DNA from: Escherichia phage saus132 | Sequence record: NC_047884.1 | Length of the DNA: 64,000 nt | Direction: 5' to 3' (one strand) | Part shown: piece after piece, positions 1 through 64,000 of the stretch | Numbering within the stretch: position 1 is the stretch's first letter | How the letters are laid out: each line of letters starts with the position of its first letter | The notes under the pieces: model-generated | What the model was told of the DNA's origin: nothing | What the model saw: the letters and a program-made list of their open reading frames with translations, nothing else | Database searches by the model: none | Translations under genes and position numbers: made by a program

Positions 1-8
1 TTTAATTG

Positions 9-743
9 TTAGGCAACTTTTAATTTATCAATGAATTGTTGCGGAGTGGTACTATATTCCGCGCGTTCTTCCTCGGTCATACCTTCCCAACACATTTTTA
101 AACGTTCGGCTAGGAATTGATAATCGTTATCATCATCAAGCGATTCATCAATAAAGGTTTCACCGATCAATGTTACGCCGATTGATAGGATATCATTAAC
201 GGCTTGAGCGTCCAGCGTTTTAAATCCAGCACTTGCCGCCGCCGATAATACACCTTTATGATCATCAATCATTGTAAAATCAGCGTTAGGATATAGCTGT
301 TTAAACAGTTCAAAGTAATAAGATTTATATACAGCGTCTTTGCTGTGATATATTTCGCTAACCTTATTTGCATCAAAGTATTTATGTAATGTATCGCGGG
401 AAAATACGCGAATATTACTATTTCCGCGCCCTCGCAAGCCTTGTTTACGCAAATAAAAGTAATCGCTTTTAGACATTAAGCGAGCGGTACAAATAATATT
501 TAAAGTATTTGCATCATTCATGCACTGGCGCATATATTCAACCAACGGCAATAAAGAATCCTGCATAATTAAATCATGTTTACAGGCTTCGCGGAAATAC
601 TTATTTAAATCTAAATTCCCGTTATCATCAAAGCAAGGCGCTACACGGTGGAAAGAATTAATGATAGTTCCGTCTAAGTCCCAAATCATAACGCGGGAAA
701 TATGCGGGAAAGTGCGGGTAATATTCATATTGACTTGATTCAT
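9..743 (-). CDS. dmp: 5'-deoxyribonucleotidase, HAD-family phosphatase (T5 Dmp-like)
   Basis: 244-aa ORF; HAD motif I DLDGT near N-terminus; first gene of the pre-early block. Confidence 0.75.
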   Translation of the reverse strand: MNQVNMNITRTFPHISRVMIWDLDGTIINSFHRVAPCFDDNGNLDLNKYFREACKHDLIMQDSLLPLVEYMRQCMNDANTLNIICTARLMSKSDYFYLRKQGLRGRGNSNIRVFSRDTLHKYFDANKVSEIYHSKDAVYKSYYFELFKQLYPNADFTMIDDHKGVLSAAASAGFKTLDAQAVNDILSIGVTLIGETFIDESLDDDNDYQFLAERLKMCWEGMTEEERAEYSTTPQQFIDKLKVA

Positions 744-830
744 TTGTTACATTCTCCATTTAAGGGATTTAGGTTAATTCAATCTTGCCAGCTAATTATA
801 TTAGATTAGCTGGCAATGTTCAATTAACTA

Positions 831-1223
831 TTAATTAGTGAGGCCATACGCTAGCGCGTCACCGATAAAGGAAAGATCTTCACCATGTACGCTAGAACGG
901 ATACCCGCGCAAGTGTAAACCATCGCGCTAGCTTCTGGATTGCAGACCGGACACGGCTTAACAACTGCAAACGCTAGACCGGATTTAAGCGCATCAATAA
1001 TAATTGTTTGCACTGTCAAAGTATCAGCGTAAACTCCTTTTGCTTTTGTATGGCTTGCCACTTTGCCGGTATCATAAGCAAAGGTAGTAACCTGCAAAGC
1101 GTCGTTATAATTCAGCAAATCGAAATTAACTTGCCCCGCCTCGACGTGATAACGTTCGCCATTAGAATAAACTAGAACGATGGAAGAAGTAGCACGATCA
1201 AAAGGAATGTTTTGGTTTTTCAT
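831..1223 (-). CDS. hypothetical pre-early protein
   Basis: 130-aa ORF co-directional with dmp and A1; no recognisable motif. Confidence 0.5.
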   Translation of the reverse strand: MKNQNIPFDRATSSIVLVYSNGERYHVEAGQVNFDLLNYNDALQVTTFAYDTGKVASHTKAKGVYADTLTVQTIIIDALKSGLAFAVVKPCPVCNPEASAMVYTCAGIRSSVHGEDLSFIGDALAYGLTN

Positions 1224-1255
1224 GTTTATGACTCCAGATTATTTAATTACGGGAT

Positions 1256-1534
1256 TTATTGAAAAAATACATTTAAAGATAAATCAGTTTTACGAAAATA
1301 TGTTTCGTCGCCGTCTTTCCTTTCTTGATTAAGGTAATCGCCTGTCATTACCTGAATAGAATCTTTTCCGAAAAAGATCATATTTTCGCCAATATTACTA
1401 TCCCATACGGCATACATTCCCGCGTACATTCCACGGGTAACTAAATAAACGCAACTATCAAAAGACATTTCAGACCATGCAATATCTTCTAAACAATTGC
1501 TATCAGGGATAGATATATTAATTTTACTAGCCAT
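1256..1534 (-). CDS. hypothetical pre-early protein
   Basis: 92-aa ORF, tight spacing in same operon. Confidence 0.45.
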   Translation of the reverse strand: MASKINISIPDSNCLEDIAWSEMSFDSCVYLVTRGMYAGMYAVWDSNIGENMIFFGKDSIQVMTGDYLNQERKDGDETYFRKTDLSLNVFFQ

Positions 1535-1586
1535 TTAATAAACCTTTTATTAATGGCGGTATATTTCAACCGCCGATTAAATTTAA

Positions 1587-3251
1587 TTATGCAAAGAATT
1601 TTCCATTCTTAAAGTCAATCAAAGTACGCTGCCCGTTTGCGTATGTAATTAAATGGGTTTGCGTCCAGCTACTAGCGCCAACGTTGTAACCCATATCGAG
1701 ACTACCAGCAACGCCAGCGGTATAAACGCCGCCATAAATACTAGCCGTGTGAGTGTGGCCAGTATTGAGGCGTCCCAACTTTTTGAACTGTTTTGGATTG
1801 CCCCGACTGCCATTAATGCCGTTGTGACCATGAACACCGCATTCAATTCCTGCAATCTTGAAAGATTGGTCAGTGGTTAGGAAAATGGCGTTAAATTCGC
1901 AACCTGCAACGTTTCTAAGCGCGTAATCCAATACGTTAAAGGTATCATCTTGTTTTGCAATAGCTGCATAAATCGCGGCGTTTAGGCTGTGATACAGTTC
2001 GGCGTTTGCGGGGTCGTCTTTAATGTTAGCGTTGCGATCATCAAGCCAACGGGATAACGCCAAATCATGATTGGATTCCACGATGATTGTTTGAGAAAAA
2101 TCGCGCTCCATTGACTCCAACACGCGACCGGTATCAATGAGATCGTCAATAACTTTGTCACGTCCGGCGGCGTACTGTTTAGCTAGGAATACACCAGAGG
2201 CACGATTATGATGATTGCGGGATGTAAAATCGTGTACGTCATGGATAAACTGATATTTCGGTTTAAGAATATCAAGCAAGCTATTTTCGCCCACCCATGA
2301 TGCAACGGCGCAATCATCATCTAATTTTTCGGCGTGAATATCGCCATATTGCAAGCCTAAAACATGATCAGATGTTTTGAAACATCCGGTGGGCACAGCG
2401 CAAACGTTCAAATCGTAGAACATCCCGCTTTCGTCCATAGTTTCAAGCTGGCGAACAAAAAATTCTCCGTCGTCGTCAAATTCTACCAGTAAAGCACCGA
2501 AATTATGCAGCGCCTCGGCCTTTTGTCCTGCCTTTTGCTGAATATAGTTTTTAAGTGTAGCCGTTCCGGTGGAGTACATACGGCGCACTACTTCACCTTT
2601 TAACGCTGGCACACTTTCAGCGGTAATTTTTGCGTGACCAATTGCCAGACCTTCGATGTTTAAAGCCGTTGCAGTTTCTGCGAATCCAGAAAGCGGATAA
2701 TCTGCCGTTGGTAATACATTAATTTCAGCCATGAAAGCAAAACGGCGATTATTCAAAAACACGTTTTTCTCACAAATATATTTATCAAATGCGGGATCAT
2801 ATTTGATTTTTTCGCCGCCTTCCCCGTTCTGAAATCCGTTTTTGTTGTAAATGAATTTGCTAACAAGTAATTCAGCGCCGTAATAACTAGCGTACTGCTC
2901 AAGCGCTTTCAAAAAGTTTTTATGCGGGAAAGTATTGTTTTGAATCGACGTTAGAATAAAACGGCGACCGGATTTAACTTCCCACTGTTCAACGGTGCTA
3001 GAAACAATCCCCGCCGCTTCTGGGCGATCATCGTTTTTAATGGCTTTTACTGCCTTCGCTGCCTTCGGTTTCGCTGGCTTATTTGCTTCCAACCAGTCAC
3101 AAATTGCCGTTGAATGTTTCGGCGTATCATAAACAGCTTTTGAAATATCGTCGCAAACTTCCAATTTAGTAGCGCGTAAACGCTTACCGTAGAAGTTAAA
3201 ATCTGCGGCCATTTTCAAAATTTGAGCTTGTTTTTCTGCGGAAATATTCAT
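1587..3251 (-). CDS. A1: A1-like pre-early protein with metallophosphatase-type motifs (putative nuclease/phosphoesterase)
   Basis: 554-aa ORF; GDIHAE, VHGHNG and GHTHTAS motifs resemble calcineurin-like phosphoesterase signatures; size and position fit T5 A1. Confidence 0.7.
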   Translation of the reverse strand: MNISAEKQAQILKMAADFNFYGKRLRATKLEVCDDISKAVYDTPKHSTAICDWLEANKPAKPKAAKAVKAIKNDDRPEAAGIVSSTVEQWEVKSGRRFILTSIQNNTFPHKNFLKALEQYASYYGAELLVSKFIYNKNGFQNGEGGEKIKYDPAFDKYICEKNVFLNNRRFAFMAEINVLPTADYPLSGFAETATALNIEGLAIGHAKITAESVPALKGEVVRRMYSTGTATLKNYIQQKAGQKAEALHNFGALLVEFDDDGEFFVRQLETMDESGMFYDLNVCAVPTGCFKTSDHVLGLQYGDIHAEKLDDDCAVASWVGENSLLDILKPKYQFIHDVHDFTSRNHHNRASGVFLAKQYAAGRDKVIDDLIDTGRVLESMERDFSQTIIVESNHDLALSRWLDDRNANIKDDPANAELYHSLNAAIYAAIAKQDDTFNVLDYALRNVAGCEFNAIFLTTDQSFKIAGIECGVHGHNGINGSRGNPKQFKKLGRLNTGHTHTASIYGGVYTAGVAGSLDMGYNVGASSWTQTHLITYANGQRTLIDFKNGKFFA

Positions 3252-3359
3252 AACTAAATCAACTCCTATAAAGGGATAAATATTAATACTGGCAATATTG
3301 CCAAATATAACGCCTTACCTGAAGTGAGGACAATTTAAAAGGCGTTATAATTTGCAATA

Positions 3360-3605
3360 TTATTCTAGAATTGGCATAAGACTAGAACTAAAACCGCAAC
3401 TAATAGCCAGCGTTAAAAATATAATCGCCAGATATTTTTGTTTATTAGCTTGACGTTTAAACATATCAGCGGCATAAGCTGAATTAATGCCGATAATAGA
3501 AATTATATATTTGCCGTAATTAAATATAAATATAGCGGCAACTATAAATAAACCTAAAATAAACGCTTCACTAGGGAAGAAGATCATTTTAATAACTCCG
3601 GTCAA
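3360..3605 (-). CDS. small membrane protein
   Basis: 81 aa with two hydrophobic segments. Confidence 0.45.
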   Translation of the reverse strand: MTGVIKMIFFPSEAFILGLFIVAAIFIFNYGKYIISIIGINSAYAADMFKRQANKQKYLAIIFLTLAISCGFSSSLMPILE

Positions 3606-3645
3606 AGGGAAATTATAGCGGGGAATAATCCCCGCTAATTAAAAT

Positions 3646-4062
3646 TTATTCACCTGCGGCCTGTTTTACTTCCTCCGCTACGCCTAACAATTGCGCTACG
3701 GCTTCCAGCGTTTCCAGTTTTGCACTTTCCAGACTTGCCAGATCATCAGCGTCTTTGATAACGCCAGCATCAATGGCATGTTTAGCCATAACGCGCACAT
3801 AGTGAGCTTTACGGACACTAGACCCGCCGCCAACTTTACGCGGTTTATCACTTTTCTGGTACGCTTTTGCGCTTGTCAGTTTAGAACGTACAGAAACAGG
3901 GCTTGCAGCGCCAACGGCGGCGGCAATTTCTTTCAGGCCGTCACTGTTAGCAAATTCAATTCCGCTTTTAGCGACCATTTCAGAATACATAGAAACAGCC
4001 TTTTCGGTGTTTTCTTCGTTCCAAGAGAATTTTGCGGTTTTTTCGGTTTTAACGTTAGACAT
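3646..4062 (-). CDS. A2: A2-like pre-early protein (putative DNA-binding)
   Basis: 138-aa ORF immediately upstream of A1 in transcription order, as in T5; Ala-rich. Confidence 0.5.
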   Translation of the reverse strand: MSNVKTEKTAKFSWNEENTEKAVSMYSEMVAKSGIEFANSDGLKEIAAAVGAASPVSVRSKLTSAKAYQKSDKPRKVGGGSSVRKAHYVRVMAKHAIDAGVIKDADDLASLESAKLETLEAVAQLLGVAEEVKQAAGE

Positions 4063-4348
4063 AATTTAATACTCCATTCAATTATTAATTAAGGGATTAT
4101 GATTAACTAAATGTTAATCGCTATATATTCTATTAGCTAGAATATATAACGGAAACATTTTATTTTTATTTCCAGTTTCAAGCGGTTTATTAATTCCCGA
4201 ATATATTTATATTCTCACCTTATCCGGCTTGCCAGAGAATTAATAAGGCAACATTGTATTTATACGCTGTTTATTATTCCGTTCACGCTAGGAATATTTC
4301 GAGTTATCTTTATTGCCTAACTAAGCATGATATGTAAGGCGCATTAAT

Positions 4349-4600
4349 TTATGCGATAGCTTGCCATTTATCATCTTTCTGAATGATTTTTACAACGTCG
4401 CCAGATTTAACACGGACGTTATAAATAGGCTTGCCGTGGTTACTGCGTTCCGTTTCCGCATAGACCGCTTCAATCTTATCAAAGGGATCAAGCGCCGCAC
4501 CTTTAATACGTTCGGCTTTTCCGGTTAATTCATCCGTTTTAGTTACAAAAGGAATGAATACAGATTGACCTACTTTCGGCGCGGTAATAACGTTTTGCAT
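4349..4600 (-). CDS. hypothetical protein
   Basis: 83-aa ORF in pre-early block. Confidence 0.45.
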   Translation of the reverse strand: MQNVITAPKVGQSVFIPFVTKTDELTGKAERIKGAALDPFDKIEAVYAETERSNHGKPIYNVRVKSGDVVKIIQKDDKWQAIA

Positions 4601-4764
4601 TTTTAATACTCCGGTTTATTGGGGATTATTCCACAATAGCGCCTCGATACTTTGAAACGCTATTAGATTATAATCCGCTAGGAGTTAGCCTAAACATTAC
4701 CGTTATCCAAATTGTTAAAGAGCAGTTACTACGGGGAACATCTTAAAACCTATCGGCTAGCGTG

Positions 4765-4974
4765 TCAAGCGTTTTTTAAACTTTTTTCGATTTGATGTGA
4801 GTTATATAAATCAATCATTATATTACGCCACACCATTTCCAGACCTTGCTGCTTACCTTTCTTGTATTGCTTGAATCTGTATTTTACAGATCTTTGCGCT
4901 ACTGTCAACAAATTTTTTGTTCTGCTATCAAGTGACTTGATAGGCTTGCCAGTGATCAAAAGCGTTTGTTTCAT
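4765..4974 (-). CDS. hypothetical basic protein
   Basis: 69-aa ORF. Confidence 0.4.
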   Translation of the reverse strand: MKQTLLITGKPIKSLDSRTKNLLTVAQRSVKYRFKQYKKGKQQGLEMVWRNIMIDLYNSHQIEKSLKNA

Positions 4975-5129
4975 TTGAGATCCTCCAAAGCATATAAACC
5001 ATCCCCATCATTGCAGATTATTACCGCTTCCGAATGATTAGCATAGTATTCATTTGCAGTCTTTACCCATTGTTCGATTTTTTCGATAGTGTCGTGGGTA
5101 GCTGGATGATCGTTAAATATTATTGTCAT
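4971..5129 (-). CDS. hypothetical small protein (52 aa)
   Basis: ATG ORF whose TGA overlaps the ATG of the downstream gene (ATGA); below the track size cutoff. Confidence 0.3.
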   Translation of the reverse strand: MTIIFNDHPATHDTIEKIEQWVKTANEYYANHSEAVIICNDGDGLYALEDLK

Positions 5130-5504
5130 ATCGTCGATTCCTTATAATGTATAAGTTTACCGCCGATAGGCTTTAAGATGTTCCCTAGTTTTTAAAGAGC
5201 ATGGCGGTAAACTTCCCCGCCGTGTAGTTCGTCATTGCCGCCCTACGTGATAAATATTAGGGGAATACCGAAAAGGGCGCAACCATATTTTTGTAAAGAA
5301 ACGTAAAGACAAACGCCACCGCACCACGTCCAGCGGCGCACTAAATTTAATGAAACGGGCGCGCGAATAACACCAAAACAACCATTTTAGCAAGTAATTT
5401 TTTCATTTATATCTGCTCTAGGGTACTTGACAAAATCTAAAATCCTCGTGGTGAGGTTTTCTCGGTGTGCCCCTTATGGTTGCCTATCTTTTCCTTTGAG
5501 GCGC

Positions 5505-5531
5505 TTAGAATGCGTTACAGAGCGTTTTAGA
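5505..5531. repeat. 27-bp perfect direct repeat, copy 1 (TTAGAATGCGTTACAGAGCGTTTTAGA)
   Basis: identical 27-mer recurs at 8081-8107 in the same orientation. Confidence 0.8.
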
Positions 5532-5854
5532 CCCTGTTAATAACTTATACAAAAAGCAAAAATGAAATTTAATGAGTTATCCACTTGATTTTTCAAAAAA
5601 GTATTTTCTGCTATTATTTTTCATTGACAAATAAGTTTAGACGTGCATTGATTGGTTAGCAGACTAACAATCGCTAGGATGATAATCACGCTGGTGGATT
5701 GTAACAGCTGAAACAGTTAGCAGACTATTAATACTCTAAAAACCTATTAGCCAACTAACTATTTCATATTATATAATATACTTATAAATTAAAGAGAAAT
5801 AATAACTATAAGAAACTATCGGCTAAGTGAGAACCACTATCATTTAGGTTATTC

Positions 5855-5960
5855 ACAAAGTTATCCACAGCACAAAATAACTTGACGCAATAGGCGACGT
5901 TTTGGCGACTTATCCACAGACTTATATACAGGTTATCCTACTGTATAAATATACAGGGTA
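5855..5960. promoter_or_regulatory. left arm of ~105-bp inverted repeat carrying two DnaA boxes and a LexA-type box
   Basis: TTATCCACA at 5861-5869 and 5910-5918; TACTGTATAAATATACAGGG at 5939-5958 (CTGT-N8-ACAG); reverse complement of 8135-8250 is about 75-90 percent identical. Confidence 0.6.
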
Positions 5961-6095
5961 GAATGGTAGCAGTAACAACCGCAATCAAATTTAAGCGGCC
6001 TAGAACACGCTATACGGCGTTTTCTCACTGCTACCCTTATTATAATAAAGCCTTGTGTACGCTTACAGAGAACTAGAAATAGAAAACGCGCGGCA

Positions 6096-6209
6096 ATGGA
6101 AGCGGCAATGTTGGAAATGGTACAAAGTTTCAATATTGCTGAAATGATCGATGAAATGGTAAAAGGTATTGACATTTCAACCTTTACCCAAAATGCTGAA
6201 AGCGAGTAA
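6096..6209 (+). CDS. hypothetical small protein (37 aa)
   Basis: ATG ORF followed by hairpin plus T-run; below the track size cutoff. Confidence 0.3.
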   Translation: MEAAMLEMVQSFNIAEMIDEMVKGIDISTFTQNAESE

Positions 6210-6237
6210 TAATTAGTCTAATGTAAAGTTTTGTAAA

Positions 6238-6263
6238 GGTCGCCCTAATCGGCGGCCTTTTTT
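6238..6263 (+). terminator. putative intrinsic terminator
   Basis: GGTCGCC-CTAATC-GGCGGCC hairpin followed by TTTTTT. Confidence 0.5.
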
Positions 6264-6271
6264 GTTATAAT
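6263..6271 (+). promoter_or_regulatory. extended -10 promoter element (TGTTATAAT)
   Basis: TGnTATAAT about 58 nt upstream of the 6329 ATG; -35 weak. Confidence 0.35.
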
Positions 6272-6328
6272 GCCTTTACACCGAAACGGTGGATTGAAAA
6301 TTTTCCCCTGATTTCTAGGAGGCGTTAA

Positions 6329-6556
6329 ATGGTACATTCATCATCTTCTGCAATTTTTAACGGTATGGAATGGGTATCCGTTCCCGCTATTGTCAGCGTT
6401 ATGGTTTCTGAGTTCGGCATAGGTAAAACTTATGTTACCATTCAGGGGCTTTACGACAATGACAAGATTGACCAGCAAACCGCCGGATTTTTGCTGGATG
6501 AATTGAAAGCTAACCATTGCACTAAAAAGCAAGCGGCAAAAATTGTTTTAATGTAA
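6329..6556 (+). CDS. hypothetical protein
   Basis: 75-aa ORF; AGGAGG RBS upstream of ATG; first gene of an opposite-strand cassette. Confidence 0.55.
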   Translation: MVHSSSSAIFNGMEWVSVPAIVSVMVSEFGIGKTYVTIQGLYDNDKIDQQTAGFLLDELKANHCTKKQAAKIVLM

Positions 6557-6602
6557 TTATTAAAGGGGATATATTATCCCCTAATTTCTAGGAGCTAATA
6601 AA

Positions 6603-6752
6603 ATGGTTATTTTTCGATCTATTCTGGCTAGTATCTTGGGCGCTATTTTATCGTTGTTTGCAATAGCTTTCGGTGTTCATGCCGTTATTATCGGAGCAGG
6701 TATCGCGGGGTTTTCTTACTTGTTAGGCTGTATGACTGGTAAAGGGGAATAA
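6603..6752 (+). CDS. small membrane protein (49 aa)
   Basis: AGGAG RBS; hydrophobic; stop 2 nt before next ATG. Confidence 0.4.
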   Translation: MVIFRSILASILGAILSLFAIAFGVHAVIIGAGIAGFSYLLGCMTGKGE

Positions 6753-6754
6753 AA

Positions 6755-6967
6755 ATGTTAAAGAATGTTTCCCTTGCCCGTTCCAAAGGTTTTAAGCTGG
6801 TGGATGTTAACACGTTCGAGCGTCCAGATTGTAAAATTGAATATGTAGCACGCAACAAAAACGCTTTCCGTGTCACTGAAAAGAAATTTGACAAGCGCGG
6901 CAATTTGGTAGCCGAAACGGTTAAACACTTTGCCACTTTTTACGCTGCATTTCGTGGGGTATTATGA
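6755..6967 (+). CDS. hypothetical protein
   Basis: 70-aa ORF in plus-strand cassette. Confidence 0.5.
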   Translation: MLKNVSLARSKGFKLVDVNTFERPDCKIEYVARNKNAFRVTEKKFDKRGNLVAETVKHFATFYAAFRGVL

Positions 6968-7104
6968 AAACTTTATTTTCTATTTTGCTCGGTGCTGCTG
7001 GTGGCTTTATTGCTACCTGCTTTAAAAGTGATCCTGCACTGTTAGGCGTTTATTCGATTTGTTTTGGCTATTTGCTAGGGAGGCTGGCAGATGGTTATTT
7101 ATGA
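6964..7104 (+). CDS. small membrane protein (46 aa)
   Basis: ATGA overlap with upstream stop; hydrophobic. Confidence 0.35.
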   Translation: MKTLFSILLGAAGGFIATCFKSDPALLGVYSICFGYLLGRLADGYL

Positions 7105-7435
7105 GGGCAATCGCTTTGTTACTAATTGCCGTCCGGCATTATTAGCAAACTATTTAAACCAGCTTTCACCAGTTTATAAAGGCGTAATTAATATCTATGA
7201 GGGCAAAGCACATTATAAGATTAATGCCATTGTTGCCCGTGAACTAGCGTTTCAATTTTTAACTTTTGGATCTTGTGACGTTCAGGTTATGGGGGAAGCG
7301 TTAATAGCAGAAAATGAAAATGAATTTATCGACATTTTCCGCAAAGTATGTACAGAGCGCCTGATTATGAAAGGCGCGTATATTCAATCAACCGCTGAAA
7401 GTATAGAAACAGCGTTTCGAAAGGTGGCGCAATGA
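7091..7435 (+). CDS. hypothetical protein
   Basis: 114-aa ORF. Confidence 0.5.
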   Translation: MVIYEGNRFVTNCRPALLANYLNQLSPVYKGVINIYEGKAHYKINAIVARELAFQFLTFGSCDVQVMGEALIAENENEFIDIFRKVCTERLIMKGAYIQSTAESIETAFRKVAQ

Positions 7436-7629
7436 CTAAAGATGAAGCACTAGAAAAAATGAAACAAGGTTTCAAAGTTCGTCAAGAATACTTCACTAGT
7501 GAGGAATTTTTGTACATGAAAAATGGCGTGATCATGTCAGAAGATGGATATACTTTTAATGACTGGTTTTTCAAGATTACCCCTGCTACACGTTGGAAGC
7601 TAGACGGTTGGAGCGTCTACCGTGAATAG
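7432..7629 (+). CDS. hypothetical protein
   Basis: 65-aa ORF, ATGA overlap with upstream gene. Confidence 0.5.
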   Translation: MTKDEALEKMKQGFKVRQEYFTSEEFLYMKNGVIMSEDGYTFNDWFFKITPATRWKLDGWSVYRE

Positions 7630-7752
7630 CTGGTGGCGAAAAACACAAAGCCATAAATCTAATAATACCGCTGGGAAACATTCCCAGCGTTTACGATTTA
7701 GTAGCGGGCTTGTAATGGTAATAATAATCATTCTCATTCTAGGAGCGATGGC

Positions 7753-7992
7753 ATGGCTGTAAGAATTTTACGATATGTGGAACGTAAAGAAACCGATATT
7801 ATGCAACATCATTTAACTGATGCGCAATACGCGCAATTTTTAGAAATGCAGAAAAGCGGAGCTGATACGGCAACGCTAGGAGCGTGGATCAACTCAGTTT
7901 CAACGTGTACGCATTTTGATTCATACGGGTATACGCCAGCCGAAACCGTCCAGATCTTTGATGACTACGAGAAAGAATACATAGCAGACTAA
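7753..7992 (+). CDS. hypothetical protein
   Basis: 79-aa ORF; GGAG RBS. Confidence 0.5.
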   Translation: MAVRILRYVERKETDIMQHHLTDAQYAQFLEMQKSGADTATLGAWINSVSTCTHFDSYGYTPAETVQIFDDYEKEYIAD

Positions 7993-8080
7993 TAATAACG
8001 GGGCGCAACTATCGGCCCCGCTTTTTCTGGCCTTCCTCAAATTTCCCCTTATTAAAATACCTCCTCCAAAAATAAACGCG

Positions 8081-8107
8081 TTAGAATGCGTTACAGAGCG
8101 TTTTAGA
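8081..8107. repeat. 27-bp perfect direct repeat, copy 2
   Basis: identical to 5505-5531. Confidence 0.8.
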
Positions 8108-8134
8108 GCTATATTAGAGTTATTCACTACGCAG

Positions 8135-8250
8135 GAATACTGTATAAATATACAGTAGAATAACCTGTTGATAAGTCTGTGGATAACGCCTCAAAATCGC
8201 TAGGATTTTGTCAAGTCAAATCGTGCTGTTAATAAACCGGTGGATAACTT
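8135..8250. promoter_or_regulatory. right arm of inverted repeat with LexA-type box and DnaA boxes (inverted)
   Basis: TACTGTATAAATATACAGTA at 8137-8156; TGTGGATAA at 8178-8186; GTGGATAA at 8240-8247. Confidence 0.6.
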
Positions 8251-8279
8251 AAATAACAGTGTTTCTCACTTCGCTTTGT

Positions 8280-8424
8280 AAATGCGAGTCACTCTCATTA
8301 TCATTCGCGTTTCCCTTCCTAAATGCAAATCATTCTCATTCGTATTCCGGTAGTCAAATGATAACTATTCTCATTCGCATTCAACTTCTCAAATGCGAAT
8401 CAATCTCATTATCATTTGCATTTC
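8280..8424. repeat. four tandem ~35-bp imperfectly palindromic direct repeats (AAATGCGA..TCTCATT..TCATTCGC-like)
   Basis: units beginning near 8280, 8321, 8356 and 8391. Confidence 0.7.
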
Positions 8425-8459
8425 GGCAGGCAGGGCATTTTCTATTTGCCCTGCGCTTT

Positions 8460-9061
8460 TGTGCAAATCCGACATTTGCCCCCACGGATTACGTGCCAGC
8501 GTGCATGTGCGAATCCGACAATTTTTGGTAGTGTGCAAATCCGATGGCAAATATTTTTTATATGTGCGAATCCGACAATGAATTTTCCTAAAAACTCCAG
8601 CAATCCGCAACTGCGATGCAATCCAGCTGGGTTTACTAGAGTATGTGCAAATTCGACAAGTGTTAAGGTGTGCGAATCCGACAAGATTTTTGTGACTTCG
8701 ATGAGAGGGTGTGTGATTGTGTGGGTTTGGGGAGAAGTGCGAATCCGATGAGATTTTGGGAGGAACTACGGAAGGAGCAGCGGTGATGGTGCTTTAGCAC
8801 CGGTTTGCTGCATTTTTGGGGATAATGCGGGATGTTTTGGATAGAATTGAGATTATGGGAGATAAAGCGAAATTTTATTAGCAAAATGGGGCAAAATAGC
8901 TTGACAGGTGAAAATTCCTGTGGCTCTAAAAACTCAGGCAAATATGGGCCTTCGGCCCGAAATAATGCTGCTATTTTCAGTGTTCCTAAAAACTTTGGAG
9001 ACTCCTATCAATGTGCAAATCCGACCATAAATTTCTAGAAACATAATGTGCAAATCCGACA
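8460..9061. repeat. array of nine same-orientation 15-bp repeats, consensus TGTGCRAATCCGAY
   Basis: copies at about 8460, 8506, 8532, 8563, 8644, 8669, 8737, 9012 and 9047; irregular spacing; no credible ORF. Confidence 0.75.
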
Positions 9062-9547
9062 GTAATTTCCAGACTGACAAGAGTCAATTATTTTTCCTAG
9101 AAATAACCGCCTCCCTATAACCGCCCTGTATAGGAAACCGCCCTAGGATATGTAACGTTGGAGAGAAACTGCCTTAGAATGCGTGAGTTTTCCTAGAAAC
9201 TTAGGAGTCTACTAGAAAGTGGTGTGCCATCCTAGCAGATGAGCGGCAACCGGTGTATCATCTTGAACACAAATATTGCCTTTAAATATTATAAGGTAAA
9301 TAAAAGTTAATATACCCCCATTTCATGAGAGTTAGTCCCTCTAGGCGCGTGCGATTTGATACATCCTCCTGAGTCTCGGGGAGGAAGAACAATTGACGAG
9401 AACCTGCAAGCAGAACCGTCATCAAGTATTTTCCTACGAGGAATGATGTAAATCTACGGCCTAGAGGTAAAAACAAGTTGATGTTTTTAATCTATGAGAT
9501 TATTATAACATGCAGCTCAAATAATGTCAAGAAGATTTTGCTAACGT

Positions 9548-10273
9548 TTATAGATCGTGATTGACTTTGAGTATGACTCCCCTCGATGCCATGAAAAGGA
9601 ATGTTGCTAGGTAAGATGACTCGGAATTTAGCGCAGAATAATCTACACTTCCTCTAGGTCTAGTTTCTTGTTTAGTGTCAAGAATTGTTTCGATATCAAA
9701 CTTAACAGATCTTGCAACTTTTCTAGCTTGTTCAGGATCACGTAAGATTTCAAAGTGAGCAGCATCTAGAATATGGTTAGATGATGTTGATTCGTCAACT
9801 ATACTTAGATGAACCTGCGCAAGTGTAGATACGATTCCTAGCTTTAATTCAGATAGAGAAGAATATGGTGGTTCTACTTTCTTTGTAAGTCTAGGGAGAT
9901 GATCGTATTTACATTGCTTTTGAGGAATCATCAGAATATTAGGATAACATTCTAAACATGACTTTGCATTTCCTTCTTTAAAATGCGGGAGTTCTTTATC
10001 TGCAAAGACGTGGAATGAATCTGCTGAAAATCCTTTAATAGTAGGATCAACAGCTTGAATCAGACGACGTAAACTAATATATGAAGGAGCTAATGTGACT
10101 TCTTCTGCATCTTTATTATATTTAGGTTGCCCACTAGCATTAATATATGCTGGATAAAACTCTGCACAAAATGCTACTGCATGAGCTTCTAACTCATTAA
10201 GTTCGGAAACATTCTTTCCATTACAAGCTCTAGCTAACTTAATAATCTCTGCTAAATTCTTTTTTATACTCAT
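9548..10273 (-). CDS. hypothetical protein
   Basis: 241-aa ORF, first gene after the repeat region. Confidence 0.55.
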   Translation of the reverse strand: MSIKKNLAEIIKLARACNGKNVSELNELEAHAVAFCAEFYPAYINASGQPKYNKDAEEVTLAPSYISLRRLIQAVDPTIKGFSADSFHVFADKELPHFKEGNAKSCLECYPNILMIPQKQCKYDHLPRLTKKVEPPYSSLSELKLGIVSTLAQVHLSIVDESTSSNHILDAAHFEILRDPEQARKVARSVKFDIETILDTKQETRPRGSVDYSALNSESSYLATFLFMASRGVILKVNHDL

Positions 10274-10578
10274 ATATAATCATCCGGTTTTGGTTTAGTT
10301 TTTGTTACTGATTTCACTGAAGGATCTAACTTAATCCACGTAAACCCTAGCTGCTCAGATAAGTGAGATATATTTCTAGGTGTTATTTTTATATTTGGAG
10401 GTAACTTAAATACTAGGTCTTTAAGTAACTTCATATCATCTGAACCAATGAAGAGAATATACTGCATATCTTCTTTTTGTTCATATTCGTTTTCAGATAA
10501 TGTACTAACTCCGACTGTATGTTTATTGAGTGTGGCCACCTTACAGCGGCCTACAGTAAACTGAGTAATTATATCCAT
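10270..10578 (-). CDS. hypothetical protein
   Basis: 102-aa ORF, overlapping stop/start with neighbours. Confidence 0.5.
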   Translation of the reverse strand: MDIITQFTVGRCKVATLNKHTVGVSTLSENEYEQKEDMQYILFIGSDDMKLLKDLVFKLPPNIKITPRNISHLSEQLGFTWIKLDPSVKSVTKTKPKPDDYI

Positions 10579-11189
10579 TAACGACCTCTAGCCTTATCTG
10601 CATCAATAGCTTCGAATACTTTCGTTAACATTTCTTCAAGCTCACCATCTTTGCTAGGATTGCTCAAATGGATAGTATAAGAGTTCCTAGAAACTACGGA
10701 GTCTTCCTGTGCTCCGCGATCTTTTGCAAAGCTCATCATTGTAACGCCAGCTTTATTCCACTCGTCTACACTAGATGCTTCCCCAAACTTATATGATTGC
10801 GTATTACTTATCACACCACCACAAGGAACATTGTGCATATCCGACATTAATCTTTTATCAGAATTATTCAACATTGCGATTGGCCCCGACTGCCACGGAT
10901 CTCGAATAGTCACTGGAGTACTCGGGCGGTTCACCTCAGTCTTCACGAGTTTGTATCCTGCATCGATTAGTGAATTAATCAGATTATCCGCCGGGATGCG
11001 AGCTGTGCCAAAGATCTTACGAGCATTCATGAGCTTAGCCTGAAACTCTTTGCAAGCCTGAAGATCAATGTGCAAAAACGACAGTTGCATAGATTTAAAC
11101 TGTACTGTAGCAGTCAGATCTTTAAAGCTGTAATCCCATGTGTCGAGTTCGTGGTCTGCAACTACTTTAATGGTTTGTTGTGTAAACAT
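10578..11189 (-). CDS. hypothetical protein
   Basis: 203-aa ORF. Confidence 0.55.
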   Translation of the reverse strand: MFTQQTIKVVADHELDTWDYSFKDLTATVQFKSMQLSFLHIDLQACKEFQAKLMNARKIFGTARIPADNLINSLIDAGYKLVKTEVNRPSTPVTIRDPWQSGPIAMLNNSDKRLMSDMHNVPCGGVISNTQSYKFGEASSVDEWNKAGVTMMSFAKDRGAQEDSVVSRNSYTIHLSNPSKDGELEEMLTKVFEAIDADKARGR

Positions 11190-11374
11190 TATCTATTCTC
11201 CAGTTTATCTAACAGCTTACGAGCTGCGATATTATGTTGTTTAATTTCTCTGTTAAGAATCTCGTTCTCACAGTTTAACTCTAGATTCTTAACATTGAGG
11301 CGACTACATACAATTATCAAGCCTAGAATAGTTAAGAGTGAGCCGCCTAGTAGTACAAGAAGTAATGTTTCCAT
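11189..11374 (-). CDS. small membrane protein
   Basis: 61 aa, hydrophobic N-terminus. Confidence 0.4.
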   Translation of the reverse strand: METLLLVLLGGSLLTILGLIIVCSRLNVKNLELNCENEILNREIKQHNIAARKLLDKLENR

Positions 11375-11607
11375 TATTTGATTCCCATGTAACGTTTAAG
11401 ATATACTATGAAGTCTTCTGCTGTATGTTCTAGGCTACCTTGGGCCACGAATAGCTTGAGAGATTCACGTTGTAATTTAAGAGTAGCCACCTCTCCACGT
11501 AACTTTGTTAGATCCTCTGCTAATTCTCTGGCTCTACGCATAATAACGAAAGATACGCGTATTACTATGAATAACATAACTACTAAGACGCTTGCTACAA
11601 TTTCCAT
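11374..11607 (-). CDS. small membrane protein
   Basis: 77 aa, hydrophobic N-terminus then charged helix. Confidence 0.4.
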   Translation of the reverse strand: MEIVASVLVVMLFIVIRVSFVIMRRARELAEDLTKLRGEVATLKLQRESLKLFVAQGSLEHTAEDFIVYLKRYMGIK

Positions 11608-11894
11608 TAGTTACTCCAAATTAACATCCAACTCTTATCAAAATTAGATGCTCTATTAATTAATTCGCCCATAGAAACATTATTGTCGTCTATGGCTTCT
11701 TGTACAAACTCTTTACCAAAATCATCTAATAAGTATTCTGTATCATTTATAATGATCTTATAGAGAGTTGGGACTAAAGGATGCTGATGATTAAGTGGAT
11801 TCTCGTTAACAGTTATCTCATGCCTCCCCCACGTCGTCTTGAATAGTTTGTGGGAGAGTAGAGCTAAGGGGTTTGACCAGACTACGTACTCCAT
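11607..11894 (-). CDS. hypothetical protein
   Basis: 95-aa ORF; N-terminus overlaps upstream ORF by 77 nt in another frame, start uncertain. Confidence 0.35.
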   Translation of the reverse strand: MEYVVWSNPLALLSHKLFKTTWGRHEITVNENPLNHQHPLVPTLYKIIINDTEYLLDDFGKEFVQEAIDDNNVSMGELINRASNFDKSWMLIWSN

Positions 11895-12360
11895 CTTTCT
11901 TTAACTCCTGTTTTAACTTTTGATCTTTATTATACCAAATTATGTGCTCACCGTCAACTACAAATTTGTGGAAAGATGCTGGTACGGTGTACACTCCATA
12001 TTCTGTTAAGCGTGTCACAACTTTATGGGCGCATAATCGGCAACCGTGTCCTTCTAAGTGAGACCGTGCAGTTTGCAAGAAGTAACCACCGTGATCTGGA
12101 CAATAGATTTCAACTTGCTGTTGCATCGTTCTATACTTAACTCTTTCATACCCAAAGAACTTACCATGTGCTTCTACAGCTCTTCTAATAAAGATAAGAT
12201 TAAGTGCATCTTGCTGAAAGTCTGGATGAAGTTGTTTGAGTTTAGTTCTATTAATAGATCCATCTGACTTAGTGAATCTATTTATGGGGAATTGTAGTGC
12301 TTCCTCATACAGTAATTCATTTATTTTATCACGCATAGTATACACGAAAGGCCAGAACAA
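11818..12360 (-). CDS. hypothetical protein with Cys/His zinc-ribbon-like motif
   Basis: 180 aa; CPDHGGYF...HLEGHGCRLC resembles the Zn-ribbon repeats in the 59519 ORF. Confidence 0.5.
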   Translation of the reverse strand: MFWPFVYTMRDKINELLYEEALQFPINRFTKSDGSINRTKLKQLHPDFQQDALNLIFIRRAVEAHGKFFGYERVKYRTMQQQVEIYCPDHGGYFLQTARSHLEGHGCRLCAHKVVTRLTEYGVYTVPASFHKFVVDGEHIIWYNKDQKLKQELKKDGVRSLVKPLSSTLPQTIQDDVGEA

Positions 12361-12381
12361 TTAAGTCCTGGCCTCTAGAAA

Positions 12382-12804
12382 TTAGGTAGCGTCAATGCTC
12401 ACTAAATCCGTTATAAATTCACCTGATTCCATAGGGATAGAGATCGCAGGGTCACATTCACAGGAGGTTATCCATTCGTCCCATTTACTATCAAGTAAAG
12501 AGATAAAGCTATTAGGACTTCCTCTTTCTTTATACCTAGCTAAATATTCTTCTTTTAGCTCTCGTTCTGGATAAAGCAGAATAAAATCTATTCCAGCAGC
12601 ATGAAGAGCATCTCGTACTTCTTTATGGCTAGAAACTAAGATCAGTTTACCCTCTTCTATAGCTTGTGAAATGTGCTCAATATAGTTCGCTGGAAAGTTA
12701 TCCTTCGGGAATTTAGAAGAATCCGAATCTAGTACACGTGGAAAACACTTAGTAAAGTAAGTCTTACCACACCCTGGAAAAGCAGATATAACATTAAATT
12801 GCAT
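12382..12804 (-). CDS. small P-loop NTPase (putative nucleotide kinase)
   Basis: Walker A GCGKT at residues 11-15; 140 aa. Confidence 0.5.
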   Translation of the reverse strand: MQFNVISAFPGCGKTYFTKCFPRVLDSDSSKFPKDNFPANYIEHISQAIEEGKLILVSSHKEVRDALHAAGIDFILLYPERELKEEYLARYKERGSPNSFISLLDSKWDEWITSCECDPAISIPMESGEFITDLVSIDAT

Positions 12805-12814
12805 AATTATTTCC

Positions 12815-13198
12815 TTAGTGAAGTTGCTTGCCGTTTAAGGTCATATCAGCTGTTTCCAGAAGAGATTCGGTAATCTCACGAGAAACTAGATATTCATCTA
12901 TTGAGTGGCGGCGTTTATAGGCATAAGCATTAACAATCAGATCTAGAGCACCAAGAACATCATGAACAGTTACTTCTCCATTATTATCTAGCTCTTCTTG
13001 TGTAATCTCAATTAACTGGCCAACTGCCATTAAAAGCCCAAGAATATCTGCTGTTTCGCCTGCCACCAGCGGATTAGCACATCCTACTGTAAGATCGAAA
13101 GCATGATTGACAATTGACTGCCCATCAACGCTTCCTTCCTCAATCTGCTTCTCCAACTGCTTCATCTGCTCTAGCACTGGATTTTTCTTTTGTGTCAT
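12815..13198 (-). CDS. hypothetical protein
   Basis: start trimmed to in-frame ATG (MTQKKNPV) with AGGAAA RBS; track start at 13264. Confidence 0.45.
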   Translation of the reverse strand: MTQKKNPVLEQMKQLEKQIEEGSVDGQSIVNHAFDLTVGCANPLVAGETADILGLLMAVGQLIEITQEELDNNGEVTVHDVLGALDLIVNAYAYKRRHSIDEYLVSREITESLLETADMTLNGKQLH

Positions 13199-13607
13199 GG
13201 TAAAGATTTCCTGTATCAGTTGGAAGGAATGCCGATTGTGCCTTCGGCGGATGTTGTTTAGCAATCCAGTTGAGGATCAGTACACGGCTAGGAACGATAT
13301 CGGTATTATACCAGAAATCATGAACCCAATGTCGTGCATTTTCAAACTTACCGAACTTATACGCTTTCTTGAACAGCTCAAAACCAAAACAGTCAGGTGC
13401 AAAATCTACATCACGATAAGGAATTACCTTAGATCCGGTGAGATCTTGAATCGCTGCGTTAATCTCTGTATGCGAGAACTTCGTTTCATGGAAAGTATTA
13501 AAGAAGCGGTAATTAAAACGTCCGTTCGTTTCGACAAACAACTGGATGAATAAATCATTAAATTGGCCATCAAACCAGTAATTCTGTAATCTTTGCAGTG
13601 CTGTCAT
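13140..13607 (-). CDS. hypothetical protein
   Basis: 155-aa ORF; 59-nt overlap with downstream gene. Confidence 0.45.
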   Translation of the reverse strand: MTALQRLQNYWFDGQFNDLFIQLFVETNGRFNYRFFNTFHETKFSHTEINAAIQDLTGSKVIPYRDVDFAPDCFGFELFKKAYKFGKFENARHWVHDFWYNTDIVPSRVLILNWIAKQHPPKAQSAFLPTDTGNLYHDTKEKSSARADEAVGEAD

Positions 13608-13804
13608 TTACGAACCCCATTTATTGCTGCGATAACGCCTTCATACATGAAAGGAAGAACTTGTGAAATGTGGAAATCTTGGACTGTCCAACCAGCTTCT
13701 TGATACATAATGTTAATGATTGCACAACTTAACATAAAAGCTGGTAGAATTATAAAGTAATCCCACGTTGCTTTCTGCAAGTTAGGGTTATAAAAATTAA
13801 TCAT
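13604..13804 (-). CDS. small membrane protein
   Basis: 66 aa, hydrophobic. Confidence 0.4.
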   Translation of the reverse strand: MINFYNPNLQKATWDYFIILPAFMLSCAIINIMYQEAGWTVQDFHISQVLPFMYEGVIAAINGVRK

Positions 13805-13904
13805 CTGTTTTTAAGTCTCCGTATTACTTTGGCCTGCTCAACGATTATGAAAACGGCAACCACTAAACCGAAGATTAGGATTGCCGTAACAGTTGTTAAA
13901 TCAA

Positions 13905-14237
13905 TCAAGGCAGACGCCAAATATAATGGGCTGTCCAAAGTGTTTCTGGTTCATCGTCATGATGCATCACTAGGGACTCTGGAGAATAACTATTAGCCAG
14001 TTCTTTACGAACCATCTCACGTTCTTCACCAGTTTCAATATTTTTAACAATCACTTTCATATTAAGAGGAGTTAGCTCAGAAAGTGGTCGCCATAAGTCT
14101 TCCAGATCTGTTTTAGTTTTATTCTGGATGGATTGCAAGACTTCTAGTGTCTGAGGATCTACATTAATAAACCCACGTTCAGTAACAAAACCTAGAAACT
14201 CGTCCAGCAGGGTTAATTCACTAAAATTAAGCTTCAT
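13905..14237 (-). CDS. hypothetical protein
   Basis: 110-aa ORF. Confidence 0.5.
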   Translation of the reverse strand: MKLNFSELTLLDEFLGFVTERGFINVDPQTLEVLQSIQNKTKTDLEDLWRPLSELTPLNMKVIVKNIETGEEREMVRKELANSYSPESLVMHHDDEPETLWTAHYIWRLP

Positions 14238-14472
14238 CTTTCAGAATATCCTCGATCATGTCAGAAGATTGCTGTAGTTCGTCTACAATGCGTTTAACGT
14301 CAGTTTTTGTCACTTTACCGGCCAACATCGTGAACAGCATTGCAACGATGATGATAGGAACTGGCAGAACAAACAGTGCTACTTTACCAACGTTCTTCGG
14401 GGTCCAGGTATGATACTTAGTAACCAGAACACCAACAATAACCAGATAAAAAGCTAAGATAATTAACATCAT
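14227..14472 (-). CDS. small membrane protein
   Basis: 81 aa, two TM-like segments. Confidence 0.45.
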   Translation of the reverse strand: MMLIILAFYLVIVGVLVTKYHTWTPKNVGKVALFVLPVPIIIVAMLFTMLAGKVTKTDVKRIVDELQQSSDMIEDILKDEA

Positions 14473-14750
14473 TTCTTAATCTCCGTGATTACCTGAGCGC
14501 GCAGGACTTTAATAGGAAGTTTAGTGTTACCAACAAGAGTTTCAATATTCATTAGCTTTTCTTTAAGGAGATCTGAACGTCTTTGGGCTAATTCGATATC
14601 TTCTTCCTGTTCGACAAGGCGTTTAACTAGCCCATCATTGGTGAGGCGCATCCTCTCCATATTTTTATTAGTATTAAGAATGCCAATGATTCCACCAATT
14701 GCTGCTAAAGTCGTGAGAACTAGCAATCCAATTAAAATTTCTGTAATCAT
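14469..14750 (-). CDS. small membrane protein
   Basis: 93 aa, N-terminal TM then coiled coil. Confidence 0.45.
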   Translation of the reverse strand: MITEILIGLLVLTTLAAIGGIIGILNTNKNMERMRLTNDGLVKRLVEQEEDIELAQRRSDLLKEKLMNIETLVGNTKLPIKVLRAQVITEIKK

Positions 14751-15163
14751 TAATCCGTTACTCCATTACTACATTTAATGTAGGGGCTTATAGTTTCATA
14801 AAACTTAATTTTTACTAAGGAGGAATCATTCATTTTACAGAATCTTTTACCCTCTTCAATTTGAAGCTTGACTTCAATTGAGTCTTCCATTTTGTAGGCA
14901 TCTACTACTTCAACCCCAGAATATTTCGATAACGCTTCATCTAATTCTGTTTGTTTAAGTGCAACGTTTGCTTCTGCGAGCACTCTATTACGTTCCGCTA
15001 TTGCTTGTACTTCAGGACTAGTATAAACGTATACTTCTTTAGTTACTGGTTTTGGTAAATCTGCATCTCTTTGACTAAGCATATAGCCCGTCGTGCCCAT
15101 CGAAATACAGAGTGAAACTAAGGCACCAAGCCCTAGTGAATAGAAGAATTGGCTGTAAGTCAT
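14750..15163 (-). CDS. hypothetical membrane-anchored protein
   Basis: 137 aa, N-terminal hydrophobic segment. Confidence 0.5.
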   Translation of the reverse strand: MTYSQFFYSLGLGALVSLCISMGTTGYMLSQRDADLPKPVTKEVYVYTSPEVQAIAERNRVLAEANVALKQTELDEALSKYSGVEVVDAYKMEDSIEVKLQIEEGKRFCKMNDSSLVKIKFYETISPYIKCSNGVTD

Positions 15164-15414
15164 TATTTCTTACCTTTTAGTTGCTTAACTTCACGCTCAA
15201 AAGATGCTGCACGACGTTCGGCAGTTGCTTGATGCTCTTTCGCAAAACGTGCTTCCTGTTTTGCGAGGTTGAATGCCATAGCATTCTTGTTCAGAGAATC
15301 GTACATCTTTTTCATTGCCGGAATAGACATCTTCATGAGCTGACCTTCAAACCCTTGCATGTCCAGCAGGATAGCCAATACGTTTGCCATTTCAGTTTTA
15401 GTCATGTTTTCCAT
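15163..15414 (-). CDS. hypothetical protein
   Basis: start set at ATG after GAGAGGAAG RBS in the conserved promoter leader; track start 15432 is inside the leader. Confidence 0.5.
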   Translation of the reverse strand: MENMTKTEMANVLAILLDMQGFEGQLMKMSIPAMKKMYDSLNKNAMAFNLAKQEARFAKEHQATAERRAASFEREVKQLKGKK

Positions 15415-15446
15415 TTGAACTTCCTCTCTCATTAATTTATAAATAT

Positions 15447-15475
15447 ATTATATAAGATTTCTGGACATTTAGCAA
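15447..15475 (-). promoter_or_regulatory. T5-type early promoter (-35 TTGCTA, 17-bp spacer, -10 TATAAT)
   Basis: minus-strand TATAAT at 15447-15452 and TTGCTA at 15470-15475, followed by the conserved AT-rich leader with GAGAGG RBS. Confidence 0.6.
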
Positions 15476-15480
15476 TTAAA

Positions 15481-16011
15481 TTATTTATTTAATTCTTCTA
15501 ATGCTGGAAGCAACCCGCGAAAGACTTCCTTAACTGCTAGCTCTCCGTGAAGCTCTTCTCTTAATGTATTAGCTGCTTCAACAGCTAAATTTAGATCTTG
15601 GTATCTAAAGTAGCCACCATGTACTGGAGTACTTTCAGAATTTCTGGCTTGGACTCTCCATTGCTGGCGATCTTTCTTCCAGCTAACCCCTAGATATCCA
15701 GAATTAGATTGTGCGACTTTATTACGATTATTTTCCTGAGATGTGGCATCCTTTAGATTACACCATCTGTTATCTTTTCTTATATTATTTAAGTGATGAA
15801 CTAAATCTGGAATATAACCTTCCATATACAGGAAGGCTAATCTATGGGCTGCATATCTTTTTCTGTTTATCCCGATAAATATATAGCCATCTTTATCGGG
15901 ACTGCCAGCGATAGTTCCAGCTTTGGCTCTACCCTTACTGACTTTCCTTATAAAGTCTCCTGTATCGGGATTATATTCAAATAGTTCTTTCAGTAGTTCT
16001 TGTGTTATCAT
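15481..16011 (-). CDS. HNH homing endonuclease
   Basis: 176 aa; N-terminal EYNPDTG motif and AHRLAFLYMEGY..HHLNN.R.DNR HNH-like core; one of four paralogs. Confidence 0.65.
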   Translation of the reverse strand: MITQELLKELFEYNPDTGDFIRKVSKGRAKAGTIAGSPDKDGYIFIGINRKRYAAHRLAFLYMEGYIPDLVHHLNNIRKDNRWCNLKDATSQENNRNKVAQSNSGYLGVSWKKDRQQWRVQARNSESTPVHGGYFRYQDLNLAVEAANTLREELHGELAVKEVFRGLLPALEELNK

Positions 16012-16443
16012 TTACCAATCGTTAACGAAACCTGAGAACTCCGAAGCAAATACTAACTCAAATTTCTCAGCAATTTCAGGATAATCCTTACAGATCAGTT
16101 CGATGCACTTCTCAGGTTCCATACCGTCTTCTTCAGGATCACCGTAATACTTATCCCAAAGATCATCAGGAATAACTTGCTCAGCTAGATCTTGGAAGTT
16201 CACTAACTGATAGCGTGGAGTATCCTCATTAATAAAGATCTCATGCAATTCCTCAGATACTTCTCCCTTATAATCGGAAATTAGCAGAGCATTGCAAGCA
16301 AAACATTCCCACATCATCAAACGCTCAGAAATAGGGTTCGATTTGTCTTGAACATAGGACTGAAAGACTGCCTTAAAAGTAGCTTTAACTTGCTCAAACT
16401 TATCAGCTGTTGCGATTAAGAGTGCTTTATCAATCTTTTGCAT
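16012..16443 (-). CDS. hypothetical acidic protein
   Basis: 143-aa ORF with promoter and RBS upstream. Confidence 0.5.
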   Translation of the reverse strand: MQKIDKALLIATADKFEQVKATFKAVFQSYVQDKSNPISERLMMWECFACNALLISDYKGEVSEELHEIFINEDTPRYQLVNFQDLAEQVIPDDLWDKYYGDPEEDGMEPEKCIELICKDYPEIAEKFELVFASEFSGFVNDW

Positions 16444-16473
16444 TTTGATTCCTTCTCATCAATTTATAAAGTA

Positions 16474-16502
16474 ATTATACAGAAAACTAAGCATTTTAGC
16501 AA
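16474..16502 (-). promoter_or_regulatory. T5-type early promoter
   Basis: TATAAT 16474-16479 and TTGCTA 16497-16502 on minus strand, 17-bp spacer. Confidence 0.55.
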
Positions 16503-16510
16503 ATGAAGTT

Positions 16511-16537
16511 TTAAAATAAAAGGCCTAAGCCTAGGCC
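16511..16537 (-). terminator. putative intrinsic terminator
   Basis: GGCCT..AGGCC hairpin with adjacent A/T run, downstream of the 16605 gene. Confidence 0.4.
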
Positions 16538-16604
16538 CGTAAAGAAAGAGATAAGAACTACTATCCCTATTGCTACAAATATCTCACGAGCCATGCCATC
16601 AAAA

Positions 16605-17072
16605 TCAAACATAATTCCACGTTCTTCCTGTCTTTATATTACTGATAGTAGACTGATCTACTTTATAGATTTTGGCAATTTCGGTATTAGATCTGCCTTG
16701 TATAAGCAGACTTCTAATTTCCCATACTTGTTCTACTGTAAGCGCATCTGTAGTTAACCCATTAATTCTAGCATGCCTATTATTTTCCAGTATAGTAGAC
16801 CATTCTACATTAGATTTATGGTTATTCTGCTTATCCCCATCCTTGTGATTAACAGGTAGGTTTTCCCAGTTATCTGGTAAATCTAGATGGTATTGCGCGA
16901 CTAATCTATGGGCTTTTAACTTTTTAGGTTTACCCTTATTATATAGTGTATAAATAACATATCCATCTCTATCTATATGGGGAGTTAAAAGTCTACCCCG
17001 TGATATATTCTTAACTTCCCCATCTTCTGATACAGCATAGTTAGGATATTCTGTAATTTGTATCCATATCAT
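16605..17072 (-). CDS. HNH endonuclease (distinct subfamily)
   Basis: 155 aa; HKDGDKQNNHKSNVEW HNH motif and C-terminal helix-turn-helix-like tail. Confidence 0.6.
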   Translation of the reverse strand: MIWIQITEYPNYAVSEDGEVKNISRGRLLTPHIDRDGYVIYTLYNKGKPKKLKAHRLVAQYHLDLPDNWENLPVNHKDGDKQNNHKSNVEWSTILENNRHARINGLTTDALTVEQVWEIRSLLIQGRSNTEIAKIYKVDQSTISNIKTGRTWNYV

Positions 17073-17587
17073 TCCAACATCCAGCTAGTTTTATCATGAG
17101 AAGTATACTTACCACTCATAATATCTTCTAATCGTACAGGCGACTTTGCATACTCAACACAAACGTTAATGTAACGTGGATCTCCCATTAATTCAAAGTG
17201 AGTATGCCCATGCAAATTCTTTTTACCCCTTAACTCTCCTGGGTGCACTGGGGCATGAGAAAGCCAGAAGTTCTTATATTTAACTAAAGACTGCACATTA
17301 TCTACTACACCTACTAAGTCTGTAAAAGATAAGCCTTCTCGTTCCAAATCGTGGTTTCCCAGAACTAGAGTAGTCCTAACATTGCTAAATAGTTTTTCAA
17401 ACTTCTCCAGACCCTTTCTAGATACAAATGCGTCCCCTAAAATGAAAAATACAGTACGTTTATCCTTCATAGACGTAATAGTATCCATGATAAATTCGTC
17501 GTGCTCTTCCATACTAGAGAACATAGTTCGAAACTTAGGGATATTAACATGCCCTAAGTGTAGGTCGCTCCAAAAATAAACTTTCAT
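17069..17587 (-). CDS. metallophosphoesterase
   Basis: 172 aa; WSDLHLGH, GDAF, GNHD and GHTH motifs. Confidence 0.65.
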   Translation of the reverse strand: MKVYFWSDLHLGHVNIPKFRTMFSSMEEHDEFIMDTITSMKDKRTVFFILGDAFVSRKGLEKFEKLFSNVRTTLVLGNHDLEREGLSFTDLVGVVDNVQSLVKYKNFWLSHAPVHPGELRGKKNLHGHTHFELMGDPRYINVCVEYAKSPVRLEDIMSGKYTSHDKTSWMLE

Positions 17588-17955
17588 TACAGAACTTCCT
17601 CCGCATATTTATTCCAACCTTGACAATAGCTGCTAATACCACGAAGTTTGAATATTTCATCATGAATCTCGTGATGTTCTTTTGCTTCTTGATATCCTTT
17701 GTCAAGTTCTTCCTGTCGTGCTTGCTCAAAATCAACACGATTCTCTAGCATTTTCCAGACTTCTTCATACTCTGGCCAGTCATGCTCTACCACAACGGTT
17801 TTGAGATCCTTTTTTCCACGTTGTGCTCGACTATACCAGAGCTTAGTTAGTATATGTTCCAAAGTGGTAAAGTTACTCTGAGTGATATGCCCTAATTCTA
17901 GGGCTTTCTCAATATCAGACAACTTTATTACTACATAACGTTCTTCACGTTCCAT
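17587..17955 (-). CDS. hypothetical protein
   Basis: 122-aa ORF. Confidence 0.5.
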   Translation of the reverse strand: MEREERYVVIKLSDIEKALELGHITQSNFTTLEHILTKLWYSRAQRGKKDLKTVVVEHDWPEYEEVWKMLENRVDFEQARQEELDKGYQEAKEHHEIHDEIFKLRGISSYCQGWNKYAEEVL

Positions 17956-18818
17956 TATAGAATCCTCTGCTCACCACAGCTATCATTTTTATCTGTGGTA
18001 AATGTCATGATTTTACCGGCTTCATCATTAACTTGCGCAACCGTCAACTGCCCGTTGAAAACACCGCCAGTATCAAGATAAACACGGTTCTTATATAGAA
18101 TCGGGTAAGGAACACCAGTGTGGCCGTGGAATACGAAATCCACACTTTCAACTTCTGGTACTTCCACCGTCAATTCATCTTTAAAGCCTGTATAACGCTG
18201 GAAATAAGGATGTTCTGCACCTTGCTTAGATAGATGAAAACCAATTTCCTGAATTACATCACGATCCCACAAATATGGTTCAATATAATAACTAGGATGG
18301 TCATTAGGATCATTTTCACTTGCAGCGATATGATCAATAATATCATCCCAGTTAGGTGTATGTACATCGAATCCAGCATCTTTATACTGGAACGGTATTC
18401 CACCATGAACAACACCATATTTCTTGCCACGATGGAGTACGGTCATGAATACCGGCATTTTAGCAGCCATATCTTCTGCGATACCTTTAATTGTATCGGT
18501 ATCCAGATCATTCATTGCCCACATTCCACCATTATACATCCAGTTGGCATAGTCACCAGCAATCATAAACTGATCATGGTTGCCACGAACGCTACGGAAG
18601 CGTGGGTTATATAAGAATTTGGCTAGAACCTGTAAGTTCTGCGGGCCACGGTCAATTAGGTCGCCAACACAGACAACATAGTCACGCTTTTCTTTATATC
18701 CTGCTAGTTTAAGAGCATCTTCCAGCATATCATTACAGCCGTGAATATCTCCTACGAAGAACAGGTTAACATCGTCTGGTACTACTAACATTTCGTGCAG
18801 GTTAAATTCTTTTTTCAT
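17955..18818 (-). CDS. serine/threonine protein phosphatase (lambda-PPase-like)
   Basis: 287 aa; GDIHGC, GDLIDRG, GNHD and GHTG motifs. Confidence 0.7.
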   Translation of the reverse strand: MKKEFNLHEMLVVPDDVNLFFVGDIHGCNDMLEDALKLAGYKEKRDYVVCVGDLIDRGPQNLQVLAKFLYNPRFRSVRGNHDQFMIAGDYANWMYNGGMWAMNDLDTDTIKGIAEDMAAKMPVFMTVLHRGKKYGVVHGGIPFQYKDAGFDVHTPNWDDIIDHIAASENDPNDHPSYYIEPYLWDRDVIQEIGFHLSKQGAEHPYFQRYTGFKDELTVEVPEVESVDFVFHGHTGVPYPILYKNRVYLDTGGVFNGQLTVAQVNDEAGKIMTFTTDKNDSCGEQRIL

Positions 18819-18849
18819 TATCTGGTTCCTTTCTCAAGTTTATAGGTAT

Positions 18850-18878
18850 ATTATATCAAAAATTTTAGCAGAAAGCAA
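18850..18878 (-). promoter_or_regulatory. T5-type early promoter
   Basis: TATAAT 18850-18855, TTGCTT 18873-18878, 17-bp spacer. Confidence 0.55.
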
Positions 18879-18885
18879 CTGAATT

Positions 18886-19407
18886 TTAGGGCTGTTCTTC
18901 ATATTTCTCATACAAAGCAAATTCGCCAAATAATTCAAATCTCAATTCATTGGCTGCCTCCACAGCATCTTTCTTATGAATAAAAGTGCCACCATAAATA
19001 GACTTGCCATCTTTTTGTACTGTTACTTGCCATTTCCCCGTACTTTTATCCCAAGAAACATTTTTATAACCAGAAGTATTATCAGACCGTTTAGTAATAT
19101 TGGCTATATTTTGGGATTGTGTACAAGATCTGAGATTGTCATAAATATTGTTATCTCTAACCCTATCTTTGTGGTCTACCCGTTTTGGTAGGTATCCTTC
19201 CATGTATAAGATAGCCAATCTATGAGCTTGTTGGGCTTTACCATTTACTCGTATATAGATATATCCATTCTGCTTACTACCTGCTTTATTACCCGCATTT
19301 TTCTTATTCCACGCTAGGGATGCATCTGCCCTCTCTTTCCATGTGAACTCTCCAGTGAGAGGATTGTAATCAAGTATTGATTTAATATATTCTTGTGTTA
19401 ATTCCAT
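18886..19407 (-). CDS. HNH homing endonuclease
   Basis: 173 aa; paralog of the 15481 and 19750 ORFs. Confidence 0.65.
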   Translation of the reverse strand: MELTQEYIKSILDYNPLTGEFTWKERADASLAWNKKNAGNKAGSKQNGYIYIRVNGKAQQAHRLAILYMEGYLPKRVDHKDRVRDNNIYDNLRSCTQSQNIANITKRSDNTSGYKNVSWDKSTGKWQVTVQKDGKSIYGGTFIHKKDAVEAANELRFELFGEFALYEKYEEQP

Positions 19408-19466
19408 AATTATTACTTGCCTTTATATAATAAAACCCAGATCAGCTAAGATCTGGGTTGGATTTA

Positions 19467-19757
19467 TTAATCTTCTGGATTATCTTCCAGGAAGTTTTTG
19501 ATTGCATCGTGCATAGTTTCTTTACGAAGCTGACGACCAATCAGAATGTGGTTGGCTTCCACACGACCATTAGGGAGACGATCTGCTAGAACTACTACAG
19601 GAACCTGACGAACGCCAAATTTCTGCATAAGTTCTGTGTTATCAGTCTCTTTATGAACTTCTAGACTGTAGTCCTGTACTACTTTATCGAATACAGGCTC
19701 GAACATTTTGCACGGATTGCAGGTAGATCCCTTTAATAGATATACTAATTTACTCAT
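19467..19757 (-). CDS. thioredoxin-like protein
   Basis: CxxC motif STCNPCK; start set to the in-frame ATG that avoids overlap with the upstream HNH gene. Confidence 0.45.
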   Translation of the reverse strand: MSKLVYLLKGSTCNPCKMFEPVFDKVVQDYSLEVHKETDNTELMQKFGVRQVPVVVLADRLPNGRVEANHILIGRQLRKETMHDAIKNFLEDNPED

Positions 19758-20277
19758 GTTTATCTCCTTTAAATGGTTCATATAGGGCAAATTCCCCAAA
19801 TAATTCAAATCTTAACTCATTGGCAGTTTCTACAGCATCTTTGAGGTTTGTGAAGTATCCTCCCGAGTAGGATTTACCATCTTTCATAACCTGTACTTGC
19901 CATTTACATGTTTTCTTTGTCCAATATACGTTCTTATATCCAGAACTATTGTTCGAATACTTTAACGCATTAGCACCATTTTGAGAGACTGTAGCTTCTC
20001 GTAGGTTAAGCCATTTATTATCAGACCTAACTCTGTTTTCGTGGTCTACTCTTGCAGGCATATAGCCTTCCATGTAAAGAAAGGCTAATCTATGTGCCCC
20101 ATGCACTTCAGAATCAACAGTAATATTGATATAACCGTTATTTTGAGGATTGCCAGCAATTTTTCCTGCAAATTGCTTGTTAAAACCACTTCTATCTACC
20201 TTTCGGCTCTTCCATATAAATATCCCTGTATCTGGATTGTACTCTAGAAGTTCCTTCAATCTTTCTTGGGTAATCAC
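19750..20277 (-). CDS. HNH homing endonuclease
   Basis: 175 aa; same N-terminal and HNH motifs. Confidence 0.65.
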   Translation of the reverse strand: MITQERLKELLEYNPDTGIFIWKSRKVDRSGFNKQFAGKIAGNPQNNGYINITVDSEVHGAHRLAFLYMEGYMPARVDHENRVRSDNKWLNLREATVSQNGANALKYSNNSSGYKNVYWTKKTCKWQVQVMKDGKSYSGGYFTNLKDAVETANELRFELFGEFALYEPFKGDKHE

Positions 20278-20681
20278 AATTTATTAACTGCCTCTAAAAA
20301 CGCACGCATCACTTTAACAGTTGCAGTGCTAAGATCTGCGGTAGCACCTAAGCACTCAGATACAGCAGCCTGATAAGGGGCTTTTAGCCTGCCTTCCGGT
20401 ACTTGTACTTTCTTATAGGTTTTCTTTTTGACTTTATCCAGCATCGTTTCAAGAACATTGAGAGGCAACTTCTGACCTTCAATATTCACGCCAAGCTCTT
20501 CCATTAGCATGGTATTTAAGTCAATACGAGTAAGTTTCTTGCCCTTGCTAGACATACGAATTCCCGCCTTTTTCTCAAGTTTTGCACGCTCTGGTGAATC
20601 GAGGTCACGTAATGCGATGTTCAATTCATACGGAGCCATATTGTAATGGTTAGCCATCTGAGTATAGTAACGATCTGACAT
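20274..20681 (-). CDS. hypothetical protein
   Basis: 135-aa ORF; GAGGAG RBS. Confidence 0.5.
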   Translation of the reverse strand: MSDRYYTQMANHYNMAPYELNIALRDLDSPERAKLEKKAGIRMSSKGKKLTRIDLNTMLMEELGVNIEGQKLPLNVLETMLDKVKKKTYKKVQVPEGRLKAPYQAAVSECLGATADLSTATVKVMRAFLEAVNKL

Positions 20682-20714
20682 TTGTGAAACTCCTCTGATT
20701 CAATTTATACAAAT

Positions 20715-20743
20715 ATTATATAAAAATTTCAGCGGAAAGTCAA
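20715..20743 (-). promoter_or_regulatory. T5-type early promoter
   Basis: TATAAT 20715-20720, TTGACT 20738-20743. Confidence 0.5.
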
Positions 20744-20751
20744 TTACTTTT

Positions 20752-21174
20752 TTATATTAGTGTGCTTGATGTGGGGAATCTCTTCCTAACTAAGTACATA
20801 GTTATTGGATATATTGAATACATAAGTATAGGGGAGAAAAGGGTGGAATAAGCCGTGACTCCCCCAGCTAACATTAGTGGTATCAATGCTAGAGTAAGGG
20901 CCATAAGAATCATACCGAATGTGACAGCCAGGGCTACTGTGATGCAGTTTTCTAACTCCATCCAAAGCCAACAATATTTCGTATTTCTCTGGCAGTTGCA
21001 TTTGCAAACGCCGAATGTGCCCATAATTATATACTCTAGCCCATGAACGACTTTCTTTAATGTATCATTTTGGGTAACTAGTGCGACAACAGTGAGAATT
21101 ATCATTAAGATGAAAACTACTAGACTTATTTTCCATACTCCTAGTAATATCATGGTGAATAGTTCTGCAAACAT
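20752..21174 (-). CDS. membrane protein
   Basis: 140 aa, several TM-like segments. Confidence 0.45.
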   Translation of the reverse strand: MFAELFTMILLGVWKISLVVFILMIILTVVALVTQNDTLKKVVHGLEYIIMGTFGVCKCNCQRNTKYCWLWMELENCITVALAVTFGMILMALTLALIPLMLAGGVTAYSTLFSPILMYSIYPITMYLVRKRFPTSSTLI

Positions 21175-21249
21175 GGCTTTCTCCTATCATTAAGTTTTTA
21201 AAGCCCCCTTTGCTTTAAAAGGCGGGAATTACCCCGCCTTGATTTATTA

Positions 21250-21663
21250 TCAGACTAATTCTACGTGACCACCGTCGTAAGTACCACGATCGATCTCATC
21301 ATGATAATCACCAGAACTATTCCAGTCGGCACCAAAACGAAGTTTGATACCAAGTTCCTTACCGGCTTGTTCAAAAGCCTTCTTAACAGCCCAAAATGCT
21401 TCCAGATCTTTCCAATCAATCTTACCATTAATATATGGTGCAAAATCTATAGCGTCTCCAGTTACATGCTTACTTTTGCTAGGGTCTTTCAAGAATGAAG
21501 TACCATTAGCAATATTTTGGGCACTTTGTGCTACTGTACGAATACCTTGTACGATTGTGAAATCGTATGGGGATAGTTCTAAAGCCCTACGAGCTACCTT
21601 TTGTAGCTCGGGCTTAACAGTTGCTAATTGTTTTTCGCTATTTTTACCAAATTTAAAACTCAT
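21250..21663 (-). CDS. lys: endolysin (L-alanyl-D-glutamate peptidase type)
   Basis: 137 aa; matches recalled T5 endolysin; SKHVTGDAIDF and GGHVEL metal-site-like motifs. Confidence 0.65.
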   Translation of the reverse strand: MSFKFGKNSEKQLATVKPELQKVARRALELSPYDFTIVQGIRTVAQSAQNIANGTSFLKDPSKSKHVTGDAIDFAPYINGKIDWKDLEAFWAVKKAFEQAGKELGIKLRFGADWNSSGDYHDEIDRGTYDGGHVELV

Positions 21664-22316
21664 ATAGATCTACCTAATGATCTCCGTTGTGGGGAACAGA
21701 GCTTTGCTAAGTACTCGTTAAATTGTTCCGAATCAGCTGTATCTACGGGTTTATCCTTCCATGCAATACCTATGTATCCAGCATAGATATTATTTAGGTT
21801 GAAATATGGACAAGTGTAGACGTAATTAAAAGTAATGTTCTTAAACGCTGGTATATTTGACCCCGTATATTTATTTACTTTTACACTTAAATCCGCAGCG
21901 TAGTTAAAGCCTTCCAGGTGACGTCTATAAAGTTCAGACGTCTTATTTACTGCTTTATCGGCCAAGTCAGCCCTATCCAATTGCGCATTGCTTTCCCATG
22001 CAATAATGTTTGAATAATCATTTATAGCATCTGGTTTATACTTTACTACAAAAACGGCATCCGCACCAGTCTGGGAGAAAAGAACCATACTCTTTTCTCG
22101 TGCTACATTAGGAAAGTTATCTATCCTTTGGGTTTGAACATCCTGTAAAACCGAAGACGTGGAGAAAGTCTTTAAAAATGACATCACCTCGCTAGTGTTA
22201 CTTACAAACAAGAAAATAATGACAGCAACTAAGATAGTTAGCAGACGTTTTAGTAGTGAAGCTGGATCTTTCGCTTCTTGTAGCAGTATCGTTAATAGTT
22301 GTATAAACTTTTCCAC
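21660..22316 (-). CDS. holin-like membrane protein
   Basis: 218 aa with N-terminal TM segment, immediately upstream of endolysin with overlapping stop/start. Confidence 0.4.
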   Translation of the reverse strand: MEKFIQLLTILLQEAKDPASLLKRLLTILVAVIIFLFVSNTSEVMSFLKTFSTSSVLQDVQTQRIDNFPNVAREKSMVLFSQTGADAVFVVKYKPDAINDYSNIIAWESNAQLDRADLADKAVNKTSELYRRHLEGFNYAADLSVKVNKYTGSNIPAFKNITFNYVYTCPYFNLNNIYAGYIGIAWKDKPVDTADSEQFNEYLAKLCSPQRRSLGRSI

Positions 22317-22430
22317 TTGTAACCTCCTCTAACCACTACCATTATACTAATTCTAGAGTAAAATTACAATGTGTTTTTTAAGATCACTTCTGGAGCACAA
22401 TTTTTTGTCGTTGTCAAGAAGAATTTTAGG

Positions 22431-22461
22431 CAAAAGAAAAGCCAGAGTCGTTAAACTCTGG
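22431..22461 (-). terminator. putative intrinsic terminator
   Basis: 8-bp stem GCCAGAGT..ACTCTGGC with A/T run, downstream of the ClpP-like gene. Confidence 0.5.
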
Positions 22462-22472
22462 CTTAAAACTAC

Positions 22473-23072
22473 TTACACTTCTCCATGTTCTTCTGGATGC
22501 GGGGCTTGAGCTTTACTACACTGCTCTTTACGATAATTCGCCAAAATTTCAATACGCTTATTGATTTCTTTGCTGTTGAGATAGATATTCTTATTCTCTT
22601 TTACCATGTCCTCGATTTCATCGACAGAGAAGAACGGAAAGTAAATATCTAGCATCATATCTTCTACAAACTGGTTGTAGGATTCATAGGCTTTCTTGAT
22701 TTCTTGACCTTTCTCGCAGAATCCGCCAGAGAACGTATGTCCCATAAGCGTAGCATGTGGATGTACAACCCAACCGTGGCAAGATAGGAAGATTGTGCAG
22801 TAAGCAGAAGCACTAGGACCGAGCAGGTGTCCAATAACCGTTCCACGACAGTTAGCGATTAGGTTAGATAGCTGTGCAGCAGTATCAACATAACCACCAG
22901 GCCCATTAATCATCAGATTAATTTCATCATCTTCACCAGCCTGCATCAGTATCATTGATAGATCACGATACTCATCCGGTGAGCCTAACTCTTCGTCAAA
23001 GAAAAAGGTATACTCATTAGATTGGCGAACAGTGTGAAATAGGTTAGTCTTTTCTTCTTTCTTATTAGTCAT
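22473..23072 (-). CDS. ClpP-family serine peptidase
   Basis: 199 aa; INGPGGYV and GPSASAY align with ClpP INxPGG and active-site Ser region. Confidence 0.55.
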   Translation of the reverse strand: MTNKKEEKTNLFHTVRQSNEYTFFFDEELGSPDEYRDLSMILMQAGEDDEINLMINGPGGYVDTAAQLSNLIANCRGTVIGHLLGPSASAYCTIFLSCHGWVVHPHATLMGHTFSGGFCEKGQEIKKAYESYNQFVEDMMLDIYFPFFSVDEIEDMVKENKNIYLNSKEINKRIEILANYRKEQCSKAQAPHPEEHGEV

Positions 23073-23084
23073 AGTGATCCTTAA

Positions 23085-23837
23085 TTATCCAACTAGTGGT
23101 TCTAGCTCTAAGTCACAGAAGTGGTACACATCGGTACGAAGTGCATCAAGTCCGTTGAAGGTATTCTCAAATTTATGAGAAATGTATTTTTCAGGAATAC
23201 CGCTTTCAGACGGATGATCTGTCTCGATGCGATACTTATTAGTAATACCAGATTCAACCTTAATAAGTATGGAATCCATATCTAGAGTATTGGATTCCAT
23301 GATTAGCTCTCCCTCATTTGGAAAACGCACATCGGTAACGATTGCGACGTCTGGGTCGTCTTTATCGATGGATTGCTCCAGAATTATGAGCCAAATGCGT
23401 TCATGCACCAGCTGCCTTCCTAACTCAGTACCTACAAGCTGTAGCATTTTTCTTGGGGAGATAAATACGCTATACAGCGCATCATCAGCTTGCCCAATTA
23501 ACTGCTGAGGATCAAGGTATTTTCCTTCAAAAATAGGCCAAACGTACGAGAAGTCCTCAAACTTATCGATACCATACTTAAACCATACGTCTCTAGCTCG
23601 CTCCAGCTGAGATTGTGTGACCGTAAACCATTGGTCAATCTCCTTTCCCCTGCGCTCTCCCAGAAACTCTGGAGTTACCCCGAGGATTACGGATGCAAGT
23701 TCGTAAACGGGTTTAGCAAAACTGTAACGACGGGATAAACACGTTGGGAACGTGTCATTACACCAGTCAATCATTAATTCTGCAACGGTATCTTTTCCCG
23801 CACCAGCCTCACCATGTAAACCGACTAATACTGACAT
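23085..23837 (-). CDS. dnk: deoxynucleoside monophosphate kinase
   Basis: 250 aa; Walker A GEAGAGKDT near N-terminus. Confidence 0.55.
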   Translation of the reverse strand: MSVLVGLHGEAGAGKDTVAELMIDWCNDTFPTCLSRRYSFAKPVYELASVILGVTPEFLGERRGKEIDQWFTVTQSQLERARDVWFKYGIDKFEDFSYVWPIFEGKYLDPQQLIGQADDALYSVFISPRKMLQLVGTELGRQLVHERIWLIILEQSIDKDDPDVAIVTDVRFPNEGELIMESNTLDMDSILIKVESGITNKYRIETDHPSESGIPEKYISHKFENTFNGLDALRTDVYHFCDLELEPLVG

Positions 23838-24190
23838 TAATCTTTCCTATTTGTAATGGGTGGATAGTAAACTAAGCAACGTTTTTCTTGTAAATCTTGA
23901 CGATAGAAGCAAACCATACCAGTCAGTCGTGAAATGTAAGAGTAAACTGCTTCCTCGCATTTTGCTTTTGCATTCCAATCTTTGTAAGGTACAACAACTA
24001 CTACGCCATCTTCACCATTTGTAGCTAATTTATTTTCGAATTTGAAATCAAAACTACACGGCTGAAGTCCTTTAGGCCAATCTACATGAGCTTGCTTTAA
24101 CTCATGGGATGGCTCCGGTTTTATTTCTTCTGCACAGCCTGTGATTGTGATTGCGGCTGCAAGCAGTACTCCAAGTTTCCAGTTAAACAC
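23837..24190 (-). CDS. lipoprotein (o-spanin-like)
   Basis: signal peptide with lipobox ITGC; 117 aa; 5' end overlaps the 3' end of upstream ORF in another frame. Confidence 0.4.
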   Translation of the reverse strand: MFNWKLGVLLAAAITITGCAEEIKPEPSHELKQAHVDWPKGLQPCSFDFKFENKLATNGEDGVVVVVPYKDWNAKAKCEEAVYSYISRLTGMVCFYRQDLQEKRCLVYYPPITNRKD

Positions 24191-24564
24191 GCTAATCTTT
24201 CCTCGAACTCTTTATTCTGCTTTTTAGCAATTAATGTTACCAATCCAGGCTTTGCAGCGATAATATCTTGACGACTAAGAGCTTTATCTAACTGCTTAAT
24301 CTTTTTGTCTAGATCTGCTTGCGAAATATTATTCATTGTGAAATACTGATTCATTCGAGTCTCACGAAGTTCACTCTCAGCTTTCACCTTATTAAGGGAG
24401 GTTTCTAGAGAAGAGATTTTTTTAGTAGCTACCGCAAGATCTCCCGCTAAAGTCTCCACTTTATCTACTAAGTGATAAGCACCGAATCCGATACCTATCG
24501 CAAGACCAGCTCCCAGGATATACCACTTACCTTGCCATAGAGAACTAATAAAGTTTTTTATCAT
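24121..24564 (-). CDS. membrane-anchored coiled-coil protein (i-spanin-like)
   Basis: 147 aa; N-terminal TM then helical region; overlaps the lipoprotein ORF. Confidence 0.4.
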   Translation of the reverse strand: MIKNFISSLWQGKWYILGAGLAIGIGFGAYHLVDKVETLAGDLAVATKKISSLETSLNKVKAESELRETRMNQYFTMNNISQADLDKKIKQLDKALSRQDIIAAKPGLVTLIAKKQNKEFEERLACLTGNLEYCLQPQSQSQAVQKK

Positions 24565-25241
24565 CTTTTCATATTCCTGAATGACGTAACCGTATCAAAT
24601 CCATGTGCTGCTAGGCGGTCTTTATCAGAAATGGTAATAATATCTGGTTCTCCTGTTCCAAGCACGCCCCAGATATATTGTTCAATTCTCTGGTGTAATC
24701 GATATAGGTTGCTTTCAATTTCCTGCCACGGAATACCTGATAGGTGTAGACGCGGATTAGTTATAACCTTGAAGTATTTATTGTTATCTTTATCATTTGG
24801 AACTAATGAATCTAGAACTGCTAACGGTACTCTTAGCTCAGATAAGGCTTCTTTAGCTTTCGGGGTAACTTCATCTTGCCATGATAAGATAGACTCTTTT
24901 GGCTTCCCTCTATTTATATCTAGTAGAGAAAATCCCGTTGACCATCCATTCTCTTTCAAAACTTCTAATGCTTTGTCTAGGTTGAAAGTTTTTACTTGGG
25001 TATCCAATACATCAATATGGTACATCCAGTAAATCTCTCCTGCTAGGAAAAACGGTAGAATTTTAAAGTAGCCTTTCTTTTCACCAACACGAGCAATCAT
25101 ACGTTCTTGCATAATCATGTAGTTGCCATCATCTGGAGCCTTTATTATTAGCTCTTCAGTTTTACGCTCCCAAGCACGATCGGGGTCAAACAAGCTGTTC
25201 TGCAAATCATATACATCTGCCCATTTACTAATAATTCTCAT
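24561..25241 (-). CDS. hypothetical protein
   Basis: 226-aa ORF with promoter leader and RBS. Confidence 0.5.
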   Translation of the reverse strand: MRIISKWADVYDLQNSLFDPDRAWERKTEELIIKAPDDGNYMIMQERMIARVGEKKGYFKILPFFLAGEIYWMYHIDVLDTQVKTFNLDKALEVLKENGWSTGFSLLDINRGKPKESILSWQDEVTPKAKEALSELRVPLAVLDSLVPNDKDNNKYFKVITNPRLHLSGIPWQEIESNLYRLHQRIEQYIWGVLGTGEPDIITISDKDRLAAHGFDTVTSFRNMKR

Positions 25242-25393
25242 ATTTAATCCTCTTGCCTCAATCTATAAACATATTATATAATACTTGTGGCATCTGAGCA
25301 ACTGAAATTTTATTACAAAAAATAGCCCAGTCGCAAAATTGCAGGCTGGGCTTTGTCATTATTATTCTTGCTAGGAGGTGATTATCATCACTC

Positions 25394-25735
25394 TTATTTA
25401 CTTAATTCTCTAGCACGACGTAGCGATCCAGCGGTTCTCCATAGTTTAATGTCGTCAATAACTTCTTTATAGGGCGCAATAGTAAGACCTAGCGGTCCTG
25501 CTACCAACAGTCCAAAGAAACCAATTACACGCATGTAGAGCAAGCATTCTTTGGGAGTCATTGACTGGACAGCCTGCCTTTCCTCATCACTGTCGAACTC
25601 GTATTCTTGATCGTCTAAACGTAGGTACTTAATAAACCATTCAGCAGAATATTCATCCAGATGACGAATAACTGCAATAGCATAGCCTAAACCAATAATA
25701 AACCATGCTGCTACAATGAATAAAATAAAGCTCAT
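25394..25735 (-). CDS. membrane protein
   Basis: 113 aa, two to three TM segments. Confidence 0.45.
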   Translation of the reverse strand: MSFILFIVAAWFIIGLGYAIAVIRHLDEYSAEWFIKYLRLDDQEYEFDSDEERQAVQSMTPKECLLYMRVIGFFGLLVAGPLGLTIAPYKEVIDDIKLWRTAGSLRRARELSK

Positions 25736-25851
25736 GATATCTCCAGTTAAAGTTTAGGTCCGCGACCAACTCACCACTTACCGCACTAAGGGGCACGACT
25801 CCCTTATCCGTAACAGTTGCAGGTGACGCAACTCGGTCCTACGCGAGTTCT

Positions 25852-26136
25852 TTACTTGCTCTGCATTTCAGCACGGAATTTTTTCATCTTACGAGTTTTA
25901 CGGAAGAAGAAATAAGTAGCTACTGGCCCGAACAAGGTGTCCATAATAAGCATACCTGACATAATGAATTTGAACATCTTTTCATCGTCAAATCCTGCTA
26001 ATTCTGGTGGACGATATTTGTTTATAACATAAAGAATAACATCTTTATTTTTAGAGATATACAGATCATCAATCAGACTGTAAATCGCGACAACTGCACC
26101 AATAACAAACCACAAAGCAAATGGAGAGATAATCAT
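25852..26136 (-). CDS. small membrane protein
   Basis: 94 aa. Confidence 0.45.
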   Translation of the reverse strand: MIISPFALWFVIGAVVAIYSLIDDLYISKNKDVILYVINKYRPPELAGFDDEKMFKFIMSGMLIMDTLFGPVATYFFFRKTRKMKKFRAEMQSK

Positions 26137-26429
26137 TTAAGATCCTTTTCGTCAATTAGAATAGTAACAAACAATGGTATACAACCTGGGCACAAATCTT
26201 TACCAAACTTTTCCATTACATCCCAAAGTGGTAAGGTAATCATACCATTTTTAACTCTAGGATCTATATACTCAGCTATTCGTTTATCCGCGAATGTTAT
26301 TGCACTAGAAGTTTCTTCGTACTGTTCTGCATAGTTAGTCCAGAACTTAATATGTTCCTGTTTGAGGAAGCCTAGTACAGCATCAGTTGCTGGAATCTGT
26401 ACTAGACTGTTGAGATTTAGCTCTTTCAC
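26133..26429 (-). CDS. hypothetical protein
   Basis: 98-aa ORF. Confidence 0.45.
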   Translation of the reverse strand: MKELNLNSLVQIPATDAVLGFLKQEHIKFWTNYAEQYEETSSAITFADKRIAEYIDPRVKNGMITLPLWDVMEKFGKDLCPGCIPLFVTILIDEKDLK

Positions 26430-26802
26430 GTTCTGCTCTCCGACGTTTGCGTTCTTTCATCATGTAAGCTGCTACAACTTCATGATAGTAGTCATTAATG
26501 TTATCTTCTGGCAAGAAATGTTTAATTGTTTCTAGCTGACAGATAACACGGTAAAGATGTTTATTTGGTAGACATAGTTTCATGCCCATAACAAATCCAG
26601 AGAAGCCTGGAACACTGAACATGGGTTGGGCTTCTACGGTACCCTCGGGATTGATACTAAGTTCAATCGAGATACCCATTTTCATGCTATAAAGCTGACA
26701 ACCTTCACCATTACCGAATTTTGACCAAACAGTGAAATCCTCATCGATTTGATCTTGGATTTCTTCGACTGCATGTTTAATTCTAGGGTCTAAATTACTC
26801 AT
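26383..26802 (-). CDS. hypothetical protein
   Basis: start trimmed to in-frame ATG with AAGGTG RBS; track start 26880. Confidence 0.45.
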   Translation of the reverse strand: MSNLDPRIKHAVEEIQDQIDEDFTVWSKFGNGEGCQLYSMKMGISIELSINPEGTVEAQPMFSVPGFSGFVMGMKLCLPNKHLYRVICQLETIKHFLPEDNINDYYHEVVAAYMMKERKRRRAERERAKSQQSSTDSSN

Positions 26803-27094
26803 CTTCACCTTCAAAGCCGCAGTCATAACGGCAAGTAAAAGAATCAGAACTATTAGTACGTTGAGTAGTGATTTCACCACGTTTACTAACAGTAATAGCC
26901 GGAGTAGAGAAGTTTTTATTAGTATATATTTCTACTTTGCCATTACGTTCTTTTACATCACGTACTTTACCATATTCGGTGGTAATGCCATTCTGCTGAA
27001 CTTTAACATTACCATTTTTCATAGAAACTTTGGTAGATGCCAGAGAACCGAAACTAACTGCTGAGATTACTAGAGCAATAATAAACTTATTCAT
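26795..27094 (-). CDS. secreted/periplasmic protein
   Basis: signal-peptide-like N-terminus MNKFIIALVISAVSFGSLAS; start trimmed. Confidence 0.45.
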   Translation of the reverse strand: MNKFIIALVISAVSFGSLASTKVSMKNGNVKVQQNGITTEYGKVRDVKERNGKVEIYTNKNFSTPAITVSKRGEITTQRTNSSDSFTCRYDCGFEGEDE

Positions 27095-27368
27095 CTTCAT
27101 CGTCCTCTTTACAGTCACGGCATACATCATAATCATTGAAAGAATGTTCGTGAGCTTCACACCACCAAGAACAAGAATCGCACAAGAAAATTTCTGTTTT
27201 CTCTATTGCCTGTCCAAGCAGTTCGTCTGCTTCATCTTCGGTGATTTTCAAACTACAAACATCAGCAACACGTTTAACAATCATTTTACCTGCTTCATGA
27301 TAAGACATACAAGTCCCAACAACATCATGCTCAAGTACGTGAACAGCACAGTCTAGGCGAGTTTTCAT
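27087..27368 (-). CDS. small Cys-rich protein
   Basis: 93 aa; CDSCSWWC and CRDC motifs; promoter leader upstream. Confidence 0.45.
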   Translation of the reverse strand: MKTRLDCAVHVLEHDVVGTCMSYHEAGKMIVKRVADVCSLKITEDEADELLGQAIEKTEIFLCDSCSWWCEAHEHSFNDYDVCRDCKEDDEDE

Positions 27369-27398
27369 TTCAAAGCCCTCTCATCAATTTATATAAAT

Positions 27399-27427
27399 AT
27401 TATATCAAAAGGAGAGGGTTTTAGCAA
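27399..27427 (-). promoter_or_regulatory. T5-type early promoter
   Basis: TATAAT 27399-27404, TTGCTA 27422-27427, 17-bp spacer. Confidence 0.55.
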
Positions 27428-27444
27428 ATGAATTATTTACGAAA

Positions 27445-27798
27445 TTAGTCGTAGCACCACCATAACCCACGCTTACGTAGGTCATGATCGCAGTTGTAGT
27501 CGTAATTTTCCGGATCTTGCATAACACGATGCAGTTCCATACGGTTTCCTTGACGAACCATTTTGTTAGAGTGCCACTTGACGGCTTGGCTGATAGAATC
27601 CCAGTTGTAACCATCCTTCTTCTCATATTTAATGATATCGTCTTGTAATTCCTTTTCAACTTCTTCTCTAGTATACGGGACTGCTGGCTCCTTCAAAGCA
27701 AAGAAACGACGATTGTACCCAAGAGTAAAGTTGAATTTAGAACGATGTGCATCACGCCAGTGACGATTTCCCGATTGTTTACGATATGTACGGCTCAT
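27445..27798 (-). CDS. hypothetical protein
   Basis: 117-aa ORF. Confidence 0.5.
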   Translation of the reverse strand: MSRTYRKQSGNRHWRDAHRSKFNFTLGYNRRFFALKEPAVPYTREEVEKELQDDIIKYEKKDGYNWDSISQAVKWHSNKMVRQGNRMELHRVMQDPENYDYNCDHDLRKRGLWWCYD

Positions 27799-27857
27799 AA
27801 TACCTCCATTAAGTCTGTTAAAGTAACTTAATGTGGTCTAACTTCAAAATATAACAT

Positions 27858-28043
27858 TTAGTAGTCTCCGTTATCGTTGTATACTACCCCACTGCTAGGG
27901 AGTTCTTCTGCTGTCACATTCTCGAATTCTATAGAACTTCTATGATTTCTAGCCAGTTCGATTGCTTCTTCCGCAGTTTCCGCAACAACAATAGCTGTAC
28001 CACCTAACCACAGGCCGCTATAGTTCACTTTAAAAATTTTCAT
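27858..28043 (-). CDS. hypothetical small protein
   Basis: 61-aa ORF. Confidence 0.4.
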   Translation of the reverse strand: MKIFKVNYSGLWLGGTAIVVAETAEEAIELARNHRSSIEFENVTAEELPSSGVVYNDNGDY

Positions 28044-28107
28044 TTCGAAAATCCTATATACAAGAAAACCCCAGACTACGTATTCAATAGCTGGGGTTTA
28101 TTATTAA

Positions 28108-28407
28108 TTAGATAATTTCGACAATATCCTGAGTTACAAAACCGTCGAATTCATCAGAGATACCACCTGTAAAGGTGATGCCCATAATCATTGCATCCAT
28201 CTTTTTAATCTCCGAGATTTTCATGCCTGCTTTACTATTCTTATAGTATTTGCGAGGATTCCCACACATCCAACAAGAACAGATGCAAGGAGTGGTAGTG
28301 ATAATGCCTAACCTCTTAGGGCTTTCTTCATGTGGGAAGACTGTCCAATACTTCTTGCGATTGTTTTTCACACGTTGCCGGTGATGGCGTCTTAATGCTC
28401 GATCCAC
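28108..28407 (-). CDS. small radical-SAM-like protein (NrdG-like glycyl-radical activase candidate)
   Basis: CICSCWMC gives C-x3-C-x2-C; GITFTGG resembles the NrdG ISLSGG region; only 99 aa, so tentative. Confidence 0.4.
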   Translation of the reverse strand: MDRALRRHHRQRVKNNRKKYWTVFPHEESPKRLGIITTTPCICSCWMCGNPRKYYKNSKAGMKISEIKKMDAMIMGITFTGGISDEFDGFVTQDIVEII

Positions 28408-28488
28408 ACATTTCTCCTAAAACTTGGGAGATAAATGGAGTTTGCTCGACTACCTTGCGTAGTTGGGAGAAATCGTATCCAAACCCCA

Positions 28489-28857
28489 TTATATCGCCTG
28501 AGTAAATGTACGACTAATAACGTCGTTCTGTTGTTCACGCGTCAATGCGTTAAATCGAACAGCATAGCCAGAGACACGGATGGTCAACTGAGGATATTTT
28601 TCAGGATGTTTCTGTGCATCCAAAAGCTGATCACGGCTTAACACATTGACATTTAGGTGCTGACCACCCTCGACTTGAGGAACCACTTCTACATCTACAA
28701 TGCGGAAGGCCTCAGGGTCAAAATGAGGTGTGATACCCTCTAGATCTTCAACTAGAACCTTTTGTTTAAGTTCACCATCTTTAGAATATAGCTGAATGAT
28801 CTGGTTATCATGAACAAGGTTAATTACGCCAGACTTAAGACTTTGATATGCTTTCAT
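28489..28857 (-). CDS. grcA: autonomous glycyl radical cofactor GrcA/YfiD homolog
   Basis: 122 aa; C-terminal [32 protein letters not shown] matches recalled E. coli GrcA including the RVSGY glycyl-radical motif. Confidence 0.75.
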
Positions 28858-29040
28858 TAGATCTCCCTGATGTTAGAATTTGGCTCAGCTTTTTGTTAAC
28901 CCAGAAGCAAGATAAAAACTGGGAGGCAGGCTGTTTATTAAGTGAATACCCGATAATCGCTCGTAGTCCGGCTTGTGGATTGATAGTCCCATTCAGTTTA
29001 ATAAACACAGAGATCTGGCACAAAGGCCTGATCTTATCTT

Positions 29041-29116
29041 TGGTAGTTAGTAGTGGAGTTGAACCACTGTAGTCGCTCCGTATGAAGGAGGTGCATAACC
29101 ACTCTGCCAACTAACT
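29041..29116 (-). tRNA. tRNA-Met-type (anticodon CAU; could be Met, fMet or Ile2)
   Basis: 76 nt with encoded CCA; acceptor AGTTAGT/ACTAACT; T-arm AGTGG-TTCAACT-CCACT; anticodon loop TTCATAC. Confidence 0.6.
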
Positions 29117-29122
29117 ATAATT

Positions 29123-29198
29123 TGGTACTCCGACTTGGGATCGAACCAAGATTTGACGATTATCGGTCGCCTGTTCTAACCTGTTGAACTATCAGAGC
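29123..29198 (-). tRNA. tRNA-Ile (anticodon GAU), non-canonical C33
   Basis: encoded CCA; T-arm CTTGG-TTCGATC-CCAAG; anticodon loop CCGATAA; acceptor with G-U pairs. Confidence 0.5.
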
Positions 29199-29199
29199 A

Positions 29200-29493
29200 T
29201 TACATCATTTCATCCAAGTAAGAAGTATACTGGTATTTAGCTTCCCCAGTTTTATCTACTTCGACTTCTGTTCTAGGTACTTTTCGTACCAGACCGTGAA
29301 TCATCTTGTACTGAATAGACTTAGATGGTTCGTGATCTTTTGGAAAGACTTGTTTAACCGTTACTACTTTGAAGCCTTCACGAGGTGTTAATACAACAAC
29401 TTGATCACCTTCTTTAATTTTCCAGGACTCAGGAAATTCATAAGTGTAGCGTTGACCACCAGTTTGGAACACGACAGAAAGATAACGTTTCAT
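29200..29493 (-). CDS. hypothetical protein
   Basis: 97-aa ORF; promoter leader with GAGAGGG RBS. Confidence 0.5.
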   Translation of the reverse strand: MKRYLSVVFQTGGQRYTYEFPESWKIKEGDQVVVLTPREGFKVVTVKQVFPKDHEPSKSIQYKMIHGLVRKVPRTEVEVDKTGEAKYQYTSYLDEMM

Positions 29494-29567
29494 TTGGTTT
29501 CCCTCTCATTAATTTATATAAATATTATAACAAGAAATAAGAGAGAAGGCAAATGAATTTTTAAATT

Positions 29568-29642
29568 TGGTGCTCCCACCAGGAGTCGAACCCAGTTCAG
29601 ATGCTTACAAGGCAACTGCATCGCCAGCAATGCTTTAGGAGC
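29568..29642 (-). tRNA. tRNA-Thr (anticodon UGU)
   Basis: encoded CCA; acceptor GCTCCTA/TGGGAGC; anticodon loop CTTGTAA; T-loop TTCGACT. Confidence 0.6.
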
Positions 29643-29652
29643 AATAAACCCG

Positions 29653-29817
29653 TCATTTCAACGGGATTTCTTTTTCAAATACAGGAGACTTATCAGACAT
29701 TACTGTCATCGCCAACTGCTGAAGAAACTCGAAGGATAGTGCTAGGCGTTCGTCACCAAGCTCAATCTCTACACGTTTCTTTTGTTTGTCAACCTTTAGT
29801 TTCAGGTTATCAGCCAT
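29653..29817 (-). CDS. hypothetical small protein (54 aa)
   Basis: ATG ORF between tRNA genes; below track size cutoff. Confidence 0.3.
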   Translation of the reverse strand: MADNLKLKVDKQKKRVEIELGDERLALSFEFLQQLAMTVMSDKSPVFEKEIPLK

Positions 29818-30031
29818 CTTCGGATTCTAGTTGCTCGGCTACTGCTAGCCAGTCTGGTAAAAGAAACTTAGTACGAAACTCTTCATAAGGTTCTTCTGGA
29901 TAAAAGCTAAAATTTGCTTTCTCATCATTCAAGATAACAGAGCCGTCAGTTTGTTCGTATGCTAGGTATGTTTCTCCAATAACAATAACTCGTTTATTGT
30001 TACTTTTATCACGAAACTCAAAAACGTGCAT
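29810..30031 (-). CDS. hypothetical protein
   Basis: 73-aa ORF. Confidence 0.45.
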   Translation of the reverse strand: MHVFEFRDKSNNKRVIVIGETYLAYEQTDGSVILNDEKANFSFYPEEPYEEFRTKFLLPDWLAVAEQLESEDG

Positions 30032-30048
30032 AAATGTTTCCTTAAAGT

Positions 30049-30124
30049 TGGAGCGGCTAGAGGGAATCGAACCCTACTCAGCGGGGCTTGGAAGGCCTGC
30101 GGCACAACCCGTGTGCTTAACCGC
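30049..30124 (-). tRNA. tRNA-like gene, isotype uncertain (possibly Gly UCC); weak anticodon stem
   Basis: 76 nt; good acceptor and T-arm (TTCGATT) with CCA; only a 3-bp anticodon stem around loop CTTCCAA. Confidence 0.35.
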
Positions 30125-30132
30125 TTATTGTT

Positions 30133-30210
30133 TGGCAGGGGATATTGGATTTGAACCAATGATCTCGACTTCAAAGGCCGAAGCTTTAGGCCAAGCTAAG
30201 CTAATCCCCA
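30133..30210 (-). tRNA. tRNA-Gln (anticodon UUG)
   Basis: T-arm ATTGG-TTCAAAT-CCAAT; anticodon arm TCGGC-CTTTGAA-GTCGA; CCA encoded. Confidence 0.55.
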
Positions 30211-30216
30211 ATTGTT

Positions 30217-30292
30217 TGGCTGGAATGTCTAGGATCGAACTAGAAACCTACGGTGTCAGAAACCGTCGCTCTGCCAGTTGAGCTACACTCCA
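30217..30292 (-). tRNA. tRNA-Gln (anticodon CUG)
   Basis: T-arm TCTAG-TTCGATC-CTAGA; anticodon arm ACGGT-TTCTGAC-ACCGT; D-stem GCTC/GAGC. Confidence 0.6.
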
Positions 30293-30300
30293 ATAATTTT

Positions 30301-30501
30301 TTATTCTACAGGAACCGTGGCGATTGGATCAGGCTCTTCTAGACGTTTACCATTATGATCAACACGGATAATGCCACAACCTTCACAGATTACAACAGCA
30401 CCATAGCCTTCTTTAACTTCGGCTTCTGTAATCAGACCAGAAAGATCACCAGTATCTCTTCCCCACATATCAATAGAGCATTCTTTGCAGAAATCAGCCA
30501 T
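30301..30501 (-). CDS. small Cys-containing protein
   Basis: 66-aa ORF; CKEC...CEGC. Confidence 0.45.
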   Translation of the reverse strand: MADFCKECSIDMWGRDTGDLSGLITEAEVKEGYGAVVICEGCGIIRVDHNGKRLEEPDPIATVPVE

Positions 30502-30525
30502 ATTTTATTTCCTGTTTAAGTTAAT

Positions 30526-30600
30526 TGGTGCATCCTCAGGGAATCGAACCCCGATCGTAAAGTTCGTAGCTTTACATTCTTTCCGTTGAAATAAGGACGC
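30526..30600 (-). tRNA. tRNA-Arg (anticodon ACG)
   Basis: T-loop TTCGATT; anticodon arm TAAAG-CTACGAA-CTTTA; CCA encoded. Confidence 0.55.
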
Positions 30601-30606
30601 AATATT

Positions 30607-30683
30607 TGGGGTGGCTAGTGGAATTCGAATCCACATAGGCCTGATTCACAATCAGGATCATTAACCAATTATGATATAGCCAC
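30607..30683 (-). tRNA. tRNA-His (anticodon GUG)
   Basis: perfect acceptor GTGGCTA/TAGCCAC; T-arm GTGGA-TTCGAAT-TCCAC; anticodon loop TTGTGAA; discriminator C. Confidence 0.65.
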
Positions 30684-31063
30684 AATTGAATACTATTAGG
30701 GGATGATCAGTCCTCCATTTGGCCGTCTAAGGTACCAAAGTTAGTCATTCTGCGCACAGGTTTTTCTCCTGATTCTTTCTTGCGAATGCTCTCTAGTAAT
30801 ACTCAATTGTGGCGGCTCTCCGAAACTCTTCTACTCTAGCCTTAGCAGCTTACTCCCGAACGCATGTCGGGAAAGTCTTACTAAGAACATCAAATAGCAC
30901 CGTTACACTTTGAGCCATTGAATATCAAGAAGCAGAAGGACTTGAACCTTCATGAGATAGACCATTTATCTCAGCCTCGTTTTCGGGTATCTTATGAGGA
31001 GTGGATGTTCCCCTTACGCCCTTTAGGAAGCCCCGTCTACCGATTCCGGCATACTTCAAGATT

Positions 31064-31153
31064 TGGCAGAAGATAATGGAGTCGAACCATCACCGTATCA
31101 CTACAGCGGGCCGGTTTTCAAGACCGGTTACGTACCACTACGTCCTATCTTCT
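31064..31153 (-). tRNA. tRNA-Ser (anticodon UGA), long variable arm
   Basis: 90 nt; anticodon arm CCGGT-CTTGAAA-ACCGG; about 19-nt variable arm; perfect acceptor. Confidence 0.65.
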
Positions 31154-31380
31154 AGTATTTGTTCTACTTCTTTTCGAAGATCTTCTGGATTATCATGATA
31201 GGTTGTTTGCCATACATAAATAACTCCAGCATCACATGCTTTATCAAATATTTCTCGCTCAGGAAGTTTCATGCCCATTGCGTACTTGATATGAAACTCT
31301 AAAGCTTGCTTACTAGGGAATGTATGACGCAAGAAAAACTTATCATTAGCTAAATCCAACATCATAATCTTGACTTTCAT
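31138..31380 (-). CDS. hypothetical protein
   Basis: 80-aa ORF; 3' end overlaps tRNA-Ser 5' end. Confidence 0.45.
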   Translation of the reverse strand: MKVKIMMLDLANDKFFLRHTFPSKQALEFHIKYAMGMKLPEREIFDKACDAGVIYVWQTTYHDNPEDLRKEVEQILEDRT

Positions 31381-31401
31381 TTATATTCCCTATTAGTTGT
31401 T

Positions 31402-31477
31402 TGGTGGAAGAAGAGAGATTCGAACTCTCAAGCCTGCTTTAACAAGTCAGCCACTTTCCAAGCGGTTTTCGTCACCT
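31402..31477 (-). tRNA. tRNA-like remnant (canonical 3' half, 5' half does not pair)
   Basis: CCA, acceptor 3' strand and T-arm GAGAG-TTCGAAT-CTCTC present; Asn-like loop TTGTTAA with weak stem; no complementary 5' acceptor strand. Confidence 0.3.
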
Positions 31478-31653
31478 AATCGATTTGCTCTTCCGTAGAT
31501 CTCAGGATTAAATCATAAACTTCATTAGCGGATACTGGAAGTATGAGATTATACATCTTTTGGTCATACCTCTGACCATACTCTATAAACACATACTCTT
31601 TAGTCAATGTATTAACAGCTAACCAGATATCAGTTATAGGAGTTTTCATCATG
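31476..31653 (-). CDS. hypothetical small protein (59 aa)
   Basis: ATG ORF overlapping the 5' side of the tRNA-like element. Confidence 0.3.
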
Positions 31654-31668
31654 AGTTAATCCAATGTT

Positions 31669-31749
31669 TGGTAGGGATGGAGGGACTCGAACCCACACCC
31701 GAAGACTAGAACCTAAATCTAGCGCGTCTGCCAATTTCGCCACATCCCC
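31669..31749 (-). tRNA. tRNA-Leu (anticodon UAG)
   Basis: anticodon arm CTAGA-TTTAGGT-TCTAG; 9-nt variable region; CCA encoded. Confidence 0.5.
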
Positions 31750-31756
31750 ATTTTAT

Positions 31757-31975
31757 TTAGTTAGAAATAAATAGTAACCCTGCAACAATGGAACCTATGC
31801 CACTGAATACCATTATCAGCATAGCTTCTAAGCTGATAAAGCGGACGTTATATGGAGCGCCCCAAGAATAATCAGTAAAGAAAGTTTTCTTTTCTTTAGC
31901 TAAATCTTTAATAGTTCTAAAATAGATAGCTAGTGCTAAAGCTGCAAGAACTACAGAGGCTGCTAAGAATACCAT
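31757..31975 (-). CDS. small membrane protein
   Basis: 72 aa, two TM segments. Confidence 0.45.
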   Translation of the reverse strand: MVFLAASVVLAALALAIYFRTIKDLAKEKKTFFTDYSWGAPYNVRFISLEAMLIMVFSGIGSIVAGLLFISN

Positions 31976-31994
31976 ATTATTTCCTTAATTTGTT

Positions 31995-32070
31995 TGGTGG
32001 AGTCACTCAGAATTGAACTGAGTTCCACTGCTTGCAAGGCAGTAAGTTTAACCAAATAACCTATGACCCC
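31995..32070 (-). tRNA. tRNA-Ala (anticodon UGC)
   Basis: G3-U70 wobble in acceptor (GGGGTCA/TGACTCC); anticodon arm ACTGC-CTTGCAA-GCAGT; CCA encoded. Confidence 0.65.
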
Positions 32071-32075
32071 GAATT

Positions 32076-32154
32076 TGGTGGAGAATAACGGAATCGAACC
32101 GTTCTGATGTCCTCGGTGCAAGCGAGGTGTCCACTCCATGCAGACCCATTCCCC
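32076..32154 (-). tRNA. tRNA-Ala (anticodon UGC), second divergent copy
   Basis: G3-U70 in acceptor (GGGGAAT/ATTCTCC); anticodon arm CCTCG-CTTGCAC-CGAGG; 7-nt variable loop. Confidence 0.55.
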
Positions 32155-32509
32155 AAAATCTTTAAGTTTACTAAGGCTATTAGCTCGGTGTGCGTATTAC
32201 CCTCAGACATTATCCAGTAGAGGATAACCGCTCTTCACAAACCCGATACACTATTCAGTTGCCGCTGAATCTAGTGGACTAATCTAGAACTTCTCCCGAG
32301 TCGTAGGGATCGTGCTTTTTGGCAGCCAGTCCTAGGTCGAGCTAATACCTTAGTGAACTAAATTGATGGATATCAGACTAATTTTGCTACGGCGTTTATC
32401 CTGAGGATCTCTTTTTCGGTAGCTCTGCTAGTGTAGACGTCATACACCTGATATCTAGGCAGCTATTTTCACATCAATTTATATAAATATTATAACAAGA
32501 AATTAAGCA

Positions 32510-32863
32510 TTAAGCAAGTACATTTTTAGCGATTTCTTGTAGTTCCTTAACGTCGCTAACGAAAAGGTAATCAGAGCTTCCAGAGTGCATACTCTGCATA
32601 ACCACACCACCATCCGGTGCATCTTCTTTCAAAGTAATACCTAACCAGAACTTGGCAAAACTAGGTGTTACCTCACCTTGACTTGCCTTGAACACATCGC
32701 CTTCTGTGATCTCTTGACCAGTGGAGAGTCCCATGTATGGTACGTTCAGATCAATATCTTTGTAGAACTCAGCTAGATCTTGCTCGAAATCCCAACCTTT
32801 AGAGATAGCGAACTCCATTGTTACATGACCGAAATAGCCTTGAACCTTGCTTGATAATTGCAT
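32510..32863 (-). CDS. hypothetical protein
   Basis: start moved to ATG after AAGGA RBS (track start is TTG). Confidence 0.5.
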   Translation of the reverse strand: MQLSSKVQGYFGHVTMEFAISKGWDFEQDLAEFYKDIDLNVPYMGLSTGQEITEGDVFKASQGEVTPSFAKFWLGITLKEDAPDGGVVMQSMHSGSSDYLFVSDVKELQEIAKNVLA

Positions 32864-32888
32864 TTGCAATTCCTTATTTTGAGTTAAT

Positions 32889-32962
32889 TGGTACTCGGTG
32901 ATAGAATCGAACTATCGCAACCGCCGTGTAAAGACGGGGTTCTCCCATTAAACTAACCGAGC
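32889..32962 (-). tRNA. tRNA-Val (anticodon UAC)
   Basis: T-arm GATAG-TTCGATT-CTATC; anticodon loop TTTACAC. Confidence 0.55.
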
Positions 32963-33095
32963 AAAAGACGTCCTATAATATAGGCTTCAACTACAAATTC
33001 ACAGAAACCTGCTAAAAACATACCTATTGTAAAATCGGCAGAGAATACATAGGAATCTTTTATTTTCTGCTTCATTAAGTAAAACCAGATAGTCA

Positions 33096-33413
33096 TTAAA
33101 ATCTCTCCATTCTAAAGCCAATGAAGTAAGGTGCATTACATGGAACATGCTTAAGATCTTTAAGAGTAATTTTACGTCCTAAGCGTCGTTCCATACAAGT
33201 GAAACATAGAACAATATCTTTGGGCTGCTCTTTTCTTATCTGATCCCAGACCCAATCTTCAACCATACACATTTCATGGTATTGTTCACAGTCTCGACAA
33301 TAGTGACACTGATGTTCTGGTACTTTTTGATTTTTAATACACAGTTCAGTAAAGCGTTTTCCGGCTCTGCCAGACATTTCTGATATTGTTTCTAGAACTT
33401 TGTTAATATTCAT
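33096..33413 (-). CDS. Cys-rich zinc-finger-like protein
   Basis: 105 aa; HQCHYCRDCEQYHEMC and CFTC motifs. Confidence 0.5.
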   Translation of the reverse strand: MNINKVLETISEMSGRAGKRFTELCIKNQKVPEHQCHYCRDCEQYHEMCMVEDWVWDQIRKEQPKDIVLCFTCMERRLGRKITLKDLKHVPCNAPYFIGFRMERF

Positions 33414-33430
33414 AACAAATTCCTTTAAAT

Positions 33431-33509
33431 TGGTAGACCGCCTGGGACTCGAACCCAGAACCTTCCGGTTAAAAGCCGGGTGCTGCTAAACCAATTGAGC
33501 TAGCGATCT
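33431..33509 (-). tRNA. tRNA-Lys (anticodon UUU)
   Basis: T-arm CTGGG-TTCGAGT-CCCAG; anticodon loop CTTTTAA. Confidence 0.55.
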
Positions 33510-33511
33510 AT

Positions 33512-33676
33512 TTAGTACATATATACTTCTTTAATAGAGTAGACTTTTAAGTAAGGATGATTAATACCAAATTCCGCCATCACTTCGTTTTCATCTTTAC
33601 CGTAATGGGCTAGTGGATACTTCTTACGATCTTTGCTAGAACGTAGATCACTTACTTTTAAGCGAAATAATTTCAT
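33512..33676 (-). CDS. hypothetical small protein (54 aa)
   Basis: ATG ORF between two tRNA genes. Confidence 0.3.
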   Translation of the reverse strand: MKLFRLKVSDLRSSKDRKKYPLAHYGKDENEVMAEFGINHPYLKVYSIKEVYMY

Positions 33677-33697
33677 TTCGAAATCCTTCTATTAAAT

Positions 33698-33775
33698 TGG
33701 AAGCGGGTGTAGGAATCGAACCTACCTCTTTCTAGCTTATGAGACTAGCGATCTCTACCAGAGATCTAACCCGCA
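33698..33775 (-). tRNA. tRNA-Met-type (anticodon CAU), mismatched 1-72 pair
   Basis: anticodon arm CTAGT-CTCATAA-GCTAG; T-loop TTCGATT; U1/U72 mismatch. Confidence 0.55.
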
Positions 33776-33781
33776 ATTGTT

Positions 33782-33859
33782 TGGTCTCCGTGGGAGGATT
33801 TGAACCCCCGACCCTACCGCCCCAAACGGAACGCTCTGGCCAAACTGAGCTACACGGAG
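33782..33859 (-). tRNA. tRNA-Pro (anticodon UGG)
   Basis: perfect acceptor CTCCGTG/CACGGAG; anticodon loop TTTGGGG; D-stem GCTC/GAGC. Confidence 0.6.
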
Positions 33860-34336
33860 AATATTATCTTTTTAACCATAGTAAGGTTATACCTAACATG
33901 GTAAATCCAGTACCCAGCCCAATACTTTTTTCTATGAAATTGAAGGTATCAGTATTGACTGCGGTAATTAGTATAGGTATAGACCATAGTACCATGAATA
34001 CTTGAGCTATCTTATATTTCACTTTGCTTTCCTTCTTAACATTTTATAAGATATATTATACAGAGAATTAAGCAAAGTAGCAAATGAATTTTTAATAAAT
34101 TTACTTATTGCGTAGGCCACCTGGAGGGTTCAAGCCCCACGGCTGACAAAGAAGTTTGCGAGACTTCTCTTAAACGCCAGAATAGACCCGCCGATCTATC
34201 GGAACCTACTCAATAAGTAAACTTTCATTTACTTACACCTACCTGGTCGGGAGGATTTTCAGCGACTAGAACCGGCCGGAAACTCATCGCCTTGTTTATC
34301 TAGGAGTCCGTTCTCTAGGAAGCAGAAACCTAAATT

Positions 34337-34410
34337 TGGTGCGGTCGGAGGGAATCGAACCCTCAACTTCTGGTTGGCAACCAAAAATTATACCTTTTAA
34401 CTACGAACGC
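34337..34410 (-). tRNA. tRNA-Gly (anticodon GCC)
   Basis: T-arm GAGGG-TTCGATT-CCCTC; anticodon arm TTTGG-TTGCCAA-CCAGA. Confidence 0.6.
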
Positions 34411-34608
34411 ATAATAAGTCAATCTAGGCAGGACTTGAACCTGCTATCACTTGTGCGGATTTACGAGAACCATTCTTTCACTCGAATCGAACGAGCTTCT
34501 ACCCTCGGCAAGCTGGTGTCCCCTCTCCACCACGCTAGAATGTTTGATAAAGAGTCCGGTGTAGCAATCCGTAAGGGTGCACCTACTGTAGCCTTTACTC
34601 TTTAAATT

Positions 34609-34684
34609 TGGTACACCCACTAGGACTTGAACCTAGAACCCTCCGCTTAAGAGGCGGTAGCTCTAACCATTGAGCTATGGATGT
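34609..34684 (-). tRNA. tRNA-Lys (anticodon CUU)
   Basis: T-arm CTAGG-TTCAAGT-CCTAG; anticodon loop CTCTTAA; D-stem GCTC/GAGC. Confidence 0.55.
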
Positions 34685-34690
34685 ATTATT

Positions 34691-34767
34691 TGGCGCGACC
34701 GATGGGATTCGAACCCACATTCTCTCCCGTGACAGGGGAGTACCATTACCAAGCCAGCCCCGATCGC
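34691..34767 (-). tRNA. tRNA-Asp (anticodon GUC)
   Basis: anticodon arm CTCCC-CTGTCAC-GGGAG; discriminator G; CCA encoded. Confidence 0.6.
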
Positions 34768-34776
34768 ATAATTTGT

Positions 34777-34962
34777 TTACTCAGCTTTGAGTTTTTCGAT
34801 AGCTTCCTCAACCTCTTTTAGAGCTTCACGACGTGCATTCTGTTGCTGCATATCTTGAATTAATGTCAGTTTTTGGTTTTCAATTTCTTGATCCCAAACC
34901 TTAATATTATTAATCAGACTATCACGATCAGCTTCTAGTCGAGCAATTGCACGAGTTGTCAT
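34777..34962 (-). CDS. hypothetical coiled-coil protein
   Basis: 61-aa ORF. Confidence 0.4.
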   Translation of the reverse strand: MTTRAIARLEADRDSLINNIKVWDQEIENQKLTLIQDMQQQNARREALKEVEEAIEKLKAE

Positions 34963-35065
34963 ATCTATTTCCTCAGTTGTTAATGAAAAATGGTATCTGT
35001 GACTGAATTCGATATCAGCAATGATAGCTGGTTGGCTACCGGTTTACTTAACTCTACACAGAATT

Positions 35066-35143
35066 TGGCGGTTCCTGCTGGATTCGAACCAGCAACCCTC
35101 AACTTAACAAGATGCCGCTCTAACCAATTAGAGCTAAGGAACC
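35066..35143 (-). tRNA. tRNA-Asn (anticodon GUU), weak anticodon stem
   Basis: perfect acceptor GGTTCCT/AGGAACC; T-arm GCTGG-TTCGAAT-CCAGC; loop TTGTTAA; two stem mismatches. Confidence 0.5.
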
Positions 35144-35638
35144 ATATAAGTCAGAACTAGAGTTAATACGTTCTAGATATTTACTAAGATCCCTAGAATT
35201 TATACTAAACCACTCATGTTCTTTTAAGTCTTTGAAATATTGGTGAATTTGTTTTTCACCTTTTCGTTTGTCAAACCAAAACGACCAATGCTCTAGTTTA
35301 TAGTCCCTATAAGGACTATAAGTTTGATACTGAGCTAATCTCTCTTTTGGATTTTGACTCATACCTATTTTATACTGGTTTTTCCATGCAGGATTACTGA
35401 TACAGTATACAAAACCTTCAGAAATAGGAAGCTTATTTTCCTGTTTAAACTTTATAAAGGAAAGTGCGGCAAGTTTCCTCGAATACAGAGTATTTGTATT
35501 CTTTTTGGTATTACCACTGGTTCCTGAAAGATTTATATACTCTTCCATAAATCTTTGGATTAGTTCTGTGGTTATGTAGAAAGGCTCATTAGTAACAATG
35601 CCTTTCTCTACCAAGCTGTCAAAAACTTTTGTATGCAC
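35120..35638 (-). CDS. T5orf172/GIY-YIG-like domain protein
   Basis: 172 aa; GFVYCISNP...YKIGMSQNPKERLAQY resembles the T5orf172 core. Confidence 0.5.
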   Translation of the reverse strand: MHTKVFDSLVEKGIVTNEPFYITTELIQRFMEEYINLSGTSGNTKKNTNTLYSRKLAALSFIKFKQENKLPISEGFVYCISNPAWKNQYKIGMSQNPKERLAQYQTYSPYRDYKLEHWSFWFDKRKGEKQIHQYFKDLKEHEWFSINSRDLSKYLERINSSSDLYGSLALIG

Positions 35639-35659
35639 TACTTCTTTCCTTTAGTAATT

Positions 35660-35734
35660 TGGAGCATCCTGTTGGAATTGAACCAACCTAGACGATTTTG
35701 CAGACCGTCACCTAAGCCACTCGGACAAGGATGC
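35660..35734 (-). tRNA. tRNA-Cys (anticodon GCA)
   Basis: perfect acceptor GCATCCT/AGGATGC; anticodon loop CTGCAAA; T-loop TTCAATT. Confidence 0.65.
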
Positions 35735-35737
35735 AAA

Positions 35738-36010
35738 TTAATCTACTTCACACATATCATCATAGCCACAAGTTGGGCATTCCCAATGACATTCGTCATG
35801 CTCACCGCATTGAGCACATTCATAAATCTTTGGCTTTTCAACTTCTTCTAGATTAATAAATTCTAGATCATCGAAGTTACCAATGGATCTGGCATAGTAA
35901 CCATCGCCTGCGTCATAACCTGATTTACCACACTCACACATCTTAAACTCACGCAGATGTGTGAAGATATGTTCAGAGCCACAACACTTAAATTTAACTA
36001 ACTTTTTCAT
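35738..36010 (-). CDS. zinc-ribbon protein
   Basis: 90 aa; several CxxC pairs. Confidence 0.5.
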   Translation of the reverse strand: MKKLVKFKCCGSEHIFTHLREFKMCECGKSGYDAGDGYYARSIGNFDDLEFINLEEVEKPKIYECAQCGEHDECHWECPTCGYDDMCEVD

Positions 36011-36059
36011 TTGCTTCTCCAGTTCAATTTATGTAATAATTATACAGAACTTTAAGCGG

Positions 36060-36347
36060 TTAAGCAACTACATTTTTCAGAAATATGATGCCTTTCTTTT
36101 TCTTCTTATACTTCCACGTTAACGGGTTCTGTCGATTATGAACGCTTGAGATCTTTGTCTCGTCAAAGTTCTTCAATACCATGTAATCACAGGCCAACTG
36201 TTCTAGTGGAATGTGATCTCCGTCAAAAGCGTAAACGTAAGGCTGTTGACTGGCACGATAATGATAGACTTTGTTAATTCTGCGTTTCAGTGACTTATCC
36301 GCACAGTAAATAAAGAAGTTTTCAGGATGCATCAGCATCTCCTTCAA
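36060..36347 (-). CDS. hypothetical protein
   Basis: 95-aa ORF; track start is TTG, a likelier ATG lies 9 nt in. Confidence 0.45.
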   Translation of the reverse strand: MKEMLMHPENFFIYCADKSLKRRINKVYHYRASQQPYVYAFDGDHIPLEQLACDYMVLKNFDETKISSVHNRQNPLTWKYKKKKKGIIFLKNVVA

Positions 36348-36349
36348 AT

Positions 36350-36424
36350 TGGTGCACCCTGTTCGAATTGAACGAACCTCTCAAGCTCTTCAGGCAAGCG
36401 CTAATCCATCTCAGCTAAAGGTGC
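36350..36424 (-). tRNA. tRNA-Phe (anticodon GAA), anticodon stem with two U-U mismatches
   Basis: T-arm GTTCG-TTCAATT-CGAAC; loop CTGAAGA; CCA encoded. Confidence 0.45.
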
Positions 36425-36430
36425 AAATAT

Positions 36431-36507
36431 TGGCAAACCTACTAGGACTCGAACCTAGACCGTACGGTTTTGGAGACCGACATGCTGTCCAGTAACACTC
36501 TAGGAAT
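36431..36507 (-). tRNA. tRNA-Trp (anticodon CCA)
   Basis: T-arm CTAGG-TTCGAGT-CCTAG; anticodon arm TCGGT-CTCCAAA-ACCGT; two U-U mismatches in acceptor. Confidence 0.5.
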
Positions 36508-36515
36508 GCAGAAAT

Positions 36516-36592
36516 TGGCGTCCTGTGCGGGGATCGAACCCGCAAATCCTACCTTGAAAGGGTAGTGACTTTACCAGTTTGTCTAACAGGAC
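36516..36592 (-). tRNA. tRNA-Glu (anticodon UUC)
   Basis: perfect acceptor; T-arm GCGGG-TTCGATC-CCCGC; anticodon arm CTACC-CTTTCAA-GGTAG. Confidence 0.65.
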
Positions 36593-36599
36593 TTAAATT

Positions 36600-36690
36600 T
36601 GGTGTTGGATGATGGAGTCGAACCACCCGAGACCCTTCCGAGTCGGCAGATTTACAGTCTACTTCGCTACCTCTACGATACTAATCCAAC
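36600..36690 (-). tRNA. tRNA-Tyr (anticodon GUA), long variable arm
   Basis: 91 nt; perfect acceptor GTTGGAT/ATCCAAC; anticodon loop CTGTAAA; about 18-nt variable arm. Confidence 0.6.
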
Positions 36691-36879
36691 ATATTTGAAT
36701 GAAAAGTAAGTCGGTTAAACTCAAGGTGGAATATTTCAGGATTTCCTGACTTTACCCCTAAAAGCAACTCGCTTAATTACTTCTCATTCAGATATGTTTC
36801 CAAATTAGATAAATATTATATCAAGTTTTAAGGCACTGAGCAAGTCAAATTTTAAAGAACTTGCTCAGTGCTGTATCAG

Positions 36880-37173
36880 TTAATCAAATGAAGGAGTGAC
36901 TTTCAAAGTGAATGGAAGTTCGAATACCTCTTCACCTTCATCAGTAACAGTGACTACTCGACCCTCTAGCTTATTCATGCTGATTTCAACATCAGCCGTA
37001 GCATCAGGAGCCATACCAGCCTCAATACATTGAGCTTTGATCTCTGGAAGAAGTTCTACATTGTAGAAATAAAGCCACTCGATCTCACCTTCCCAACCAC
37101 CCCAGGATTTACATACTGAGCTTTCAATACCAGTTGCTGCAAAACGTTTTAACATTCTGATTCCTCTCATCAA
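36880..37173 (-). CDS. hypothetical protein
   Basis: 97-aa ORF. Confidence 0.45.
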   Translation of the reverse strand: MMRGIRMLKRFAATGIESSVCKSWGGWEGEIEWLYFYNVELLPEIKAQCIEAGMAPDATADVEISMNKLEGRVVTVTDEGEEVFELPFTLKVTPSFD

Positions 37174-37244
37174 CTTATATAACTATTATAGCAGAAATCT
37201 TAAGCAAAAAGCAAGTACATTTTTAAAATTTCTGCTTGGAGGAG

Positions 37245-37517
37245 TTAAACTCCTGATTCTTCAGCCAGATCAAGCCCAACCAATGTGATTGCCATAATAG
37301 CCGCGCCATGTTCTTTCTCTCCTAGCTCTTTGGCTTGAGTGAGAATATTGAGGAATTGCTTTTGAAAATCTGCAACTTCTTCTGTCATGCCTGCTTCAGC
37401 AATAATTCCTTTCAGCATAAAGCGTTGTGCCGTAATTTCAGGATTAGCCATTTGTTTTCTCCAGTTATTTAGAATGTAAGCCAAACTTAGGATCATAGCG
37501 ATCGTAAGTAGTACCAT
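37245..37517 (-). CDS. hypothetical protein
   Basis: 90-aa ORF. Confidence 0.45.
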   Translation of the reverse strand: MVLLTIAMILSLAYILNNWRKQMANPEITAQRFMLKGIIAEAGMTEEVADFQKQFLNILTQAKELGEKEHGAAIMAITLVGLDLAEESGV

Positions 37518-37602
37518 TAGTTGAAGCCTTGATGCTATGAAAACGACAATACATAAATTTACGCAGTGCTTTCTTAATAGCTTTCATTTTATTTCCTTAA
37601 TT

Positions 37603-37679
37603 TGGTAGGGGTGGTGGGATTCGAACCCACAAAACCTGAATTTTAAGTCCAGTACCTATGCCAATTCGATTACACCCCC
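37603..37679 (-). tRNA. tRNA-Leu (anticodon UAA), short variable loop
   Basis: T-arm GTGGG-TTCGAAT-CCCAC; anticodon loop CTTAAAA; 77 nt. Confidence 0.45.
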
Positions 37680-37687
37680 ATGTAATC

Positions 37688-38041
37688 TTAGCGAATCTCT
37701 AAACCCTGGAAATATCGAGGGAATGGAGAGCCAACTTCAAAATTGATGCCCCAGTTAAGTTCAACGAGTTCAGATTTATTAAGATCTAGGCCATTACCTT
37801 CAAAGATATAGCCGTAAACCGCAGGGAACATAGCTGCTAGATCTTCCATATCGGAATGAGCATTGTGTTCTTCACGTAACTGCTCAAACTCTTCAAAGAA
37901 CTTTTCTAGGAAGAACTCAGGTACGATGAACGTTACCACATCAGTAGAATCATCAGTACGATACACCGTAGCTTGGAACAAGCCAACACCTAAAAGGTTT
38001 ATTGCCGGAGTAGTAAAAATATCCATCTTAACCTCGCTCAA
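37688..38041 (-). CDS. hypothetical protein
   Basis: 117-aa ORF. Confidence 0.5.
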   Translation of the reverse strand: MSEVKMDIFTTPAINLLGVGLFQATVYRTDDSTDVVTFIVPEFFLEKFFEEFEQLREEHNAHSDMEDLAAMFPAVYGYIFEGNGLDLNKSELVELNWGINFEVGSPFPRYFQGLEIR

Positions 38042-38213
38042 TGTCTAGAGAAATACCACATTCAGGATTAATACCAGAACCATTACAATATGTACAAACG
38101 TATGTATTATACCGTGTATCACCGGGTTCAGCATCGTTCCACTCACCTACTCCGAAGCATTTTGGGCAGGCACACTCTTCTAGCTCTTGCTTGAGTTCTT
38201 GAAATTTGGACAT
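38028..38213 (-). CDS. small zinc-finger protein
   Basis: 61 aa; CPKCFGVGEW and CTYCNGSG motifs. Confidence 0.4.
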   Translation of the reverse strand: MSKFQELKQELEECACPKCFGVGEWNDAEPGDTRYNTYVCTYCNGSGINPECGISLDIERG

Positions 38214-38221
38214 ATAGTCTC

Positions 38222-38410
38222 CTAGTTAATTACTTTTGAGGCTTCTAAAGCATTGACGTAGTAAACGTCTTCTACTTTATACATATAGTCTACTACTTTG
38301 TCCATAGCATGTAGTTCAGATGTAGCCTTTACTAGTCTGTACCCTTGTTTAAACTCGTCCGAATGTTCTCTATCTTGTGCAAATTTAACAGAAACTATGA
38401 ATAATTCCAT
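38222..38410 (-). CDS. hypothetical small protein
   Basis: 62-aa ORF. Confidence 0.4.
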   Translation of the reverse strand: MELFIVSVKFAQDREHSDEFKQGYRLVKATSELHAMDKVVDYMYKVEDVYYVNALEASKVIN

Positions 38411-38429
38411 TAGTTGTCCTTATTTAATT

Positions 38430-38507
38430 TGGTGGCTCCCGGAGGATTCGAACCTACCTACCTTTCGCTTATGAGGCGACGGCTCATACCAAATGAGCTT
38501 GAGAACC
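38430..38507 (-). tRNA. tRNA-Met-type (anticodon CAU), third CAU copy
   Basis: T-loop TTCGAAT; anticodon arm GTCGC-CTCATAA-GCGAA; CCA encoded. Confidence 0.5.
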
Positions 38508-38512
38508 AAATT

Positions 38513-38606
38513 TGGAGGAAGATGCCAGATTCGAACTGGCACACCGTGTCTCCACAGCTACTGGCTGTTTAGCAAACAGCTCCCTTACCTTTAGGGTTAA
38601 TCTTCC
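38513..38606 (-). tRNA. tRNA-Ser (anticodon GCU), long variable arm
   Basis: 94 nt; perfect acceptor GGAAGAT/ATCTTCC; anticodon arm GCTGT-TTGCTAA-ACAGC. Confidence 0.6.
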
Positions 38607-38626
38607 AAATTTATGAATATATTATA

Positions 38627-39028
38627 TTAGAAATTTAGCTTCATGGCAAGAAAATTTTTCAAGTTTTCTGTATTCATTTCATCTAAATCCATGAGGGAAG
38701 TAAACCCATTTAGTTTTTTAGCAAAATTCTCACCAGCAGAATCATTATCGCCTACGGCTACTACTTTAAAAGGTTGTAATTTTAGCTGCTTTAGCAATGC
38801 TTTGCTAGGGGAAGATCCTAGCATTGCTAGTGCGGGATATCCCGCGTTGTGTAGTGCCACAGCTTTAAATACAGATTCTGCAACTAATACTAGGTCTTCA
38901 TTACCTGTAAGAGTTTCTAAACCCCATAGACATTGAGTAGAAGAATGCGTAAAATATTTAGCTTCAGAAGGACATTTTCCATGACCTTTAGCTGCACTAG
39001 GGTTATATGTTTGATATCCACGTAACAT
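38627..39028 (-). CDS. Toprim-like small protein (possibly N-terminally disrupted)
   Basis: 133 aa; VVAVGDNDSAG acidic motif; short out-of-frame ATG ORF directly upstream. Confidence 0.35.
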   Translation of the reverse strand: MLRGYQTYNPSAAKGHGKCPSEAKYFTHSSTQCLWGLETLTGNEDLVLVAESVFKAVALHNAGYPALAMLGSSPSKALLKQLKLQPFKVVAVGDNDSAGENFAKKLNGFTSLMDLDEMNTENLKNFLAMKLNF

Positions 39029-39213
39029 GCCAGAGAAATCATACAGTGGAACTGTTAACCATCCATGTGGAGAGAGCCAACAGTGATACTTATCACTATC
39101 AAAGCCCCTAGATTAAAGATGTTGTTTTAACTCGTCAACAGTCATATATGACTCCTATCTATAATTTATAGAATATATTATATAGAAAATTTCGGCATTA
39201 AGCAAGTGAAATT

Positions 39214-39510
39214 TTACTGAACACTGCACTGATACACTTGTTTGATACGTGTCACTGACTTCTTAGTTGGATTGATAGAAGAACCTTGCCACCAACGTGA
39301 TTCTGAGCTGAGAACAGCACCAGGAACAGCTTGTTCTTTTGGCAGAACAATATCAAAACATTGCTCACCCATATTATCTTTAATGTGTGACCAAATATCC
39401 AAAGTAAATCGTTCTAGCTTATTACAAACTTGAACTTGACAAAGTTCCTGTTGTGGAGCAGCAAATACAGAAGTAGATACTAGAGTCAATGCAAGTACAA
39501 TGCGTTTCAT
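39214..39510 (-). CDS. secreted protein with signal peptide
   Basis: start set at ATG after GAGAGG RBS; MKRIVLALTLVSTSVFAAPQ signal sequence. Confidence 0.5.
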   Translation of the reverse strand: MKRIVLALTLVSTSVFAAPQQELCQVQVCNKLERFTLDIWSHIKDNMGEQCFDIVLPKEQAVPGAVLSSESRWWQGSSINPTKKSVTRIKQVYQCSVQ

Positions 39511-39540
39511 ATTTGATTCCTCTCTCAAATTTATAAATAT

Positions 39541-39569
39541 ATTATACAGAAATTTTCTATATTAAGCAA
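39541..39569 (-). promoter_or_regulatory. T5-type early promoter
   Basis: TATAAT 39541-39546, TTGCTT 39564-39569, 17-bp spacer, conserved leader. Confidence 0.6.
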
Positions 39570-39616
39570 GTGAAAATTTCTGTATAATAGCCCTCTAAGC
39601 GAGGGCTATAACTACT

Positions 39617-40309
39617 TTATTTGTTAACGCGTACAAAGTATCCTTTATAGGCTCCCATAATAGAGTTACCTAAGAATACTAGCCACATTGCTAGGATTGC
39701 ATAAGATGCACCTGTAGATTGAGCAGTTACAAGCCAAATGTATACAGTACCAATGTTAATAGCAATCCAGATCAGCCATTGTTCAGCATATTGTTTGACC
39801 ATAAGCCACATAGCAATCACACTACCAACCGCAGTAAATGCGTCAAGCATTGGGAATGGATCAGCGGTAGTAGCAAGGAAGCTGCCGTAACCTAAAGTAG
39901 CTACTGCTAGAATCCCTAGAGTCAGCAGAGCTTGGGCTTTAGTCAGAACCTTAGTTGGAACATCTGGCAGATTACTTGGCTTATTTTTATGCCATAAGTA
40001 CATTCCATAAAACTGCATAGGAACGTAGTATAGCAGGTTTAGTGCAGCGTTACCATAAAGATCTGCGTTTAAAGCTGTAATACCATATGTAAGAACACCC
40101 ACTAAGCCCCAAATATAGTTGGAAACACGTCCTTTTGCAACCAGAATAACACAAACCACATTGGTTATTGCAGTAGCCCAATCTAGAGCTGTACCATTAT
40201 AGTTTGCTAAACTAATGAAGACAACCGCTATGAACAGCCACAGATATTCCAGAGGTTTCCAGTTTTTAAAGTCATTTACGAGATAGTTAGTCATATTAAA
40301 ACTCTCCAA
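39617..40309 (-). CDS. pnuC: nicotinamide riboside transporter PnuC-like
   Basis: 230 aa polytopic membrane protein; SNYIWGLVGVLTYG and WHKN region resemble PnuC. Confidence 0.6.
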   Translation of the reverse strand: MESFNMTNYLVNDFKNWKPLEYLWLFIAVVFISLANYNGTALDWATAITNVVCVILVAKGRVSNYIWGLVGVLTYGITALNADLYGNAALNLLYYVPMQFYGMYLWHKNKPSNLPDVPTKVLTKAQALLTLGILAVATLGYGSFLATTADPFPMLDAFTAVGSVIAMWLMVKQYAEQWLIWIAINIGTVYIWLVTAQSTGASYAILAMWLVFLGNSIMGAYKGYFVRVNK

Positions 40310-41351
40310 CGTTAAAGTGATGAATCAGCCAGTCTACTGCGTTTACTGCTTCGTCCATACGAACTTTGTAGTCCGGGGAGTCGATGTAAACAGTACGCCC
40401 TTCAGGGAACTGATTTGGAAATTCTTTCTTCATCTGCTCGAACAGTTCAGAAGTAATTGAACGATCGGAGTTAATACGTAAACCATCATCTACCCACTTG
40501 ACAGTAGGCGCTAGAACAATTACTAAATCGTAATGTTCTTCTTTTGCAATTGCTGTAACCACAGGGTTCTTACTATGTTCATAAAGTCTGTGGTAGAACT
40601 CAGTAATAAAAGCATTTGTATCCACAAACATGATCTTATTTGCAGTACGTTCTGCTTCAAACTCTAGCTCTTTGTGTCTGAACGCAATTTTACTATAGTC
40701 TTCGCTGGTAAGCAGATTTTCGTTACCAACTAGATCAACTTCACAATACGTTCGGCCATATTCTTCTACCCACGAAGTGTTGTATAGCTTCGCAAGGTAT
40801 TTTGTTAAAGTAGTCTTTCCTGAGCTTTCAGTCCCAATGATTACAACCTTACGCACGTAATCTTTACGAACTACGCTAGGAAGAAACTCCCAATACTTCA
40901 TAAGATCATTACGAATCATTGTAGCTGAGATTGGAACACGAGTCCGATCAGAATCTACAATATAATGACCAAACTTCGGCAGATATTTCTTATATTCTGC
41001 ATCATAGTCTAGTTCGCTAGAGAAAATGGTGATCTCAGGCAAATGTCCGTAATTTTCATTAAGGATTCTAGCATATTCCGGCCAACCATTCGGATATTCA
41101 GGAATATCATCTTCAATAGTGTACTCTACCGAAATGTGCTCAATATCCGCGTAAGTTTGTTCTAACCAACGAAGTCGATTCTTTAACTGTAATACTTCCT
41201 GATCACGTGTGTTCTGCTTATCCAACCAACGATTATCATGACTAACTACAACAATAACTCGTTCACACATAGTTGCTGCTGTGTTTATTAGGTTAATATG
41301 ACCACGCGTTAATGGTGCGAACTTACCAATTACTAGACCAGTCTTAATCAT
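40296..41351 (-). CDS. nadR: NadR-like bifunctional NMN adenylyltransferase / ribosylnicotinamide kinase
   Basis: nucleotidyltransferase motif GKFAPLTRGH; Walker A GTESSGKTTL in C-terminal half; start set at ATG after GAGAGG RBS. Confidence 0.65.
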   Translation of the reverse strand: MIKTGLVIGKFAPLTRGHINLINTAATMCERVIVVVSHDNRWLDKQNTRDQEVLQLKNRLRWLEQTYADIEHISVEYTIEDDIPEYPNGWPEYARILNENYGHLPEITIFSSELDYDAEYKKYLPKFGHYIVDSDRTRVPISATMIRNDLMKYWEFLPSVVRKDYVRKVVIIGTESSGKTTLTKYLAKLYNTSWVEEYGRTYCEVDLVGNENLLTSEDYSKIAFRHKELEFEAERTANKIMFVDTNAFITEFYHRLYEHSKNPVVTAIAKEEHYDLVIVLAPTVKWVDDGLRINSDRSITSELFEQMKKEFPNQFPEGRTVYIDSPDYKVRMDEAVNAVDWLIHHFNVGEF

Positions 41352-41381
41352 ATTTGATTCCTCTCTCAAATTTATAAATAT

Positions 41382-41410
41382 ATTATACAGAGAATTTAGC
41401 ATTCAAGCAA
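41382..41410 (-). promoter_or_regulatory. T5-type early promoter
   Basis: TATAAT 41382-41387, TTGCTT 41405-41410, 17-bp spacer. Confidence 0.6.
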
Positions 41411-41623
41411 TCGAATTTTTTAACTTTTTAGTGGAAAAAATCTCAAGGCATTTAGTGGTAGCACGTTGTTGCTACAATAATAGTATATGATTCTAAAGAA
41501 TTAAAGAATTAAATACTAAAGACCTTAGTTGAATAACTTATGGGCTTTTCTTTTGCCTTAAATACAGAAAAGCCCGCGCTCTCGGAGGAAACGCGGGCTT
41601 ATTTCGAAGATTACGTGTAACTA

Positions 41624-42568
41624 TTACTTATTACGCATATCCATAATCATCTGGCCATCATAACCAGTACCTACAACAGTCTGAGGAACGCCACCCTGAT
41701 ATTTTTCAGCGCGTTTCATATCAACTTCCAGCTGTTTCCAGCGAATCATCTCTGGAGTGATGGTACGCTGCAGAGCGGTGTTAGCTTCAGCTTCTTTCTT
41801 AGCCGCATACAGTTTAGCATCTGCGTCACGTTCGTTAGCTACTGCCATATTTTCACGAGCAGAACGATCAGCCTCAGCTTGCTTAACTTTCTGCTGTGCT
41901 TCTTGTTCAACACGAGCTAGTTCAGCTTTTGCAGCGTTAACTTGTTCTTCACGAACTTTGGTGTTTTGTACCTGTTCCATGATTACCGGTGGCAGAGTAA
42001 TATCCTGAAGGAATACTTGCTTAACGGTGTAGCCATAAGGACGCGCATACTCTTCTACTTCTTGCTGAATAGCGGTTTGCAGTTGAGCCTGAATCTTAGC
42101 GTCGAACAGATCTTGTGCTTTTGGTACAGACTTACCAAACTCACGAATCGTAGACAGCATCTTCTCTTCAACGTACTTGTTCAGAGCTTGATCCTGAGTA
42201 CCTGCGTTAACACGGTTCATAGGAGCTTTAGCACCATCAAACTGCAACATAACGGTAATGTCAACTGTAGACTTAAACTTATCCTGGCTAGGAACCTGAA
42301 GTTTATCCAGTTTCATAGAAATATCTTTCGTACTAAAAGTATCAAAAGAGGCGAATGGGTTGACAATATGGAACCCCGGCAATACAGGATTAGGACTAAC
42401 TTTACCCAGGAAAGTCTGAGTTTTAACCGTACCGTCCTGAACAACTGTATAGGAATTGAGAGCCAGAATAAGAGCGCCAAGACCAACTACAGCACCAACA
42501 CCCCAACGTTTAATAGTACGAATTACTTTTTGATCGGAAGTCAGTTCTTTAGTGTTTTTAGTAAACAT
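41624..42568 (-). CDS. SPFH/band-7 (prohibitin/HflC-like) membrane protein
   Basis: 314 aa; N-terminal TM; FLQDITLPPVIMEQV motif and long coiled coil. Confidence 0.55.
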   Translation of the reverse strand: MFTKNTKELTSDQKVIRTIKRWGVGAVVGLGALILALNSYTVVQDGTVKTQTFLGKVSPNPVLPGFHIVNPFASFDTFSTKDISMKLDKLQVPSQDKFKSTVDITVMLQFDGAKAPMNRVNAGTQDQALNKYVEEKMLSTIREFGKSVPKAQDLFDAKIQAQLQTAIQQEVEEYARPYGYTVKQVFLQDITLPPVIMEQVQNTKVREEQVNAAKAELARVEQEAQQKVKQAEADRSARENMAVANERDADAKLYAAKKEAEANTALQRTITPEMIRWKQLEVDMKRAEKYQGGVPQTVVGTGYDGQMIMDMRNK

Positions 42569-42579
42569 ATATTTCCTTA

Positions 42580-42780
42580 TTATTTAGAAGAGTTAGCTAC
42601 TACAGTTACTTTAGTTGCAGAAATAAACAGGCTAGCATCCACAGCAAATTCAGGAGCTTTGATATCTCCGTTATGAAATATGACTATACCGGAGACTACT
42701 TCAAATGCTAGCGCTGTAACATCGGTGGTATTTACTTGTGAATGTTCACCTACTACTTTTACTATATATCGTGTTTTCAC
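42580..42780 (-). CDS. hypothetical small protein
   Basis: 66 aa, GTG start with AGGAAA RBS, downstream of SPFH gene. Confidence 0.4.
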   Translation of the reverse strand: MKTRYIVKVVGEHSQVNTTDVTALAFEVVSGIVIFHNGDIKAPEFAVDASLFISATKVTVVANSSK

Positions 42781-42806
42781 TTTATTTTCCTAGCAGTTAA
42801 TAAAAT

Positions 42807-42881
42807 TGGCCGAGGTGACAGGATTCGAACCTGCATAAAGGAATTTAGAAGACTCCTGCCTATCCCTTAGACTACACCCCG
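42807..42881 (-). tRNA. tRNA-Arg (anticodon UCU)
   Basis: T-arm GCAGG-TTCGAAT-CCTGT; anticodon arm GGAGT-CTTCTAA-ATTCC; CCA encoded. Confidence 0.6.
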
Positions 42882-43777
42882 TTTAGGTATTTTTAAGAAC
42901 TCTTATAAAAGCTCTTAAAGATACCCGACGGTAGGTAGGGTCAGCCCCCTCAGATTAAGCTCTGCAGCCCTTCCGTCAGACAATATCTTCCAGTTTAAGT
43001 CAGGGTGACTTTGTGGTTATGTTCTCCGTATGTGAAGAACTCGGTTAGGCTTAGGTCATGACTCCCAGCCTACTGCTGCCGCTCAACAGGAATTATCGCG
43101 AATTACCTGTACTATTGGGCACCATTAGTGACATCTCTCATGTCAGCGTTTCCCACTCTCATATTCACGCGGTCTGTTAGAATCGCACCTCCGATTTTCG
43201 ATGCGAAGCTGGATGCCTAGTCTCAGGTTAAACGGGGCACACACTAGGCAGTGATCCCGAGTTCCGAGTTTGGTTGAGGCCGTCAGGTTTCCTCGTGGTT
43301 TAGCTGTTTCGATTCTAACCTAATACTGATCAGGTGGCGTACCTCCTGAACTGTCATAGTATGTACTCCAGCAGCGAATGCTTATCCGGTATAAGCCCGA
43401 GTTATCTGATTCTTTCCGACCGCAGGATTCGAACCTGCATCTTCCACCAGTTACGGTTTGATATTACCGTTTATACTAGGACGGCAGTGTTATCACATAA
43501 GTCAGTTCGACACCCCACTAACATAAACTAGAGAAGAGTTTACGAGATTTCGGGACAGCTCCCGAGTTTTCCGCAGATTTTCAGTTCCCTATCAATAGCA
43601 ATAAGCGTTAGCTCGTAGCCTCTCTCAGAGTACTTACTAGTCTCCAACTCACCGACTCTATTCAGTGGAATAGCTATCCTAGTAGGAATCACTAAACTCA
43701 CTCAGCGTAATCGGCTCGCTGTTCTCTAATTTATGAATCTATTATACAGAATTTTGAGGCGTTTAGCAAATCAATTT

Positions 43778-44221
43778 TTAATTAAATTCGCCAGCAACCT
43801 GAGCAGCAATGCCACCGTCGTAACGACCAGGAAACTCTTCCTTAATCGCTTTCATCAGCATACCTTTTGTAATCCCAGGGTTCAACTTAACTAATTCTGC
43901 AAAGTATTTGCGAATCTCAGAATCAGATAACTGAGGCGGCAGATACTGTTGTAGCCATTTGTTCAGTATATACTCATACTGAGCAGACTGCAAGCTATAA
44001 TTATCAAGGTCTTGACCGTGAAGTTTAGCTTTCGTCTGATTAATGCTTTTCAGTTGAGCTTTTAGATAAGATACAAACTGTTCAGAAGTAATGAAGTCTT
44101 TATCAACACGCTGAAGATCTCCGATTATGGTCTGGTAGCTTTTAGCTACTTCTTTATCAGAACCATCAACCTTAGATTCCTGCAAAGCCCTACGCAAAAC
44201 ATCTAGAATATTCTCTTCCAT
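43778..44221 (-). CDS. GatB/YqeY-domain-like protein
   Basis: 147 aa; C-terminal MKAIKEEFPGRYDGGIAAQV resembles YqeY tail. Confidence 0.4.
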   Translation of the reverse strand: MEENILDVLRRALQESKVDGSDKEVAKSYQTIIGDLQRVDKDFITSEQFVSYLKAQLKSINQTKAKLHGQDLDNYSLQSAQYEYILNKWLQQYLPPQLSDSEIRKYFAELVKLNPGITKGMLMKAIKEEFPGRYDGGIAAQVAGEFN

Positions 44222-44391
44222 TATTTAATTCCCAGTGCTTGGTTAAAAGATTGTTCTGTCATAACTGCCGAGACTTTAGCGAAATCAAACTTCTTAGGGT
44301 TTGTAGTAATTTCAGCAACGTTAGTAGTTTTAACTGTTTTCGTAGTACGGATACCACGAGTATTAACACCAATAATTACAACTGATTTCAT
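44221..44391 (-). CDS. hypothetical small protein (56 aa)
   Basis: ATG ORF; TAATG overlap with downstream gene. Confidence 0.3.
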   Translation of the reverse strand: MKSVVIIGVNTRGIRTTKTVKTTNVAEITTNPKKFDFAKVSAVMTEQSFNQALGIK

Positions 44392-44459
44392 ATTTCGCTT
44401 CCTCTCATTAATTTATGAAAGTATTATACAGAAATTTAAGGCTTTAAGCAATCGAATTT

Positions 44460-44909
44460 TTAAGTTTTCTTAACCACAGGCTTGTAGAATGTATGGCCTT
44501 GAATCTTCGTTGTTTTCTTAAACTTCTTTGTCCAGTACGGTTTATCTTTACCACTATGGAAGTATAACGCTCCATGTGTTGGATCTTGTGGTAAATCAAC
44601 GTAGTATATCACTCTAGCTAAATTCTTAGCAACTTGCCAAGCCTCATCGGTTTTATCAACTTTTGGTCTCCTGGCCACCCAAGAGAACTGGTTAGACTGA
44701 TATACTACTTTACAGTAAGAATCAGGAAAAGTACCAGAGTTAACACGGTTTTTAGTAACCTGTGCAACTGCGATCATTCCTTTAGTGCCCTCACCTCGTG
44801 CTTCGAAGTAGATATTTTTTGCAATGCAATCAATCTGCTTTGAGTCGTAGGTCGCATGACTATTGAAGCTATAGGTTAGGGCAGCTATTAAAAGCAAAGC
44901 TGCCTTCAT
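44460..44909 (-). CDS. cell-wall hydrolase (SleB/Hydrolase_2-like) with signal peptide
   Basis: NIYFEARGE...GMIAVAQVTKNRV motif; start set to ATG after GGAG RBS. Confidence 0.5.
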   Translation of the reverse strand: MKAALLLIAALTYSFNSHATYDSKQIDCIAKNIYFEARGEGTKGMIAVAQVTKNRVNSGTFPDSYCKVVYQSNQFSWVARRPKVDKTDEAWQVAKNLARVIYYVDLPQDPTHGALYFHSGKDKPYWTKKFKKTTKIQGHTFYKPVVKKT

Positions 44910-44914
44910 TTTAT

Positions 44915-45232
44915 TTACTCCGGCCAATCGTACTCAATACGATTAGGGCTTTCTTGATACCCTTCGTCTAAGAGATCATTACGCATGGTCTCTTTAGCTA
45001 CTGGGTTCGAGGTTACTAGTACCACTTTCTTGGGTCTCTGACCAAATTCTAGGAGTAAACGAAGAATTTGATAACCTTCCATACCATCTACAGCCAGATC
45101 GTTATCCATATAAACGAAATGACCTGTGGTATCGGTTTTATTCAGAAACTCAACAGCGGCTTCGGGGGTTCGAATGATAATGTCCATTCCATGAAGGTTA
45201 CGCACATCATCAATCAGAATATGAAAAATCAT
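44915..45232 (-). CDS. hypothetical protein
   Basis: 105-aa ORF. Confidence 0.45.
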   Translation of the reverse strand: MIFHILIDDVRNLHGMDIIIRTPEAAVEFLNKTDTTGHFVYMDNDLAVDGMEGYQILRLLLEFGQRPKKVVLVTSNPVAKETMRNDLLDEGYQESPNRIEYDWPE

Positions 45233-45675
45233 AATAGCCTCGTCTCATCAATTTAAAAATATATTATACAGAAAACTAAACTAATTAGCAAATACATTTT
45301 TAAATTGAGAGACTAGTAAACCGATAAACAGCCTAGAGGCGCCACAGGCCATATCTTATGAGCCATGTACCTTTGATCTAGGGTTTGAATCATCAACGAA
45401 TACTTTGCATCTTTTAGCTTTAGAAGGTTAGAAGTTTGAGTGCTTTTAACTTTTCAGCTTTCATACTTGAGCGTTGATCTTTGAAGTTGTGTTGGTACTA
45501 CCAACGACCTTTTGTTTTTACGTGTCAGATTAAATGTCTGATGTAATAAACATAATCTCCAATAGATTATACTTTATAGTATGGTCAGCGGTCTTATTTA
45601 ACCTCGTATTTCAACCGCTGCTGCGAGGTAAGATGCTTGGGCTTTCGTCTACCGATTTACTAGTCTTTTAAATTA

Positions 45676-46314
45676 TTACTCTACTTCGATAAAAGTAGAG
45701 GCGTTGGACTCAGACAGAACAAAGTCAACGTTAGTTGCAAAGTCCTGGTATTCTTCGTCGTGTTGCTTGATCAGCTTTTCCAGCTCCAGCGGATCGATCA
45801 GGAACGGAGTGTTCTTGAGTTCCAGCAGGTTAAGCTGCATCTTAACTTCATCCTCGGAAGTCTTCTTGTCGCGGGTAGCCATGGTATCCTGCAAACGCTC
45901 ATACTTGGCATCAAACTGAGCCTTCTGAGTGTTAAACTTAACAGTAGCAGCATGGAACTGCTTACGCATGTTAGCCAGCAACTGAGCCTTGAGTTCCATA
46001 GAACGCTTAGCTTCGATTGCTTCCGCAACAGTCATAGAGCGAGAGCCGATCTCTACAACAGTTTCAGCATTGCTCTTGATCAGCGCAGCTTTCAGACGAT
46101 CACGCTGGGACATCATATCCAGCAGAGACTGGAAATCAGTCTTAATACGAGTAGACAGAGCATCTACTTCGATTGCAGCGCCAACTACAACTTGGTTCTT
46201 GTCCTTACCTTCACCAACAGCAATCAAAAGCTGTTGTTCAGTAGCTTTACGGATTTTAGCTTCCAGAGACTTGATAGTTGCCAGAGCACGAGTTTTAGAG
46301 ATACGAGTAGTCAT
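45676..46314 (-). CDS. coiled-coil protein, GC-rich gene
   Basis: 212 aa; AAGGAAG RBS; codon usage markedly more GC-rich than neighbours. Confidence 0.5.
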   Translation of the reverse strand: MTTRISKTRALATIKSLEAKIRKATEQQLLIAVGEGKDKNQVVVGAAIEVDALSTRIKTDFQSLLDMMSQRDRLKAALIKSNAETVVEIGSRSMTVAEAIEAKRSMELKAQLLANMRKQFHAATVKFNTQKAQFDAKYERLQDTMATRDKKTSEDEVKMQLNLLELKNTPFLIDPLELEKLIKQHDEEYQDFATNVDFVLSESNASTFIEVE

Positions 46315-46367
46315 TATTTGCTTCCTTATATGAAGTTTGAGATTTGAATTTGTTTTAAAATGGTCTA

Positions 46368-46550
46368 TTACAGACCGATTGCCAGCAGAGTGCGCAGAAC
46401 AGTATCAGAACTGTTATCAATATTCGGATTAGCGCGATTCAGCACGTTAAAGATTTTCTGGATGCCGGACTGACGCTCAGCCATACGACGCAGACCCAGG
46501 TTACGTTTTGCTACTTTACCATTTTTACGGACGTTTTTAGATACTGGCAT
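46368..46550 (-). CDS. hypothetical small basic protein
   Basis: 60-aa ORF. Confidence 0.35.
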   Translation of the reverse strand: MPVSKNVRKNGKVAKRNLGLRRMAERQSGIQKIFNVLNRANPNIDNSSDTVLRTLLAIGL

Positions 46551-46620
46551 AATTATTTTCCTTTTGTTGTTCTCTCAAATTTATGAATATATTATACAGA
46601 ATTTTGGAGCTGAAAGCAAA

Positions 46621-47322
46621 TCAAATTTTGATTTTTTCGATCATGATGGCTACACAATAACTTTCAACTAAAGCATCGAATGCTGGATCATGCTTCACGG
46701 GATAGATTCCATAACGAATGGTGTCCATCTTTTCCATTTTAGCTTTTGCCCAGCTAGCACCTTCGGCTTCTAGATCTTTATAACTATAACCAGCTTGCAT
46801 CCACTGATTACGGAAAGATCGAACGTTACCTAAGTTCCAGAATTTCCACGGAACTATTTCTTCATGGGTTCCGGCATGGAACGTATTTGCAGAGTAGATA
46901 GTCATATCAAACTCTGGGCCATTGCCGTAATACAGAGCATTATCTCCTAGAGACAATTCCATAATGTTCTGAGCCATAGAGAAGGCAGCGTAATTAGAAC
47001 CTACATCATTAGTGCAGTGATGCTTACCATCACGGAAGGCAATCAGTTTCGGATTGCGATTAGTCAATGCTTCTACTATATGGCAAGCTGAAGTACTCAG
47101 TCTAGCTTGTTCCATCCAGAATGCAATAGTAGAGGCAGTTACCTTAGCACCCGCATTAAGCTGATCCTGAACGTCTAGAGTAACGAAAACCAGATCAGGA
47201 TCTTTATCAATTCCGTGCATCGCTACAAAAGCGAAAGAAGGCATTGCGATATGAGTAGTACCGCAATTTCCTGGAGTACCTAGAGATTCAATGTCCAGCA
47301 TACCAAAGGGCTTGAATTTCAT
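46621..47322 (-). CDS. exonuclease (DexA-like)
   Basis: 233 aa; LDIESLG and KFWNLGNVR motifs resemble T4 DexA. Confidence 0.4.
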   Translation of the reverse strand: MKFKPFGMLDIESLGTPGNCGTTHIAMPSFAFVAMHGIDKDPDLVFVTLDVQDQLNAGAKVTASTIAFWMEQARLSTSACHIVEALTNRNPKLIAFRDGKHHCTNDVGSNYAAFSMAQNIMELSLGDNALYYGNGPEFDMTIYSANTFHAGTHEEIVPWKFWNLGNVRSFRNQWMQAGYSYKDLEAEGASWAKAKMEKMDTIRYGIYPVKHDPAFDALVESYCVAIMIEKIKI

Positions 47323-47352
47323 AATTATGTCCTTTATTGTTGTAGAAAACTA

Positions 47353-47565
47353 TTAAAGAGCTGTCTCTTTAATAGACTCCCACTGTTTGGGGTCTTTCAG
47401 AGGAATTTCCTCTTCTTCAAACAGGTCTGTTCCATTTTCGTTAACATCCCAGTTTTCTTCCATGATTTCTTCTAGAAGCTCATGTTTAGAAAGACGAGTG
47501 TAGTCTCTAGCAGACTTATGAGTGCTAGCACGGTTAAAATCATTCTTTGCAACGAAGTTACGCAT
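47353..47565 (-). CDS. hypothetical acidic protein
   Basis: 70-aa ORF. Confidence 0.4.
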   Translation of the reverse strand: MRNFVAKNDFNRASTHKSARDYTRLSKHELLEEIMEENWDVNENGTDLFEEEEIPLKDPKQWESIKETAL

Positions 47566-47570
47566 AGTTT

Positions 47571-47596
47571 CTCCAAATAAGAGGGGCTTTCGCCCC
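47571..47596 (-). terminator. putative intrinsic terminator (GGGGCTTTCGCCCC hairpin)
   Basis: hairpin recurs near 47861 and 53728. Confidence 0.45.
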
Positions 47597-47606
47597 CTGA
47601 TTTAAA

Positions 47607-47822
47607 TTACTTGCCCAGTAGTTTAAGGATATTTTCCTTAATAGTTTGAGCAGATTTTTCACTCTTATTGGTTTCAGCCAGTTTCAGAGCGAGTTCTTCC
47701 TGCTGTTTCTGAATATCAGCAGCAGTTTTCTGGTCAGCTTCAATACGAGCTTGAAGTTCATCAGTAATAGTGGTAAAGGAAGCAACGATTTCAGTAACGG
47801 AACGTGGTTTCTTAGAGAACAT
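47607..47822 (-). CDS. hypothetical coiled-coil protein
   Basis: 71-aa ORF. Confidence 0.4.
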   Translation of the reverse strand: MFSKKPRSVTEIVASFTTITDELQARIEADQKTAADIQKQQEELALKLAETNKSEKSAQTIKENILKLLGK

Positions 47823-47860
47823 AAAAATATCCTTAATTAGTCAGAGAAAGAGTTAATATA

Positions 47861-47876
47861 TGGGGCTTTCGCCCCA
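47861..47876 (-). terminator. putative intrinsic terminator (GGGGCTTTCGCCCC hairpin)
   Basis: same hairpin core. Confidence 0.45.
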
Positions 47877-47883
47877 TCAATCA

Positions 47884-48399
47884 TTACTTCGCTTTACGCT
47901 TACGAGCAGGTTTAGCGGATTTACGATCAGAAGCACCAGTAAACTTAATACCGATACCATAGCACAGAGCGCGAACGTTGTCACGGCTGTACTCTACACC
48001 GAAGATATTCGGTTTAACGGAGCCAAACTGTCCACGCGATTCACGCATTACGTCAGCCATTGGCTTACGCTTCTGATTGACTGCTTTTTCGTAGTCTTTC
48101 AGAGCCATACCGTTGCGGGCGAACATTTCAGCACCGCCGTTAAAGCTCAGAGTTACCGGTACAGACTTATGACCTTCACCCTTGATGAACACAACCTGCT
48201 TAGCAGTTGCGCGAGTAGAGTTCTTGGCCTTCGGCTTCTGGCGAACCGGAGCCGGAGACTTCAGGGCAGTCTGAGCCTGAGCATCAGTAGGATGCTTACG
48301 CAGATGACGTTCCAGACGAGCCTTACGATTGGCTTCGGTCTGAGCGAAAGTTTTAACTGCCGGAGCTGCCTGAGTTTTTGCGTTTTTCTGCTTAGCCAT
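47884..48399 (-). CDS. basic Lys/Ala-rich protein (putative nucleic-acid binding), GC-rich gene
   Basis: 171 aa with K/R/A-rich termini; elevated GC. Confidence 0.5.
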   Translation of the reverse strand: MAKQKNAKTQAAPAVKTFAQTEANRKARLERHLRKHPTDAQAQTALKSPAPVRQKPKAKNSTRATAKQVVFIKGEGHKSVPVTLSFNGGAEMFARNGMALKDYEKAVNQKRKPMADVMRESRGQFGSVKPNIFGVEYSRDNVRALCYGIGIKFTGASDRKSAKPARKRKAK

Positions 48400-48482
48400 T
48401 ATTTGTTTTCCTTTTTGTTGATCAATTTATGAGATATATTATACGAAATTTTGAAGCGTTTAGCAAATGAATTTTTTAAAAA

Positions 48483-48761
48483 TTATCTGCCAATCATCTT
48501 AGCTTGTTCCTCACTGGAAACGTACTGATAACCACCCTTGTTATACGCAGGAGCAGTACACAGTTTCTTGCGCTCAATTTCTTCTTGAGCTTTGCGTTCC
48601 CTTTCGGCTAATTCTTCGTCTAGGTAAACTAGACGTTGCTCCGGAGGTGGTGGAAGCCTAGTTTCTGGCTCACCAATATTTGCCTTTCTGATCTGACGCG
48701 GAGGTTGTGCGCGTTTTCTCAAAGGTTTAAATCCTAATGAATTTGAGTTGTAAATTCGCAT
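48483..48761 (-). CDS. hypothetical protein
   Basis: 92-aa ORF. Confidence 0.4.
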   Translation of the reverse strand: MRIYNSNSLGFKPLRKRAQPPRQIRKANIGEPETRLPPPPEQRLVYLDEELAERERKAQEEIERKKLCTAPAYNKGGYQYVSSEEQAKMIGR

Positions 48762-48837
48762 AAAGCCCTCCTCACTTTCAATACGAATATTATACTAAAT
48801 TCGAGGGCTTTAAGCAAGTGAATTTTTAATTTATTTA

Positions 48838-49326
48838 TTACATCTCAGCAAGTTCTTGCTCAGTAATTACAGTATTGCATAGAGCATCAACTTCTTCGTT
48901 ACCACGAATACCTGAGTGACCTTTAACCTTAACAAAGGTTGGGTTAGTATCATGGAAATTAATATACTGTTGAGTTAGTTTAAACGCTTCTTGCCAGAGT
49001 TCTAGATTAAGAGGAGTTTCACCATCTCCTTTCTTCCATCCTTTCTTCTGCCAAGACCACATCCAGCTTTCCATACCATTTTTGCAGTAAGCAGAATCAG
49101 TGTATATAATTACTGGACGATTATCTTTCTTAGTAGACCAACGAAGAACTTCAACAATTGCAGTGAGTTCCATTTCATTGTTAGTAGTTTTAGGACTGAA
49201 GCCAGATTTAGAGCCAATACGATCATCATTATCATTATAGACAACGAATCCCCACGCACCTAAACCAGGATTGCCTTTACATGCACCATCTGTATATATG
49301 TGGAAAACCGACATTATTTGCTCCAA
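48838..49326 (-). CDS. rnh: ribonuclease H
   Basis: HIYTDGACKGNPG and YTDSAY motifs of RNase HI; real start may be the second ATG. Confidence 0.7.
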   Translation of the reverse strand: MEQIMSVFHIYTDGACKGNPGLGAWGFVVYNDNDDRIGSKSGFSPKTTNNEMELTAIVEVLRWSTKKDNRPVIIYTDSAYCKNGMESWMWSWQKKGWKKGDGETPLNLELWQEAFKLTQQYINFHDTNPTFVKVKGHSGIRGNEEVDALCNTVITEQELAEM

Positions 49327-49583
49327 TCAATTTCAAGCCAAAAACCTTCACGCTGTTCATACTTAGCTTCCACAACATAACCTAGTTTGCTAAGTTTTTG
49401 CATAACGCTATTTCTAGCGTTTTCTGAGTATTCAGTCAATCCCTGGATGTGACAGTTAAATTCTTTATCTTTGATAGCTTTGTCAATCTCTACGGCAATA
49501 AGTGATTCTAAATCAAGTACTTCCTTTTTAATACTAGCAATAGTATTTTGTTTTGCTTCTAAAGCAGATAAAAGAATAGACAT
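49314..49583 (-). CDS. hypothetical protein
   Basis: 89-aa ORF. Confidence 0.4.
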   Translation of the reverse strand: MSILLSALEAKQNTIASIKKEVLDLESLIAVEIDKAIKDKEFNCHIQGLTEYSENARNSVMQKLSKLGYVVEAKYEQREGFWLEIDWSK

Positions 49584-49585
49584 AT

Positions 49586-50164
49586 TTATTCTCCAATTAC
49601 TAAAACATCATGTTGAGAAGATACACCACACATATAATCTGCACAATGCGTAAAAGCCAGATCAATGATTTCAAATATATCATCTACATCTAAATCTGTG
49701 GCTCGACAATCCGCAATAGCTAAACCTGTACGAATACTGGAAAGTACATCTTCTCCTCCACAGCCTACACCGGCATATTCAACTTCTAGGATAGAAGCAT
49801 TAGATTGGAAAATAAAGATTCTTCCTTTGTAGAGCATAATAAATTGTCCCAGATTAGGTTCAGCATATTTTTCATTTTTCTTTTCGCCAAAATCTTTCTG
49901 GTTAAACATATCACGTAATTTAGGTACTATTTCCGTATATAAATATTTATCATCGGAAATATCTGCTAAACGTGGTGGTATAGTAAAGCTATGCTCTAGT
50001 AATTGTCCCATGTAGAAGGAACTAGTGTATCCGAAGTACAAATCATCGGAGATTTTGAATACTTTCGGATTTTTAACCAGCAGTTTCGTATAGCCATTAG
50101 AACCCATACGATCACCAGCTAAGTATACTTTATCTTTATATTTAAATGCTACTATGGCTGTCAT
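49586..50164 (-). CDS. HslV/proteasome-like Ntn-hydrolase
   Basis: N-terminal MTAIVAFKYKDKVYLAGD resembles HslV MTTIVSVRRNGHVVIAGD; GVGCGGED. Confidence 0.4.
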   Translation of the reverse strand: MTAIVAFKYKDKVYLAGDRMGSNGYTKLLVKNPKVFKISDDLYFGYTSSFYMGQLLEHSFTIPPRLADISDDKYLYTEIVPKLRDMFNQKDFGEKKNEKYAEPNLGQFIMLYKGRIFIFQSNASILEVEYAGVGCGGEDVLSSIRTGLAIADCRATDLDVDDIFEIIDLAFTHCADYMCGVSSQHDVLVIGE

Positions 50165-50262
50165 TATTAAATCCTTCTGTCAAATTAGAAGTATATTATA
50201 TTTGAATTTCACTAAGTAAGCAAATGAAATTTAAATATAATAGCCCCGAAGGGCTATTTGAA

Positions 50263-50616
50263 TTAGATTATAATCAAGATTATTAGGGCGTATGTCAGAT
50301 AATGCAGTAACTGATCAAATCCTAAAGCTATCCAAAACTTAGCATCGCTTATAGCATATTTACAGCGTTGTGCTTTCCAATAATCTATAATAAAGTGTAG
50401 AATTAATTCCATAATAGCTAAAGCTATAGACATTCCTGGTGATGTGAATAGGATTAGAATTGCAAATGTTAACCCAGCATGTACTAGCGAATGGGTTAAT
50501 AATGGAAGTTTCCACCCTATTTTATGCGTCTTTCTTAGCATATATGGTGTTTGGAGTGGATAATCGGCCATAAAATGTTTTAGAAAGAATATGACAAATA
50601 ATAGTATAATTAACAT
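50263..50616 (-). CDS. membrane protein
   Basis: 117 aa, three to four TM segments. Confidence 0.4.
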   Translation of the reverse strand: MLIILLFVIFFLKHFMADYPLQTPYMLRKTHKIGWKLPLLTHSLVHAGLTFAILILFTSPGMSIALAIMELILHFIIDYWKAQRCKYAISDAKFWIALGFDQLLHYLTYALIILIII

Positions 50617-50619
50617 ATG

Positions 50620-51474
50620 TTACACCGTAAATGGATATGCAATAGCAGGATGGTGTTCATAGCCATGAACAGTAAAATCATCCTTACTTACCCACGTTAA
50701 TACATCATCCAAAGTTCTAATATTTGGATTGATTTCTAAAGTAGGAGGTGCAAAAGGTTCACGATCGAATTGCTTGTGCTCCATCAGAACATTATACTGA
50801 TCTTCATAGATATGAAGATTGATAATCTTTTGACGAGCAATACCTGGCTTAAGACCTGTAATCTGTGCCATAATAGCTAGAAGTGCATAGCATTGTACCA
50901 TATTAAATACTTGGCCCAGCAAGAAATCATTAGACCTCTGGAAAGAGTTTAGGTATAGTGTATCACCTAAAATAGAGAATTGATGGGTATGCATACACGG
51001 ACGTAGGCATCCTTTACGAAATTCCCCAGGGTTCCAAAAAGTTAAAATTTCTCCACGATCGTCAATCCCTCTTTTCAAATTATGATAGACTTTGGCTAAC
51101 TGATCAAATACCATACCATCAGAATTAGTCCAATGACGTCCTTGAACACCATAGACTCGTCCCATATCATCCTCGCCTTTACGGAATGGATTACCTAGCC
51201 AGGCAATATTTTCATTTGCATTAGCATTCCATGTATTAACACCAATAGCGCGGAATTGTGCTGCTGAGTCGTACCCACGGAGATATCCGATCATTTCCAT
51301 TATTGCTTGTTTAGCAAATGCTTTACGAGTAGTTACTAGCGGCAGTTCTCCTGCTCCTACGTTAAAGGTAAAGTCTGCATCAATAATGGTTAGGCAACGA
51401 ACCCCTGTTCTAGGATTCGTTACCCATACACCCTCTTCAATAATACGTTTTCCAGTTTCAATATATTGGCGCAT
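50620..51474 (-). CDS. thyA: thymidylate synthase
   Basis: 284 aa; [10 protein letters not shown] and [22 protein letters not shown] align with ThyA catalytic Cys and folate-binding regions. Confidence 0.75.
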
Positions 51475-52001
51475 TAATAAGTCACCAGTTCTTGTACAAA
51501 AGATAAACTTTTGTCTGCATTATGCCCTACTGCATAGTCCATCCTAGTTGCTGTTGAATTAGTCATAGTAATATGATGGTGAAGATGTACATCAGCAGAT
51601 AATGGTGTAACTGAATTAATAGTAGATACATACGCCATATCTAGATGATTATTGACGTACATTTCAAGAAGCAGAGTTGCTCCTCCTAATACTACAGTTA
51701 CTTCTTCCTTGAGGAAATCAGGCAGACTGTACCCAATATTACTTATGCGTGTGGCTGATCCTACAGAGTTCGGTAGTGGTCTATTTGCATAAATAAATAG
51801 GTCAGAATCCCCTAGTATTCTTTTTTGCAGAGTCTCAGGGAATGCTAACCAAGTTCCTGCTCCTACAATAATATTGTCAGGTGCTAGAGAATCCAAAGTA
51901 GCATAGAAGATATCTAGTTCTTCTTTGAAAGAACCCCAAGGGAGTTTACCATTGAGGCCGAACTCCCCATTCGGCCCAGTTGCATAGATTGCTGCTATCA
52001 T
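51474..52001 (-). CDS. frd: dihydrofolate reductase
   Basis: 175 aa; N-terminal [22 protein letters not shown]; ATGA-coupled to thyA. Confidence 0.7.
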
Positions 52002-53146
52002 TAGAACATACCCTCAAATTCGTTGCCAAGATCTTTCAGAGTATCCATAGATGTTTCTGTGACTTGACCTACACGATATGCTGCGCCAATCTGAATCTCT
52101 TGCGGAGCAGGTTGTAAAGATGTAGTATCCAACCAGTTCATGATCCACGGAATAGGGTTCTTAGTAATTACAGGTAAGTGGCTTGGCCATTCTACACCAA
52201 TGTGCATAAATGCGTTACGTCCTACAAAGTAAAGGTATTCTTCAAGCAGTTCTGCGTTCAAACCAATCAGACTACGGCCTTTAAAGATAAAGTGACCCCA
52301 TTCAATCTCAGTTTTCAGAGTTTTTAGGAGTTGTGTTGGTGCTTTAGCTAATGCTTCATCTACCAGATCTTTATCAAATTGCTGAAACATAATCTGGATG
52401 ATAGCTTTAGACATTTGAGTATGTAGAGCTTCATCTTTAGCGATTAATTGCAGGTTCTTAGCAATACCTTGCAGAATATCGTTCTCTGCTAGAGCAAAGG
52501 TACATGCAAAGGATGCGTAGAACTGCATTGCTTCCAGACCGTAGATTGCAAAGTAAGCATCTAACAGCTTAGCCTGAGTTTCACGTTTAACTTCAGGGAA
52601 CTCAGTTTCTGGATAAGTATTATCACCACGATGATCACGTACTGCAAGGAAATACTGACCTAACAGATACAATTCATCAAACAGTTCAACAGAATCTGCG
52701 ATACGTGCAAATGCTTCTTGGTTTTTAGTTACAGAATCAATAAATTCTGCTGGATCAGTCAGAACGTTACGAATAATATTACTATACGCACGGCTGTGCA
52801 GATCTTCGAAGTAGCTCCACTGCTTGAGCATACCCTCCAATTCAGGACGGCTTACAAGCGGCATAATAGCTGCTTCAGGAGCACGGCTAATGAAAGAATC
52901 TGTTTGGGTCTGCCATGCTAAGTTCAGGAGAGTAATTTCCTGAATATCACGCGGAAGGTTTGGCCATTGTTTCTTATCGGCTTCCAGACTGATTTCAGTT
53001 TCAGTCCAAAATTGAGAACGTTGCAGAAGTGCTAGACGCTCAAGTTCAGGATGTGCTACACGAACGTAATCTGCGATACCAAGAGAATCGCCCAGGAAAA
53101 GGTCAGCGTTAGTATGATCCCAATTCAGGTTTAGTAAAGTAGTCAT
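52001..53146 (-). CDS. nrdB: ribonucleotide reductase small subunit
   Basis: 381 aa; di-iron helix motifs; overlapping stop/start with frd. Confidence 0.8.
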   Translation of the reverse strand: MTTLLNLNWDHTNADLFLGDSLGIADYVRVAHPELERLALLQRSQFWTETEISLEADKKQWPNLPRDIQEITLLNLAWQTQTDSFISRAPEAAIMPLVSRPELEGMLKQWSYFEDLHSRAYSNIIRNVLTDPAEFIDSVTKNQEAFARIADSVELFDELYLLGQYFLAVRDHRGDNTYPETEFPEVKRETQAKLLDAYFAIYGLEAMQFYASFACTFALAENDILQGIAKNLQLIAKDEALHTQMSKAIIQIMFQQFDKDLVDEALAKAPTQLLKTLKTEIEWGHFIFKGRSLIGLNAELLEEYLYFVGRNAFMHIGVEWPSHLPVITKNPIPWIMNWLDTTSLQPAPQEIQIGAAYRVGQVTETSMDTLKDLGNEFEGMF

Positions 53147-53212
53147 TGATTTTCCTCTTTCTCACTATTTCAGGAATATTATAGCAAATCTGGTAGCGAT
53201 TAGCAAGTAAAA

Positions 53213-53695
53213 TTATAAACTATCAAGCTCCAATAGTTTAGCATCGCGCCATTCTATAGCATCCTCTAATTCTTTAAATGTTTTAGTATGTTTTACACCT
53301 TTCCTAGCTATTTGGACTTGATAAGATCCACTTGCTTTTTGGTGTATATTTTTAATACCTAACTTATTGTCCTTATGTGCTCCAACGTTCTTTCCATTAC
53401 TAAATCTGTTAGAGGCTAGTAAATTAATTGCTCTATTATCATGACGTATTCTATTATCATGATCTACTTCTTTTGGGATGTACCCATGCGTAATATAGAA
53501 TGCTAGGATATGTGCGTAGTATTTTGTACCTCTTACCTGCATTACTATGTATCCTGAGCATTTTTCCAAAGAGCCTGCCTCTTTGCCTGCAAACTTAGTA
53601 TTAAATGATTTATCTTCTCTAGGTTTGTGGGTAAAGATTCCGGTTTCTGGATTATAGTCAAATAACTCAGCTATTTCTTTGTATTTTTCTTCCAT
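53213..53695 (-). CDS. HNH homing endonuclease between nrdA and nrdB
   Basis: 160 aa; EYNPETG and AHILAFYITHGY..DHDNRIRHDNR motifs. Confidence 0.6.
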   Translation of the reverse strand: MEEKYKEIAELFDYNPETGIFTHKPREDKSFNTKFAGKEAGSLEKCSGYIVMQVRGTKYYAHILAFYITHGYIPKEVDHDNRIRHDNRAINLLASNRFSNGKNVGAHKDNKLGIKNIHQKASGSYQVQIARKGVKHTKTFKELEDAIEWRDAKLLELDSL

Positions 53696-53727
53696 AATCT
53701 AAAATTACAGCCATTATAGGCCTAATA

Positions 53728-53745
53728 AAGGGGCTTTCGCCCCTT
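53728..53745 (-). terminator. putative intrinsic terminator (GGGGCTTTCGCCCC hairpin)
   Basis: third copy of the hairpin, downstream of nrdA. Confidence 0.45.
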
Positions 53746-53750
53746 ATTTA

Positions 53751-56084
53751 TTATAATTGACAACCACCAGATGCGCATCCAGCAGCAGCTTCCTCTCCTG
53801 CACCTCCACCATTTTCAGTGTTGAAGTTTGCATAATAAAAGGTTTTCCAACCGTACTTAACAGCAGTCATAAAGTCACGAACTACTACTGGGCCGGGAAT
53901 GATTTCATTCTCGAACTTGGTGTAGTCATAGTACATATTCGTACTGATAGACTGGCTGAAGAATTTCTGCATGGTTGCTACCCATTTGATCCACTCGATA
54001 CGATCTACATCATAAGCCAGTTTATAGCTCATTAATGTATCCCAATCAGTTGCACCTGGAGCAATTGCAATTACTTTATTCACTGCACTACCCTTGATAG
54101 ATACGATCTTACGGGGCGGTTCGATAGAGTTAGTAACACCTAGCAGTACAGAGGAACTTTCACCTGGCATCTGAGCAGTCAGAACAGAGTTGCGCATACC
54201 ATATTTCAGAATATCTGCACGCAGAGATTCCCAATCCATTTCTAGACCTACAGTTACCAGTTCATCAACAGTTTTCTTGTACGTGTCGATTACCAGAGTT
54301 CCTTGCGAAGGCTTAGTACGATTAAACCAGTCACATGCACCTTGTTCTTTAGCCAGACGTACAGAGGCTTTATGTAGGAAGTAGGACAGCTTTTCAGCTT
54401 CACGGTGAATCCAGTTACGTGCTTCAACACCTTCGTAAGCCAAACCTTCTGCTGCCATTGCACCTGCTGCGTTCATCAGACCAATACCAACGTTACGACG
54501 TTTCTTAGCCGTGTATTCCATAGTTGGGAATGGATAATCCTGAATCTCGATGATTGTATCAACGAATTTCAGAAGGATGTAGCAAGTTTTCTCCCATTCA
54601 GCCAGAGATTCCATGCGGCCTAGTACAACACCACCTAAGTTACACAGAGATACTTCACCAATATCTTCTGGACGCATATCGTCTAACTGATCTTGGGTTT
54701 TATACAGTTCCGTAACGTGATGGAATGGACGGGTTGGCTGAGTAATTTCAACACAAAGGTTGGTCATACGAATCGGGTCAAGGAAGTTACCATGACGGTT
54801 AGATTCACCAATGTGATGAGCATACATACGCCCTGTTTCCATACGGATACGTAACCAAGTATCTAGGATTTCTTTTGCAGAGATTCTAGGAGCTGCTGGA
54901 ATTGTTTTTCCTTCGTGGTCGATCTTTGTAAGAGATGCCACACGTTTCTCCGCTGCCACGTAGATTTCTTCAAACTTAGCCTCATCTTCACCATAAAACG
55001 CTTCATGAACTTCTGGTGCGTAGAAGTAGGACATTAGCGTAATATCTTCGTTTTTCAGGTAACGTTTTAACAGAAGGTTGTTAAAGCTCAGAGAATAATC
55101 CATCTTATCGATTTTATTCTCGTCTGTAGCACGTTGCTGCTTAACCTGCATCAACTGAATGATTTCAGGATCGAAGTATGGATAAGACACAGTAGCAGAA
55201 CCGCCACGGGTTTGCTGAGTGTTAGCTTTTACTGAACGGTCAATGTGTCGATAATATGGCAGTTTTCCGGAATGCGGGAATGCCCCATTTCGCACCGGAT
55301 CAGCAATTGATCGGCTTTCAAGATGATACCCGATTCCCGCTCTGGCTGCGACCATTTTGAAGACGATATGCTCGGCTGTGTCGATTGAATCCAGCGTGTC
55401 AGTGGAATCCACGAGGCAACAACTAGCAAATCCACGGTCACTAGAGCGCAGGCCAACCAGTGGCGGCGTAGGAACGTTGATTTTGTGGAGCGACATTGCA
55501 TTGTAGAGGTCGATTGCATCTAGAATTGTCCAGTTAGGTTGAGATAACATCGCCATTGCCATACCCATGTAGGCAAACTGCGGGGTTTCATAAATTTCAC
55601 CAGTTGCAATATTACGACGAGAATACTTGTCGAAGAACTGTTTCAGTCCACCACTGGTGAATAAACGATCGCGATCATGATCAATAACTTGGTTCAGAGC
55701 GTCAAACTGATCATCGCTAATCCATGCACTCATGTCTTCCCAAGCGCCAACACGAACCATATGATCGTGGAAGAAACGCAGAGAAGGTGGTTCGAAGGAA
55801 TCATATAGGCGTTTACGCATCTGCGCAAGACGTAATTCCTTTGCTGGCACATCGTATGCTGGGTTATCTTTGATAAGACCTTCAGCGGCTTTAATTAACG
55901 CATCCATTAGGGTATCGGAATCTACAACACCTTTAGGTAGAGTTTTTTGAGCAGACATAGTGATGGCTGACCAGCTCACATCAACTGTTTTGCAGCCATA
56001 TACTGCCCAACCATTGAGTTTTTCAGGAGCAAAGTCTTCTACAGTACCGTCACGTTTAATTACTTTTGTAATTCTAAAGTCCAT
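53751..56084 (-). CDS. nrdA: ribonucleotide reductase large subunit
   Basis: ATP-cone VIKRDG near N-terminus and class I RNR catalytic core; start set at ATG after AAGGAA RBS (track start 56144). Confidence 0.8.
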   Translation of the reverse strand: MDFRITKVIKRDGTVEDFAPEKLNGWAVYGCKTVDVSWSAITMSAQKTLPKGVVDSDTLMDALIKAAEGLIKDNPAYDVPAKELRLAQMRKRLYDSFEPPSLRFFHDHMVRVGAWEDMSAWISDDQFDALNQVIDHDRDRLFTSGGLKQFFDKYSRRNIATGEIYETPQFAYMGMAMAMLSQPNWTILDAIDLYNAMSLHKINVPTPPLVGLRSSDRGFASCCLVDSTDTLDSIDTAEHIVFKMVAARAGIGYHLESRSIADPVRNGAFPHSGKLPYYRHIDRSVKANTQQTRGGSATVSYPYFDPEIIQLMQVKQQRATDENKIDKMDYSLSFNNLLLKRYLKNEDITLMSYFYAPEVHEAFYGEDEAKFEEIYVAAEKRVASLTKIDHEGKTIPAAPRISAKEILDTWLRIRMETGRMYAHHIGESNRHGNFLDPIRMTNLCVEITQPTRPFHHVTELYKTQDQLDDMRPEDIGEVSLCNLGGVVLGRMESLAEWEKTCYILLKFVDTIIEIQDYPFPTMEYTAKKRRNVGIGLMNAAGAMAAEGLAYEGVEARNWIHREAEKLSYFLHKASVRLAKEQGACDWFNRTKPSQGTLVIDTYKKTVDELVTVGLEMDWESLRADILKYGMRNSVLTAQMPGESSSVLLGVTNSIEPPRKIVSIKGSAVNKVIAIAPGATDWDTLMSYKLAYDVDRIEWIKWVATMQKFFSQSISTNMYYDYTKFENEIIPGPVVVRDFMTAVKYGWKTFYYANFNTENGGGAGEEAAAGCASGGCQL

Positions 56085-56207
56085 TGCGGTTTCCTTTTTA
56101 TAGTTCTCAGGATTTAGATAGTATTCTACTTTGTTTTGAGTCATTATGCAAGTACAATTTTTCAGATAAAAAGAGCCCGGATATTTTCATACCCAGGCTC
56201 GTCTGTC

Positions 56208-56450
56208 TTACCATTTAAGTTTATCGGCTTGATCAAGTAACTGCTGTTGTATTTCTCGGTTAAAGAGAATATCTACAGAAGTACTTAGTTCATTATAGTT
56301 GAAAGGCCGATTTGGATTAGAGGCTACAATTTTCCACGCTAGGGTAGTCTTAGGACTTTCTTCTCCTTCCTTACGTGTAATCATATTAGCAGCACTCAAT
56401 GAAGTACGGTGGATCTTAGTTTTGCGGTGCAGATGTACGACGTTTCCCAT
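56208..56450 (-). CDS. hypothetical protein
   Basis: 80-aa ORF between phoH and nrdA. Confidence 0.4.
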   Translation of the reverse strand: MGNVVHLHRKTKIHRTSLSAANMITRKEGEESPKTTLAWKIVASNPNRPFNYNELSTSVDILFNREIQQQLLDQADKLKW

Positions 56451-56451
56451 A

Positions 56452-57204
56452 TTACACCTTCCCCATATCCTTAAAGATATCGTAGAATGCTTTAGACTCT
56501 GGTGAGCGAACGTTGTCGATCAGTTCGATCATAGAGAAAGGAGAGTTTTCGTACTTCTCATAGACTTCCATAAGAAGTGCTAGACCTGAATCACCCTTGA
56601 TGTCTTTCTGAGCTATATCTCCACAGATAATTAGACGACAATCTTGTCCGACACGAGTCAAGAGACAGATCATTGCTTCAACGGAGATATTCTGAGCTTC
56701 ATCGACAATTACATAGGAGTTGTTGAAAGTTCGGCCACGGGCATGTTCGATAGCCAGGAATTTGATTTTCTGACGTTCGACATATCCTTTGTAGGCGTGA
56801 TCACCGATTGCCCATTTCATGCCATCGGCTATTGGTTCCAACCAAGGCTCTAGCTTTTCTGCTAGATCACCTGGGAGCATACCAAGAGATTTACCTAGAG
56901 GTTCGTTCGGACGCACGAGGATCACTTGCTCAATATCTGAGTGAATGTCTACGAGTTCCTGAGCTGCAAGAACGGACGGAATAAAGGTTTTACCAGTACC
57001 TGGTTCACCGATACCCACAGTCACTGTGTTGTTCTTGATCATATTGATATATGATTTTTGCTCACGGTTTTTACCAACTAGGGATTTAGCAACTGGATTG
57101 GCGTAATCACCAGAGAAATCTGCTTGAATTACGTTACTCTCATACTTGTTGCCACGCTTTCTTGAACCATTGCGGTTCTCTCTTTTTTGACGTGCTTTTC
57201 CCAT
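56452..57204 (-). CDS. phoH: PhoH-like ATPase
   Basis: Walker A GEPGTGKTF; start set at ATG after AGGAG RBS (track start is GTG at 57213). Confidence 0.75.
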   Translation of the reverse strand: MGKARQKRENRNGSRKRGNKYESNVIQADFSGDYANPVAKSLVGKNREQKSYINMIKNNTVTVGIGEPGTGKTFIPSVLAAQELVDIHSDIEQVILVRPNEPLGKSLGMLPGDLAEKLEPWLEPIADGMKWAIGDHAYKGYVERQKIKFLAIEHARGRTFNNSYVIVDEAQNISVEAMICLLTRVGQDCRLIICGDIAQKDIKGDSGLALLMEVYEKYENSPFSMIELIDNVRSPESKAFYDIFKDMGKV

Positions 57205-57277
57205 AAATAACACTCCTATAGTGTACTTCGCTAACAGAGGATCAACAAAAAGATCTTGTTTATCAACTTACAAATAT

Positions 57278-57306
57278 ATTATACCAATATATGCGGGAGA
57301 AAGCAA
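57278..57306 (-). promoter_or_regulatory. T5-type early promoter for phoH
   Basis: TATAAT 57278-57283, TTGCTT 57301-57306, 17-bp spacer. Confidence 0.5.
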
Positions 57307-57498
57307 CTACAATTTTAAATAAGCCTATGATATTGCATTTAAATAAAAAATTTGCTTGCTTTTATTGGGAGATGTATGGTACTAGATAATCATTTTATAT
57401 CGCGTACACGGGCGCGTGATTATACTATTTTTAATAGAGGTTGGCAAATAAAATTTTTTGACTCAGATCATGTTACAGAACTTTATAGTAAAATATTG

Positions 57499-57527
57499 TT
57501 GACATCCGCCTTCGAATGAGTTATAAT
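57499..57527 (+). promoter_or_regulatory. consensus sigma70 promoter for nrdD (TTGACA-17-TATAAT)
   Basis: TTGACA 57499-57504, 17-bp spacer, TATAAT 57522-57527; GAAGGAGGG RBS before ATG 57557. Confidence 0.65.
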
Positions 57528-57556
57528 AGTAGTCTTAGTTAGAGAAGGAGGGTATA

Positions 57557-59431
57557 ATGAATCGCAATGAAGAACTAAAATATAAAGGAATGCAGTCCTT
57601 AATTCGAAACTGCAAAGAAATTATCGAAGGTTCAGCAGATGAAGAGCTGCTGTTTAATAATGCCAATAAGCCCTCAGAACGTTTCCCTACACAAAGGGAT
57701 ATGCTTGCAGGGGAATTGAGTAAATATCTGATTCTGGAAGAAATGCCAATCCAGATTCGAAATGCTCACATGATTGGTGATATTCACTTCCATGATGCTG
57801 ATTACGCTGCGTTAGGTATGACTAACTGTTGCCTGGTTGCTTTGGAAGATATGTTGAAGAATGGTATGAAGGTTGGTAATGCTGAAATCAGTACGCCAAA
57901 CTCCATTACTACTGCGGCTGCTATTACAGCTCAGATTATCACTCAGGTTAGCTCACACCAATATGGTGGTACTTCTGTAGACCGATTAGATGAAGTATTG
58001 GCTCCTTATGTTCGTAAGTCTTACGATAAGAATCATGCGTTTGCAAAACGTTGGACTAAGGATGAAGCCAAAGCATCTGTAATGGCTACGGAAATGACTG
58101 AGAAAGAAGTTTACGATGCCTGTCAAGGTCTAGAGTATGAAATCAATACGATGTTCAACTCTAATGGTCAGAGTCCATTTATTACCTTTGGTTTTGGTCT
58201 AGGAACTTCCTGGGAAGCACGTCTTGTACAGAAAGCAATCTTAGAAGTGCGTATGGATGGTTTGGGTATCAATAAACGTACAGCTATCTTCCCTAAACTG
58301 GTATTTGTTTTGCGTGATGGCGTAAATATGAAACCTGGTGATGTTAACTATGATATCAAGAAGTTAGCTATGAAATGTACTGCTGAACGTATGTATCCTG
58401 ACTACATCAGTTATGATAAGGTTGTAGAAGTTACGGGAGACTACAAAGTCTCTATGGGCTGTCGTTCATTCCTGGCTGCTGCGGAAGATGGTGAAACTTC
58501 TGGTCGTAACAACTTAGGCGTTGTTTCCGTAAACCTTCCTCGAATCGCTATCGAAGCGGAAGGAAATATTGATCTATTCTTCGATCTGCTTGAGCTGCGT
58601 GTGGATACCGCGTTAAAAGCATTGGAGTGGAGGGTTGATCGCTTAAAATACATCCAAGCTAAAGCTGCGCCCATCCTCTATATGTCAGGAGCCTTTGGAT
58701 TACGTCTGGGGCCAGATGAATATGTGTTTGATCATTTCTACAAGCGTGCTTCTGTATCTCTAGGATATATTGGTTGCCACGAAATGTTGCAGCTCATGTT
58801 TGGTAAAGATGTAGATACAATGTCTGAGTCTTGTATCAAGTTCGTTCAACGTGTGCTACAATACATGCGTGATCGTGCTGATCAGAAGAAGGAAGAGACT
58901 CAATTAGGGTATAGTCTGTATGCTACACCATCTGAATCTCTATGTGATCGCTTCTGTCGTCTAGATCGTGAGTATTTCCCAGAGCATGAAGATATTCTGG
59001 CTAAAGGATATTACACTAACTCTCATCACCTTGATGTGGAGCGTAAGGTTGCTCCGAACGTGAAGTTCGATTATGAGTCTAACTTTACCCCAATTGCTTC
59101 TGGTGGGTGCATTTCCTATGTGGAATTGCCTGATATGAAACGATTCCCAGATGCGCTGGAGTGGGTTATTAACTATGCTGCAAGTAAAGTTCATTACTTC
59201 GGTATTAATACTCCAGTAGACTCTTGTGGGGAATGTGGATTCTTGGGTGAAACTATAGCTTCTGAGGATGGTTTCAAATGCCCAATTTGTGGCAACCATG
59301 ATCCTGAGACTCTTGAGGTAACTCGTCGAGTTTGCGGATATCTTGGAAATCCAGGTGCTCGTCCATTTAACCCAGGTAAACAACATGAGGTTATGGGTCG
59401 AGTGAAACATCAGGACATTCGCGCTAAATAA
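57557..59431 (+). CDS. nrdD: anaerobic ribonucleoside-triphosphate reductase (class III RNR)
   Basis: 624 aa; C-terminal CPICG zinc site and TRRVCGYLG glycyl-radical motif. Confidence 0.8.
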   Translation: MNRNEELKYKGMQSLIRNCKEIIEGSADEELLFNNANKPSERFPTQRDMLAGELSKYLILEEMPIQIRNAHMIGDIHFHDADYAALGMTNCCLVALEDMLKNGMKVGNAEISTPNSITTAAAITAQIITQVSSHQYGGTSVDRLDEVLAPYVRKSYDKNHAFAKRWTKDEAKASVMATEMTEKEVYDACQGLEYEINTMFNSNGQSPFITFGFGLGTSWEARLVQKAILEVRMDGLGINKRTAIFPKLVFVLRDGVNMKPGDVNYDIKKLAMKCTAERMYPDYISYDKVVEVTGDYKVSMGCRSFLAAAEDGETSGRNNLGVVSVNLPRIAIEAEGNIDLFFDLLELRVDTALKALEWRVDRLKYIQAKAAPILYMSGAFGLRLGPDEYVFDHFYKRASVSLGYIGCHEMLQLMFGKDVDTMSESCIKFVQRVLQYMRDRADQKKEETQLGYSLYATPSESLCDRFCRLDREYFPEHEDILAKGYYTNSHHLDVERKVAPNVKFDYESNFTPIASGGCISYVELPDMKRFPDALEWVINYAASKVHYFGINTPVDSCGECGFLGETIASEDGFKCPICGNHDPETLEVTRRVCGYLGNPGARPFNPGKQHEVMGRVKHQDIRAK

Positions 59432-59518
59432 TGAATCAGCCAGGTTGCTAGTCGACCTGGCTTTTATTTTATTTGCTTTCGAGCTAAAACTTAGGTATAA
59501 TTGTACAAGGAGGGCTAA

Positions 59519-60205
59519 ATGGTACGAAGGAAGTTAGATAAAGACACTATCAATAAAGATTTAGAGCCTAGAAGAATTAAGCTAATAAGTGAGTATTCTG
59601 GAATCCTTAATAAAGGCACATTCATATGTAGTGTAGGTCATACATGGGAAGCTACTGTTAATAATGTAAGGAATAGCAAATCTGGCTGTCCAATATGCGC
59701 AGGTACTTTTAAACTTACTAAAGATTCGGTAAATGAAGGGTTACGTAGTAGGGGTATTACTCTTATTGGAGAGTATAAAAATAATGCTACTAAAACTCTT
59801 TTTGAATGTGAGCATGGGCATAGGTGGGAAGCCACAGTAGGCAATGTAAAGAATAAAAATTCTGGGTGTCCTGTGTGCGATACTGATTGGAATACCCCTG
59901 GTTTTATATACATTATGTGTAGTAGTATGGGAACTAAAATAGGAATTAGTATCTCTCCTGAAAGACGGTGGAAAGAGATAGTTAAAAGCTCCAATATACT
60001 AGATTTATATATTTTTGGTGTCTATTCAATAGATTCTGGTACCAAATCTAAAAGTAGGTCTATCGAGAAACAGACTCATGAATATTTTTCAGAATATAGA
60101 TTAAAGTATACAGGATTTGCTGGATGTACTGAATTCTTTGATATATCTCCCATAGCCGTAGAAAAGCACTTAATTAATAATGGGTGTATAAAGGTAGAAA
60201 AATAA
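59519..60205 (+). CDS. T5orf172-domain protein with two zinc-ribbon repeats
   Basis: two repeats GH(T/R)WEATV.NV.N..SGCP.C, then GFIYIMCSSMGTKIGISISPERRWKEI core. Confidence 0.55.
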   Translation: MVRRKLDKDTINKDLEPRRIKLISEYSGILNKGTFICSVGHTWEATVNNVRNSKSGCPICAGTFKLTKDSVNEGLRSRGITLIGEYKNNATKTLFECEHGHRWEATVGNVKNKNSGCPVCDTDWNTPGFIYIMCSSMGTKIGISISPERRWKEIVKSSNILDLYIFGVYSIDSGTKSKSRSIEKQTHEYFSEYRLKYTGFAGCTEFFDISPIAVEKHLINNGCIKVEK

Positions 60206-60270
60206 ATAAAGTACTTGCTTATATTACTTTTATTTGATATTATATTATTATAAATTAGAGAGGAGGGTGT

Positions 60271-60630
60271 ATGAAATTAAAACCATTTATTGTTGTATCT
60301 AAACTAGGGCATTATCACGTAGGAGTAGATACAATTCAGGAAGCTATTTTTGCTGCTACAGGTGATTACTCATTACTAGAAGGTATTGGGTATCCTACAT
60401 TACTAGGAGACTTCGTAGAGCAAGAACTAGATATTACTGTCTATAATCCTATATATGAAGAACCTGAAGACTTAAAAGAGACTCTAGAATTTGTATACTG
60501 GAACCACTTACAAGTATTTAATGTTACCTCTAATGGCACAGAGGATTTCTCTTCTGCTATTAAGTATTATATTAAACAAGTTTACTATGATTATTTCTAT
60601 GAGGATATTGGAGCGGAGCTAAAAGTATGA
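60271..60630 (+). CDS. hypothetical acidic protein
   Basis: 119-aa ORF; GAGGAGGG RBS. Confidence 0.5.
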   Translation: MKLKPFIVVSKLGHYHVGVDTIQEAIFAATGDYSLLEGIGYPTLLGDFVEQELDITVYNPIYEEPEDLKETLEFVYWNHLQVFNVTSNGTEDFSSAIKYYIKQVYYDYFYEDIGAELKV

Positions 60631-60830
60631 AAAACGTAAAACATCTTAAGTATCGCTTAATTTACAACGGACGTATGGAAATAGAAGATCTAGCTCAGCT
60701 AGCGATCAATTCAGATGAAGTTACAGTTCGTGCTTTGTCCATCGAGAAGCTGCGTGCTTCTTACGAAAATCGTATTATGGAATTAGAGGAGAAACTTTAT
60801 GGCATTCTCGAGTCAGAAGCTACCAGGTGA
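60627..60830 (+). CDS. hypothetical protein
   Basis: 67-aa ORF, ATGA overlap. Confidence 0.4.
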   Translation: MKNVKHLKYRLIYNGRMEIEDLAQLAINSDEVTVRALSIEKLRASYENRIMELEEKLYGILESEATR

Positions 60831-61044
60831 AAATGTTAGTCTTATTGATCTGAATAAGCTCAATCAAGAGTTTCAGGGAGTTTTAATGAAGCACTGGGAA
60901 ACTGGTTATAAGGATGGTGTTGAATCCTGTGCTACTATGCTAGAAGTTCTTGCTGATAACCTAGTGGAGAAAGGCAATAAAGAATTAGCTGAGCTGTTAG
61001 ACAGTATTGGGCAAAACTTTAGAGAACAGGTGAAAAATGCGTAG
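60799..61044 (+). CDS. hypothetical protein
   Basis: 81-aa ORF; start uncertain. Confidence 0.4.
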   Translation: MAFSSQKLPGENVSLIDLNKLNQEFQGVLMKHWETGYKDGVESCATMLEVLADNLVEKGNKELAELLDSIGQNFREQVKNA

Positions 61045-61888
61045 ACTAATCGTTGTTAGTGGTGCAGGTTTGAGTGTAGATAGTGGTGTTCGTGCTTTCC
61101 GTACTGATACTGCTAGTGGGAAATCCTTGTGGGATGAGTACGATCTAGAGGAAGTATGTAGCTTGCCTAACTTTGAAGCTGGCTTCCGTCGCTTCTGTGG
61201 TGAAGATGATCCTAACTACTTCAGTGCTCGTTTCCCTGGCATTGATGAAGATGGTAACGATCTGTATCTCAAGACTCATGAGTTCTACAACATGCGTCGT
61301 CAGGAATTACAGACTGTTGAGCCTAACATTGCCCATCTGCGAATTGCAGAATGGTTCCAGCGTTATGGTGCGGATAGCGTGAAGAACTTCACTACTAACG
61401 TTGATGACCTTCTGGAGCGCGCTGGTATCCCTCGTGATGAAATCATCCATGCTCACGGATACTTGAAAGAGGTGATCTATCGTCGGGGTCGCAATCAAAT
61501 CATCGAAGATGTTGGATACACTGCAATTGTTCCTGAAGATTACGAATGGGTAAAACCAAACGTGGTGTTCTTTGGTGAAACAGCTCCGTGGTACATGGGT
61601 CAGATCAACCTGTTTGATACGCTTACTAGCAATGATATGGTTATTGTGGTGGGTTGTAGCAACCAAGTTATCAACTTCAACTGGGAATTATTCCCTGCTG
61701 TATGTCGTGGAACTAAGATGATGGTTGTTAACCCTCAAGTTCGTTATGATGAACAGCTTGAGTATGAGAAACGTGGTGTTACTGTATGGCGGGCTGGAGC
61801 TGCCGAAGTTTTTGGTAACAAGAATTTCATTGGTCAAGTAGAAGCCTTTATGGAAGGAACTATTTATGCACCGCAAGAGCATGTGTGA
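61037..61888 (+). CDS. Sir2-family NAD-dependent protein (deacylase/ADP-ribosyltransferase-like)
   Basis: GAGLSVDSGVRAFR NAD-binding motif, TTNVDDL, HAHG catalytic His, FFGE and VVGCS motifs; no CxxC zinc module. Confidence 0.65.
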   Translation: MRRLIVVSGAGLSVDSGVRAFRTDTASGKSLWDEYDLEEVCSLPNFEAGFRRFCGEDDPNYFSARFPGIDEDGNDLYLKTHEFYNMRRQELQTVEPNIAHLRIAEWFQRYGADSVKNFTTNVDDLLERAGIPRDEIIHAHGYLKEVIYRRGRNQIIEDVGYTAIVPEDYEWVKPNVVFFGETAPWYMGQINLFDTLTSNDMVIVVGCSNQVINFNWELFPAVCRGTKMMVVNPQVRYDEQLEYEKRGVTVWRAGAAEVFGNKNFIGQVEAFMEGTIYAPQEHV

Positions 61889-62048
61889 TCTTTTAGTATG
61901 GCCGGACGGTAGTTGGTGCTACCGTTTCGAATTTGCTACCGATGACTTCTCATGGAAGAGTGATGATTTCTGCGTTATCTATGAGGATACAGCAGAATGG
62001 AAAGAGTTCCTTATTAAGGAGGGAGAATATGGTGAAGAAGATTTTTAA
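61866..62048 (+). CDS. hypothetical small protein
   Basis: 60-aa ORF. Confidence 0.35.
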   Translation: MHRKSMCDLLVWPDGSWCYRFEFATDDFSWKSDDFCVIYEDTAEWKEFLIKEGEYGEEDF

Positions 62049-62214
62049 GGGTATCTGGAAGGGTCTAGTATGGTTTGTCAACCTAATTGGTATGATTACC
62101 ATTTATTCTCTGTTCCTATCTGTTATGTGGGGTAAAGGTGAGCTGAAGGTTCCGGTTCCTTTTACTGATGAAGTTAAAGTCTGGACGTGGGATGCTACTG
62201 GTGGAAATAAGTAA
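62029..62214 (+). CDS. small membrane protein
   Basis: start at ATG after AGGAGGGAG RBS; hydrophobic core. Confidence 0.4.
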   Translation: MVKKIFKGIWKGLVWFVNLIGMITIYSLFLSVMWGKGELKVPVPFTDEVKVWTWDATGGNK

Positions 62215-62707
62215 TACTCCTGTGATTTTCCTGGATATTGATGGGGTACTCAATTCGAGCATCTCTCACCATCATGCTCTAGACAGTGAAAAGCTGTTCT
62301 TTGGCAGTGATTGGGTTTATAAGCCATTACTCCAGGTTTTTCAGAACTTTCTTAAACCCTCCCCAATAATGATTGTTGGGGTCTCTTCATGGTTTTCTGT
62401 ACGAAATGAAATGGAGAACGTTCAGATTATGACCGGACTCGGTTTGATCGATCGTTTCCTTGGTACAACAGATTTTACTGGAGGTGGTTTATATCGGGGT
62501 AATTCTGTTTTACGTTTCGTCGAAAAACATAAGCTCAAGCATTGGTGTGTCTTAGACGATGCTGGTGCTATGATGTATCAATTTCCTACTGTTATTGTAA
62601 ATGGCAGGACTGGAGTAAACCTTCAAGATTTAAATGCTATAAGCTATATGCTGGAATTTAGTCCAGATCTTGAAATGTGTAAGGCTCTTCAGAAACTTAA
62701 GGTATAA
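62192..62707 (+). CDS. HAD-like hydrolase (putative phosphatase)
   Basis: FLDIDGVLN HAD motif I near N-terminus; start set to in-frame ATG. Confidence 0.5.
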   Translation: MLLVEISNTPVIFLDIDGVLNSSISHHHALDSEKLFFGSDWVYKPLLQVFQNFLKPSPIMIVGVSSWFSVRNEMENVQIMTGLGLIDRFLGTTDFTGGGLYRGNSVLRFVEKHKLKHWCVLDDAGAMMYQFPTVIVNGRTGVNLQDLNAISYMLEFSPDLEMCKALQKLKV

Positions 62708-62709
62708 GC

Positions 62710-63138
62710 ATGTTCAATAATATTTTCATGAAAGAGGTAAATCCTATGCTCCTCAACTTCTGGCGTTCTCTCCCTAATGGTATGTATAATGAAACCATCA
62801 ATCTGCTTAAGATTTGGTGTGAGAATAATGATATCTTCTTATCCTTTAAAGGCCCACTAGAGGAAGCTCCATGTATTGGAGTTAGTGTGGATTTAGGTGA
62901 GGGAGTAGAAGAGATTGTAGACTGGAAAGAACTCGATGAAATGGGTCTGGTTTTTGCCTTAAATCATAAGCTGTTTATGCCTGCAAATCACCGTCTTATT
63001 GTAAATTATCGCACTGGTGAAGCTCCTGCTTTCCAGGTAAATGAACGTGAGGGCTGGTCATATTCGCCCGAGGAAGTAAATGAGGGGATTCAGAAACTTC
63101 GTCGTTTCGGGTATATGATCCCAGGTTTAACTGCTTAA
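62710..63138 (+). CDS. hypothetical protein, paralog A
   Basis: 142 aa; AAGGAGG-type RBS; similar in sequence to the next ORF. Confidence 0.5.
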   Translation: MFNNIFMKEVNPMLLNFWRSLPNGMYNETINLLKIWCENNDIFLSFKGPLEEAPCIGVSVDLGEGVEEIVDWKELDEMGLVFALNHKLFMPANHRLIVNYRTGEAPAFQVNEREGWSYSPEEVNEGIQKLRRFGYMIPGLTA

Positions 63139-63147
63139 GGAGGCAGA

Positions 63148-63543
63148 ATGGAACAAGTATTTTGGCGTCAGATAGATCCTAGTTTGGTAGAGCGTGCTGA
63201 GGGGCTCCTTGCACGTTGGTTGGGGGTTGACAAGGTTAGTGTAACATTTCCGTTTACTTCTGTAACAGACCCTAGTGTAGGTGTCTTTGTGGACGAAGAT
63301 GAAGATGATGGTTGGGAAGCTGACTGGAATGAATTGTCCAGTATGGGCTTGATTGTTGCCCTCAACTTCTCTATATTCCATCCACGTGGCTTAGCCATTA
63401 CACGTGACCCCGAAACTGGTGAATCCCCTTATCTTTTGCAAGTAGAAGATGATATTTGGGAGTACACCGAAGATATTCTCGAAGAAGCTAAAGGTCAATT
63501 AAATCGCATTGGGATCTATGTTCCAGGCCTAAATGATGATTGA
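63148..63543 (+). CDS. hypothetical protein, paralog B
   Basis: 131 aa; shares WxELxxMGL(V/I)xALN and C-terminal IxVPGLxxx pattern with 62710 ORF. Confidence 0.5.
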   Translation: MEQVFWRQIDPSLVERAEGLLARWLGVDKVSVTFPFTSVTDPSVGVFVDEDEDDGWEADWNELSSMGLIVALNFSIFHPRGLAITRDPETGESPYLLQVEDDIWEYTEDILEEAKGQLNRIGIYVPGLNDD

Positions 63544-63567
63544 TTTTCATTAGTCCAATCCTGATTA

Positions 63568-63596
63568 CCGAGTCATTTTGGCTCGGTTTTCTCTGT
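63568..63596 (+). terminator. putative intrinsic terminator
   Basis: ACCGAGTCATTTTGGCTCGGT hairpin followed by TTTTCTCTG. Confidence 0.5.
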
Positions 63597-63633
63597 GCTC
63601 AAAGACACTGATAGCACCTTCGGAAAAATTTTA

Positions 63634-63662
63634 CTTGCAGGATGCTCAAAATCTTGATATAA
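63634..63662 (+). promoter_or_regulatory. T5-type promoter on the plus strand (TTGCAG-17-TATAAT)
   Basis: same -10 plus leader motif (TATAATATTTATATTGAATTGAGAGAC) as the minus-strand promoters, oriented rightwards. Confidence 0.5.
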
Positions 63663-64000
63663 TATTTATATTGAATTGAGAGACATTAGTAAAAATTGAT
63701 TTTGCTAATTTTTCTTGTTTACAATCCGCAATACGGAACAGTTAGGCTGCCCCATTAAGGGTTGTTTTAACTATTACTAGTGTTTATACTGCATTAGTTA
63801 ATTATCAATTAAGTGATCTGCGTACCCTGAATTCGGAAAGGTAAATCCAAACCGTGCATATTTAGCTCGTTATATAGGCAGAGCTTTATATGGGGGTGCG
63901 AACGAAAAGAGCAGCGAATGGTGACACGTCCAGTAGCCACCTACCAATAGGATAGTGAGGGCAATCAGAATCGGCTTAGCGGCCAATGACCTAGGTTCTG

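Follow-up and report, generated by a model that had tools for sequence, protein, structure and literature searches.

The question raised by the 64,000-nt stretch of Escherichia phage saus132 analysed here (NC_047884.1; the window) is whether three proteins encoded along it are related DNA-binding nucleases, as a first-pass annotation had suggested on describing a zinc-ribbon module shared by all three and a T5orf172-like domain in two of them. The window corresponds to bases 1-64000 of T5-like phage chee130_1 (MF431736). The span 11818-60205, given there as one feature, is in fact three separate genes at three loci of a T5-like phage genome, called ORF A, ORF B and ORF C below (Table 1). What had been observed was partly confirmed, and the interpretation placed on it was partly supported. 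The ribbon does occur twice in ORF C and once in ORF A, but ORF B has a single cysteine in the whole protein and no zinc finger or ribbon, so that the ribbon is common to two proteins rather than three. Its specific form, C-x2-3-H...G-C-x2-C, is confined to ORF A and ORF C; a looser ribbon pattern also picks up the C-terminal ribbon of NrdD itself and six unrelated ORFs, several of which are overlapping or unannotated frames. We consider it probable that ORF B and ORF C are free-standing T5orf172 homing endonuclease genes (HEGs), with ORF A as a DNA-binding relative that is not a nuclease.

Table 1. Features of the three genes and their surroundings (positions in the window).
Feature	Position	Strand	Description
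ORF A	11818..12336	-	172 aa; probable ATG start at 12336; ortholog of T5.023; absent from GenBank annotation
ORF A zinc-finger module	12022..12141	-	aa 66-105; ligands C79, H82, C99, C102 (C-x2-H...G-C-x2-C)
tRNA-Asn	35066..35143	-	directly downstream of ORF B
ORF B	35120..35638	-	172 aa; GTG start, RBS AAGGA; ortholog of T5.069; absent from GenBank annotation
ORF B T5orf172 nuclease domain (predicted)	35165..35416	-	aa 75-158; G75-F-V-Y, K90-I-G, R100, E128, H132
tRNA-Cys	35660..35734	-	directly upstream of ORF B
nrdD terminator	59438-59462		3' of nrdD, before the ORF C insertion
ORF C-bearing insertion	59502..60247	+	746 bp; from blastn break points against chee24 and junction sequences
ORF C	59519..60205	+	228 aa; two tandem treble-clef zinc-finger modules, then a C-terminal T5orf172 domain
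ORF C zinc-finger module 1	59540..59704	+	aa 8-62; ligands C37, H41, C57, C60; Pfam DUF4379
ORF C zinc-finger module 2	59720..59884	+	aa 68-122; ligands C97, H101, C117, C120; CapR and DUF4379
ORF C T5orf172/GIY-YIG-superfamily domain	59900..60166	+	aa 128-216; G128-F-I-Y, K140-I-G, R149/R150, E183, H187

The prediction for ORF B and ORF C is based on domain architecture, conserved catalytic residues and a GIY-YIG-like model of ORF C, and also on empty-site alleles, patchy distribution and identity across lineages far above that of the flanks. ORF C has a strong RBS (AAGGAGG, with the ATG 5 nt further on), and its zinc motifs read C37-x3-H41...G-C57-x2-C60 and C97-x3-H101...G-C117-x2-C120; the two modules are 50% identical (29 of 58 positions; score 158 versus 23 +/- 4.8 for shuffles). 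In the model secondary structure, module 1 runs through a helix, a beta-hairpin, a short helix and a CxxC knuckle; in alignment A2 its ligand columns are almost invariant, as C97, C117 and C120 of module 2 are entirely. Pfam profiles matched ORF C (DUF4379 in two stretches, E 6e-13; CapR over aa 79-120, 2.3e-8; MUG113, 1.4e-7; T5orf172, 1.5e-5) and ORF B (MUG113, 8.8e-16; T5orf172, 1.4e-11, spanning positions 1-100 of the 101-position profile), all above the curated cut-offs, and ORF B also matched phrog_5032 (4e-63). The profile search proposed as a check on the annotation thus returned significant T5orf172 matches for both proteins and zinc-finger matches for ORF C, and the GxVY...KIG core described in the two is present, as G75-F-V-Y...K90-I-G in ORF B and G128-F-I-Y...K140-I-G in ORF C. 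The N-terminal 72-aa domain of ORF B, with one Cys, is of no recognised type.

Within the GIY-YIG nuclease superfamily, the T5orf172 class forms a branch in which the conserved first-helix His/Tyr is missing (PMC8263062), and against canonical GIY-YIG enzymes (I-TevI, SLX1, UvrC, R.Eco29kI) Pfam PF01541 stayed below threshold (E 0.016 and 0.11). Its sole biochemically characterised nuclease is ICP1 Odn (Gp88), in which the substitution E180A abolishes activity both in vitro and in vivo (PMC8263062); our literature search found no biochemically characterised T5orf172 protein of the T5 family. The T5orf172 domain of Odn shares little sequence identity with those of ORF B and ORF C but has the same motif order, and its catalytic E180 aligns with E128 of ORF B and E183 of ORF C, its motif Arg with R100 and R149-150, respectively. 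The model of ORF C (pLDDT 84) has a beta-beta-alpha-beta-alpha topology, a predicted fold that is GIY-YIG-like and matches active GIY-YIG nucleases. The proposal of DNA-binding nucleases therefore stands for ORF B and ORF C, given the profile matches and the retained Arg and Glu of Odn, and fails for ORF A, which has no nuclease domain. Conceivably neither T5orf172 domain has catalytic activity, and the three proteins all act as regulators that bind DNA: the earliest prediction for T5orf172, drawn from its association with Bro-N/KilA-N, was of a DNA-binding domain (cited in PMC8096241), UniProt-derived names still read 'T5 Orf172 DNA-binding domain', and ORF A exemplifies a retained nuclease-less relative. 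We find this quite improbable given that both residues needed in Odn are kept, that the modelled fold agrees with active enzymes and that the genes behave like mobile insertions.

In the HEG-less allele of chee24 the two flanks of the ORF C insertion lie 4 bp apart, and the insertion is bounded on one side by a TATAAT box that follows the nrdD terminator and on the other by the RBS of ORF 60271. ORF C DNA was present in 15 of the ~443 T5-like records matching the nrdD region (3%), and about 85 further phage records carry ORF 60271 DNA without it. Between mar003J3 and this phage, identity is 87-97% in the nrdD flanks but 99.5-100% in the cassette, where ORF C differs at 2 nt.

At the ORF B locus, the last 8 codons of the gene, with its stop codon, are the first 24 nt of the tRNA-Asn gene, while at the empty site of Sw2 and oselot tRNA-Cys and tRNA-Asn are separated by 7-8 bp. 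Homology with Sw2 stops inside tRNA-Asn, at 35090, and the tRNA-Asn allele here is unrelated to that of phages without ORF B and 100% identical to that of T5, in which T5.069 occupies the same tRNA-Cys/tRNA-Asn slot. ORF B and T5.069 share 96% amino acid and 94% nucleotide identity (dN 0.022, dS 0.26), as compared to saturated synonymous sites in ORF A (pS 0.74) and 63% identity in a neighbouring ORF; only 78 records carry ORF B at 90% identity or more (about 16% of T5-like records). Separately, the identity of ORF B and tRNA-Asn with T5 could in part reflect selection on the tRNA.

Alternatively, one or both genes may have been domesticated, their nucleases serving the phage instead of homing actively, with possible roles in site-specific destruction of competitor phage, satellite or host DNA, as for Odn, or in phage DNA processing. 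The purifying selection on ORF B (dN/dS about 0.08) would fit such a role but is expected for active HEGs too, and the patchy distribution of both genes favours selfish spread over a needed function. Domestication has a precedent in Odn, a T5orf172 nuclease serving as an anti-satellite defence (PMC8263062), and it gains something from a weak match of ORF B to the candidate defence family PDC-S57 through the T5orf172 part and from the point that homing is not inferable from sequence alone (Barth et al.); however, the clean empty sites, the insertion beside nrdD and within a tRNA cluster, and the excess of cassette identity over that of the flanks lead us to regard it as unlikely.

ORF A is a different kind of gene: nearly all T5-like phages have it, and it is under purifying selection. 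Its listed TTG start at 12360 is probably not the real one. In the protein, a helical N-domain (aa 1-57) is followed by one zinc-finger module, a beta C-domain of five strands (aa 104-149) and a tail that is disordered. The module is of the superfamily seen in ORF C, and the other domains are lineage-specific. The sequence of ORF A itself has no Pfam match, CapR falling below threshold; it does match phrog_4605 (6.7e-83), and its structural neighbours in BFVD are phage endonucleases. Its T5 counterpart, T5.023, is an early gene. Homology between the zinc fingers of ORF A and ORF C is remote, and its support is indirect and transitive. ORF A and ORF C were not significantly similar by pairwise BLASTP or by Smith-Waterman with shuffles, nor did an HMM of the ORF A family match ORF C. 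The link is instead supported by phrog_681 ('endonuclease'), which matches ORF A residues 56-114 (E 1.4e-9) as well as ORF C (E 2.9e-49); by hhalign of the two families (E 1.2e-4, probability 55%); by the ORF A family profile, which matched 24,710 representative proteins, seven of the eight scanned top-ranked matches being tandem arrays of Pfam DUF4379/DUF723/CapR (profile positions 50-106); and by a natural fusion in phage SE8, which matches ORF A aa 9-111 at 60% identity and ORF C aa 118-226 at 30% (E 8e-21). In phages SE8/SE11, a homolog of the N-terminal half of ORF A forms the half that binds DNA in a complete T5orf172 endonuclease.

The missing GenBank annotation and weak RBS of ORF A, together with the lack of a Pfam match and of significant pairwise similarity to ORF C, could suggest a decaying HEG remnant, or a CxxH...CxxC motif arisen by chance, without function. 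This reading is already largely refuted, and we give it very little credence: ORF A has counterparts of at least 60% identity in some 518 phage records from several genera, differs from T5.023 (76% identity) far more at synonymous than at nonsynonymous sites (pN 0.144 versus the pS given above), keeps all four zinc ligands invariant in 17 diverged homologs (alignment A1), yields a confident AF2 model (pLDDT 86.8; residues 1-149 mostly >90) and belongs, by its profile matches, with a large zinc-finger repeat family. Having no nuclease domain, ORF A is at most a DNA-binding protein, and by analogy with CapR it most likely acts as a sequence-specific one. CapR, a zinc-finger DNA-binding repressor of the Vibrio cholerae satellite PLE that is related to T5orf172 HEGs and needs its four zinc ligands for DNA binding (PMC8096241), is likewise nuclease-less, and its zinc-finger domain is homologous to T5orf172 endonucleases in their N-terminal part; it differs in its ligands (CxxC...CxC rather than CxxH...CxxC) and in being satellite-encoded, whereas ORF A is a phage gene with extra N- and C-terminal domains.

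That the function of these proteins is unknown, as first stated, understates what has been described for this class of free-standing HEGs. T5-like phages are enriched in T5orf172 HEGs with CapR/DUF723/DUF4379 zinc-finger repeats, and these HEGs are located close to the genes for terminase and ribonucleotide reductase (PMC10448857); one of the genes here falls within a minority, about 13%, of the T5orf172 HEGs surveyed there (Barth, Dunham and Seed 2023, PMC10448857). ORF C, patchy in a T5-like phage and beside a ribonucleotide reductase gene, resembles them, and T5.154 ('P-TflXVII') has the same DUF4379, CapR and T5orf172 architecture (34% identical), although its position is between the genes for the terminase large subunit and the portal, and ORF C follows nrdD. 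T4 SegB and T5 F-TflI/II/IV are, like ORF B, free-standing endonuclease genes between tRNA genes, some overlapping a tRNA, but SegB belongs to the canonical GIY-YIG enzymes and the F-Tfl proteins to the HNH enzymes, in contrast to the T5orf172 protein ORF B; for SegB and the F-Tfl enzymes an association with preferential inheritance of the tRNA region has been described (PMC2330249; T5 annotation). Odn differs from both ORFs in that its DNA-binding part, a RepA_N domain, was captured from a satellite and in that it is a domesticated anti-satellite defence nuclease, not a homing enzyme.

One could thus envision homing during co-infection with a T5-like phage missing the gene. The protein would bind a specific sequence of the allele that lacks the gene, ORF C through its tandem zinc-finger modules and ORF B through its N-terminal domain; the T5orf172 domain would then cut or nick the bound DNA, and recombinational repair off the gene-bearing genome would copy the gene and some flank into the recipient. 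We infer nuclease activity, target site and homing alike from the comparisons above. ORF C is a predicted free-standing T5orf172-type HEG, and together with ORF B it would be an ordinary member of a class of selfish mobile nuclease genes that, including its zinc-finger repeats in T5-like phages, was already described in 2023 (PMC10448857).

We found that two of the three proteins grouped in the first-pass annotation, ORF B and ORF C, are predicted nucleases of the T5orf172 class, and that the third, ORF A, has a probable remote tie to ORF C through a zinc-finger module (C-x-x-H...C-x-x-C). The zinc ribbon had been described as occurring twice in ORF C and once in ORF A, and these motifs are real: among the window ORFs, the strict form (C-x2-3-H...G-C-x2-C) is present only in these two. 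It is not common to all three proteins, since ORF B has a single cysteine and no ribbon. A looser pattern also matches the ribbon of NrdD itself and six unrelated ORFs, several of which are overlapping or unannotated frames. The T5orf172 core ascribed to ORF B and ORF C was borne out by Pfam matches above the curated cut-offs (PF10544 and PF13455, both of the GIY-YIG clan); the profile search proposed with PF10544 and zinc-ribbon models was thus significant for ORF B (PF10544) and ORF C (both) but gave nothing for ORF A. NCBIfam gave no matches. No other window ORF belongs to the same zinc-finger/T5orf172 network.

A 4.5-kb segment around ORF C shows 100% identity to the T5-like phage chee130_1 (MF431736.1; Epseptimavirus, Demerecviridae) at identical coordinates, so that the window corresponds to bases 1-64000 of this GenBank entry. 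The window contains the left terminal repeat, the early region, nucleotide-metabolism genes and a minus-strand cluster of 28 tRNA genes, and the GenBank record annotates no gene in 11491-12381 or 35144-35659. Endonuclease-like genes lie next to the nrd genes, with an HNH_3 ORF between nrdA and nrdB and ORF C directly after nrdD.

Features of the window and of related phages, with coordinates (those of relatives refer to their own loci)
Feature	Coordinates	Strand	Remarks
T5.022 ortholog	11607-11894		Well conserved, inside unannotated stretch
ORF A (T5.023 ortholog)	11818-12336	-	Well conserved, unannotated in record
Near-consensus promoter	11929-11957	-	TTGACG, 17 nt, TG-TATAAT; 11/12 matches; inside 3' part of ORF A
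Endonuclease-like ORF	18886-19407	-	HNH_3 + AP2
Endonuclease-like ORF	19750-20061	-	Truncated HNH_3 + AP2
tRNA-Asn	35066-35143	-	Considered together with tRNA-Cys and L008 767-932
ORF B (T5.069 ortholog)	35120-35638	-	Well conserved, unannotated in record
tRNA-Cys	35660-35734	-
90-aa protein	35738-36010	-	Four CxxC pairs; directly upstream of tRNA-Cys/ORF B
Short HNH_3-only ORF	53213-53542	-	Between nrdA and nrdB
ORF C	59519-60205	+
ORF 60271	60271-60630	+	119 aa, no family match; directly 3' of ORF C insertion
242-aa form, T5.023-like DNA-binding half	2492-3220		SE8, L006
242-aa form, T5.023-like DNA-binding half	2289-3017		slur09, L016
118-aa ORF, T5orf172 domain alone	2227-2583		DT571/2, L014
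118-aa ORF, T5orf172 domain alone	2383-2739		FFH1, L015

ORF C, a 'hypothetical protein' in the record, matches DUF4379 ('probable treble clef zinc finger') in two stretches (E 6e-13, 49.2 bits vs a cut-off of 24.5), CapR (E 2.3e-8, 34.5 bits vs 24.2), MUG113 (PF13455; E 1.4e-7, 32.4 bits, over the curated cut-off of 22.3) and T5orf172 (PF10544; E 1.5e-5, 25.9 bits, over the curated cut-off of 20). Its two zinc modules are identical at 29/58 positions, with an alignment score of 158 vs 23 +/- 4.8 for shuffled sequences, and across its family C97, C117 and C120 are invariant while C37, H41, C57, C60 and H101 are conserved at 90% or more. The AlphaFold (AF2) model (mean pLDDT 84; pTM low, as expected for a beads-on-a-string layout) places two equal modules, each a helix, beta-hairpin, short helix and knuckle, ahead of a beta-beta-alpha-beta-alpha domain (beta129-135, beta138-144, alpha147-158, beta164-170, alpha176-193), so modelled as a GIY-YIG-like alpha/beta fold. 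The nuclease domain alone found no homologs when used as query, and a PDB sequence search with ORF C returned zero matches at E up to 10. Over its full length ORF C is 34% identical to T5.154, whose gene in T5 separates the large terminase gene from the portal gene and which the DT571/2 annotators call 'putative homing endonuclease P-TflXVII'. A near-identical protein in mar003J3 (2 nt differences) is named 'endonuclease / putative Hef-like homing endonuclease', which would imply homology to 'Hef' of phage U5; the T4-like match inspected for the Hef question lies at a different locus.

The surroundings of ORF C point to mobility. It occupies a 746-bp insertion (59502-60247) that stretches from just past the TATAAT box following the nrdD terminator to just short of the ORF 60271 ribosome-binding site; in chee24 the two flanks are 4 bp apart. 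A TTGCTT lies 17 nt upstream of this TATAAT and the pair looks sigma-70-like by eye; the promoter scan raised no flag at the site, and the reading as a promoter of ORF C was rejected. ORF C DNA was found in 15 phage records only, with ORF 60271 present without ORF C in some 85 further records and about 443 records matching the nrdD region. The phage mar003J3 belongs to another species: identity in 200-bp windows is 87-97% across nrdD but 99.5-100% across 59600-60600, and the 684 nt of ORF C differ at 2 positions. This pattern is characteristic of a recent lateral spread accompanied by co-conversion. In KKP 3953, ORF 60271 and ORF C are together replaced by an unrelated 345-bp segment; the slot downstream of nrdD thus has at least three alternative fillings.

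ORF B begins with GTG, preceded by AAGGA, and is 96% identical to T5.069, which has the same length (172 aa) and likewise sits between the tRNA-Cys and tRNA-Asn genes. It has Pfam matches in both nuclease families (MUG113, PF13455: E 8.8e-16, 58.7 bits vs a cut-off of 22.3; T5orf172, PF10544: E 1.4e-11, 45.2 bits vs 20), and a PDB sequence search gave insignificant matches only (best E 0.089). Because T5.069 has 172 residues and matches the Pfam profile from end to end, we infer that it is the eponymous 'T5 orf172'. The last eight codons of ORF B (GSLALIG) and its TAG stop (35120-35143) coincide with the first 24 nt of tRNA-Asn, the acceptor/D-arm sequence, and the arrangement in T5 is identical.

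In Sw2 and oselot, which are without ORF B, tRNA-Cys and tRNA-Asn are 7-8 bp apart, which makes this a precise empty site. Homology between the window and Sw2 ends inside tRNA-Asn, at 35090: the tRNA-Asn beside ORF B is a 78-nt allele, 100% identical to that of T5, and the Sw2 gene is an 83-nt allele of unrelated sequence. T5-like phages thus have two unrelated tRNA-Asn genes, the shorter with ORF B and the longer, in Sw2, without it. The window tRNA-Cys differs from those of both T5 and Sw2. These alternative alleles imply that the tRNA cluster is a mosaic with borders inside tRNA genes. ORF B is present at 90% identity or more in 78 records. Between T5 and the window phage it shows dN 0.022 and dS 0.26, as compared to pN 0.144 and pS 0.74 (saturated) for ORF A and 63% identity for a small ORF neighbouring ORF B; with divergence this low relative to ORF A and the neighbour, the ORF B module would be much younger than the backbone. 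Its greater likeness across lineages than that of its flanks is suggestive of recent spread or co-conversion, and both ORF B and ORF A are under purifying selection.

The neighbouring 90-aa protein, in which there are four CxxC pairs, is another kind of zinc protein, unrelated to the module of ORF A and ORF C. It matches Pfam DUF7695 slightly under the cut-off, has a weak L32p-like ribbon, and matches phrog_7042 over its first 61 residues only; its C-terminal part lies within the segment that differs from Sw2.

The T5orf172 HEGs (homing endonuclease genes), a class described by Barth, Dunham and Seed in 2023 (PMC10448857), are enriched in T5-like phages, in most cases no more than about 3 kb from a terminase, ribonucleotide reductase or capsid gene; 87% carry at least one CapR, DUF723 or DUF4379 module (the last mostly printed as 'DUF4397' in that paper) as beads on a string, and these modules are swapped by recombination (PMC10448857). 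The same authors caution that sequence alone cannot prove homing (PMC10448857). Metal-dependent DNA cleavage by a T5orf172 domain has been demonstrated in the literature for Odn (ICP1 Gp88) only, the one T5orf172 protein with biochemistry, in which the E180A change abolishes activity in vitro and in vivo (PMC8263062). In our MAFFT alignment the counterparts of Odn E180 are E128 in ORF B and E183 in ORF C, and those of the motif arginine are R100 and R149/150; because both residues are kept, ORF B and ORF C look catalytically competent. The earlier suggestion of DNA-binding nucleases can accordingly be kept, as a prediction from the T5orf172 profile and the retained Arg and Glu, for ORF B and ORF C, but not for ORF A, which has no nuclease domain. 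ORF B, like SegB in the T4 tRNA cluster (PMC2330249) and the HNH enzymes F-TflI/II/IV in that of T5, is wedged between tRNA genes. By their domains and setting, ORF B and ORF C are probably ordinary, free-standing members of this known group of selfish nuclease genes; ORF B is the ortholog of T5.069, and the architecture of ORF C is that of T5.154. As for a link of T5.154 or T5orf172 to the T5 genome nicks or to host DNA degradation, the literature examined does not mention these genes. The class is already known, and its presence here is no surprise for the specialist.

As first listed, ORF A spans 11818-12360 and begins at a TTG. The start of T5.023 (148 aa, 76% identical) matches the ATG at 12336, so we take ORF A to begin there and to encode 172 aa. 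At 60% identity or more it occurs in about 518 phage records, from T5-like phages of Salmonella, Escherichia, Klebsiella and Yersinia. In its model (pLDDT 86.8) a helical N-domain precedes the zinc module, which is followed by a beta domain of five strands and a disordered tail, and C79, H82, C99 and C102 are invariant among 17 diverged homologs (alignment A1). Neither Pfam, with 0 families matched and no T5orf172 profile match, nor the model shows a nuclease domain; a PDB sequence search with the family profile from A1 gave zero at E up to 10. One could envision the C-terminal beta domain as a vestigial T5orf172 GIY/YIG hairpin; this was unsupported, in that extending the BLASTP alignment through 'NKDQ...K.GV' left the score unchanged at 137 bits. 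The T5 record annotates a promoter inside T5.023 at the place equivalent to the near-consensus promoter in ORF A.

Direct homology between the zinc modules of ORF A and ORF C was insignificant by BLASTP, by shuffled Smith-Waterman and with the ORF A family HMM. We nevertheless tie the two proteins because of matches to a common profile, a profile-profile alignment, tandem-array relatives, the invariant ligands and a natural fusion. The profile phrog_681 ('endonuclease') covers residues 56-114 of ORF A (E 1.4e-9) and also matches ORF C (E 2.9e-49), and in hhalign the ribbons align at E 1.2e-4, the probability being only 55%. In a library of 1.84 billion proteins the ORF A family profile found 24,710 representative proteins at E <= 0.001, and in the top-matching ones, of roughly 400-1000 aa, profile positions 50-106 recur as 5-14 tandem copies; of eight such matches (from P0055-P0204) run against Pfam, seven are DUF4379/DUF723/CapR arrays, and none of the eight long proteins has a nuclease domain by that search. 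Only 4/17 members of the ORF A family have Pfam matches to DUF723/DUF4379, and these are weak (best E 0.006-0.01). Among the predicted viral structures of BFVD, the best neighbour of ORF A is the SE11 'endonuclease', followed by phage proteins named T5orf172, GIY-YIG or restriction enzyme. The ORF A module is thus probably a remote member of the CapR/DUF4379/DUF723 superfamily.

The fusion is the SE8/SE11 'endonuclease', a 242-aa protein with a T5orf172 match over the Pfam cut-off. Over residues 4-106 it shares 60% identity with ORF A 9-111 (numbered from the TTG), and over residues 118-236 it shares 30% identity with the nuclease domain of ORF C (E 8e-21); it is thus the bridge between the two. 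The fused gene is present in 35 records. SE8 and slur09 are without the T5.022-024 slot; mutual exclusion of the fused gene and stand-alone T5.023 was ruled out, both being present in about 18 of the 35. In different T5-like phages the 242-aa form and a 118-aa ORF occupy the same site beside the left terminal repeat, and the window phage has neither. ORF A would on this comparison be a nuclease-less relative of the fused HEG-type protein, arising either by loss of the nuclease or with the fused gene having captured a T5.023-type DNA-binding half. It resembles in this the CapR protein of the satellite PLE, a nuclease-less HEG relative and zinc-dependent DNA-binding repressor, and the one case among these modules in which zinc-dependent, sequence-specific DNA binding has been demonstrated (PMC8096241); by analogy, ORF A may bind DNA. 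A bolder reading, which we consider improbable, is that the T5.023 family is an ancient, fixed, nuclease-less member of the HEG zinc-finger group acting as a sequence-specific early DNA-binding factor (e.g., a regulator or site protector), and that SE8/SE11 is an Odn-like chimera, a T5orf172 nuclease with a captured T5.023-type DNA-binding half aimed at the T5.023 site in competing phages. We found no description of this reading in the literature examined.

Beyond annotation, the significance of these findings is slight. The GenBank record leaves two conserved genes, those orthologous to T5.023 and T5.069, without annotation, and the 'hypothetical protein' after nrdD is probably a mobile endonuclease gene. 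Genes of this kind mark the limits of genetic exchange among T5-like phages, and these limits bear on the comparison and engineering of phages proposed for food safety and therapy. What is mildly new is the tie of a near-universal early protein, T5.023, to the DNA-binding half of a T5orf172 endonuclease, which offers a testable idea of what this T5 early gene, annotated only as hypothetical, may do.

Follow-up and report, generated by a model that had tools for sequence, protein, structure and literature searches.

Repeated units in the early region of Escherichia phage saus132 are very probably T5-type early promoters

The window analysed here, a 64,000-nucleotide stretch of the Escherichia phage saus132 genome (NC_047884.1), is 100% identical to the record MF431736.1 (Epseptimavirus, T5-like) with the same coordinates, 1-64000; its DNA is about 83% identical to that of Tequintavirus T5, a separate species, and the genome has a G+C content of 39%. 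The window carries a repeated unit, with 25 full minus-strand copies (15447-57306) and three plus-strand copies (59473, 60215 and 63635), referred to below by the first position of the -35 hexamer (Table 1). The minus-strand span of 15440-57310 given in the original prediction was borne out, with the outermost units at 15447-15475 and 57278-57306. Its plus-strand copy at 63634 is also real (-35 from 63635), but is one of three on that strand rather than the only one. The unit at 15475 stands at the head of an operon extending down to about 9548, and the unit at 59473 is followed by an inserted GIY-YIG-like gene with an atypical 11-nt leader. Four copies are deviant and possibly weak, namely 60215 (TATTAT), 63635 (TTGCAG), and 48817 and 53206 (divergent initial transcribed sequence).

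Table 1. Putative early promoter units in the window, with predicted transcription start sites.
Feature	Position	Strand	-35	Predicted +1	Start codon	Remarks
Early promoter unit	15412..15490	-	15475-15470	15440	ATG 15414	-10 15452-15447; T5P8 orthologue
Early promoter unit	16441..16517	-	from 16502	16467	ATG 16443	T5P9 orthologue
Early promoter unit	18816..18893	-	from 18878	18843	ATG 18818	T5P10 region; before Ser/Thr phosphatase gene
Early promoter unit	20679..20758	-	TTGACT from 20743	20708	ATG 20681	T5P11 orthologue
Early promoter unit	25239..25316	-	TTGCTC from 25301	25266	ATG 25241	T5P13 orthologue
Early promoter unit	27366..27442	-	from 27427	27392	ATG 27368	TGn extended -10; T5P14 orthologue
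Early promoter unit	29491..29567	-	TTGCCT from 29552	29517	ATG 29493	T5P16 orthologue
Early promoter unit, no RBS	32471..32532	-	from 32517	32482		Toward tRNA-Ala genes; T5 'repeat b copy 3' site
Early promoter unit	34020..34098	-	from 34083	34048	GTG 34022	T5P17 orthologue
Early promoter unit	36008..36082	-	from 36067	36032	ATG 36010	T5P18 orthologue
Early promoter unit, no RBS	36797..36858	-	from 36843	36808		Before tRNA-Tyr/Glu/Trp/Phe cluster; T5P19 orthologue
Early promoter unit, 18-bp spacer	37153..37229	-	from 37214	37178	ATG 37155	T5P20 region
Early promoter unit, no RBS	38603..38664	-	TTGCCA from 38649	38614		8 nt before tRNA-Ser; STWB21 indel partner
Early promoter unit	39143..39220	-	from 39205	about 39170	ATG 39145	Before Rad-like TOPRIM gene; other STWB21 indel partner
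Early promoter unit	39508..39584	-	from 39569	39534	ATG 39510	44-nt exact block common with unit 41410
Early promoter unit	41349..41425	-	from 41410	41375	ATG 41351	Before NadR-PnuC
Early promoter unit, no RBS	43723..43784	-	from 43769	43734		Then about 850 nt without annotation
Early promoter unit	44389..44466	-	from 44451	44416	ATG 44391	T5P22 orthologue
Early promoter unit	45230..45306	-	from 45291	45256	ATG 45232	T5P23 orthologue
Early promoter unit	46548..46634	-	from 46619	46584	ATG 46550	34-nt leader, RBS further downstream; T5 'repeat c copy 4' site
Early promoter unit	48397..48481	-	from 48466	48431	ATG 48399	T5P25 orthologue
Early promoter unit	48759..48832	-	from 48817	48782	ATG 48761	T5P26 orthologue
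Early promoter unit	50162..50238	-	from 50223	50188	ATG 50164	
Early promoter unit	53144..53221	-	from 53206	53171	ATG 53146	Before nrdB-frd-thy; T5P28 orthologue
Early promoter unit	57260..57321	-	from 57306	57271	ATG 57204	67-nt leader; PhoH-like gene; T5P30 orthologue
Promoter half of split unit	59458..59521	+	from 59473			-10 59496-59501; upstream half of T5P31
Unit, weakened -10 TATTAT	60200..60273	+	from 60215	60250	ATG 60271	Ancestral T5P31 ITS and leader kept
Early promoter unit, no RBS nearby	63620..63681	+	TTGCAG from 63635	63670		-10 63658-63663; T5P32 orthologue

The composite motif TTGCTW-N17-TATAAT, allowing at most 1 mismatch, matched the window 27 times against 2.16 expected, and none of 100 shuffled sequences reached 27, in agreement with the recurrence first noted. 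A position weight matrix (PWM) of 99 nt, derived from 23 copies, has an information content of 58.5 bits, divided among the hexamers (17.7 bits), the upstream sequence (13.9), the spacer (8.2) and the downstream sequence (18.8). Scanned with this matrix, the window yielded 26 sites scoring 24-79 bits, and the peak in shuffled sequence was 1.5 bits. Across the whole genome, units were found solely at 15.4-57.3 kb (minus strand), at 60.2-80.2 kb (plus strand) and at 111978; the same scan returned no units in the terminal repeat or the structural-gene block, and nothing above 13 bits in the late region. Generic sigma-70 consensus scans showed no enrichment over shuffled sequence (50 sites versus 55.9 expected and 52 versus 53.7 expected), and the promoter argument thus depends on the T5-specific signature. 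The copies had been called near-identical, a description that proved too strong: the mean identity of unit pairs over 79 nt was only 55% (maximum 76%, random pairs 26%), so that the units form a consensus family. The longest exact runs common to unit pairs were one of 44 nt, followed by 28, 23 and 21 nt, with the rest shorter than 20 nt.

The spacer measured 17 bp in 24 of the 25 minus-strand units and 18 bp in one. The 13.9 upstream bits come from the 30 nt 5' of the -35 hexamer, which include a block with the consensus TnAAAAATTCA at -47 to -37. The proximal UP subsite has the consensus AAAAAARNR at -46 to -38 (Estrem/Gourse work). The A-tract of the units (about -45 to -41, centred near -43) occupies the position of this subsite, a likeness to UP-element promoters of the rrnB P1 type. 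At rrnB P1 itself the discriminator is G/C-rich and the open complexes do not last long. In contrast, the discriminator of the T5-type units is A/T-rich, and the T5 promoter N25 is limited at escape rather than by complex stability (PMC12464699). The discriminator affects open-complex behaviour via sigma region 1.2, according to work cited in PMC7472727. In the units it is ATATTT-like, with G in only 5 of 25; ATATT is exact in 8 of 25, and the remainder are A/T-rich variants (ATTTAT, ATATCT, ATACTT). Eight of the 25 minus-strand units resemble extended -10 promoters in carrying TG at -15/-14 (TGn), nine have TG at -14/-13, abutting the hexamer, and eight have none. Whereas TG compensates for a weak or absent -35 in extended -10 promoters, every unit here has a good near-consensus -35, so that the extended -10 is not a defining part of the architecture.

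Downstream of the -10, TTGAGAGAGG had been proposed as a shared ribosome-binding site (RBS). This sequence is exact in 2 units only, and its matches with at most 1 mismatch (7 versus 4.1 expected) are not significantly enriched; its general form across the units is ATAAATT(G/A)A(T)GAGAGG. The block after the -10 consists instead of the discriminator and the initial transcribed sequence (ITS), ATAAATTRA(T)GA, with ATAAATT at +1 to +7 in most units, and the GAGG part alone corresponds to the RBS. The C content of the units at +1 to +20 is 5.9%, compared with a background of 18% and a minimum of 12.8% among 2,000 random sets. In units that precede proteins, a GAGG-type motif lies 5-9 nt 5' of the start codon, and the leader measures 21-27 nt in 18 units, the median for all units that precede a coding gene being 24 nt. 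Most units do stand ahead of genes with an RBS, as had been stated, but 32517, 36843, 38649, 43769 and 63635 precede tRNAs or untranslated stretches, with no RBS within 90 nt. Because the tRNA-preceding units keep the ITS without an RBS, the unit is better described as a promoter with an optional RBS than as an indivisible promoter-RBS cassette. The suggestion that some open reading frames begin too early, inside the leader or promoter, applied to four genes, in which the longest-ORF start lies within the unit and the true start downstream (15432 to 15414, 37173 to 37155, 39528 to 39510 and 41402 to 41351). Position 41402 falls within the promoter spacer, upstream of +1, and the record MF431736.1 already uses the downstream starts.

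A terminator scan beside the units detected a directly upstream hairpin only at 16502 (16538-16521), and none at the rest by the criteria of the tool; a hairpin at 41600-41570 is 160 nt from unit 41410. Hairpins without a T-run were seen by eye upstream of 39569, 50223, 59473 and 63635.

Orthologues of the units, found via their flanks alone (83 sequences), had mismatch rates of 0.010 in the -35, 0.002 in the -10 and 0.012 at +1 to +12, compared with 0.156 in the spacer, 0.127 further upstream, 0.070 in the A/T-rich upstream block and 0.049 in the Shine-Dalgarno (SD) region. The invariance of +1 to +12, equal to that of the hexamers, and the C-poor ITS in about 27 copies extend a measurement made on a single promoter to the whole class.

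The T5 promoter carried by the pQE expression vectors is PN25, which also serves as a model of promoter escape. A 70-mer that we take to be the PN25 sequence was used as the query for the T5 comparison and matched T5 at 100% at a site annotated 'promoter'. The T5 record AY587007 lists 70-bp 'putative early promoter T5P8-T5P34' features across the homologous region, and by flank mapping at least 20 T5 units fall on corresponding units of the window. T5 early promoters go back to Gentz & Bujard 1985, as cited in PMC7472727. Klimuk 2020 (PMC7472727) gives TATAATAGATTCAT as N25 from -12 to +2, which places +1 at the 7th base after the -10, and reports the ATATT discriminator in all known T5 early promoters, in distinction from late promoters. 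N25 is escape-limited, and replacement of +3 to +20 yields about 10-fold less full-length RNA; its transcript has no C before +30, and host holoenzyme by itself is enough to reproduce N25 and the effects of its ITS, as RNA synthesis in vitro (PMC12464699).

The units and the T5 early promoters are alike in TTGCTW, 17 bp and TATAAT, in the upstream A-tract, in the ATATT-type discriminator and in the ATAAATTTGAGAGAGG-type C-poor ITS, as well as in genome positions, temporal-class region and, probably, use of host sigma-70 polymerase. We are therefore highly confident that the units are early-class promoters of a T5-like phage, read by host sigma-70 RNA polymerase, which upholds the promoter-plus-leader reading: they are positional orthologues of T5 early promoters from the T5P8-T5P33 set, belong to the PN25 family, occur in the early region only and are conserved at -35, -10 and +1 to +12. 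The family itself is already known and well studied as the classical strong T5-type early promoter. The differences are that the promoters are annotated in T5 (AY587007) and absent from the annotation of MF431736.1, and that a few copies differ from T5 by gain, loss or splitting: a NadR-PnuC cassette lacking in T5 lies between 39569 and 41410, and T5P31 is split here into 59473 and 60215. The assignment combines the sequence anatomy, statistics, T5 orthology, early-region restriction and position-specific conservation found here with sigma-70 dependence, the +1 position and the role of the ITS, which are taken from the T5 literature. By analogy, each copy in this phage would be expected to fire in vivo; in T5, primer-extension products were obtained in vivo for only 11 of the 19 in-vitro promoters tested (Klimuk 2020, PMC7472727).

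If so, host sigma-70 RNA polymerase would recognise each copy after second-step DNA entry into the cell, the alpha subunit of the polymerase would make contact with the A-tract (about -45 to -41), and transcription would start at the A seven bases past TATAAT. As for T5 N25, the C-poor ITS may speed the rate-limiting escape of the polymerase from a very tight promoter. In units followed by a protein gene, the transcript would then present the GAGG SD sequence in a 5' leader of only about 24 nt. With about 25 such copies, the leftward early region would be divided into short operons with strong expression, and gpT5.026 is proposed to act through the early-type discriminator in lowering early transcription.

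In three distinct indels that separate related phages, each end falls within a unit, the two units being in register, and all three have their junctions within the -10/discriminator/ITS block. The indel between 41410 and 39569 comprises 1,841 bp, that is, NadR-PnuC (NAD salvage) and one unit; the predicted junction of the hybrid is matched in full by AZ21 (100% of its length, 96.6% identity), and STWB21 and HMD-P2 come close to matching it. The indel between 39205 and 38649 (556 bp) contains a gene for a Rad-like retron inhibitor, and the STWB21 crossover lies inside the 13-nt TATAATATATTC. The third, between 59473 and 60215 (742 bp), contains the GIY-YIG-like mobile gene, and T5 has a single unit at this site, as do two of three aligned IMG/VR loci (for the third, by flank mapping only). 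Two of the three indels are located in a region that others term an anti-defence island.

The early suggestion that the reiterated unit is a recombination substrate finds partial support in these three events. The stronger proposition, that the units serve above all as portable cassettes for recombination, their homology being maintained for gene exchange and their promoter activity being secondary, has a precedent in T4-type phages, whose PeSL (promoter-early stem-loop) cassettes are outlined as composite promoter and terminator motifs by Arbiol et al. 2010 (PMC2839356) and Comeau et al. 2014 (PMC4122927). As far as that outline goes, in both systems strong early promoters of sigma-70-like type recur where non-essential genes abound, and some close-relative indels begin and end in two copies; most units here, however, have no adjoining stem-loop terminator. 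Breakpoints fell in unit zones more often than a uniform distribution predicts (18 of 119 versus 7.2%, p=0.002), yet counted by gene junction there was no preference for units over other junctions (14 of 24 with a unit versus 53 of 83 without, Fisher p=0.77). Hybrids accounted for 5 of the 447 unit instances examined and represent three events, one of them found by targeted search; a hybrid predicted from the 28-nt repeat of 32517 and 29552 was looked for and not found as a single piece. A clean 2.37-kb deletion in NBEco002 joined a terminator tail to a unit via 10-nt microhomology, not unit to unit, and most other inter-phage indels are homing-endonuclease genes adjoining units. Given also the low pairwise identity, with fewer than 20 identical bases in most pairs, and the fact that the conserved positions are the functional promoter positions while the spacer drifts freely, unlike homology kept for recombination, we regard this proposition as rather unlikely.

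With the units taken as T5-type early promoters, we tentatively suggest, by analogy, that in Demerecviridae the promoter-ITS units may be both promoters and portable homology, accessory cassettes being gained or lost by crossovers in the -10/discriminator/ITS block and arriving pre-wired to a strong early promoter. Among the papers searched, none was found to describe such cassette exchange at promoter copies in T5-like phages, and the three clean cases of a gene cassette in register between two promoter copies could be the new part, a modest one. They suggest that T5-like phages may shuffle accessory or anti-defence genes at promoters, as T4-like phages do at PeSLs.

It is improbable that the block conserved downstream of the -10 serves chiefly translation, with an A/U-rich enhancer followed by a Shine-Dalgarno sequence, as the labelling of TTGAGAGAGG as an RBS implied. 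The A/U-rich 5' end, the placement of the GAGG-type motif and the fixed leader length would suit such a role, but the five units without an SD keep ATAAATT at +1 to +9, and +1 to +12 is four times better conserved than the SD region (0.012 versus 0.049). Moreover, in 46619 and 48466 the RBS is shifted downstream with the ITS unmoved, and the ITS effect in N25 was measured on RNA synthesis in vitro (PMC12464699).

Decidedly improbable, too, is that the discriminator and ITS constitute an operator for a phage-encoded regulator switching the early class on and off, rather than reflecting an intrinsic property of the polymerase. The ATATT discriminator occurs only in the early class, the polymerase binds the N25 oligonucleotide spanning -12 to +2 about 8-fold more weakly under the action of gpT5.026, and a gene-026 mutant over-produces early transcripts (PMC7472727); the hexamer-like invariance of +1 to +12 would also fit an operator. 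However, gpT5.026 binds the polymerase beta subunit and not DNA, with an in-vitro effect of two-fold or less (PMC7472727), host holoenzyme alone suffices for the N25 and ITS effects (PMC12464699), and the conserved block has no operator-typical dyad symmetry or repeat structure. That the units are a by-product of AT-rich intergenic composition with no shared function is practically out of the question, since, for all the 39% G+C of the genome and a loose sigma-70 scan whose site count is close to that of shuffled sequence, a chance origin is refuted by the motif-count and PWM shuffles (27 versus 2.2 expected matches; 24-79 bits versus 1.5) and countered by the strand and region restriction and the position-specific conservation in orthologues.

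For annotation, the T5-type early promoters have immediate value, as none of the roughly 28 in the window is listed in the GenBank record. From the units one can read the true starts of at least four genes, the layout of operons in the early region, and which of the tRNA clusters have a promoter of their own. Open reading frames missing from the GenBank record also adjoin units, namely two HNH genes and one DUF3307 gene.

The motif TTGCTW-N17-TATAAT, with at most one mismatch, occurred 27 times in the window, whereas 2.16 occurrences were expected and no shuffle out of 100 attained that number. Alignment in register of 23 minus-strand copies yielded a 99-nt profile of 58.5 bits, of which 17.7 bits came from the hexamers, 13.9 from the region upstream of the -35 element, 8.2 from the spacer and 18.8 from the 40 nt following the -10 element. 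Scanning the window with this profile recovered 26 sites of 24-79 bits (top score in shuffled sequence, 1.5 bits), besides which we recognized units at 37214 (18-bp spacer) and 59473 (plus strand). In total, the minus strand of the window carries 25 full units and the plus strand 3 (59473, 60215 and 63635; each unit is named by the first base of its -35 hexamer). Thus, the reiterated promoter motif of the original prediction is present, and its outermost minus-strand matches, 15447-15475 and 57278-57306, fit the proposed span of 15440-57310. A plus-strand copy at 63634 was also correctly called, but it is one of three rather than the only one. The copies are, however, not near-identical as had been claimed: over 79 nt, pairs of copies are on average 55% identical (maximum, 76%), compared with 26% for random pairs, and TTGAGAGAGG, proposed as the recurring ribosome-binding site, is exact in only 2 units. 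As a marker of the family, TTGAGAGAGG was rejected, with 7 matches versus 4.1 expected (not significant). A scan of the window with the generic sigma-70 consensus gave no enrichment, so the signal is a specific T5-type signature. One hexamer-only match (57419-57447, minus strand; TTGCCA, 17 bp, TATAAT), located in the divergent intergenic region between a PhoH-like gene and nrdD, has neither the T5-type discriminator nor the T5-type initial transcribed sequence (ITS).

The sequence that we take to be that of PN25, the model T5 early promoter, is a 100% match to positions 63048-63117 of T5 record AY543070, annotated as "promoter". Another T5 record, AY587007, carries 70-bp features named "putative early promoter" T5P8 to T5P34 across the homologous region, with short "repeat a/b/c" copies marked inside them. 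Mapping the flanks of every T5 unit to the window showed that more than 20 of the window units are positional orthologues of the T5 elements, and every testable defining feature of the T5 early promoter class was found in the window units. The finding as originally worded is already known: mapping of T5 promoters dates from 1978 onward and their sequencing from 1985 (references in PMC7472727), and these promoters are annotated in T5 records and in use in expression vectors.

With the -10 hexamer set at -12 to -7, the unit consensus comprises TnAAAAATTCA at -47 to -37 and TTGCTW at -35 to -30, followed by a variable spacer, commonly terminating in TTCTG or YTTGN, and by TATAAT. The spacer ends in a canonical TGn extended -10 motif in 8 units, in a TG abutting the hexamer in 9 and in neither in 8. 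The discriminator is A/T-rich (ATATTT, ATATTC or ATTTAT), and the transcribed part opens with ATAAATT(G/A)A(T)GAGAGG. Given that TATAATAGATTCAT spans -12 to +2 of N25 (Klimuk et al., PMC7472727), +1 is the seventh base past the -10 hexamer. Counted from +1, the predicted leader extends over 21-27 nt up to the start codon in 18 units, with a median of 24 nt over all units that precede a coding gene. In units 32517, 36843, 38649, 43769 and 63635, which face tRNA clusters or untranslated stretches, no Shine-Dalgarno (SD) sequence or start codon was found within 90 nt, but ATAAATT is kept at +1. The block past the -10 hexamer thus consists of discriminator and ITS, and its GAGG part alone, where present, is the predicted ribosome-binding site. 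The accompanying suggestion that some ORF starts lie inside the unit, the true starts being downstream, was borne out for four genes (see table), for which the downstream starts are already in use in the GenBank record. For unit 38649, the predicted transcription start and the 5' end of a tRNA-Ser gene are separated by only 8 nt (38606-38614, minus strand), which would give the tRNA precursor practically no leader. Within 32510-32517, the -35 hexamer of unit 32517 contains the stop codon that closes CDS 32510-32863, a gene absent from T5 (breakpoints at 32539 and 32888). A Rfam scan of the whole window returned tRNAs only and no known leader or sRNA family.

Coordinates of genome segments, shifted ORF starts and insertions next to promoter units
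Feature	Coordinates	Remark
Left terminal repeat	1-8717	pre-early genes
Long leftward early-gene block	to the right of the terminal repeat	~28 tRNAs
Rightward early replication genes, start	from ~57.5 kb	
ORF start shift	15432 to 15414	six codons
ORF start shift	37173 to 37155	six codons
ORF start shift	39528 to 39510	six codons
ORF start shift	41402 to 41351	longest-ORF "start" in promoter spacer, upstream of +1
Insertion upstream of unit	15481-16011	HNH
Insertion upstream of unit	18886-19407	annotated homing endonuclease
Insertion upstream of unit	53213-53695	annotated homing endonuclease

All three T5 gene classes are transcribed by the host sigma-70 polymerase, and ATATT is present in the discriminator of all known T5 early promoters; gpT5.026 is a phage protein that binds to the beta subunit and makes the contact between polymerase and discriminator weaker, and its loss raises the level of early transcripts (PMC7472727). 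For N25, promoter escape is the limiting step and is accelerated by the native ITS: replacement of positions +3 to +20 lowers full-length RNA approximately 10-fold, and the first C of the transcript does not appear before +30 (PMC12464699). To assess conservation, we identified orthologous units in other phages by their flanks only (83 distinct sequences), so that the sequence of the unit itself could not bias the choice. The mismatch rate was lowest at the -10 hexamer (0.002), the -35 hexamer (0.010) and +1 to +12 (0.012), intermediate in the SD region (0.049), the A-tract (0.070) and the discriminator (0.074), and highest in the sequence further upstream (0.127) and the spacer (0.156). The picture was unchanged when the profile was derived from instances selected by profile score, a biased choice. 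Fixed functional positions next to a free spacer argue for maintenance of the units by their promoter function. Furthermore, C accounts for 5.9% of positions +1 to +20 in 27 units versus a background of 18%, the lowest value among 2,000 random sets being 12.8%. The conservation profile and the C-poor ITS extend the picture drawn for N25 to the whole family. From sequence and by analogy with N25, we consider it highly probable that the units are very strong host-polymerase promoters, in which tight polymerase binding would be ensured by a perfect -10 hexamer together with a good -35 hexamer and a UP-like A-tract. The conserved ITS would offset this tight binding by allowing the polymerase to escape fast, and where a protein gene follows, a short leader with an SD sequence would be added.

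A 10-kb probe from the window was 100% identical to five T5-like phage records at unchanged coordinates, and the window corresponds to bases 1-64000 of one of them, the 121,986-bp genome MF431736.1 ("Bacteriophage T5-like chee130_1"; genus Epseptimavirus, family Demerecviridae). Scanning this genome, we found minus-strand units confined to 15.4-57.3 kb and plus-strand units at 60.2-80.2 kb, including the PN25 orthologue at 67175, as well as at 111978; none were found in the terminal repeat or the structural-gene block (86-111 kb). The unit-bearing part of the genome corresponds to the early region known from T5 and BF23 (PMC10644984). In IMG/VR, the core signature was present in at least 120 stretches and, among the matches listed, nearly all came from contigs whose length (104-128 kb) is that of T5-like genomes. 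Two other sites of MF431736.1 outside the window were noted. The first, at 111978 (plus strand), is a full early-type unit preceding a small gene (112036-112302) that adjoins the receptor-binding protein gene; the equivalent position in T5 is occupied by the early lipoprotein gene llp. The second, at 95243 (minus strand), is a weak site in the late region followed by TTAAGAGGAGAAATTAACTATGAGA, which resembles RBSII of pQE vectors.

The units had also been proposed as a likely recombination substrate, and this held in part: three in-register unit-to-unit cases support it, but breakpoints are not in excess compared with other gene junctions. We aligned the window with the corresponding early regions of five phages (T5, GRNsp8, S147, LVR16A and NBEco002) and obtained 119 unique breakpoints of homology in the interval 15.1-53.8 kb. 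Unit zones hold 18 of these, against 7.2% under uniform positions (p=0.002). However, breakpoints were present at 14 of the 24 gene junctions with a unit versus 53 of the 83 without one (Fisher p=0.77). Across the five comparators, the units are thus enriched relative to a uniform null, but not relative to other gene junctions, and we rejected them as preferred mosaic breakpoints; gene boundaries in general are where breakpoints sit. Many unit-adjacent breakpoints reflect insertions of homing-endonuclease-type genes just 5' of a unit (see table). We conclude that mosaicism does not arise predominantly from the units. Three ORFs are missing from the annotation of MF431736.1: an HNH_3 endonuclease (15481-16011, minus strand) located exactly upstream of unit 15475 and present in none of the 5 comparator phages, a NUMOD4+HNH_3 endonuclease (16605-17072, minus strand), and a DUF3307 ORF (50263-50616, minus strand) located exactly upstream of unit 50223 and absent from T5, LVR16A and NBEco002.

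The longest run shared between units, 44 nt, links 41410 and 39569 and predicts a specific deletion junction. This junction was found in E. coli phage AZ21 as the full 174-nt hybrid (96.6% identity), and phages STWB21 and HMD-P2 nearly match it. The AZ21 sequence follows unit 41410 on the upstream side, continues through the shared block and then follows the downstream sequence of unit 39569; thus, a 1,841-bp segment comprising NadR-PnuC plus a unit lies in register between the two copies. Flank mapping of 447 unit instances in all retrieved loci revealed two further in-register cases that had not been designed for. In STWB21, a single unit combines the upstream flank of 39205 with the downstream flank of 38649, the switch falling within the 13-nt TATAATATATTC, and the 556 bp that carry a Rad-like gene between these units are lacking. 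In three IMG/VR loci, a single unit, T5P31, occupies the place of units 59473 and 60215, which enclose a 742-bp segment with a zinc-finger/CapR/T5orf172 gene; the switch lies in the spacer/-10 region, and alignment confirmed the single T5P31 in T5 and in two of the three loci. From these sequences, we conclude that the units appear to have served as crossover points at least three times, be it by gain or by loss. Two of the three events lie in what the BF23 paper calls the mobile anti-defence island (PMC10644984). Two other candidates were rejected. In NBEco002, a clean deletion of 2.37 kb has a unit spacer at one side of its junction and the T-tail of a terminator at the other, connected by a 10-nt microhomology, and is not a unit-to-unit event. 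The 32517 x 29552 deletion hybrid (28-nt repeat) gave no single-piece match, the two halves lying approximately 400 nt apart in KKP_3831.

In the literature searched, we found nothing relevant on promoter-mediated recombination in T5-like phages. In recombination, the units are somewhat like the promoter-early stem-loop (PeSL) cassettes of T4-type phages (PMC2839356 and PMC4122927). However, most window units do not have one of the defining features of PeSLs, an adjoining stem-loop terminator; with a terminator beside very few units, a PeSL-type composite terminator-plus-promoter architecture was discarded. A PeSL-like role of the units in cassette exchange in Demerecviridae is conceivable, if somewhat less likely than not.

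The TOPRIM gene 3' of unit 39205 is a homologue of T5 ORF071, reported to be the retron defence inhibitor Rad (PMC10644984). In the window, this gene is interrupted at codon 11 by a TAA stop (39115-39113, minus strand), where GRNsp8 has TTA. A frameshift was ruled out in favour of this nonsense substitution, which leaves a 10-aa mini-ORF, MTVDELKQHL (39113-39145), and a 133-aa ORF (38627-39028) that keeps the Toprim domain. The gene at 59519-60205 (plus strand), located where T5 and other phages have one undivided promoter unit, encodes a 228-aa protein with a treble-clef zinc finger (DUF4379) and CapR and MUG113/T5orf172 (GIY-YIG-like) domains, and is probably a mobile nuclease gene.

Downstream of unit 43769, which is among the strongest by profile score (69 bits), approximately 850 nt (42882-43734, minus strand) hold no annotated gene and only a marginal tRNA-like Rfam match (43414-43485; 29.3 bits, gathering score 29), at a place where a pseudo-tRNA is annotated in T5. 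Unit 63635 is followed by approximately 490 ORF-free nt (63670-64000 onward), up to a large replication gene at 64160, with a second promoter-like site near 63696-63725 (TTGATT, 18 bp, TACAAT); a long gap is likewise present in T5 between T5P32 and the origin-binding-protein gene. Finally, direct repeats of the form AATGTGCAAATCCGAC..TAA.TT are present at 9010-9033 and 9045-9068 and, more weakly, at 10830-10853, in a stretch without annotated genes shortly beyond the right end of the terminal repeat.

Follow-up and report, generated by a model that had tools for sequence, protein, structure and literature searches.

The 64,000-nucleotide stretch of DNA analysed here, henceforth the window, carries five minus-strand open reading frames (H1-H5) at the positions where a preliminary description, made from the letters alone, had placed a set of HNH homing endonucleases. 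These putative homing endonuclease genes (HEGs) and the features around them that are needed below are as follows:

15481-16011, minus strand: H1, 176 aa, predicted free-standing HNH_3 (+AP2-like) homing endonuclease gene
16605-17072, minus strand: H2, 155 aa, predicted I-HmuI-like homing endonuclease gene with NUMOD4, HNH_3 and HTH
17069-17587, minus strand: phosphoesterase (Metallophos) allele travelling with H2
18886-19407, minus strand: H3, 173 aa, predicted HNH_3 + AP2 homing endonuclease gene
19750-20277, minus strand: H4, 175 aa, GTG start, predicted HNH_3 (+AP2-like) homing endonuclease gene
52001-53146, minus strand: nrdB, downstream flank of the H5 slot
53178-53206, minus strand: nrdB early promoter, TTGCTA-N17-TATAAT (10/12 match, with TG)
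53213-53695, minus strand: H5, 160 aa, predicted HNH_3 (+AP2-like) homing endonuclease gene in the nrdA/nrdB slot
53728-53745, minus strand: terminator-like hairpin 3' of nrdA, part of the H5 cassette (hairpin scan; an inverted repeat, reported on the plus strand)
53751-56144, minus strand: nrdA, upstream flank of the H5 slot

All five proteins pass the 24.8-bit gathering threshold that Pfam sets for HNH_3 (PF13392; His-Me finger group 2), with 42.4, 25.8, 42.6, 42.0 and 36.2 bits for H1 to H5, respectively (E-values of 5e-11 for H1 and 5e-9 for H5), and alignment to the family indicates that each is full length. H1 and H5 fall into PHROG 99 and H2 into PHROG 59; none of the five matched NCBIfam, and PADLOC returned generic 'homing endonuclease' models only, with no defence-system membership for any of them. 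H1, H3, H4 and H5 are paralogs, as had been proposed, with pairwise identities of 40-60% (BLASTP E 1e-19 to 1e-69), a similarity that, judged on sequence, is far above chance. Equally, H2 is of the different HNH type that had been assigned to it: it combines NUMOD4, HNH_3 and HTH and shows marginal similarity to the four paralogs (E 8e-5). The two motifs previously listed for the paralogs needed revision. The N-terminal EYNPxTG is real but inexact and reads [DE]YNPxTG across the copies; the second is likewise real but variable, two copies having AHRLAFLYMEGY and the other two AHRLAILYMEGY and AHILAFYITHGY, one each, and it had been mistaken for the HNH core: its AHRLAF... stretch is the helix that opens the HNH_3 domain, and the catalytic motif is the VDH...N...N segment that follows. 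Using all five proteins as tblastn queries, we found no further copies within the window. The HEGs have a GC content of 33.7-37.5% versus 39.4% in the window.

A confident structure model of H3 displays an I-HmuI-like HNH domain followed by a C-terminal AP2 DNA-binding domain. The predicted build of the paralogs, modelled for H3 only, is an N-terminal beta-hairpin bearing [DE]YNPxTG, a nuclease with the beta-beta-alpha-metal fold resembling that of I-HmuI, and an AP2/ERF-type domain at the C-terminus; the AP2 matches in Pfam, at 27.5 and 16.5 bits, fall short of the gathering score of 33.3 bits, and H1, H4 and H5 are below the AP2 threshold. H2 matches I-HmuI of Bacillus phage SPO1 (PDB 1U3E) with E 9e-14 and residue by residue at the catalytic His and Asn positions. 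Whereas H1-H5 are free-standing, the gene for I-HmuI resides in a group I intron; I-HmuI also has C-terminal helical DNA-binding modules where the four paralogs have AP2. The catalytic His and two Asn (I-HmuI His75, Asn87 and Asn96) are kept in all five proteins, H73, N85 and N94 in H1 numbering being invariant in the five-way alignment. The metal-binding Asp that precedes the catalytic His (I-HmuI Asp74), conserved in at least 90% of the family alignment, is present in H3, H4 and H5 but replaced by His in H1 (VHH) and, unlike in I-HmuI, by Asn in H2 (VNH). Because this position is nearly invariant, the activity of H1 and H2 is less certain. We infer all five to be nucleases; their catalytic activity, target sites, mode of cleavage (nick or double-strand break) and biased inheritance are predictions.

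The GenBank record with which annotation was compared, that of the T5-like phage chee130_1 (Epseptimavirus; MF431736.1), already labels three of the five genes 'homing endonuclease'. It leaves H1 (15481) and H2 (16605) unannotated, along with a sixth, T5orf172-type nuclease gene, and shortens H4 (19750) and H5 (53213) at the N-terminus; for annotation this amounts to two HEGs and one T5orf172-type gene missing from the deposited record and two other genes truncated.

The comparison with relatives lacking the insertions that the preliminary description had recommended was run with Stitch, a HEG-free relative that is empty at all five sites, as the reference for insert boundaries. It resolves discrete cassettes at fixed sites, of 517, 548, 516 and 532 bp for H1, H3, H4 and H5, and a 970-bp block formed by H2 and its neighbor. 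At site 1, 15495-16011 is missing from Stitch, in which the flanks are contiguous, and the ATG of H1 directly abuts the TAA that ends the upstream gene (16012-16443). At site 2, the start of H2 overlaps the stop of the upstream phosphoesterase gene (ATGA), and 16613-17582, covering both, is without a match at the DNA level in either Stitch or EPS7; phosphoesterases among the relatives fall into two allele classes, with amino-acid identities near 92% and near 53%. H3 separates the terminator T-run of thioredoxin from the -35 box of the early promoter that follows. The GTG start of H4 overlaps the upstream stop (GTGA), and at the other end its final codons and stop overlap the start of thioredoxin; its insert, 19764-20279, has a 5-bp junction overlap and is placed within the final codons of the gene upstream. 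H5 does lie between nrdA and nrdB, as had been noted, and its insert, 53215-53746, takes the place of 35 bp in Stitch. The hairpin 3' of nrdA is replaced rather than shared, being GGAGATCTTCGGGTCTCC in empty alleles and GGGGCGAAAGCCCC in H5-type alleles. Lying 6 nt downstream of the H5 stop, the nrdB early promoter is intact and is conserved in both empty and occupied alleles, and we found no obvious promoter or RBS ahead of H5. By eye, four of the slots share AT-richness and a promoter -35 box, too little for a claim of a common target. Other window segments absent from Stitch encode Toprim, proteasome-like, DUF3307 and unknown proteins and one T5orf172-type ORF, with no HNH among them.

HEGs are already known from T5-like phages, being the main source of differences between their genomes (PMC10644984), and the HNH-AP2 and I-HmuI-like families are both established. 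According to Magnani et al. 2004 (cited in PMC10448857 and PMC5714182), phages as well as cyanobacteria and protists carry HNH-AP2 HEGs. The HNH+AP2 combination is acknowledged as a HEG family, clusters of HEGs occur close to RNR genes, and T5orf172 HEGs abound in T5-like phages (PMC10448857). We detected the HNH-AP2 family in 1,672 of 50,697 phage records (E <= 1e-8), and the four paralogs, likewise free-standing phage genes with N-terminal HNH_3 and C-terminal AP2, show no substantive difference from it. The nrdA-nrdB interval had been called a classic homing-endonuclease position, and T4 offers the precedent: its mobE, also a small free-standing HNH gene in the order nrdA - HEG - nrdB, is promoterless and relies on upstream transcription, and its product nicks T2 nrdB and homes (PMC2790892). 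The promoterless state of mobE is consistent with the sequence ahead of H5, where neither a promoter nor an RBS is obvious. However, the precedent holds for position only: MobE matches PF01844, not the PF13392 of H5, and a BLASTP E of 0.92 led us to reject homology. Given the different HNH subfamily and the lack of detectable similarity, the likeness is one of placement and not of descent; furthermore, nicking and homing are demonstrated for MobE, while the activity of H5 is predicted.

T5 itself has HNH endonucleases, from the same phage group and with the same general role as H1-H5, of which F-TflI and F-TflII, together with F-TflIV, are said to have been characterised by Akulenko and colleagues in 2004. 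The characterised F-Tfl enzymes sit in the tRNA gene cluster (PMC2330249), and F-TflIV has been grouped with PF01844-type HNH proteins (PMC5714182). Further names, 'F-TflVI' and 'P-TflX', are in use in annotations. In EPS7, which is without the other four genes, the H5 counterpart is labeled 'H-N-H endonuclease F-TfIVI'. We rejected orthology of H5 to the T5 gene in its slot: the nrdA/nrdB occupant of L027, taken to be T5, shares 33% identity with H5 and has a different insertion point in the spacer. In phage OSYSP, a gene that bears the name F-TflVI is located elsewhere and shows 41% identity. Thus, the name does not denote orthology.

Mobility is indicated by contrasts in identity. H1 is 98.1% identical to its counterpart in an S124-like phage, where the gene between H1 and H2 is 85.6% identical; H2 and the phosphoesterase are 98.7-99.2% identical to that same phage (phosphoesterase 99.2%) in a background of 68-86%; and H5 is 98.3% identical to that of Yersinia phage phiR2-01, against 80-87% for nrdA and nrdB. 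Thus, H1, H2 and H5 are more similar than their flanking genes (Fisher p = 8e-14 for H1, 6e-30 for H2 with the phosphoesterase and 3e-20 for H5), and such islands of 98-99% in backgrounds of 68-87% imply recent horizontal transfer, bearing out the earlier view of these genes as mobile. The sole close carrier of H4 examined has flanks as similar as the HEG, and H3 is confined to one clade plus one 82% relative, so that recent mobility of these two is putative. At sites 1 and 2 the mosaic boundaries coincide with the HEG edges, which fits the suggestion that the genes mark recombination hot spots. Comparable HEG-bounded segments of high identity in diverged phages have been termed 'HEG islands' (Barth, Dunham and Seed 2023, PMC10448857); those exceed 10 kb, whereas the tracts here are about 0.5-1 kb and comprise the cassette alone or with one gene.

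We therefore favor, with a probability of about 0.87 that takes in the mechanism given next, the reading that H1-H5, in the early region of an Epseptimavirus, are free-standing HEGs belonging to the I-HmuI-like HNH_3 group. In a mixed infection with a HEG-less related phage, the enzyme would nick or cut the empty allele at or near the slot; repair by recombination from the HEG-carrying genome would then copy the cassette of about 0.5 kb, at times with adjacent DNA, into the recipient. The cassettes occupy the least harmful spots, either coupled to an upstream gene by start/stop contact (TAA/ATG for H1, ATGA for H2, GTGA for H4) or, for H3 and H5, set in the gap that separates a terminator from the early promoter after it. 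Given these placements, the HEGs are probably expressed through upstream transcription or read-through.

The occupancy of the slots adds turnover to this picture. Copies at identical sites in every relative would have spoken against mobile genes, but every site varies in presence and absence: among IMG/VR T5-like genomes, sites 1 to 5 are occupied in 1/28, 1/26, 0/28, 9/28 and 12/27, respectively. The g8C/trx slot of H4 holds at least five lineages in its nine occupied relatives, one of them with a split copy (L049) that represents a stage of decay, and its 3' junctions differ between occupants; the nrdA/nrdB slot holds at least four and has two distinct insertion points in the spacer. Occupants of the same slot are mutually 27-55% identical. 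Divergent lineages with unlike junctions in one slot point to independent insertions. It is possible, though rather unlikely, that the early slots, especially these two, are arenas of HEG-versus-HEG competition, in which lineages of a single HNH-AP2 family replace each other and jump between slots; some lineages could then target alleles occupied by rivals and not just empty ones. At these two slots, alleles that are empty, decayed or occupied by different HEGs form a natural series for studying HEG turnover and target specificity.

The HEGs might also be kept for a benefit to the phage, as weapons against co-infecting T5-like genomes (partial exclusion) or by reshuffling or amplifying adjacent genes, with homing as a by-product. 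Cutting a competitor is mechanistically identical to homing; SegB, a T4-family HEG, is reported to promote amplification of anti-defence loci (PMC13096335); the HEGs adjoin nucleotide-metabolism genes; and H2 has carried a different phosphoesterase allele along. We nevertheless hold this to be improbable. H1 to H5 are carried by 51, 38, 5, 35 and 42 GenBank phage records, respectively (all 38 copies of H2 being at least 95% identical), out of 464-524 records with the flanking DNA, such that each lineage is present in just 1-11% of T5-like records, and close relatives such as Stitch do without all five; this rarity argues against a strong general benefit.

Still less probable is that the genes are relics, inherited vertically from an ancestor with all five, deleted in most lineages and now decaying or neutral passengers that no longer home. 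Deletion alone can yield presence and absence, the split copy in one slot and the non-canonical residues of H1 and H2 at the metal-binding position would suit decay, and in L007 and L030 the similarity of H5 does not exceed that of its flanks, so that part of its distribution is vertical. However, the islands described above require recent horizontal transfer, down to two HEGs of over 98% identity on either side of an 85.6% identical gene; occupants of different lineages with different junctions entail independent insertions; and all five reading frames are full length.

I-HmuI-type enzymes are nickases, and terminase-associated HNH proteins assist packaging in other phages. That at least one of the HNH proteins makes the specific nicks of T5-like virion DNA (PMC10644984), degrades host DNA or assists packaging, as the match of H2 to I-HmuI might suggest, is nonetheless highly improbable and was rejected, because the genes are missing from most T5-like genomes, Stitch included, with four of five missing in EPS7, while the nicks are common to T5 and BF23 (PMC10644984); moreover, the genes lie in the early region away from the packaging genes, and PADLOC assigns them to nothing beyond the generic models.

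Under the favored reading of H1-H5 as HEGs, the cassettes and their co-converted neighbors account for several mosaic breakpoints among T5-like phages, which is of relevance to typing or engineering such phages for biocontrol. An early promoter, TTGCT(A/T)-N17-TATAAT, follows 5-7 nt downstream of the stop codons of H1, H3 and H5; this placement could, with rather low probability, reflect recognition of promoter-adjacent sequence by the AP2 domain and not mere tolerance.

All five HNH ORFs proposed in the preliminary description were recovered on the minus strand, and every one of them passes the Pfam threshold for HNH_3:

ORFs with a Pfam HNH_3 match (H1-H5)
15481-16011 (-): H1
16605-17072 (-): H2, beside a phosphoesterase gene
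18886-19407 (-): H3, between the thioredoxin and phosphatase genes
19750-20277 (-): H4, GTG start, between g8C and the thioredoxin gene
53213-53695 (-): H5, between nrdA and nrdB

The window is 100% identical, at the same coordinates, to bases 1-64000 of the deposited record MF431736.1 of T5-like phage chee130_1 (Demerecviridae, Epseptimavirus). H1 and H2 carry no annotation there, and H4 and H5 are shortened; the longer forms are favored because of the N-terminal homology shared by the paralogs and the annotation of the T5-like phage EPS7. The source paper (PMC5816814) describes six isolates, 2-5 nucleotides apart, with HNH/homing endonucleases appearing in gene tables only. GC content is lower in all these genes (33.7-37.5%) than in the window (39.4%).

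H1, H3, H4 and H5 are 40-60% identical to each other (E 1e-19 to 1e-69), in agreement with the proposed family of four paralogs; H2, held to be a different HNH type, is indeed marginally related to the others and shows a NUMOD4+HNH_3+HTH_38 architecture in Pfam. The four paralogs fall in PHROG 99 and H2 in PHROG 59, both labelled 'HNH endonuclease', and PADLOC and NCBIfam searches of the five proteins returned nothing past generic homing-endonuclease models. No extra copies in the window were detectable by tblastn with the H1-H5 proteins. AP2 matches in H3 and H4 fall below the Pfam threshold; most of 249 homologs of the paralog family (E <= 1e-10; 64 of them aligned) have a precomputed HNH_3+AP2 architecture. 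The sequence motifs originally noted are present with minor variation, but AHRLAF... is the helix opening the HNH_3 domain and not the catalytic core: the catalytic motif, (V)DH...N...N, follows that helix. In H1, HH replaces the DH that is nearly invariant in the family. H2 aligns with I-HmuI (1U3E; E 9e-14), retaining its catalytic His and both Asn, with Asn at the position of Asp74. The structure model of H3 has a pLDDT of 97.2 and a pTM of 0.87. The HNH family of H5 is common among phages: tblastn with H5 gave matches from many genera (1,672 of 50,697 phage records).

Comparison with relatives lacking the insertions delimits every cassette, the Salmonella phage Stitch being empty at all five sites; of the five homing endonuclease genes (HEGs), EPS7 has only the nrdA-nrdB copy. 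Of the 13 segments that the window has and Stitch lacks, five are HEG cassettes. Slot occupancy was scored in 27-28 T5-like IMG/VR genomes, and HEG DNA was counted in GenBank phage records, with flanking regions matched in 464 and 524 records as the base for comparison:

Inserts relative to Stitch, IMG/VR occupancy and GenBank records with HEG DNA
15495-16011: H1 site, 517 bp; occupied in 1/28 genomes; 51 records
16613-17582: H2 site, 970 bp, comprising H2 and a non-homologous adjoining phosphoesterase allele; 1/26; 38 records
18879-19426: H3 site, 548 bp; 0/28; 5 records
19764-20279: H4 site, 516 bp, junction overlap of 5 bp; 9/28; 35 records
53215-53746: H5 site, 532 bp, in place of 35 bp; 12/27; 42 records

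Among GenBank phages H3 is limited to the chee130_1 group; a 113.6-kb Logan contig encodes an 82% identical protein in the same thioredoxin-phosphatase slot with the same junction sequences. One occupant of the H4 site (L049:2477-3004, IMGVR_UViG_2974597248) is split into ORFs of 56 and 113 aa, each ~51-55% identical to H1, and is apparently a decaying copy.

For H1, H2 and H5, levels of identity well above those of their flanks mark recent horizontal transfer. Against an S124-like genome (L063), H1 is 98.1% identical and H2 with the phosphoesterase gene 98.7-99.2%, whereas the 432-bp gene between H1 and H2 is 85.6% and surrounding genes are 68-86% identical. The comparison with Yersinia phage phiR2-01 gives 98% identity across H5 and its spacers, as opposed to 80-87% for nrdA and nrdB. 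Fisher tests of these contrasts yield p = 8e-14, 6e-30 and 3e-20. Mosaic boundaries coincide with two of the genes: identity to Stitch falls from 98% to 82% exactly at the H1 edge, and homology to it ends exactly at H2. Older carriers also occur: in two genomes (L007, L030) H5 has diverged as much as its flanks, and in two others (L026, L031) a 72-77% identical H5 variant is accompanied by greater divergence at the 3' end of nrdA.

Occupants of the same slot are just 27-55% identical, as distant as paralogs from different slots, and do not group by slot, some at the H4 site being closest to H1. This deep same-slot divergence and lack of grouping point to repeated, independent invasions with slot switching. 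In relatives, HNH genes belonging to the paralog family occupy at least three slots that are empty in the window:

Additional slots
15163/15162 boundary: directly downstream of g2C; ~11/28 genomes
50164-50620: ~2 kb downstream of nrdB, past thyA; ~7/27 genomes
56144-56208: directly upstream of nrdA; S124-like L031

The junctions are of several kinds. The H1 start abuts the upstream stop (TAA|ATG), while the H2 (ATGA) and H4 (GTGA) starts overlap it. The H4 insertion falls among the final codons of the gene upstream, which gains a new stop from it; H4 itself has taken over the old 'HE*' end, with its overlap of the thioredoxin start. H3 is placed between the T-run of the thioredoxin terminator and the next -35 box. 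The H5 cassette exchanges the nrdA terminator hairpin for a different one at 53728-53745, while the nrdB promoter (TTGCTA-N17-TATAAT), 6 nt downstream of H5, is undisturbed; T5-type occupants use a second insertion point, after the -10 box, and supply the nrdB ribosome-binding site. The H1, H3 and H5 stops are each followed, 5-7 nt downstream, by a TTGCT(A/T)-N17-TATAAT early promoter (15476-15440, 18879-18845 and 53206-53178, minus strand), and AATTCAGTTGCTTT is common to the empty H1-site allele and the sequence after H3. Such promoter-adjacent stops could reflect a target preference or simply the sole tolerated insertion point. As read by eye from the junctions, a ~27-aa hydrophobic ORF lies downstream of H2 before the next promoter (16444-16604, minus strand); in empty alleles its place is taken by another small hydrophobic ORF, comparable but not the same, annotated in Stitch as a 33-aa gene.

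Taken together, sequence comparisons support the earlier interpretation of the five ORFs as free-standing genes for predicted homing endonucleases. These observations would also allow for a competitive advantage to the phage. Relics left by deletion alone do not account for the identity islands or the several junction types, and a housekeeping nickase or packaging role is contradicted by the absence of the genes from most relatives.

A precedent for the position of H5 is seen in T4, with the order nrdA-mobE-nrdB.1-nrdB, where the promoterless MobE nicks T2 nrdB and homes (PMC2790892). MobE is of the PF01844 type and unrelated to H5; thus, the shared position is convergent. The EPS7 counterpart of H5 is annotated 'F-TflVI', whereas the occupant of a presumed T5 contig is 33% identical and uses the other insertion point, so the name is no sign of orthology. 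HNH+AP2 HEGs and HEG clustering near ribonucleotide reductase (RNR) genes have been described (PMC10448857; PMC5714182), and most differences between T5-like genomes are attributed to HEGs such as the F-Tfl enzymes (PMC10644984). The present set is ordinary for T5-like phages and of a kind already known.

Several other genes were noted in the window. An unannotated 172-aa ORF with a GTG start (35120-35638, minus strand) has MUG113/T5orf172 domains of the GIY-YIG clan (E 9e-16 and 1e-11) and sits between tRNA-Asn and tRNA-Cys, overlapping the annotated tRNA-Asn by ~24 nt; its segment is missing from Stitch and partly from EPS7. This ORF, in the tRNA cluster, probably represents a sixth gene of homing-endonuclease type, from another family. 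A 'hypothetical' ORF directly after the anaerobic RNR gene (59519-60205, plus strand) combines a DUF4379 treble-clef zinc finger, CapR homology and T5orf172/MUG113 domains (PHROG 681, 'endonuclease'), and is likely a T5orf172-type HEG beside another RNR gene. A 133-aa Toprim-domain ORF (38627-39028, minus strand; PHROG 849, 'DNA primase' fragment) lies in a segment missing from Stitch and EPS7; according to the BF23 paper (PMC10644984), a T5 TOPRIM ORF formerly taken for a primase has since been recognized as 'Rad', an inhibitor. Also window-specific relative to Stitch are a proteasome-subunit-like protein (49586-50164, minus strand; PF00227, E 1e-9) and an unannotated 117-aa DUF3307 membrane protein (50263-50616, minus strand).
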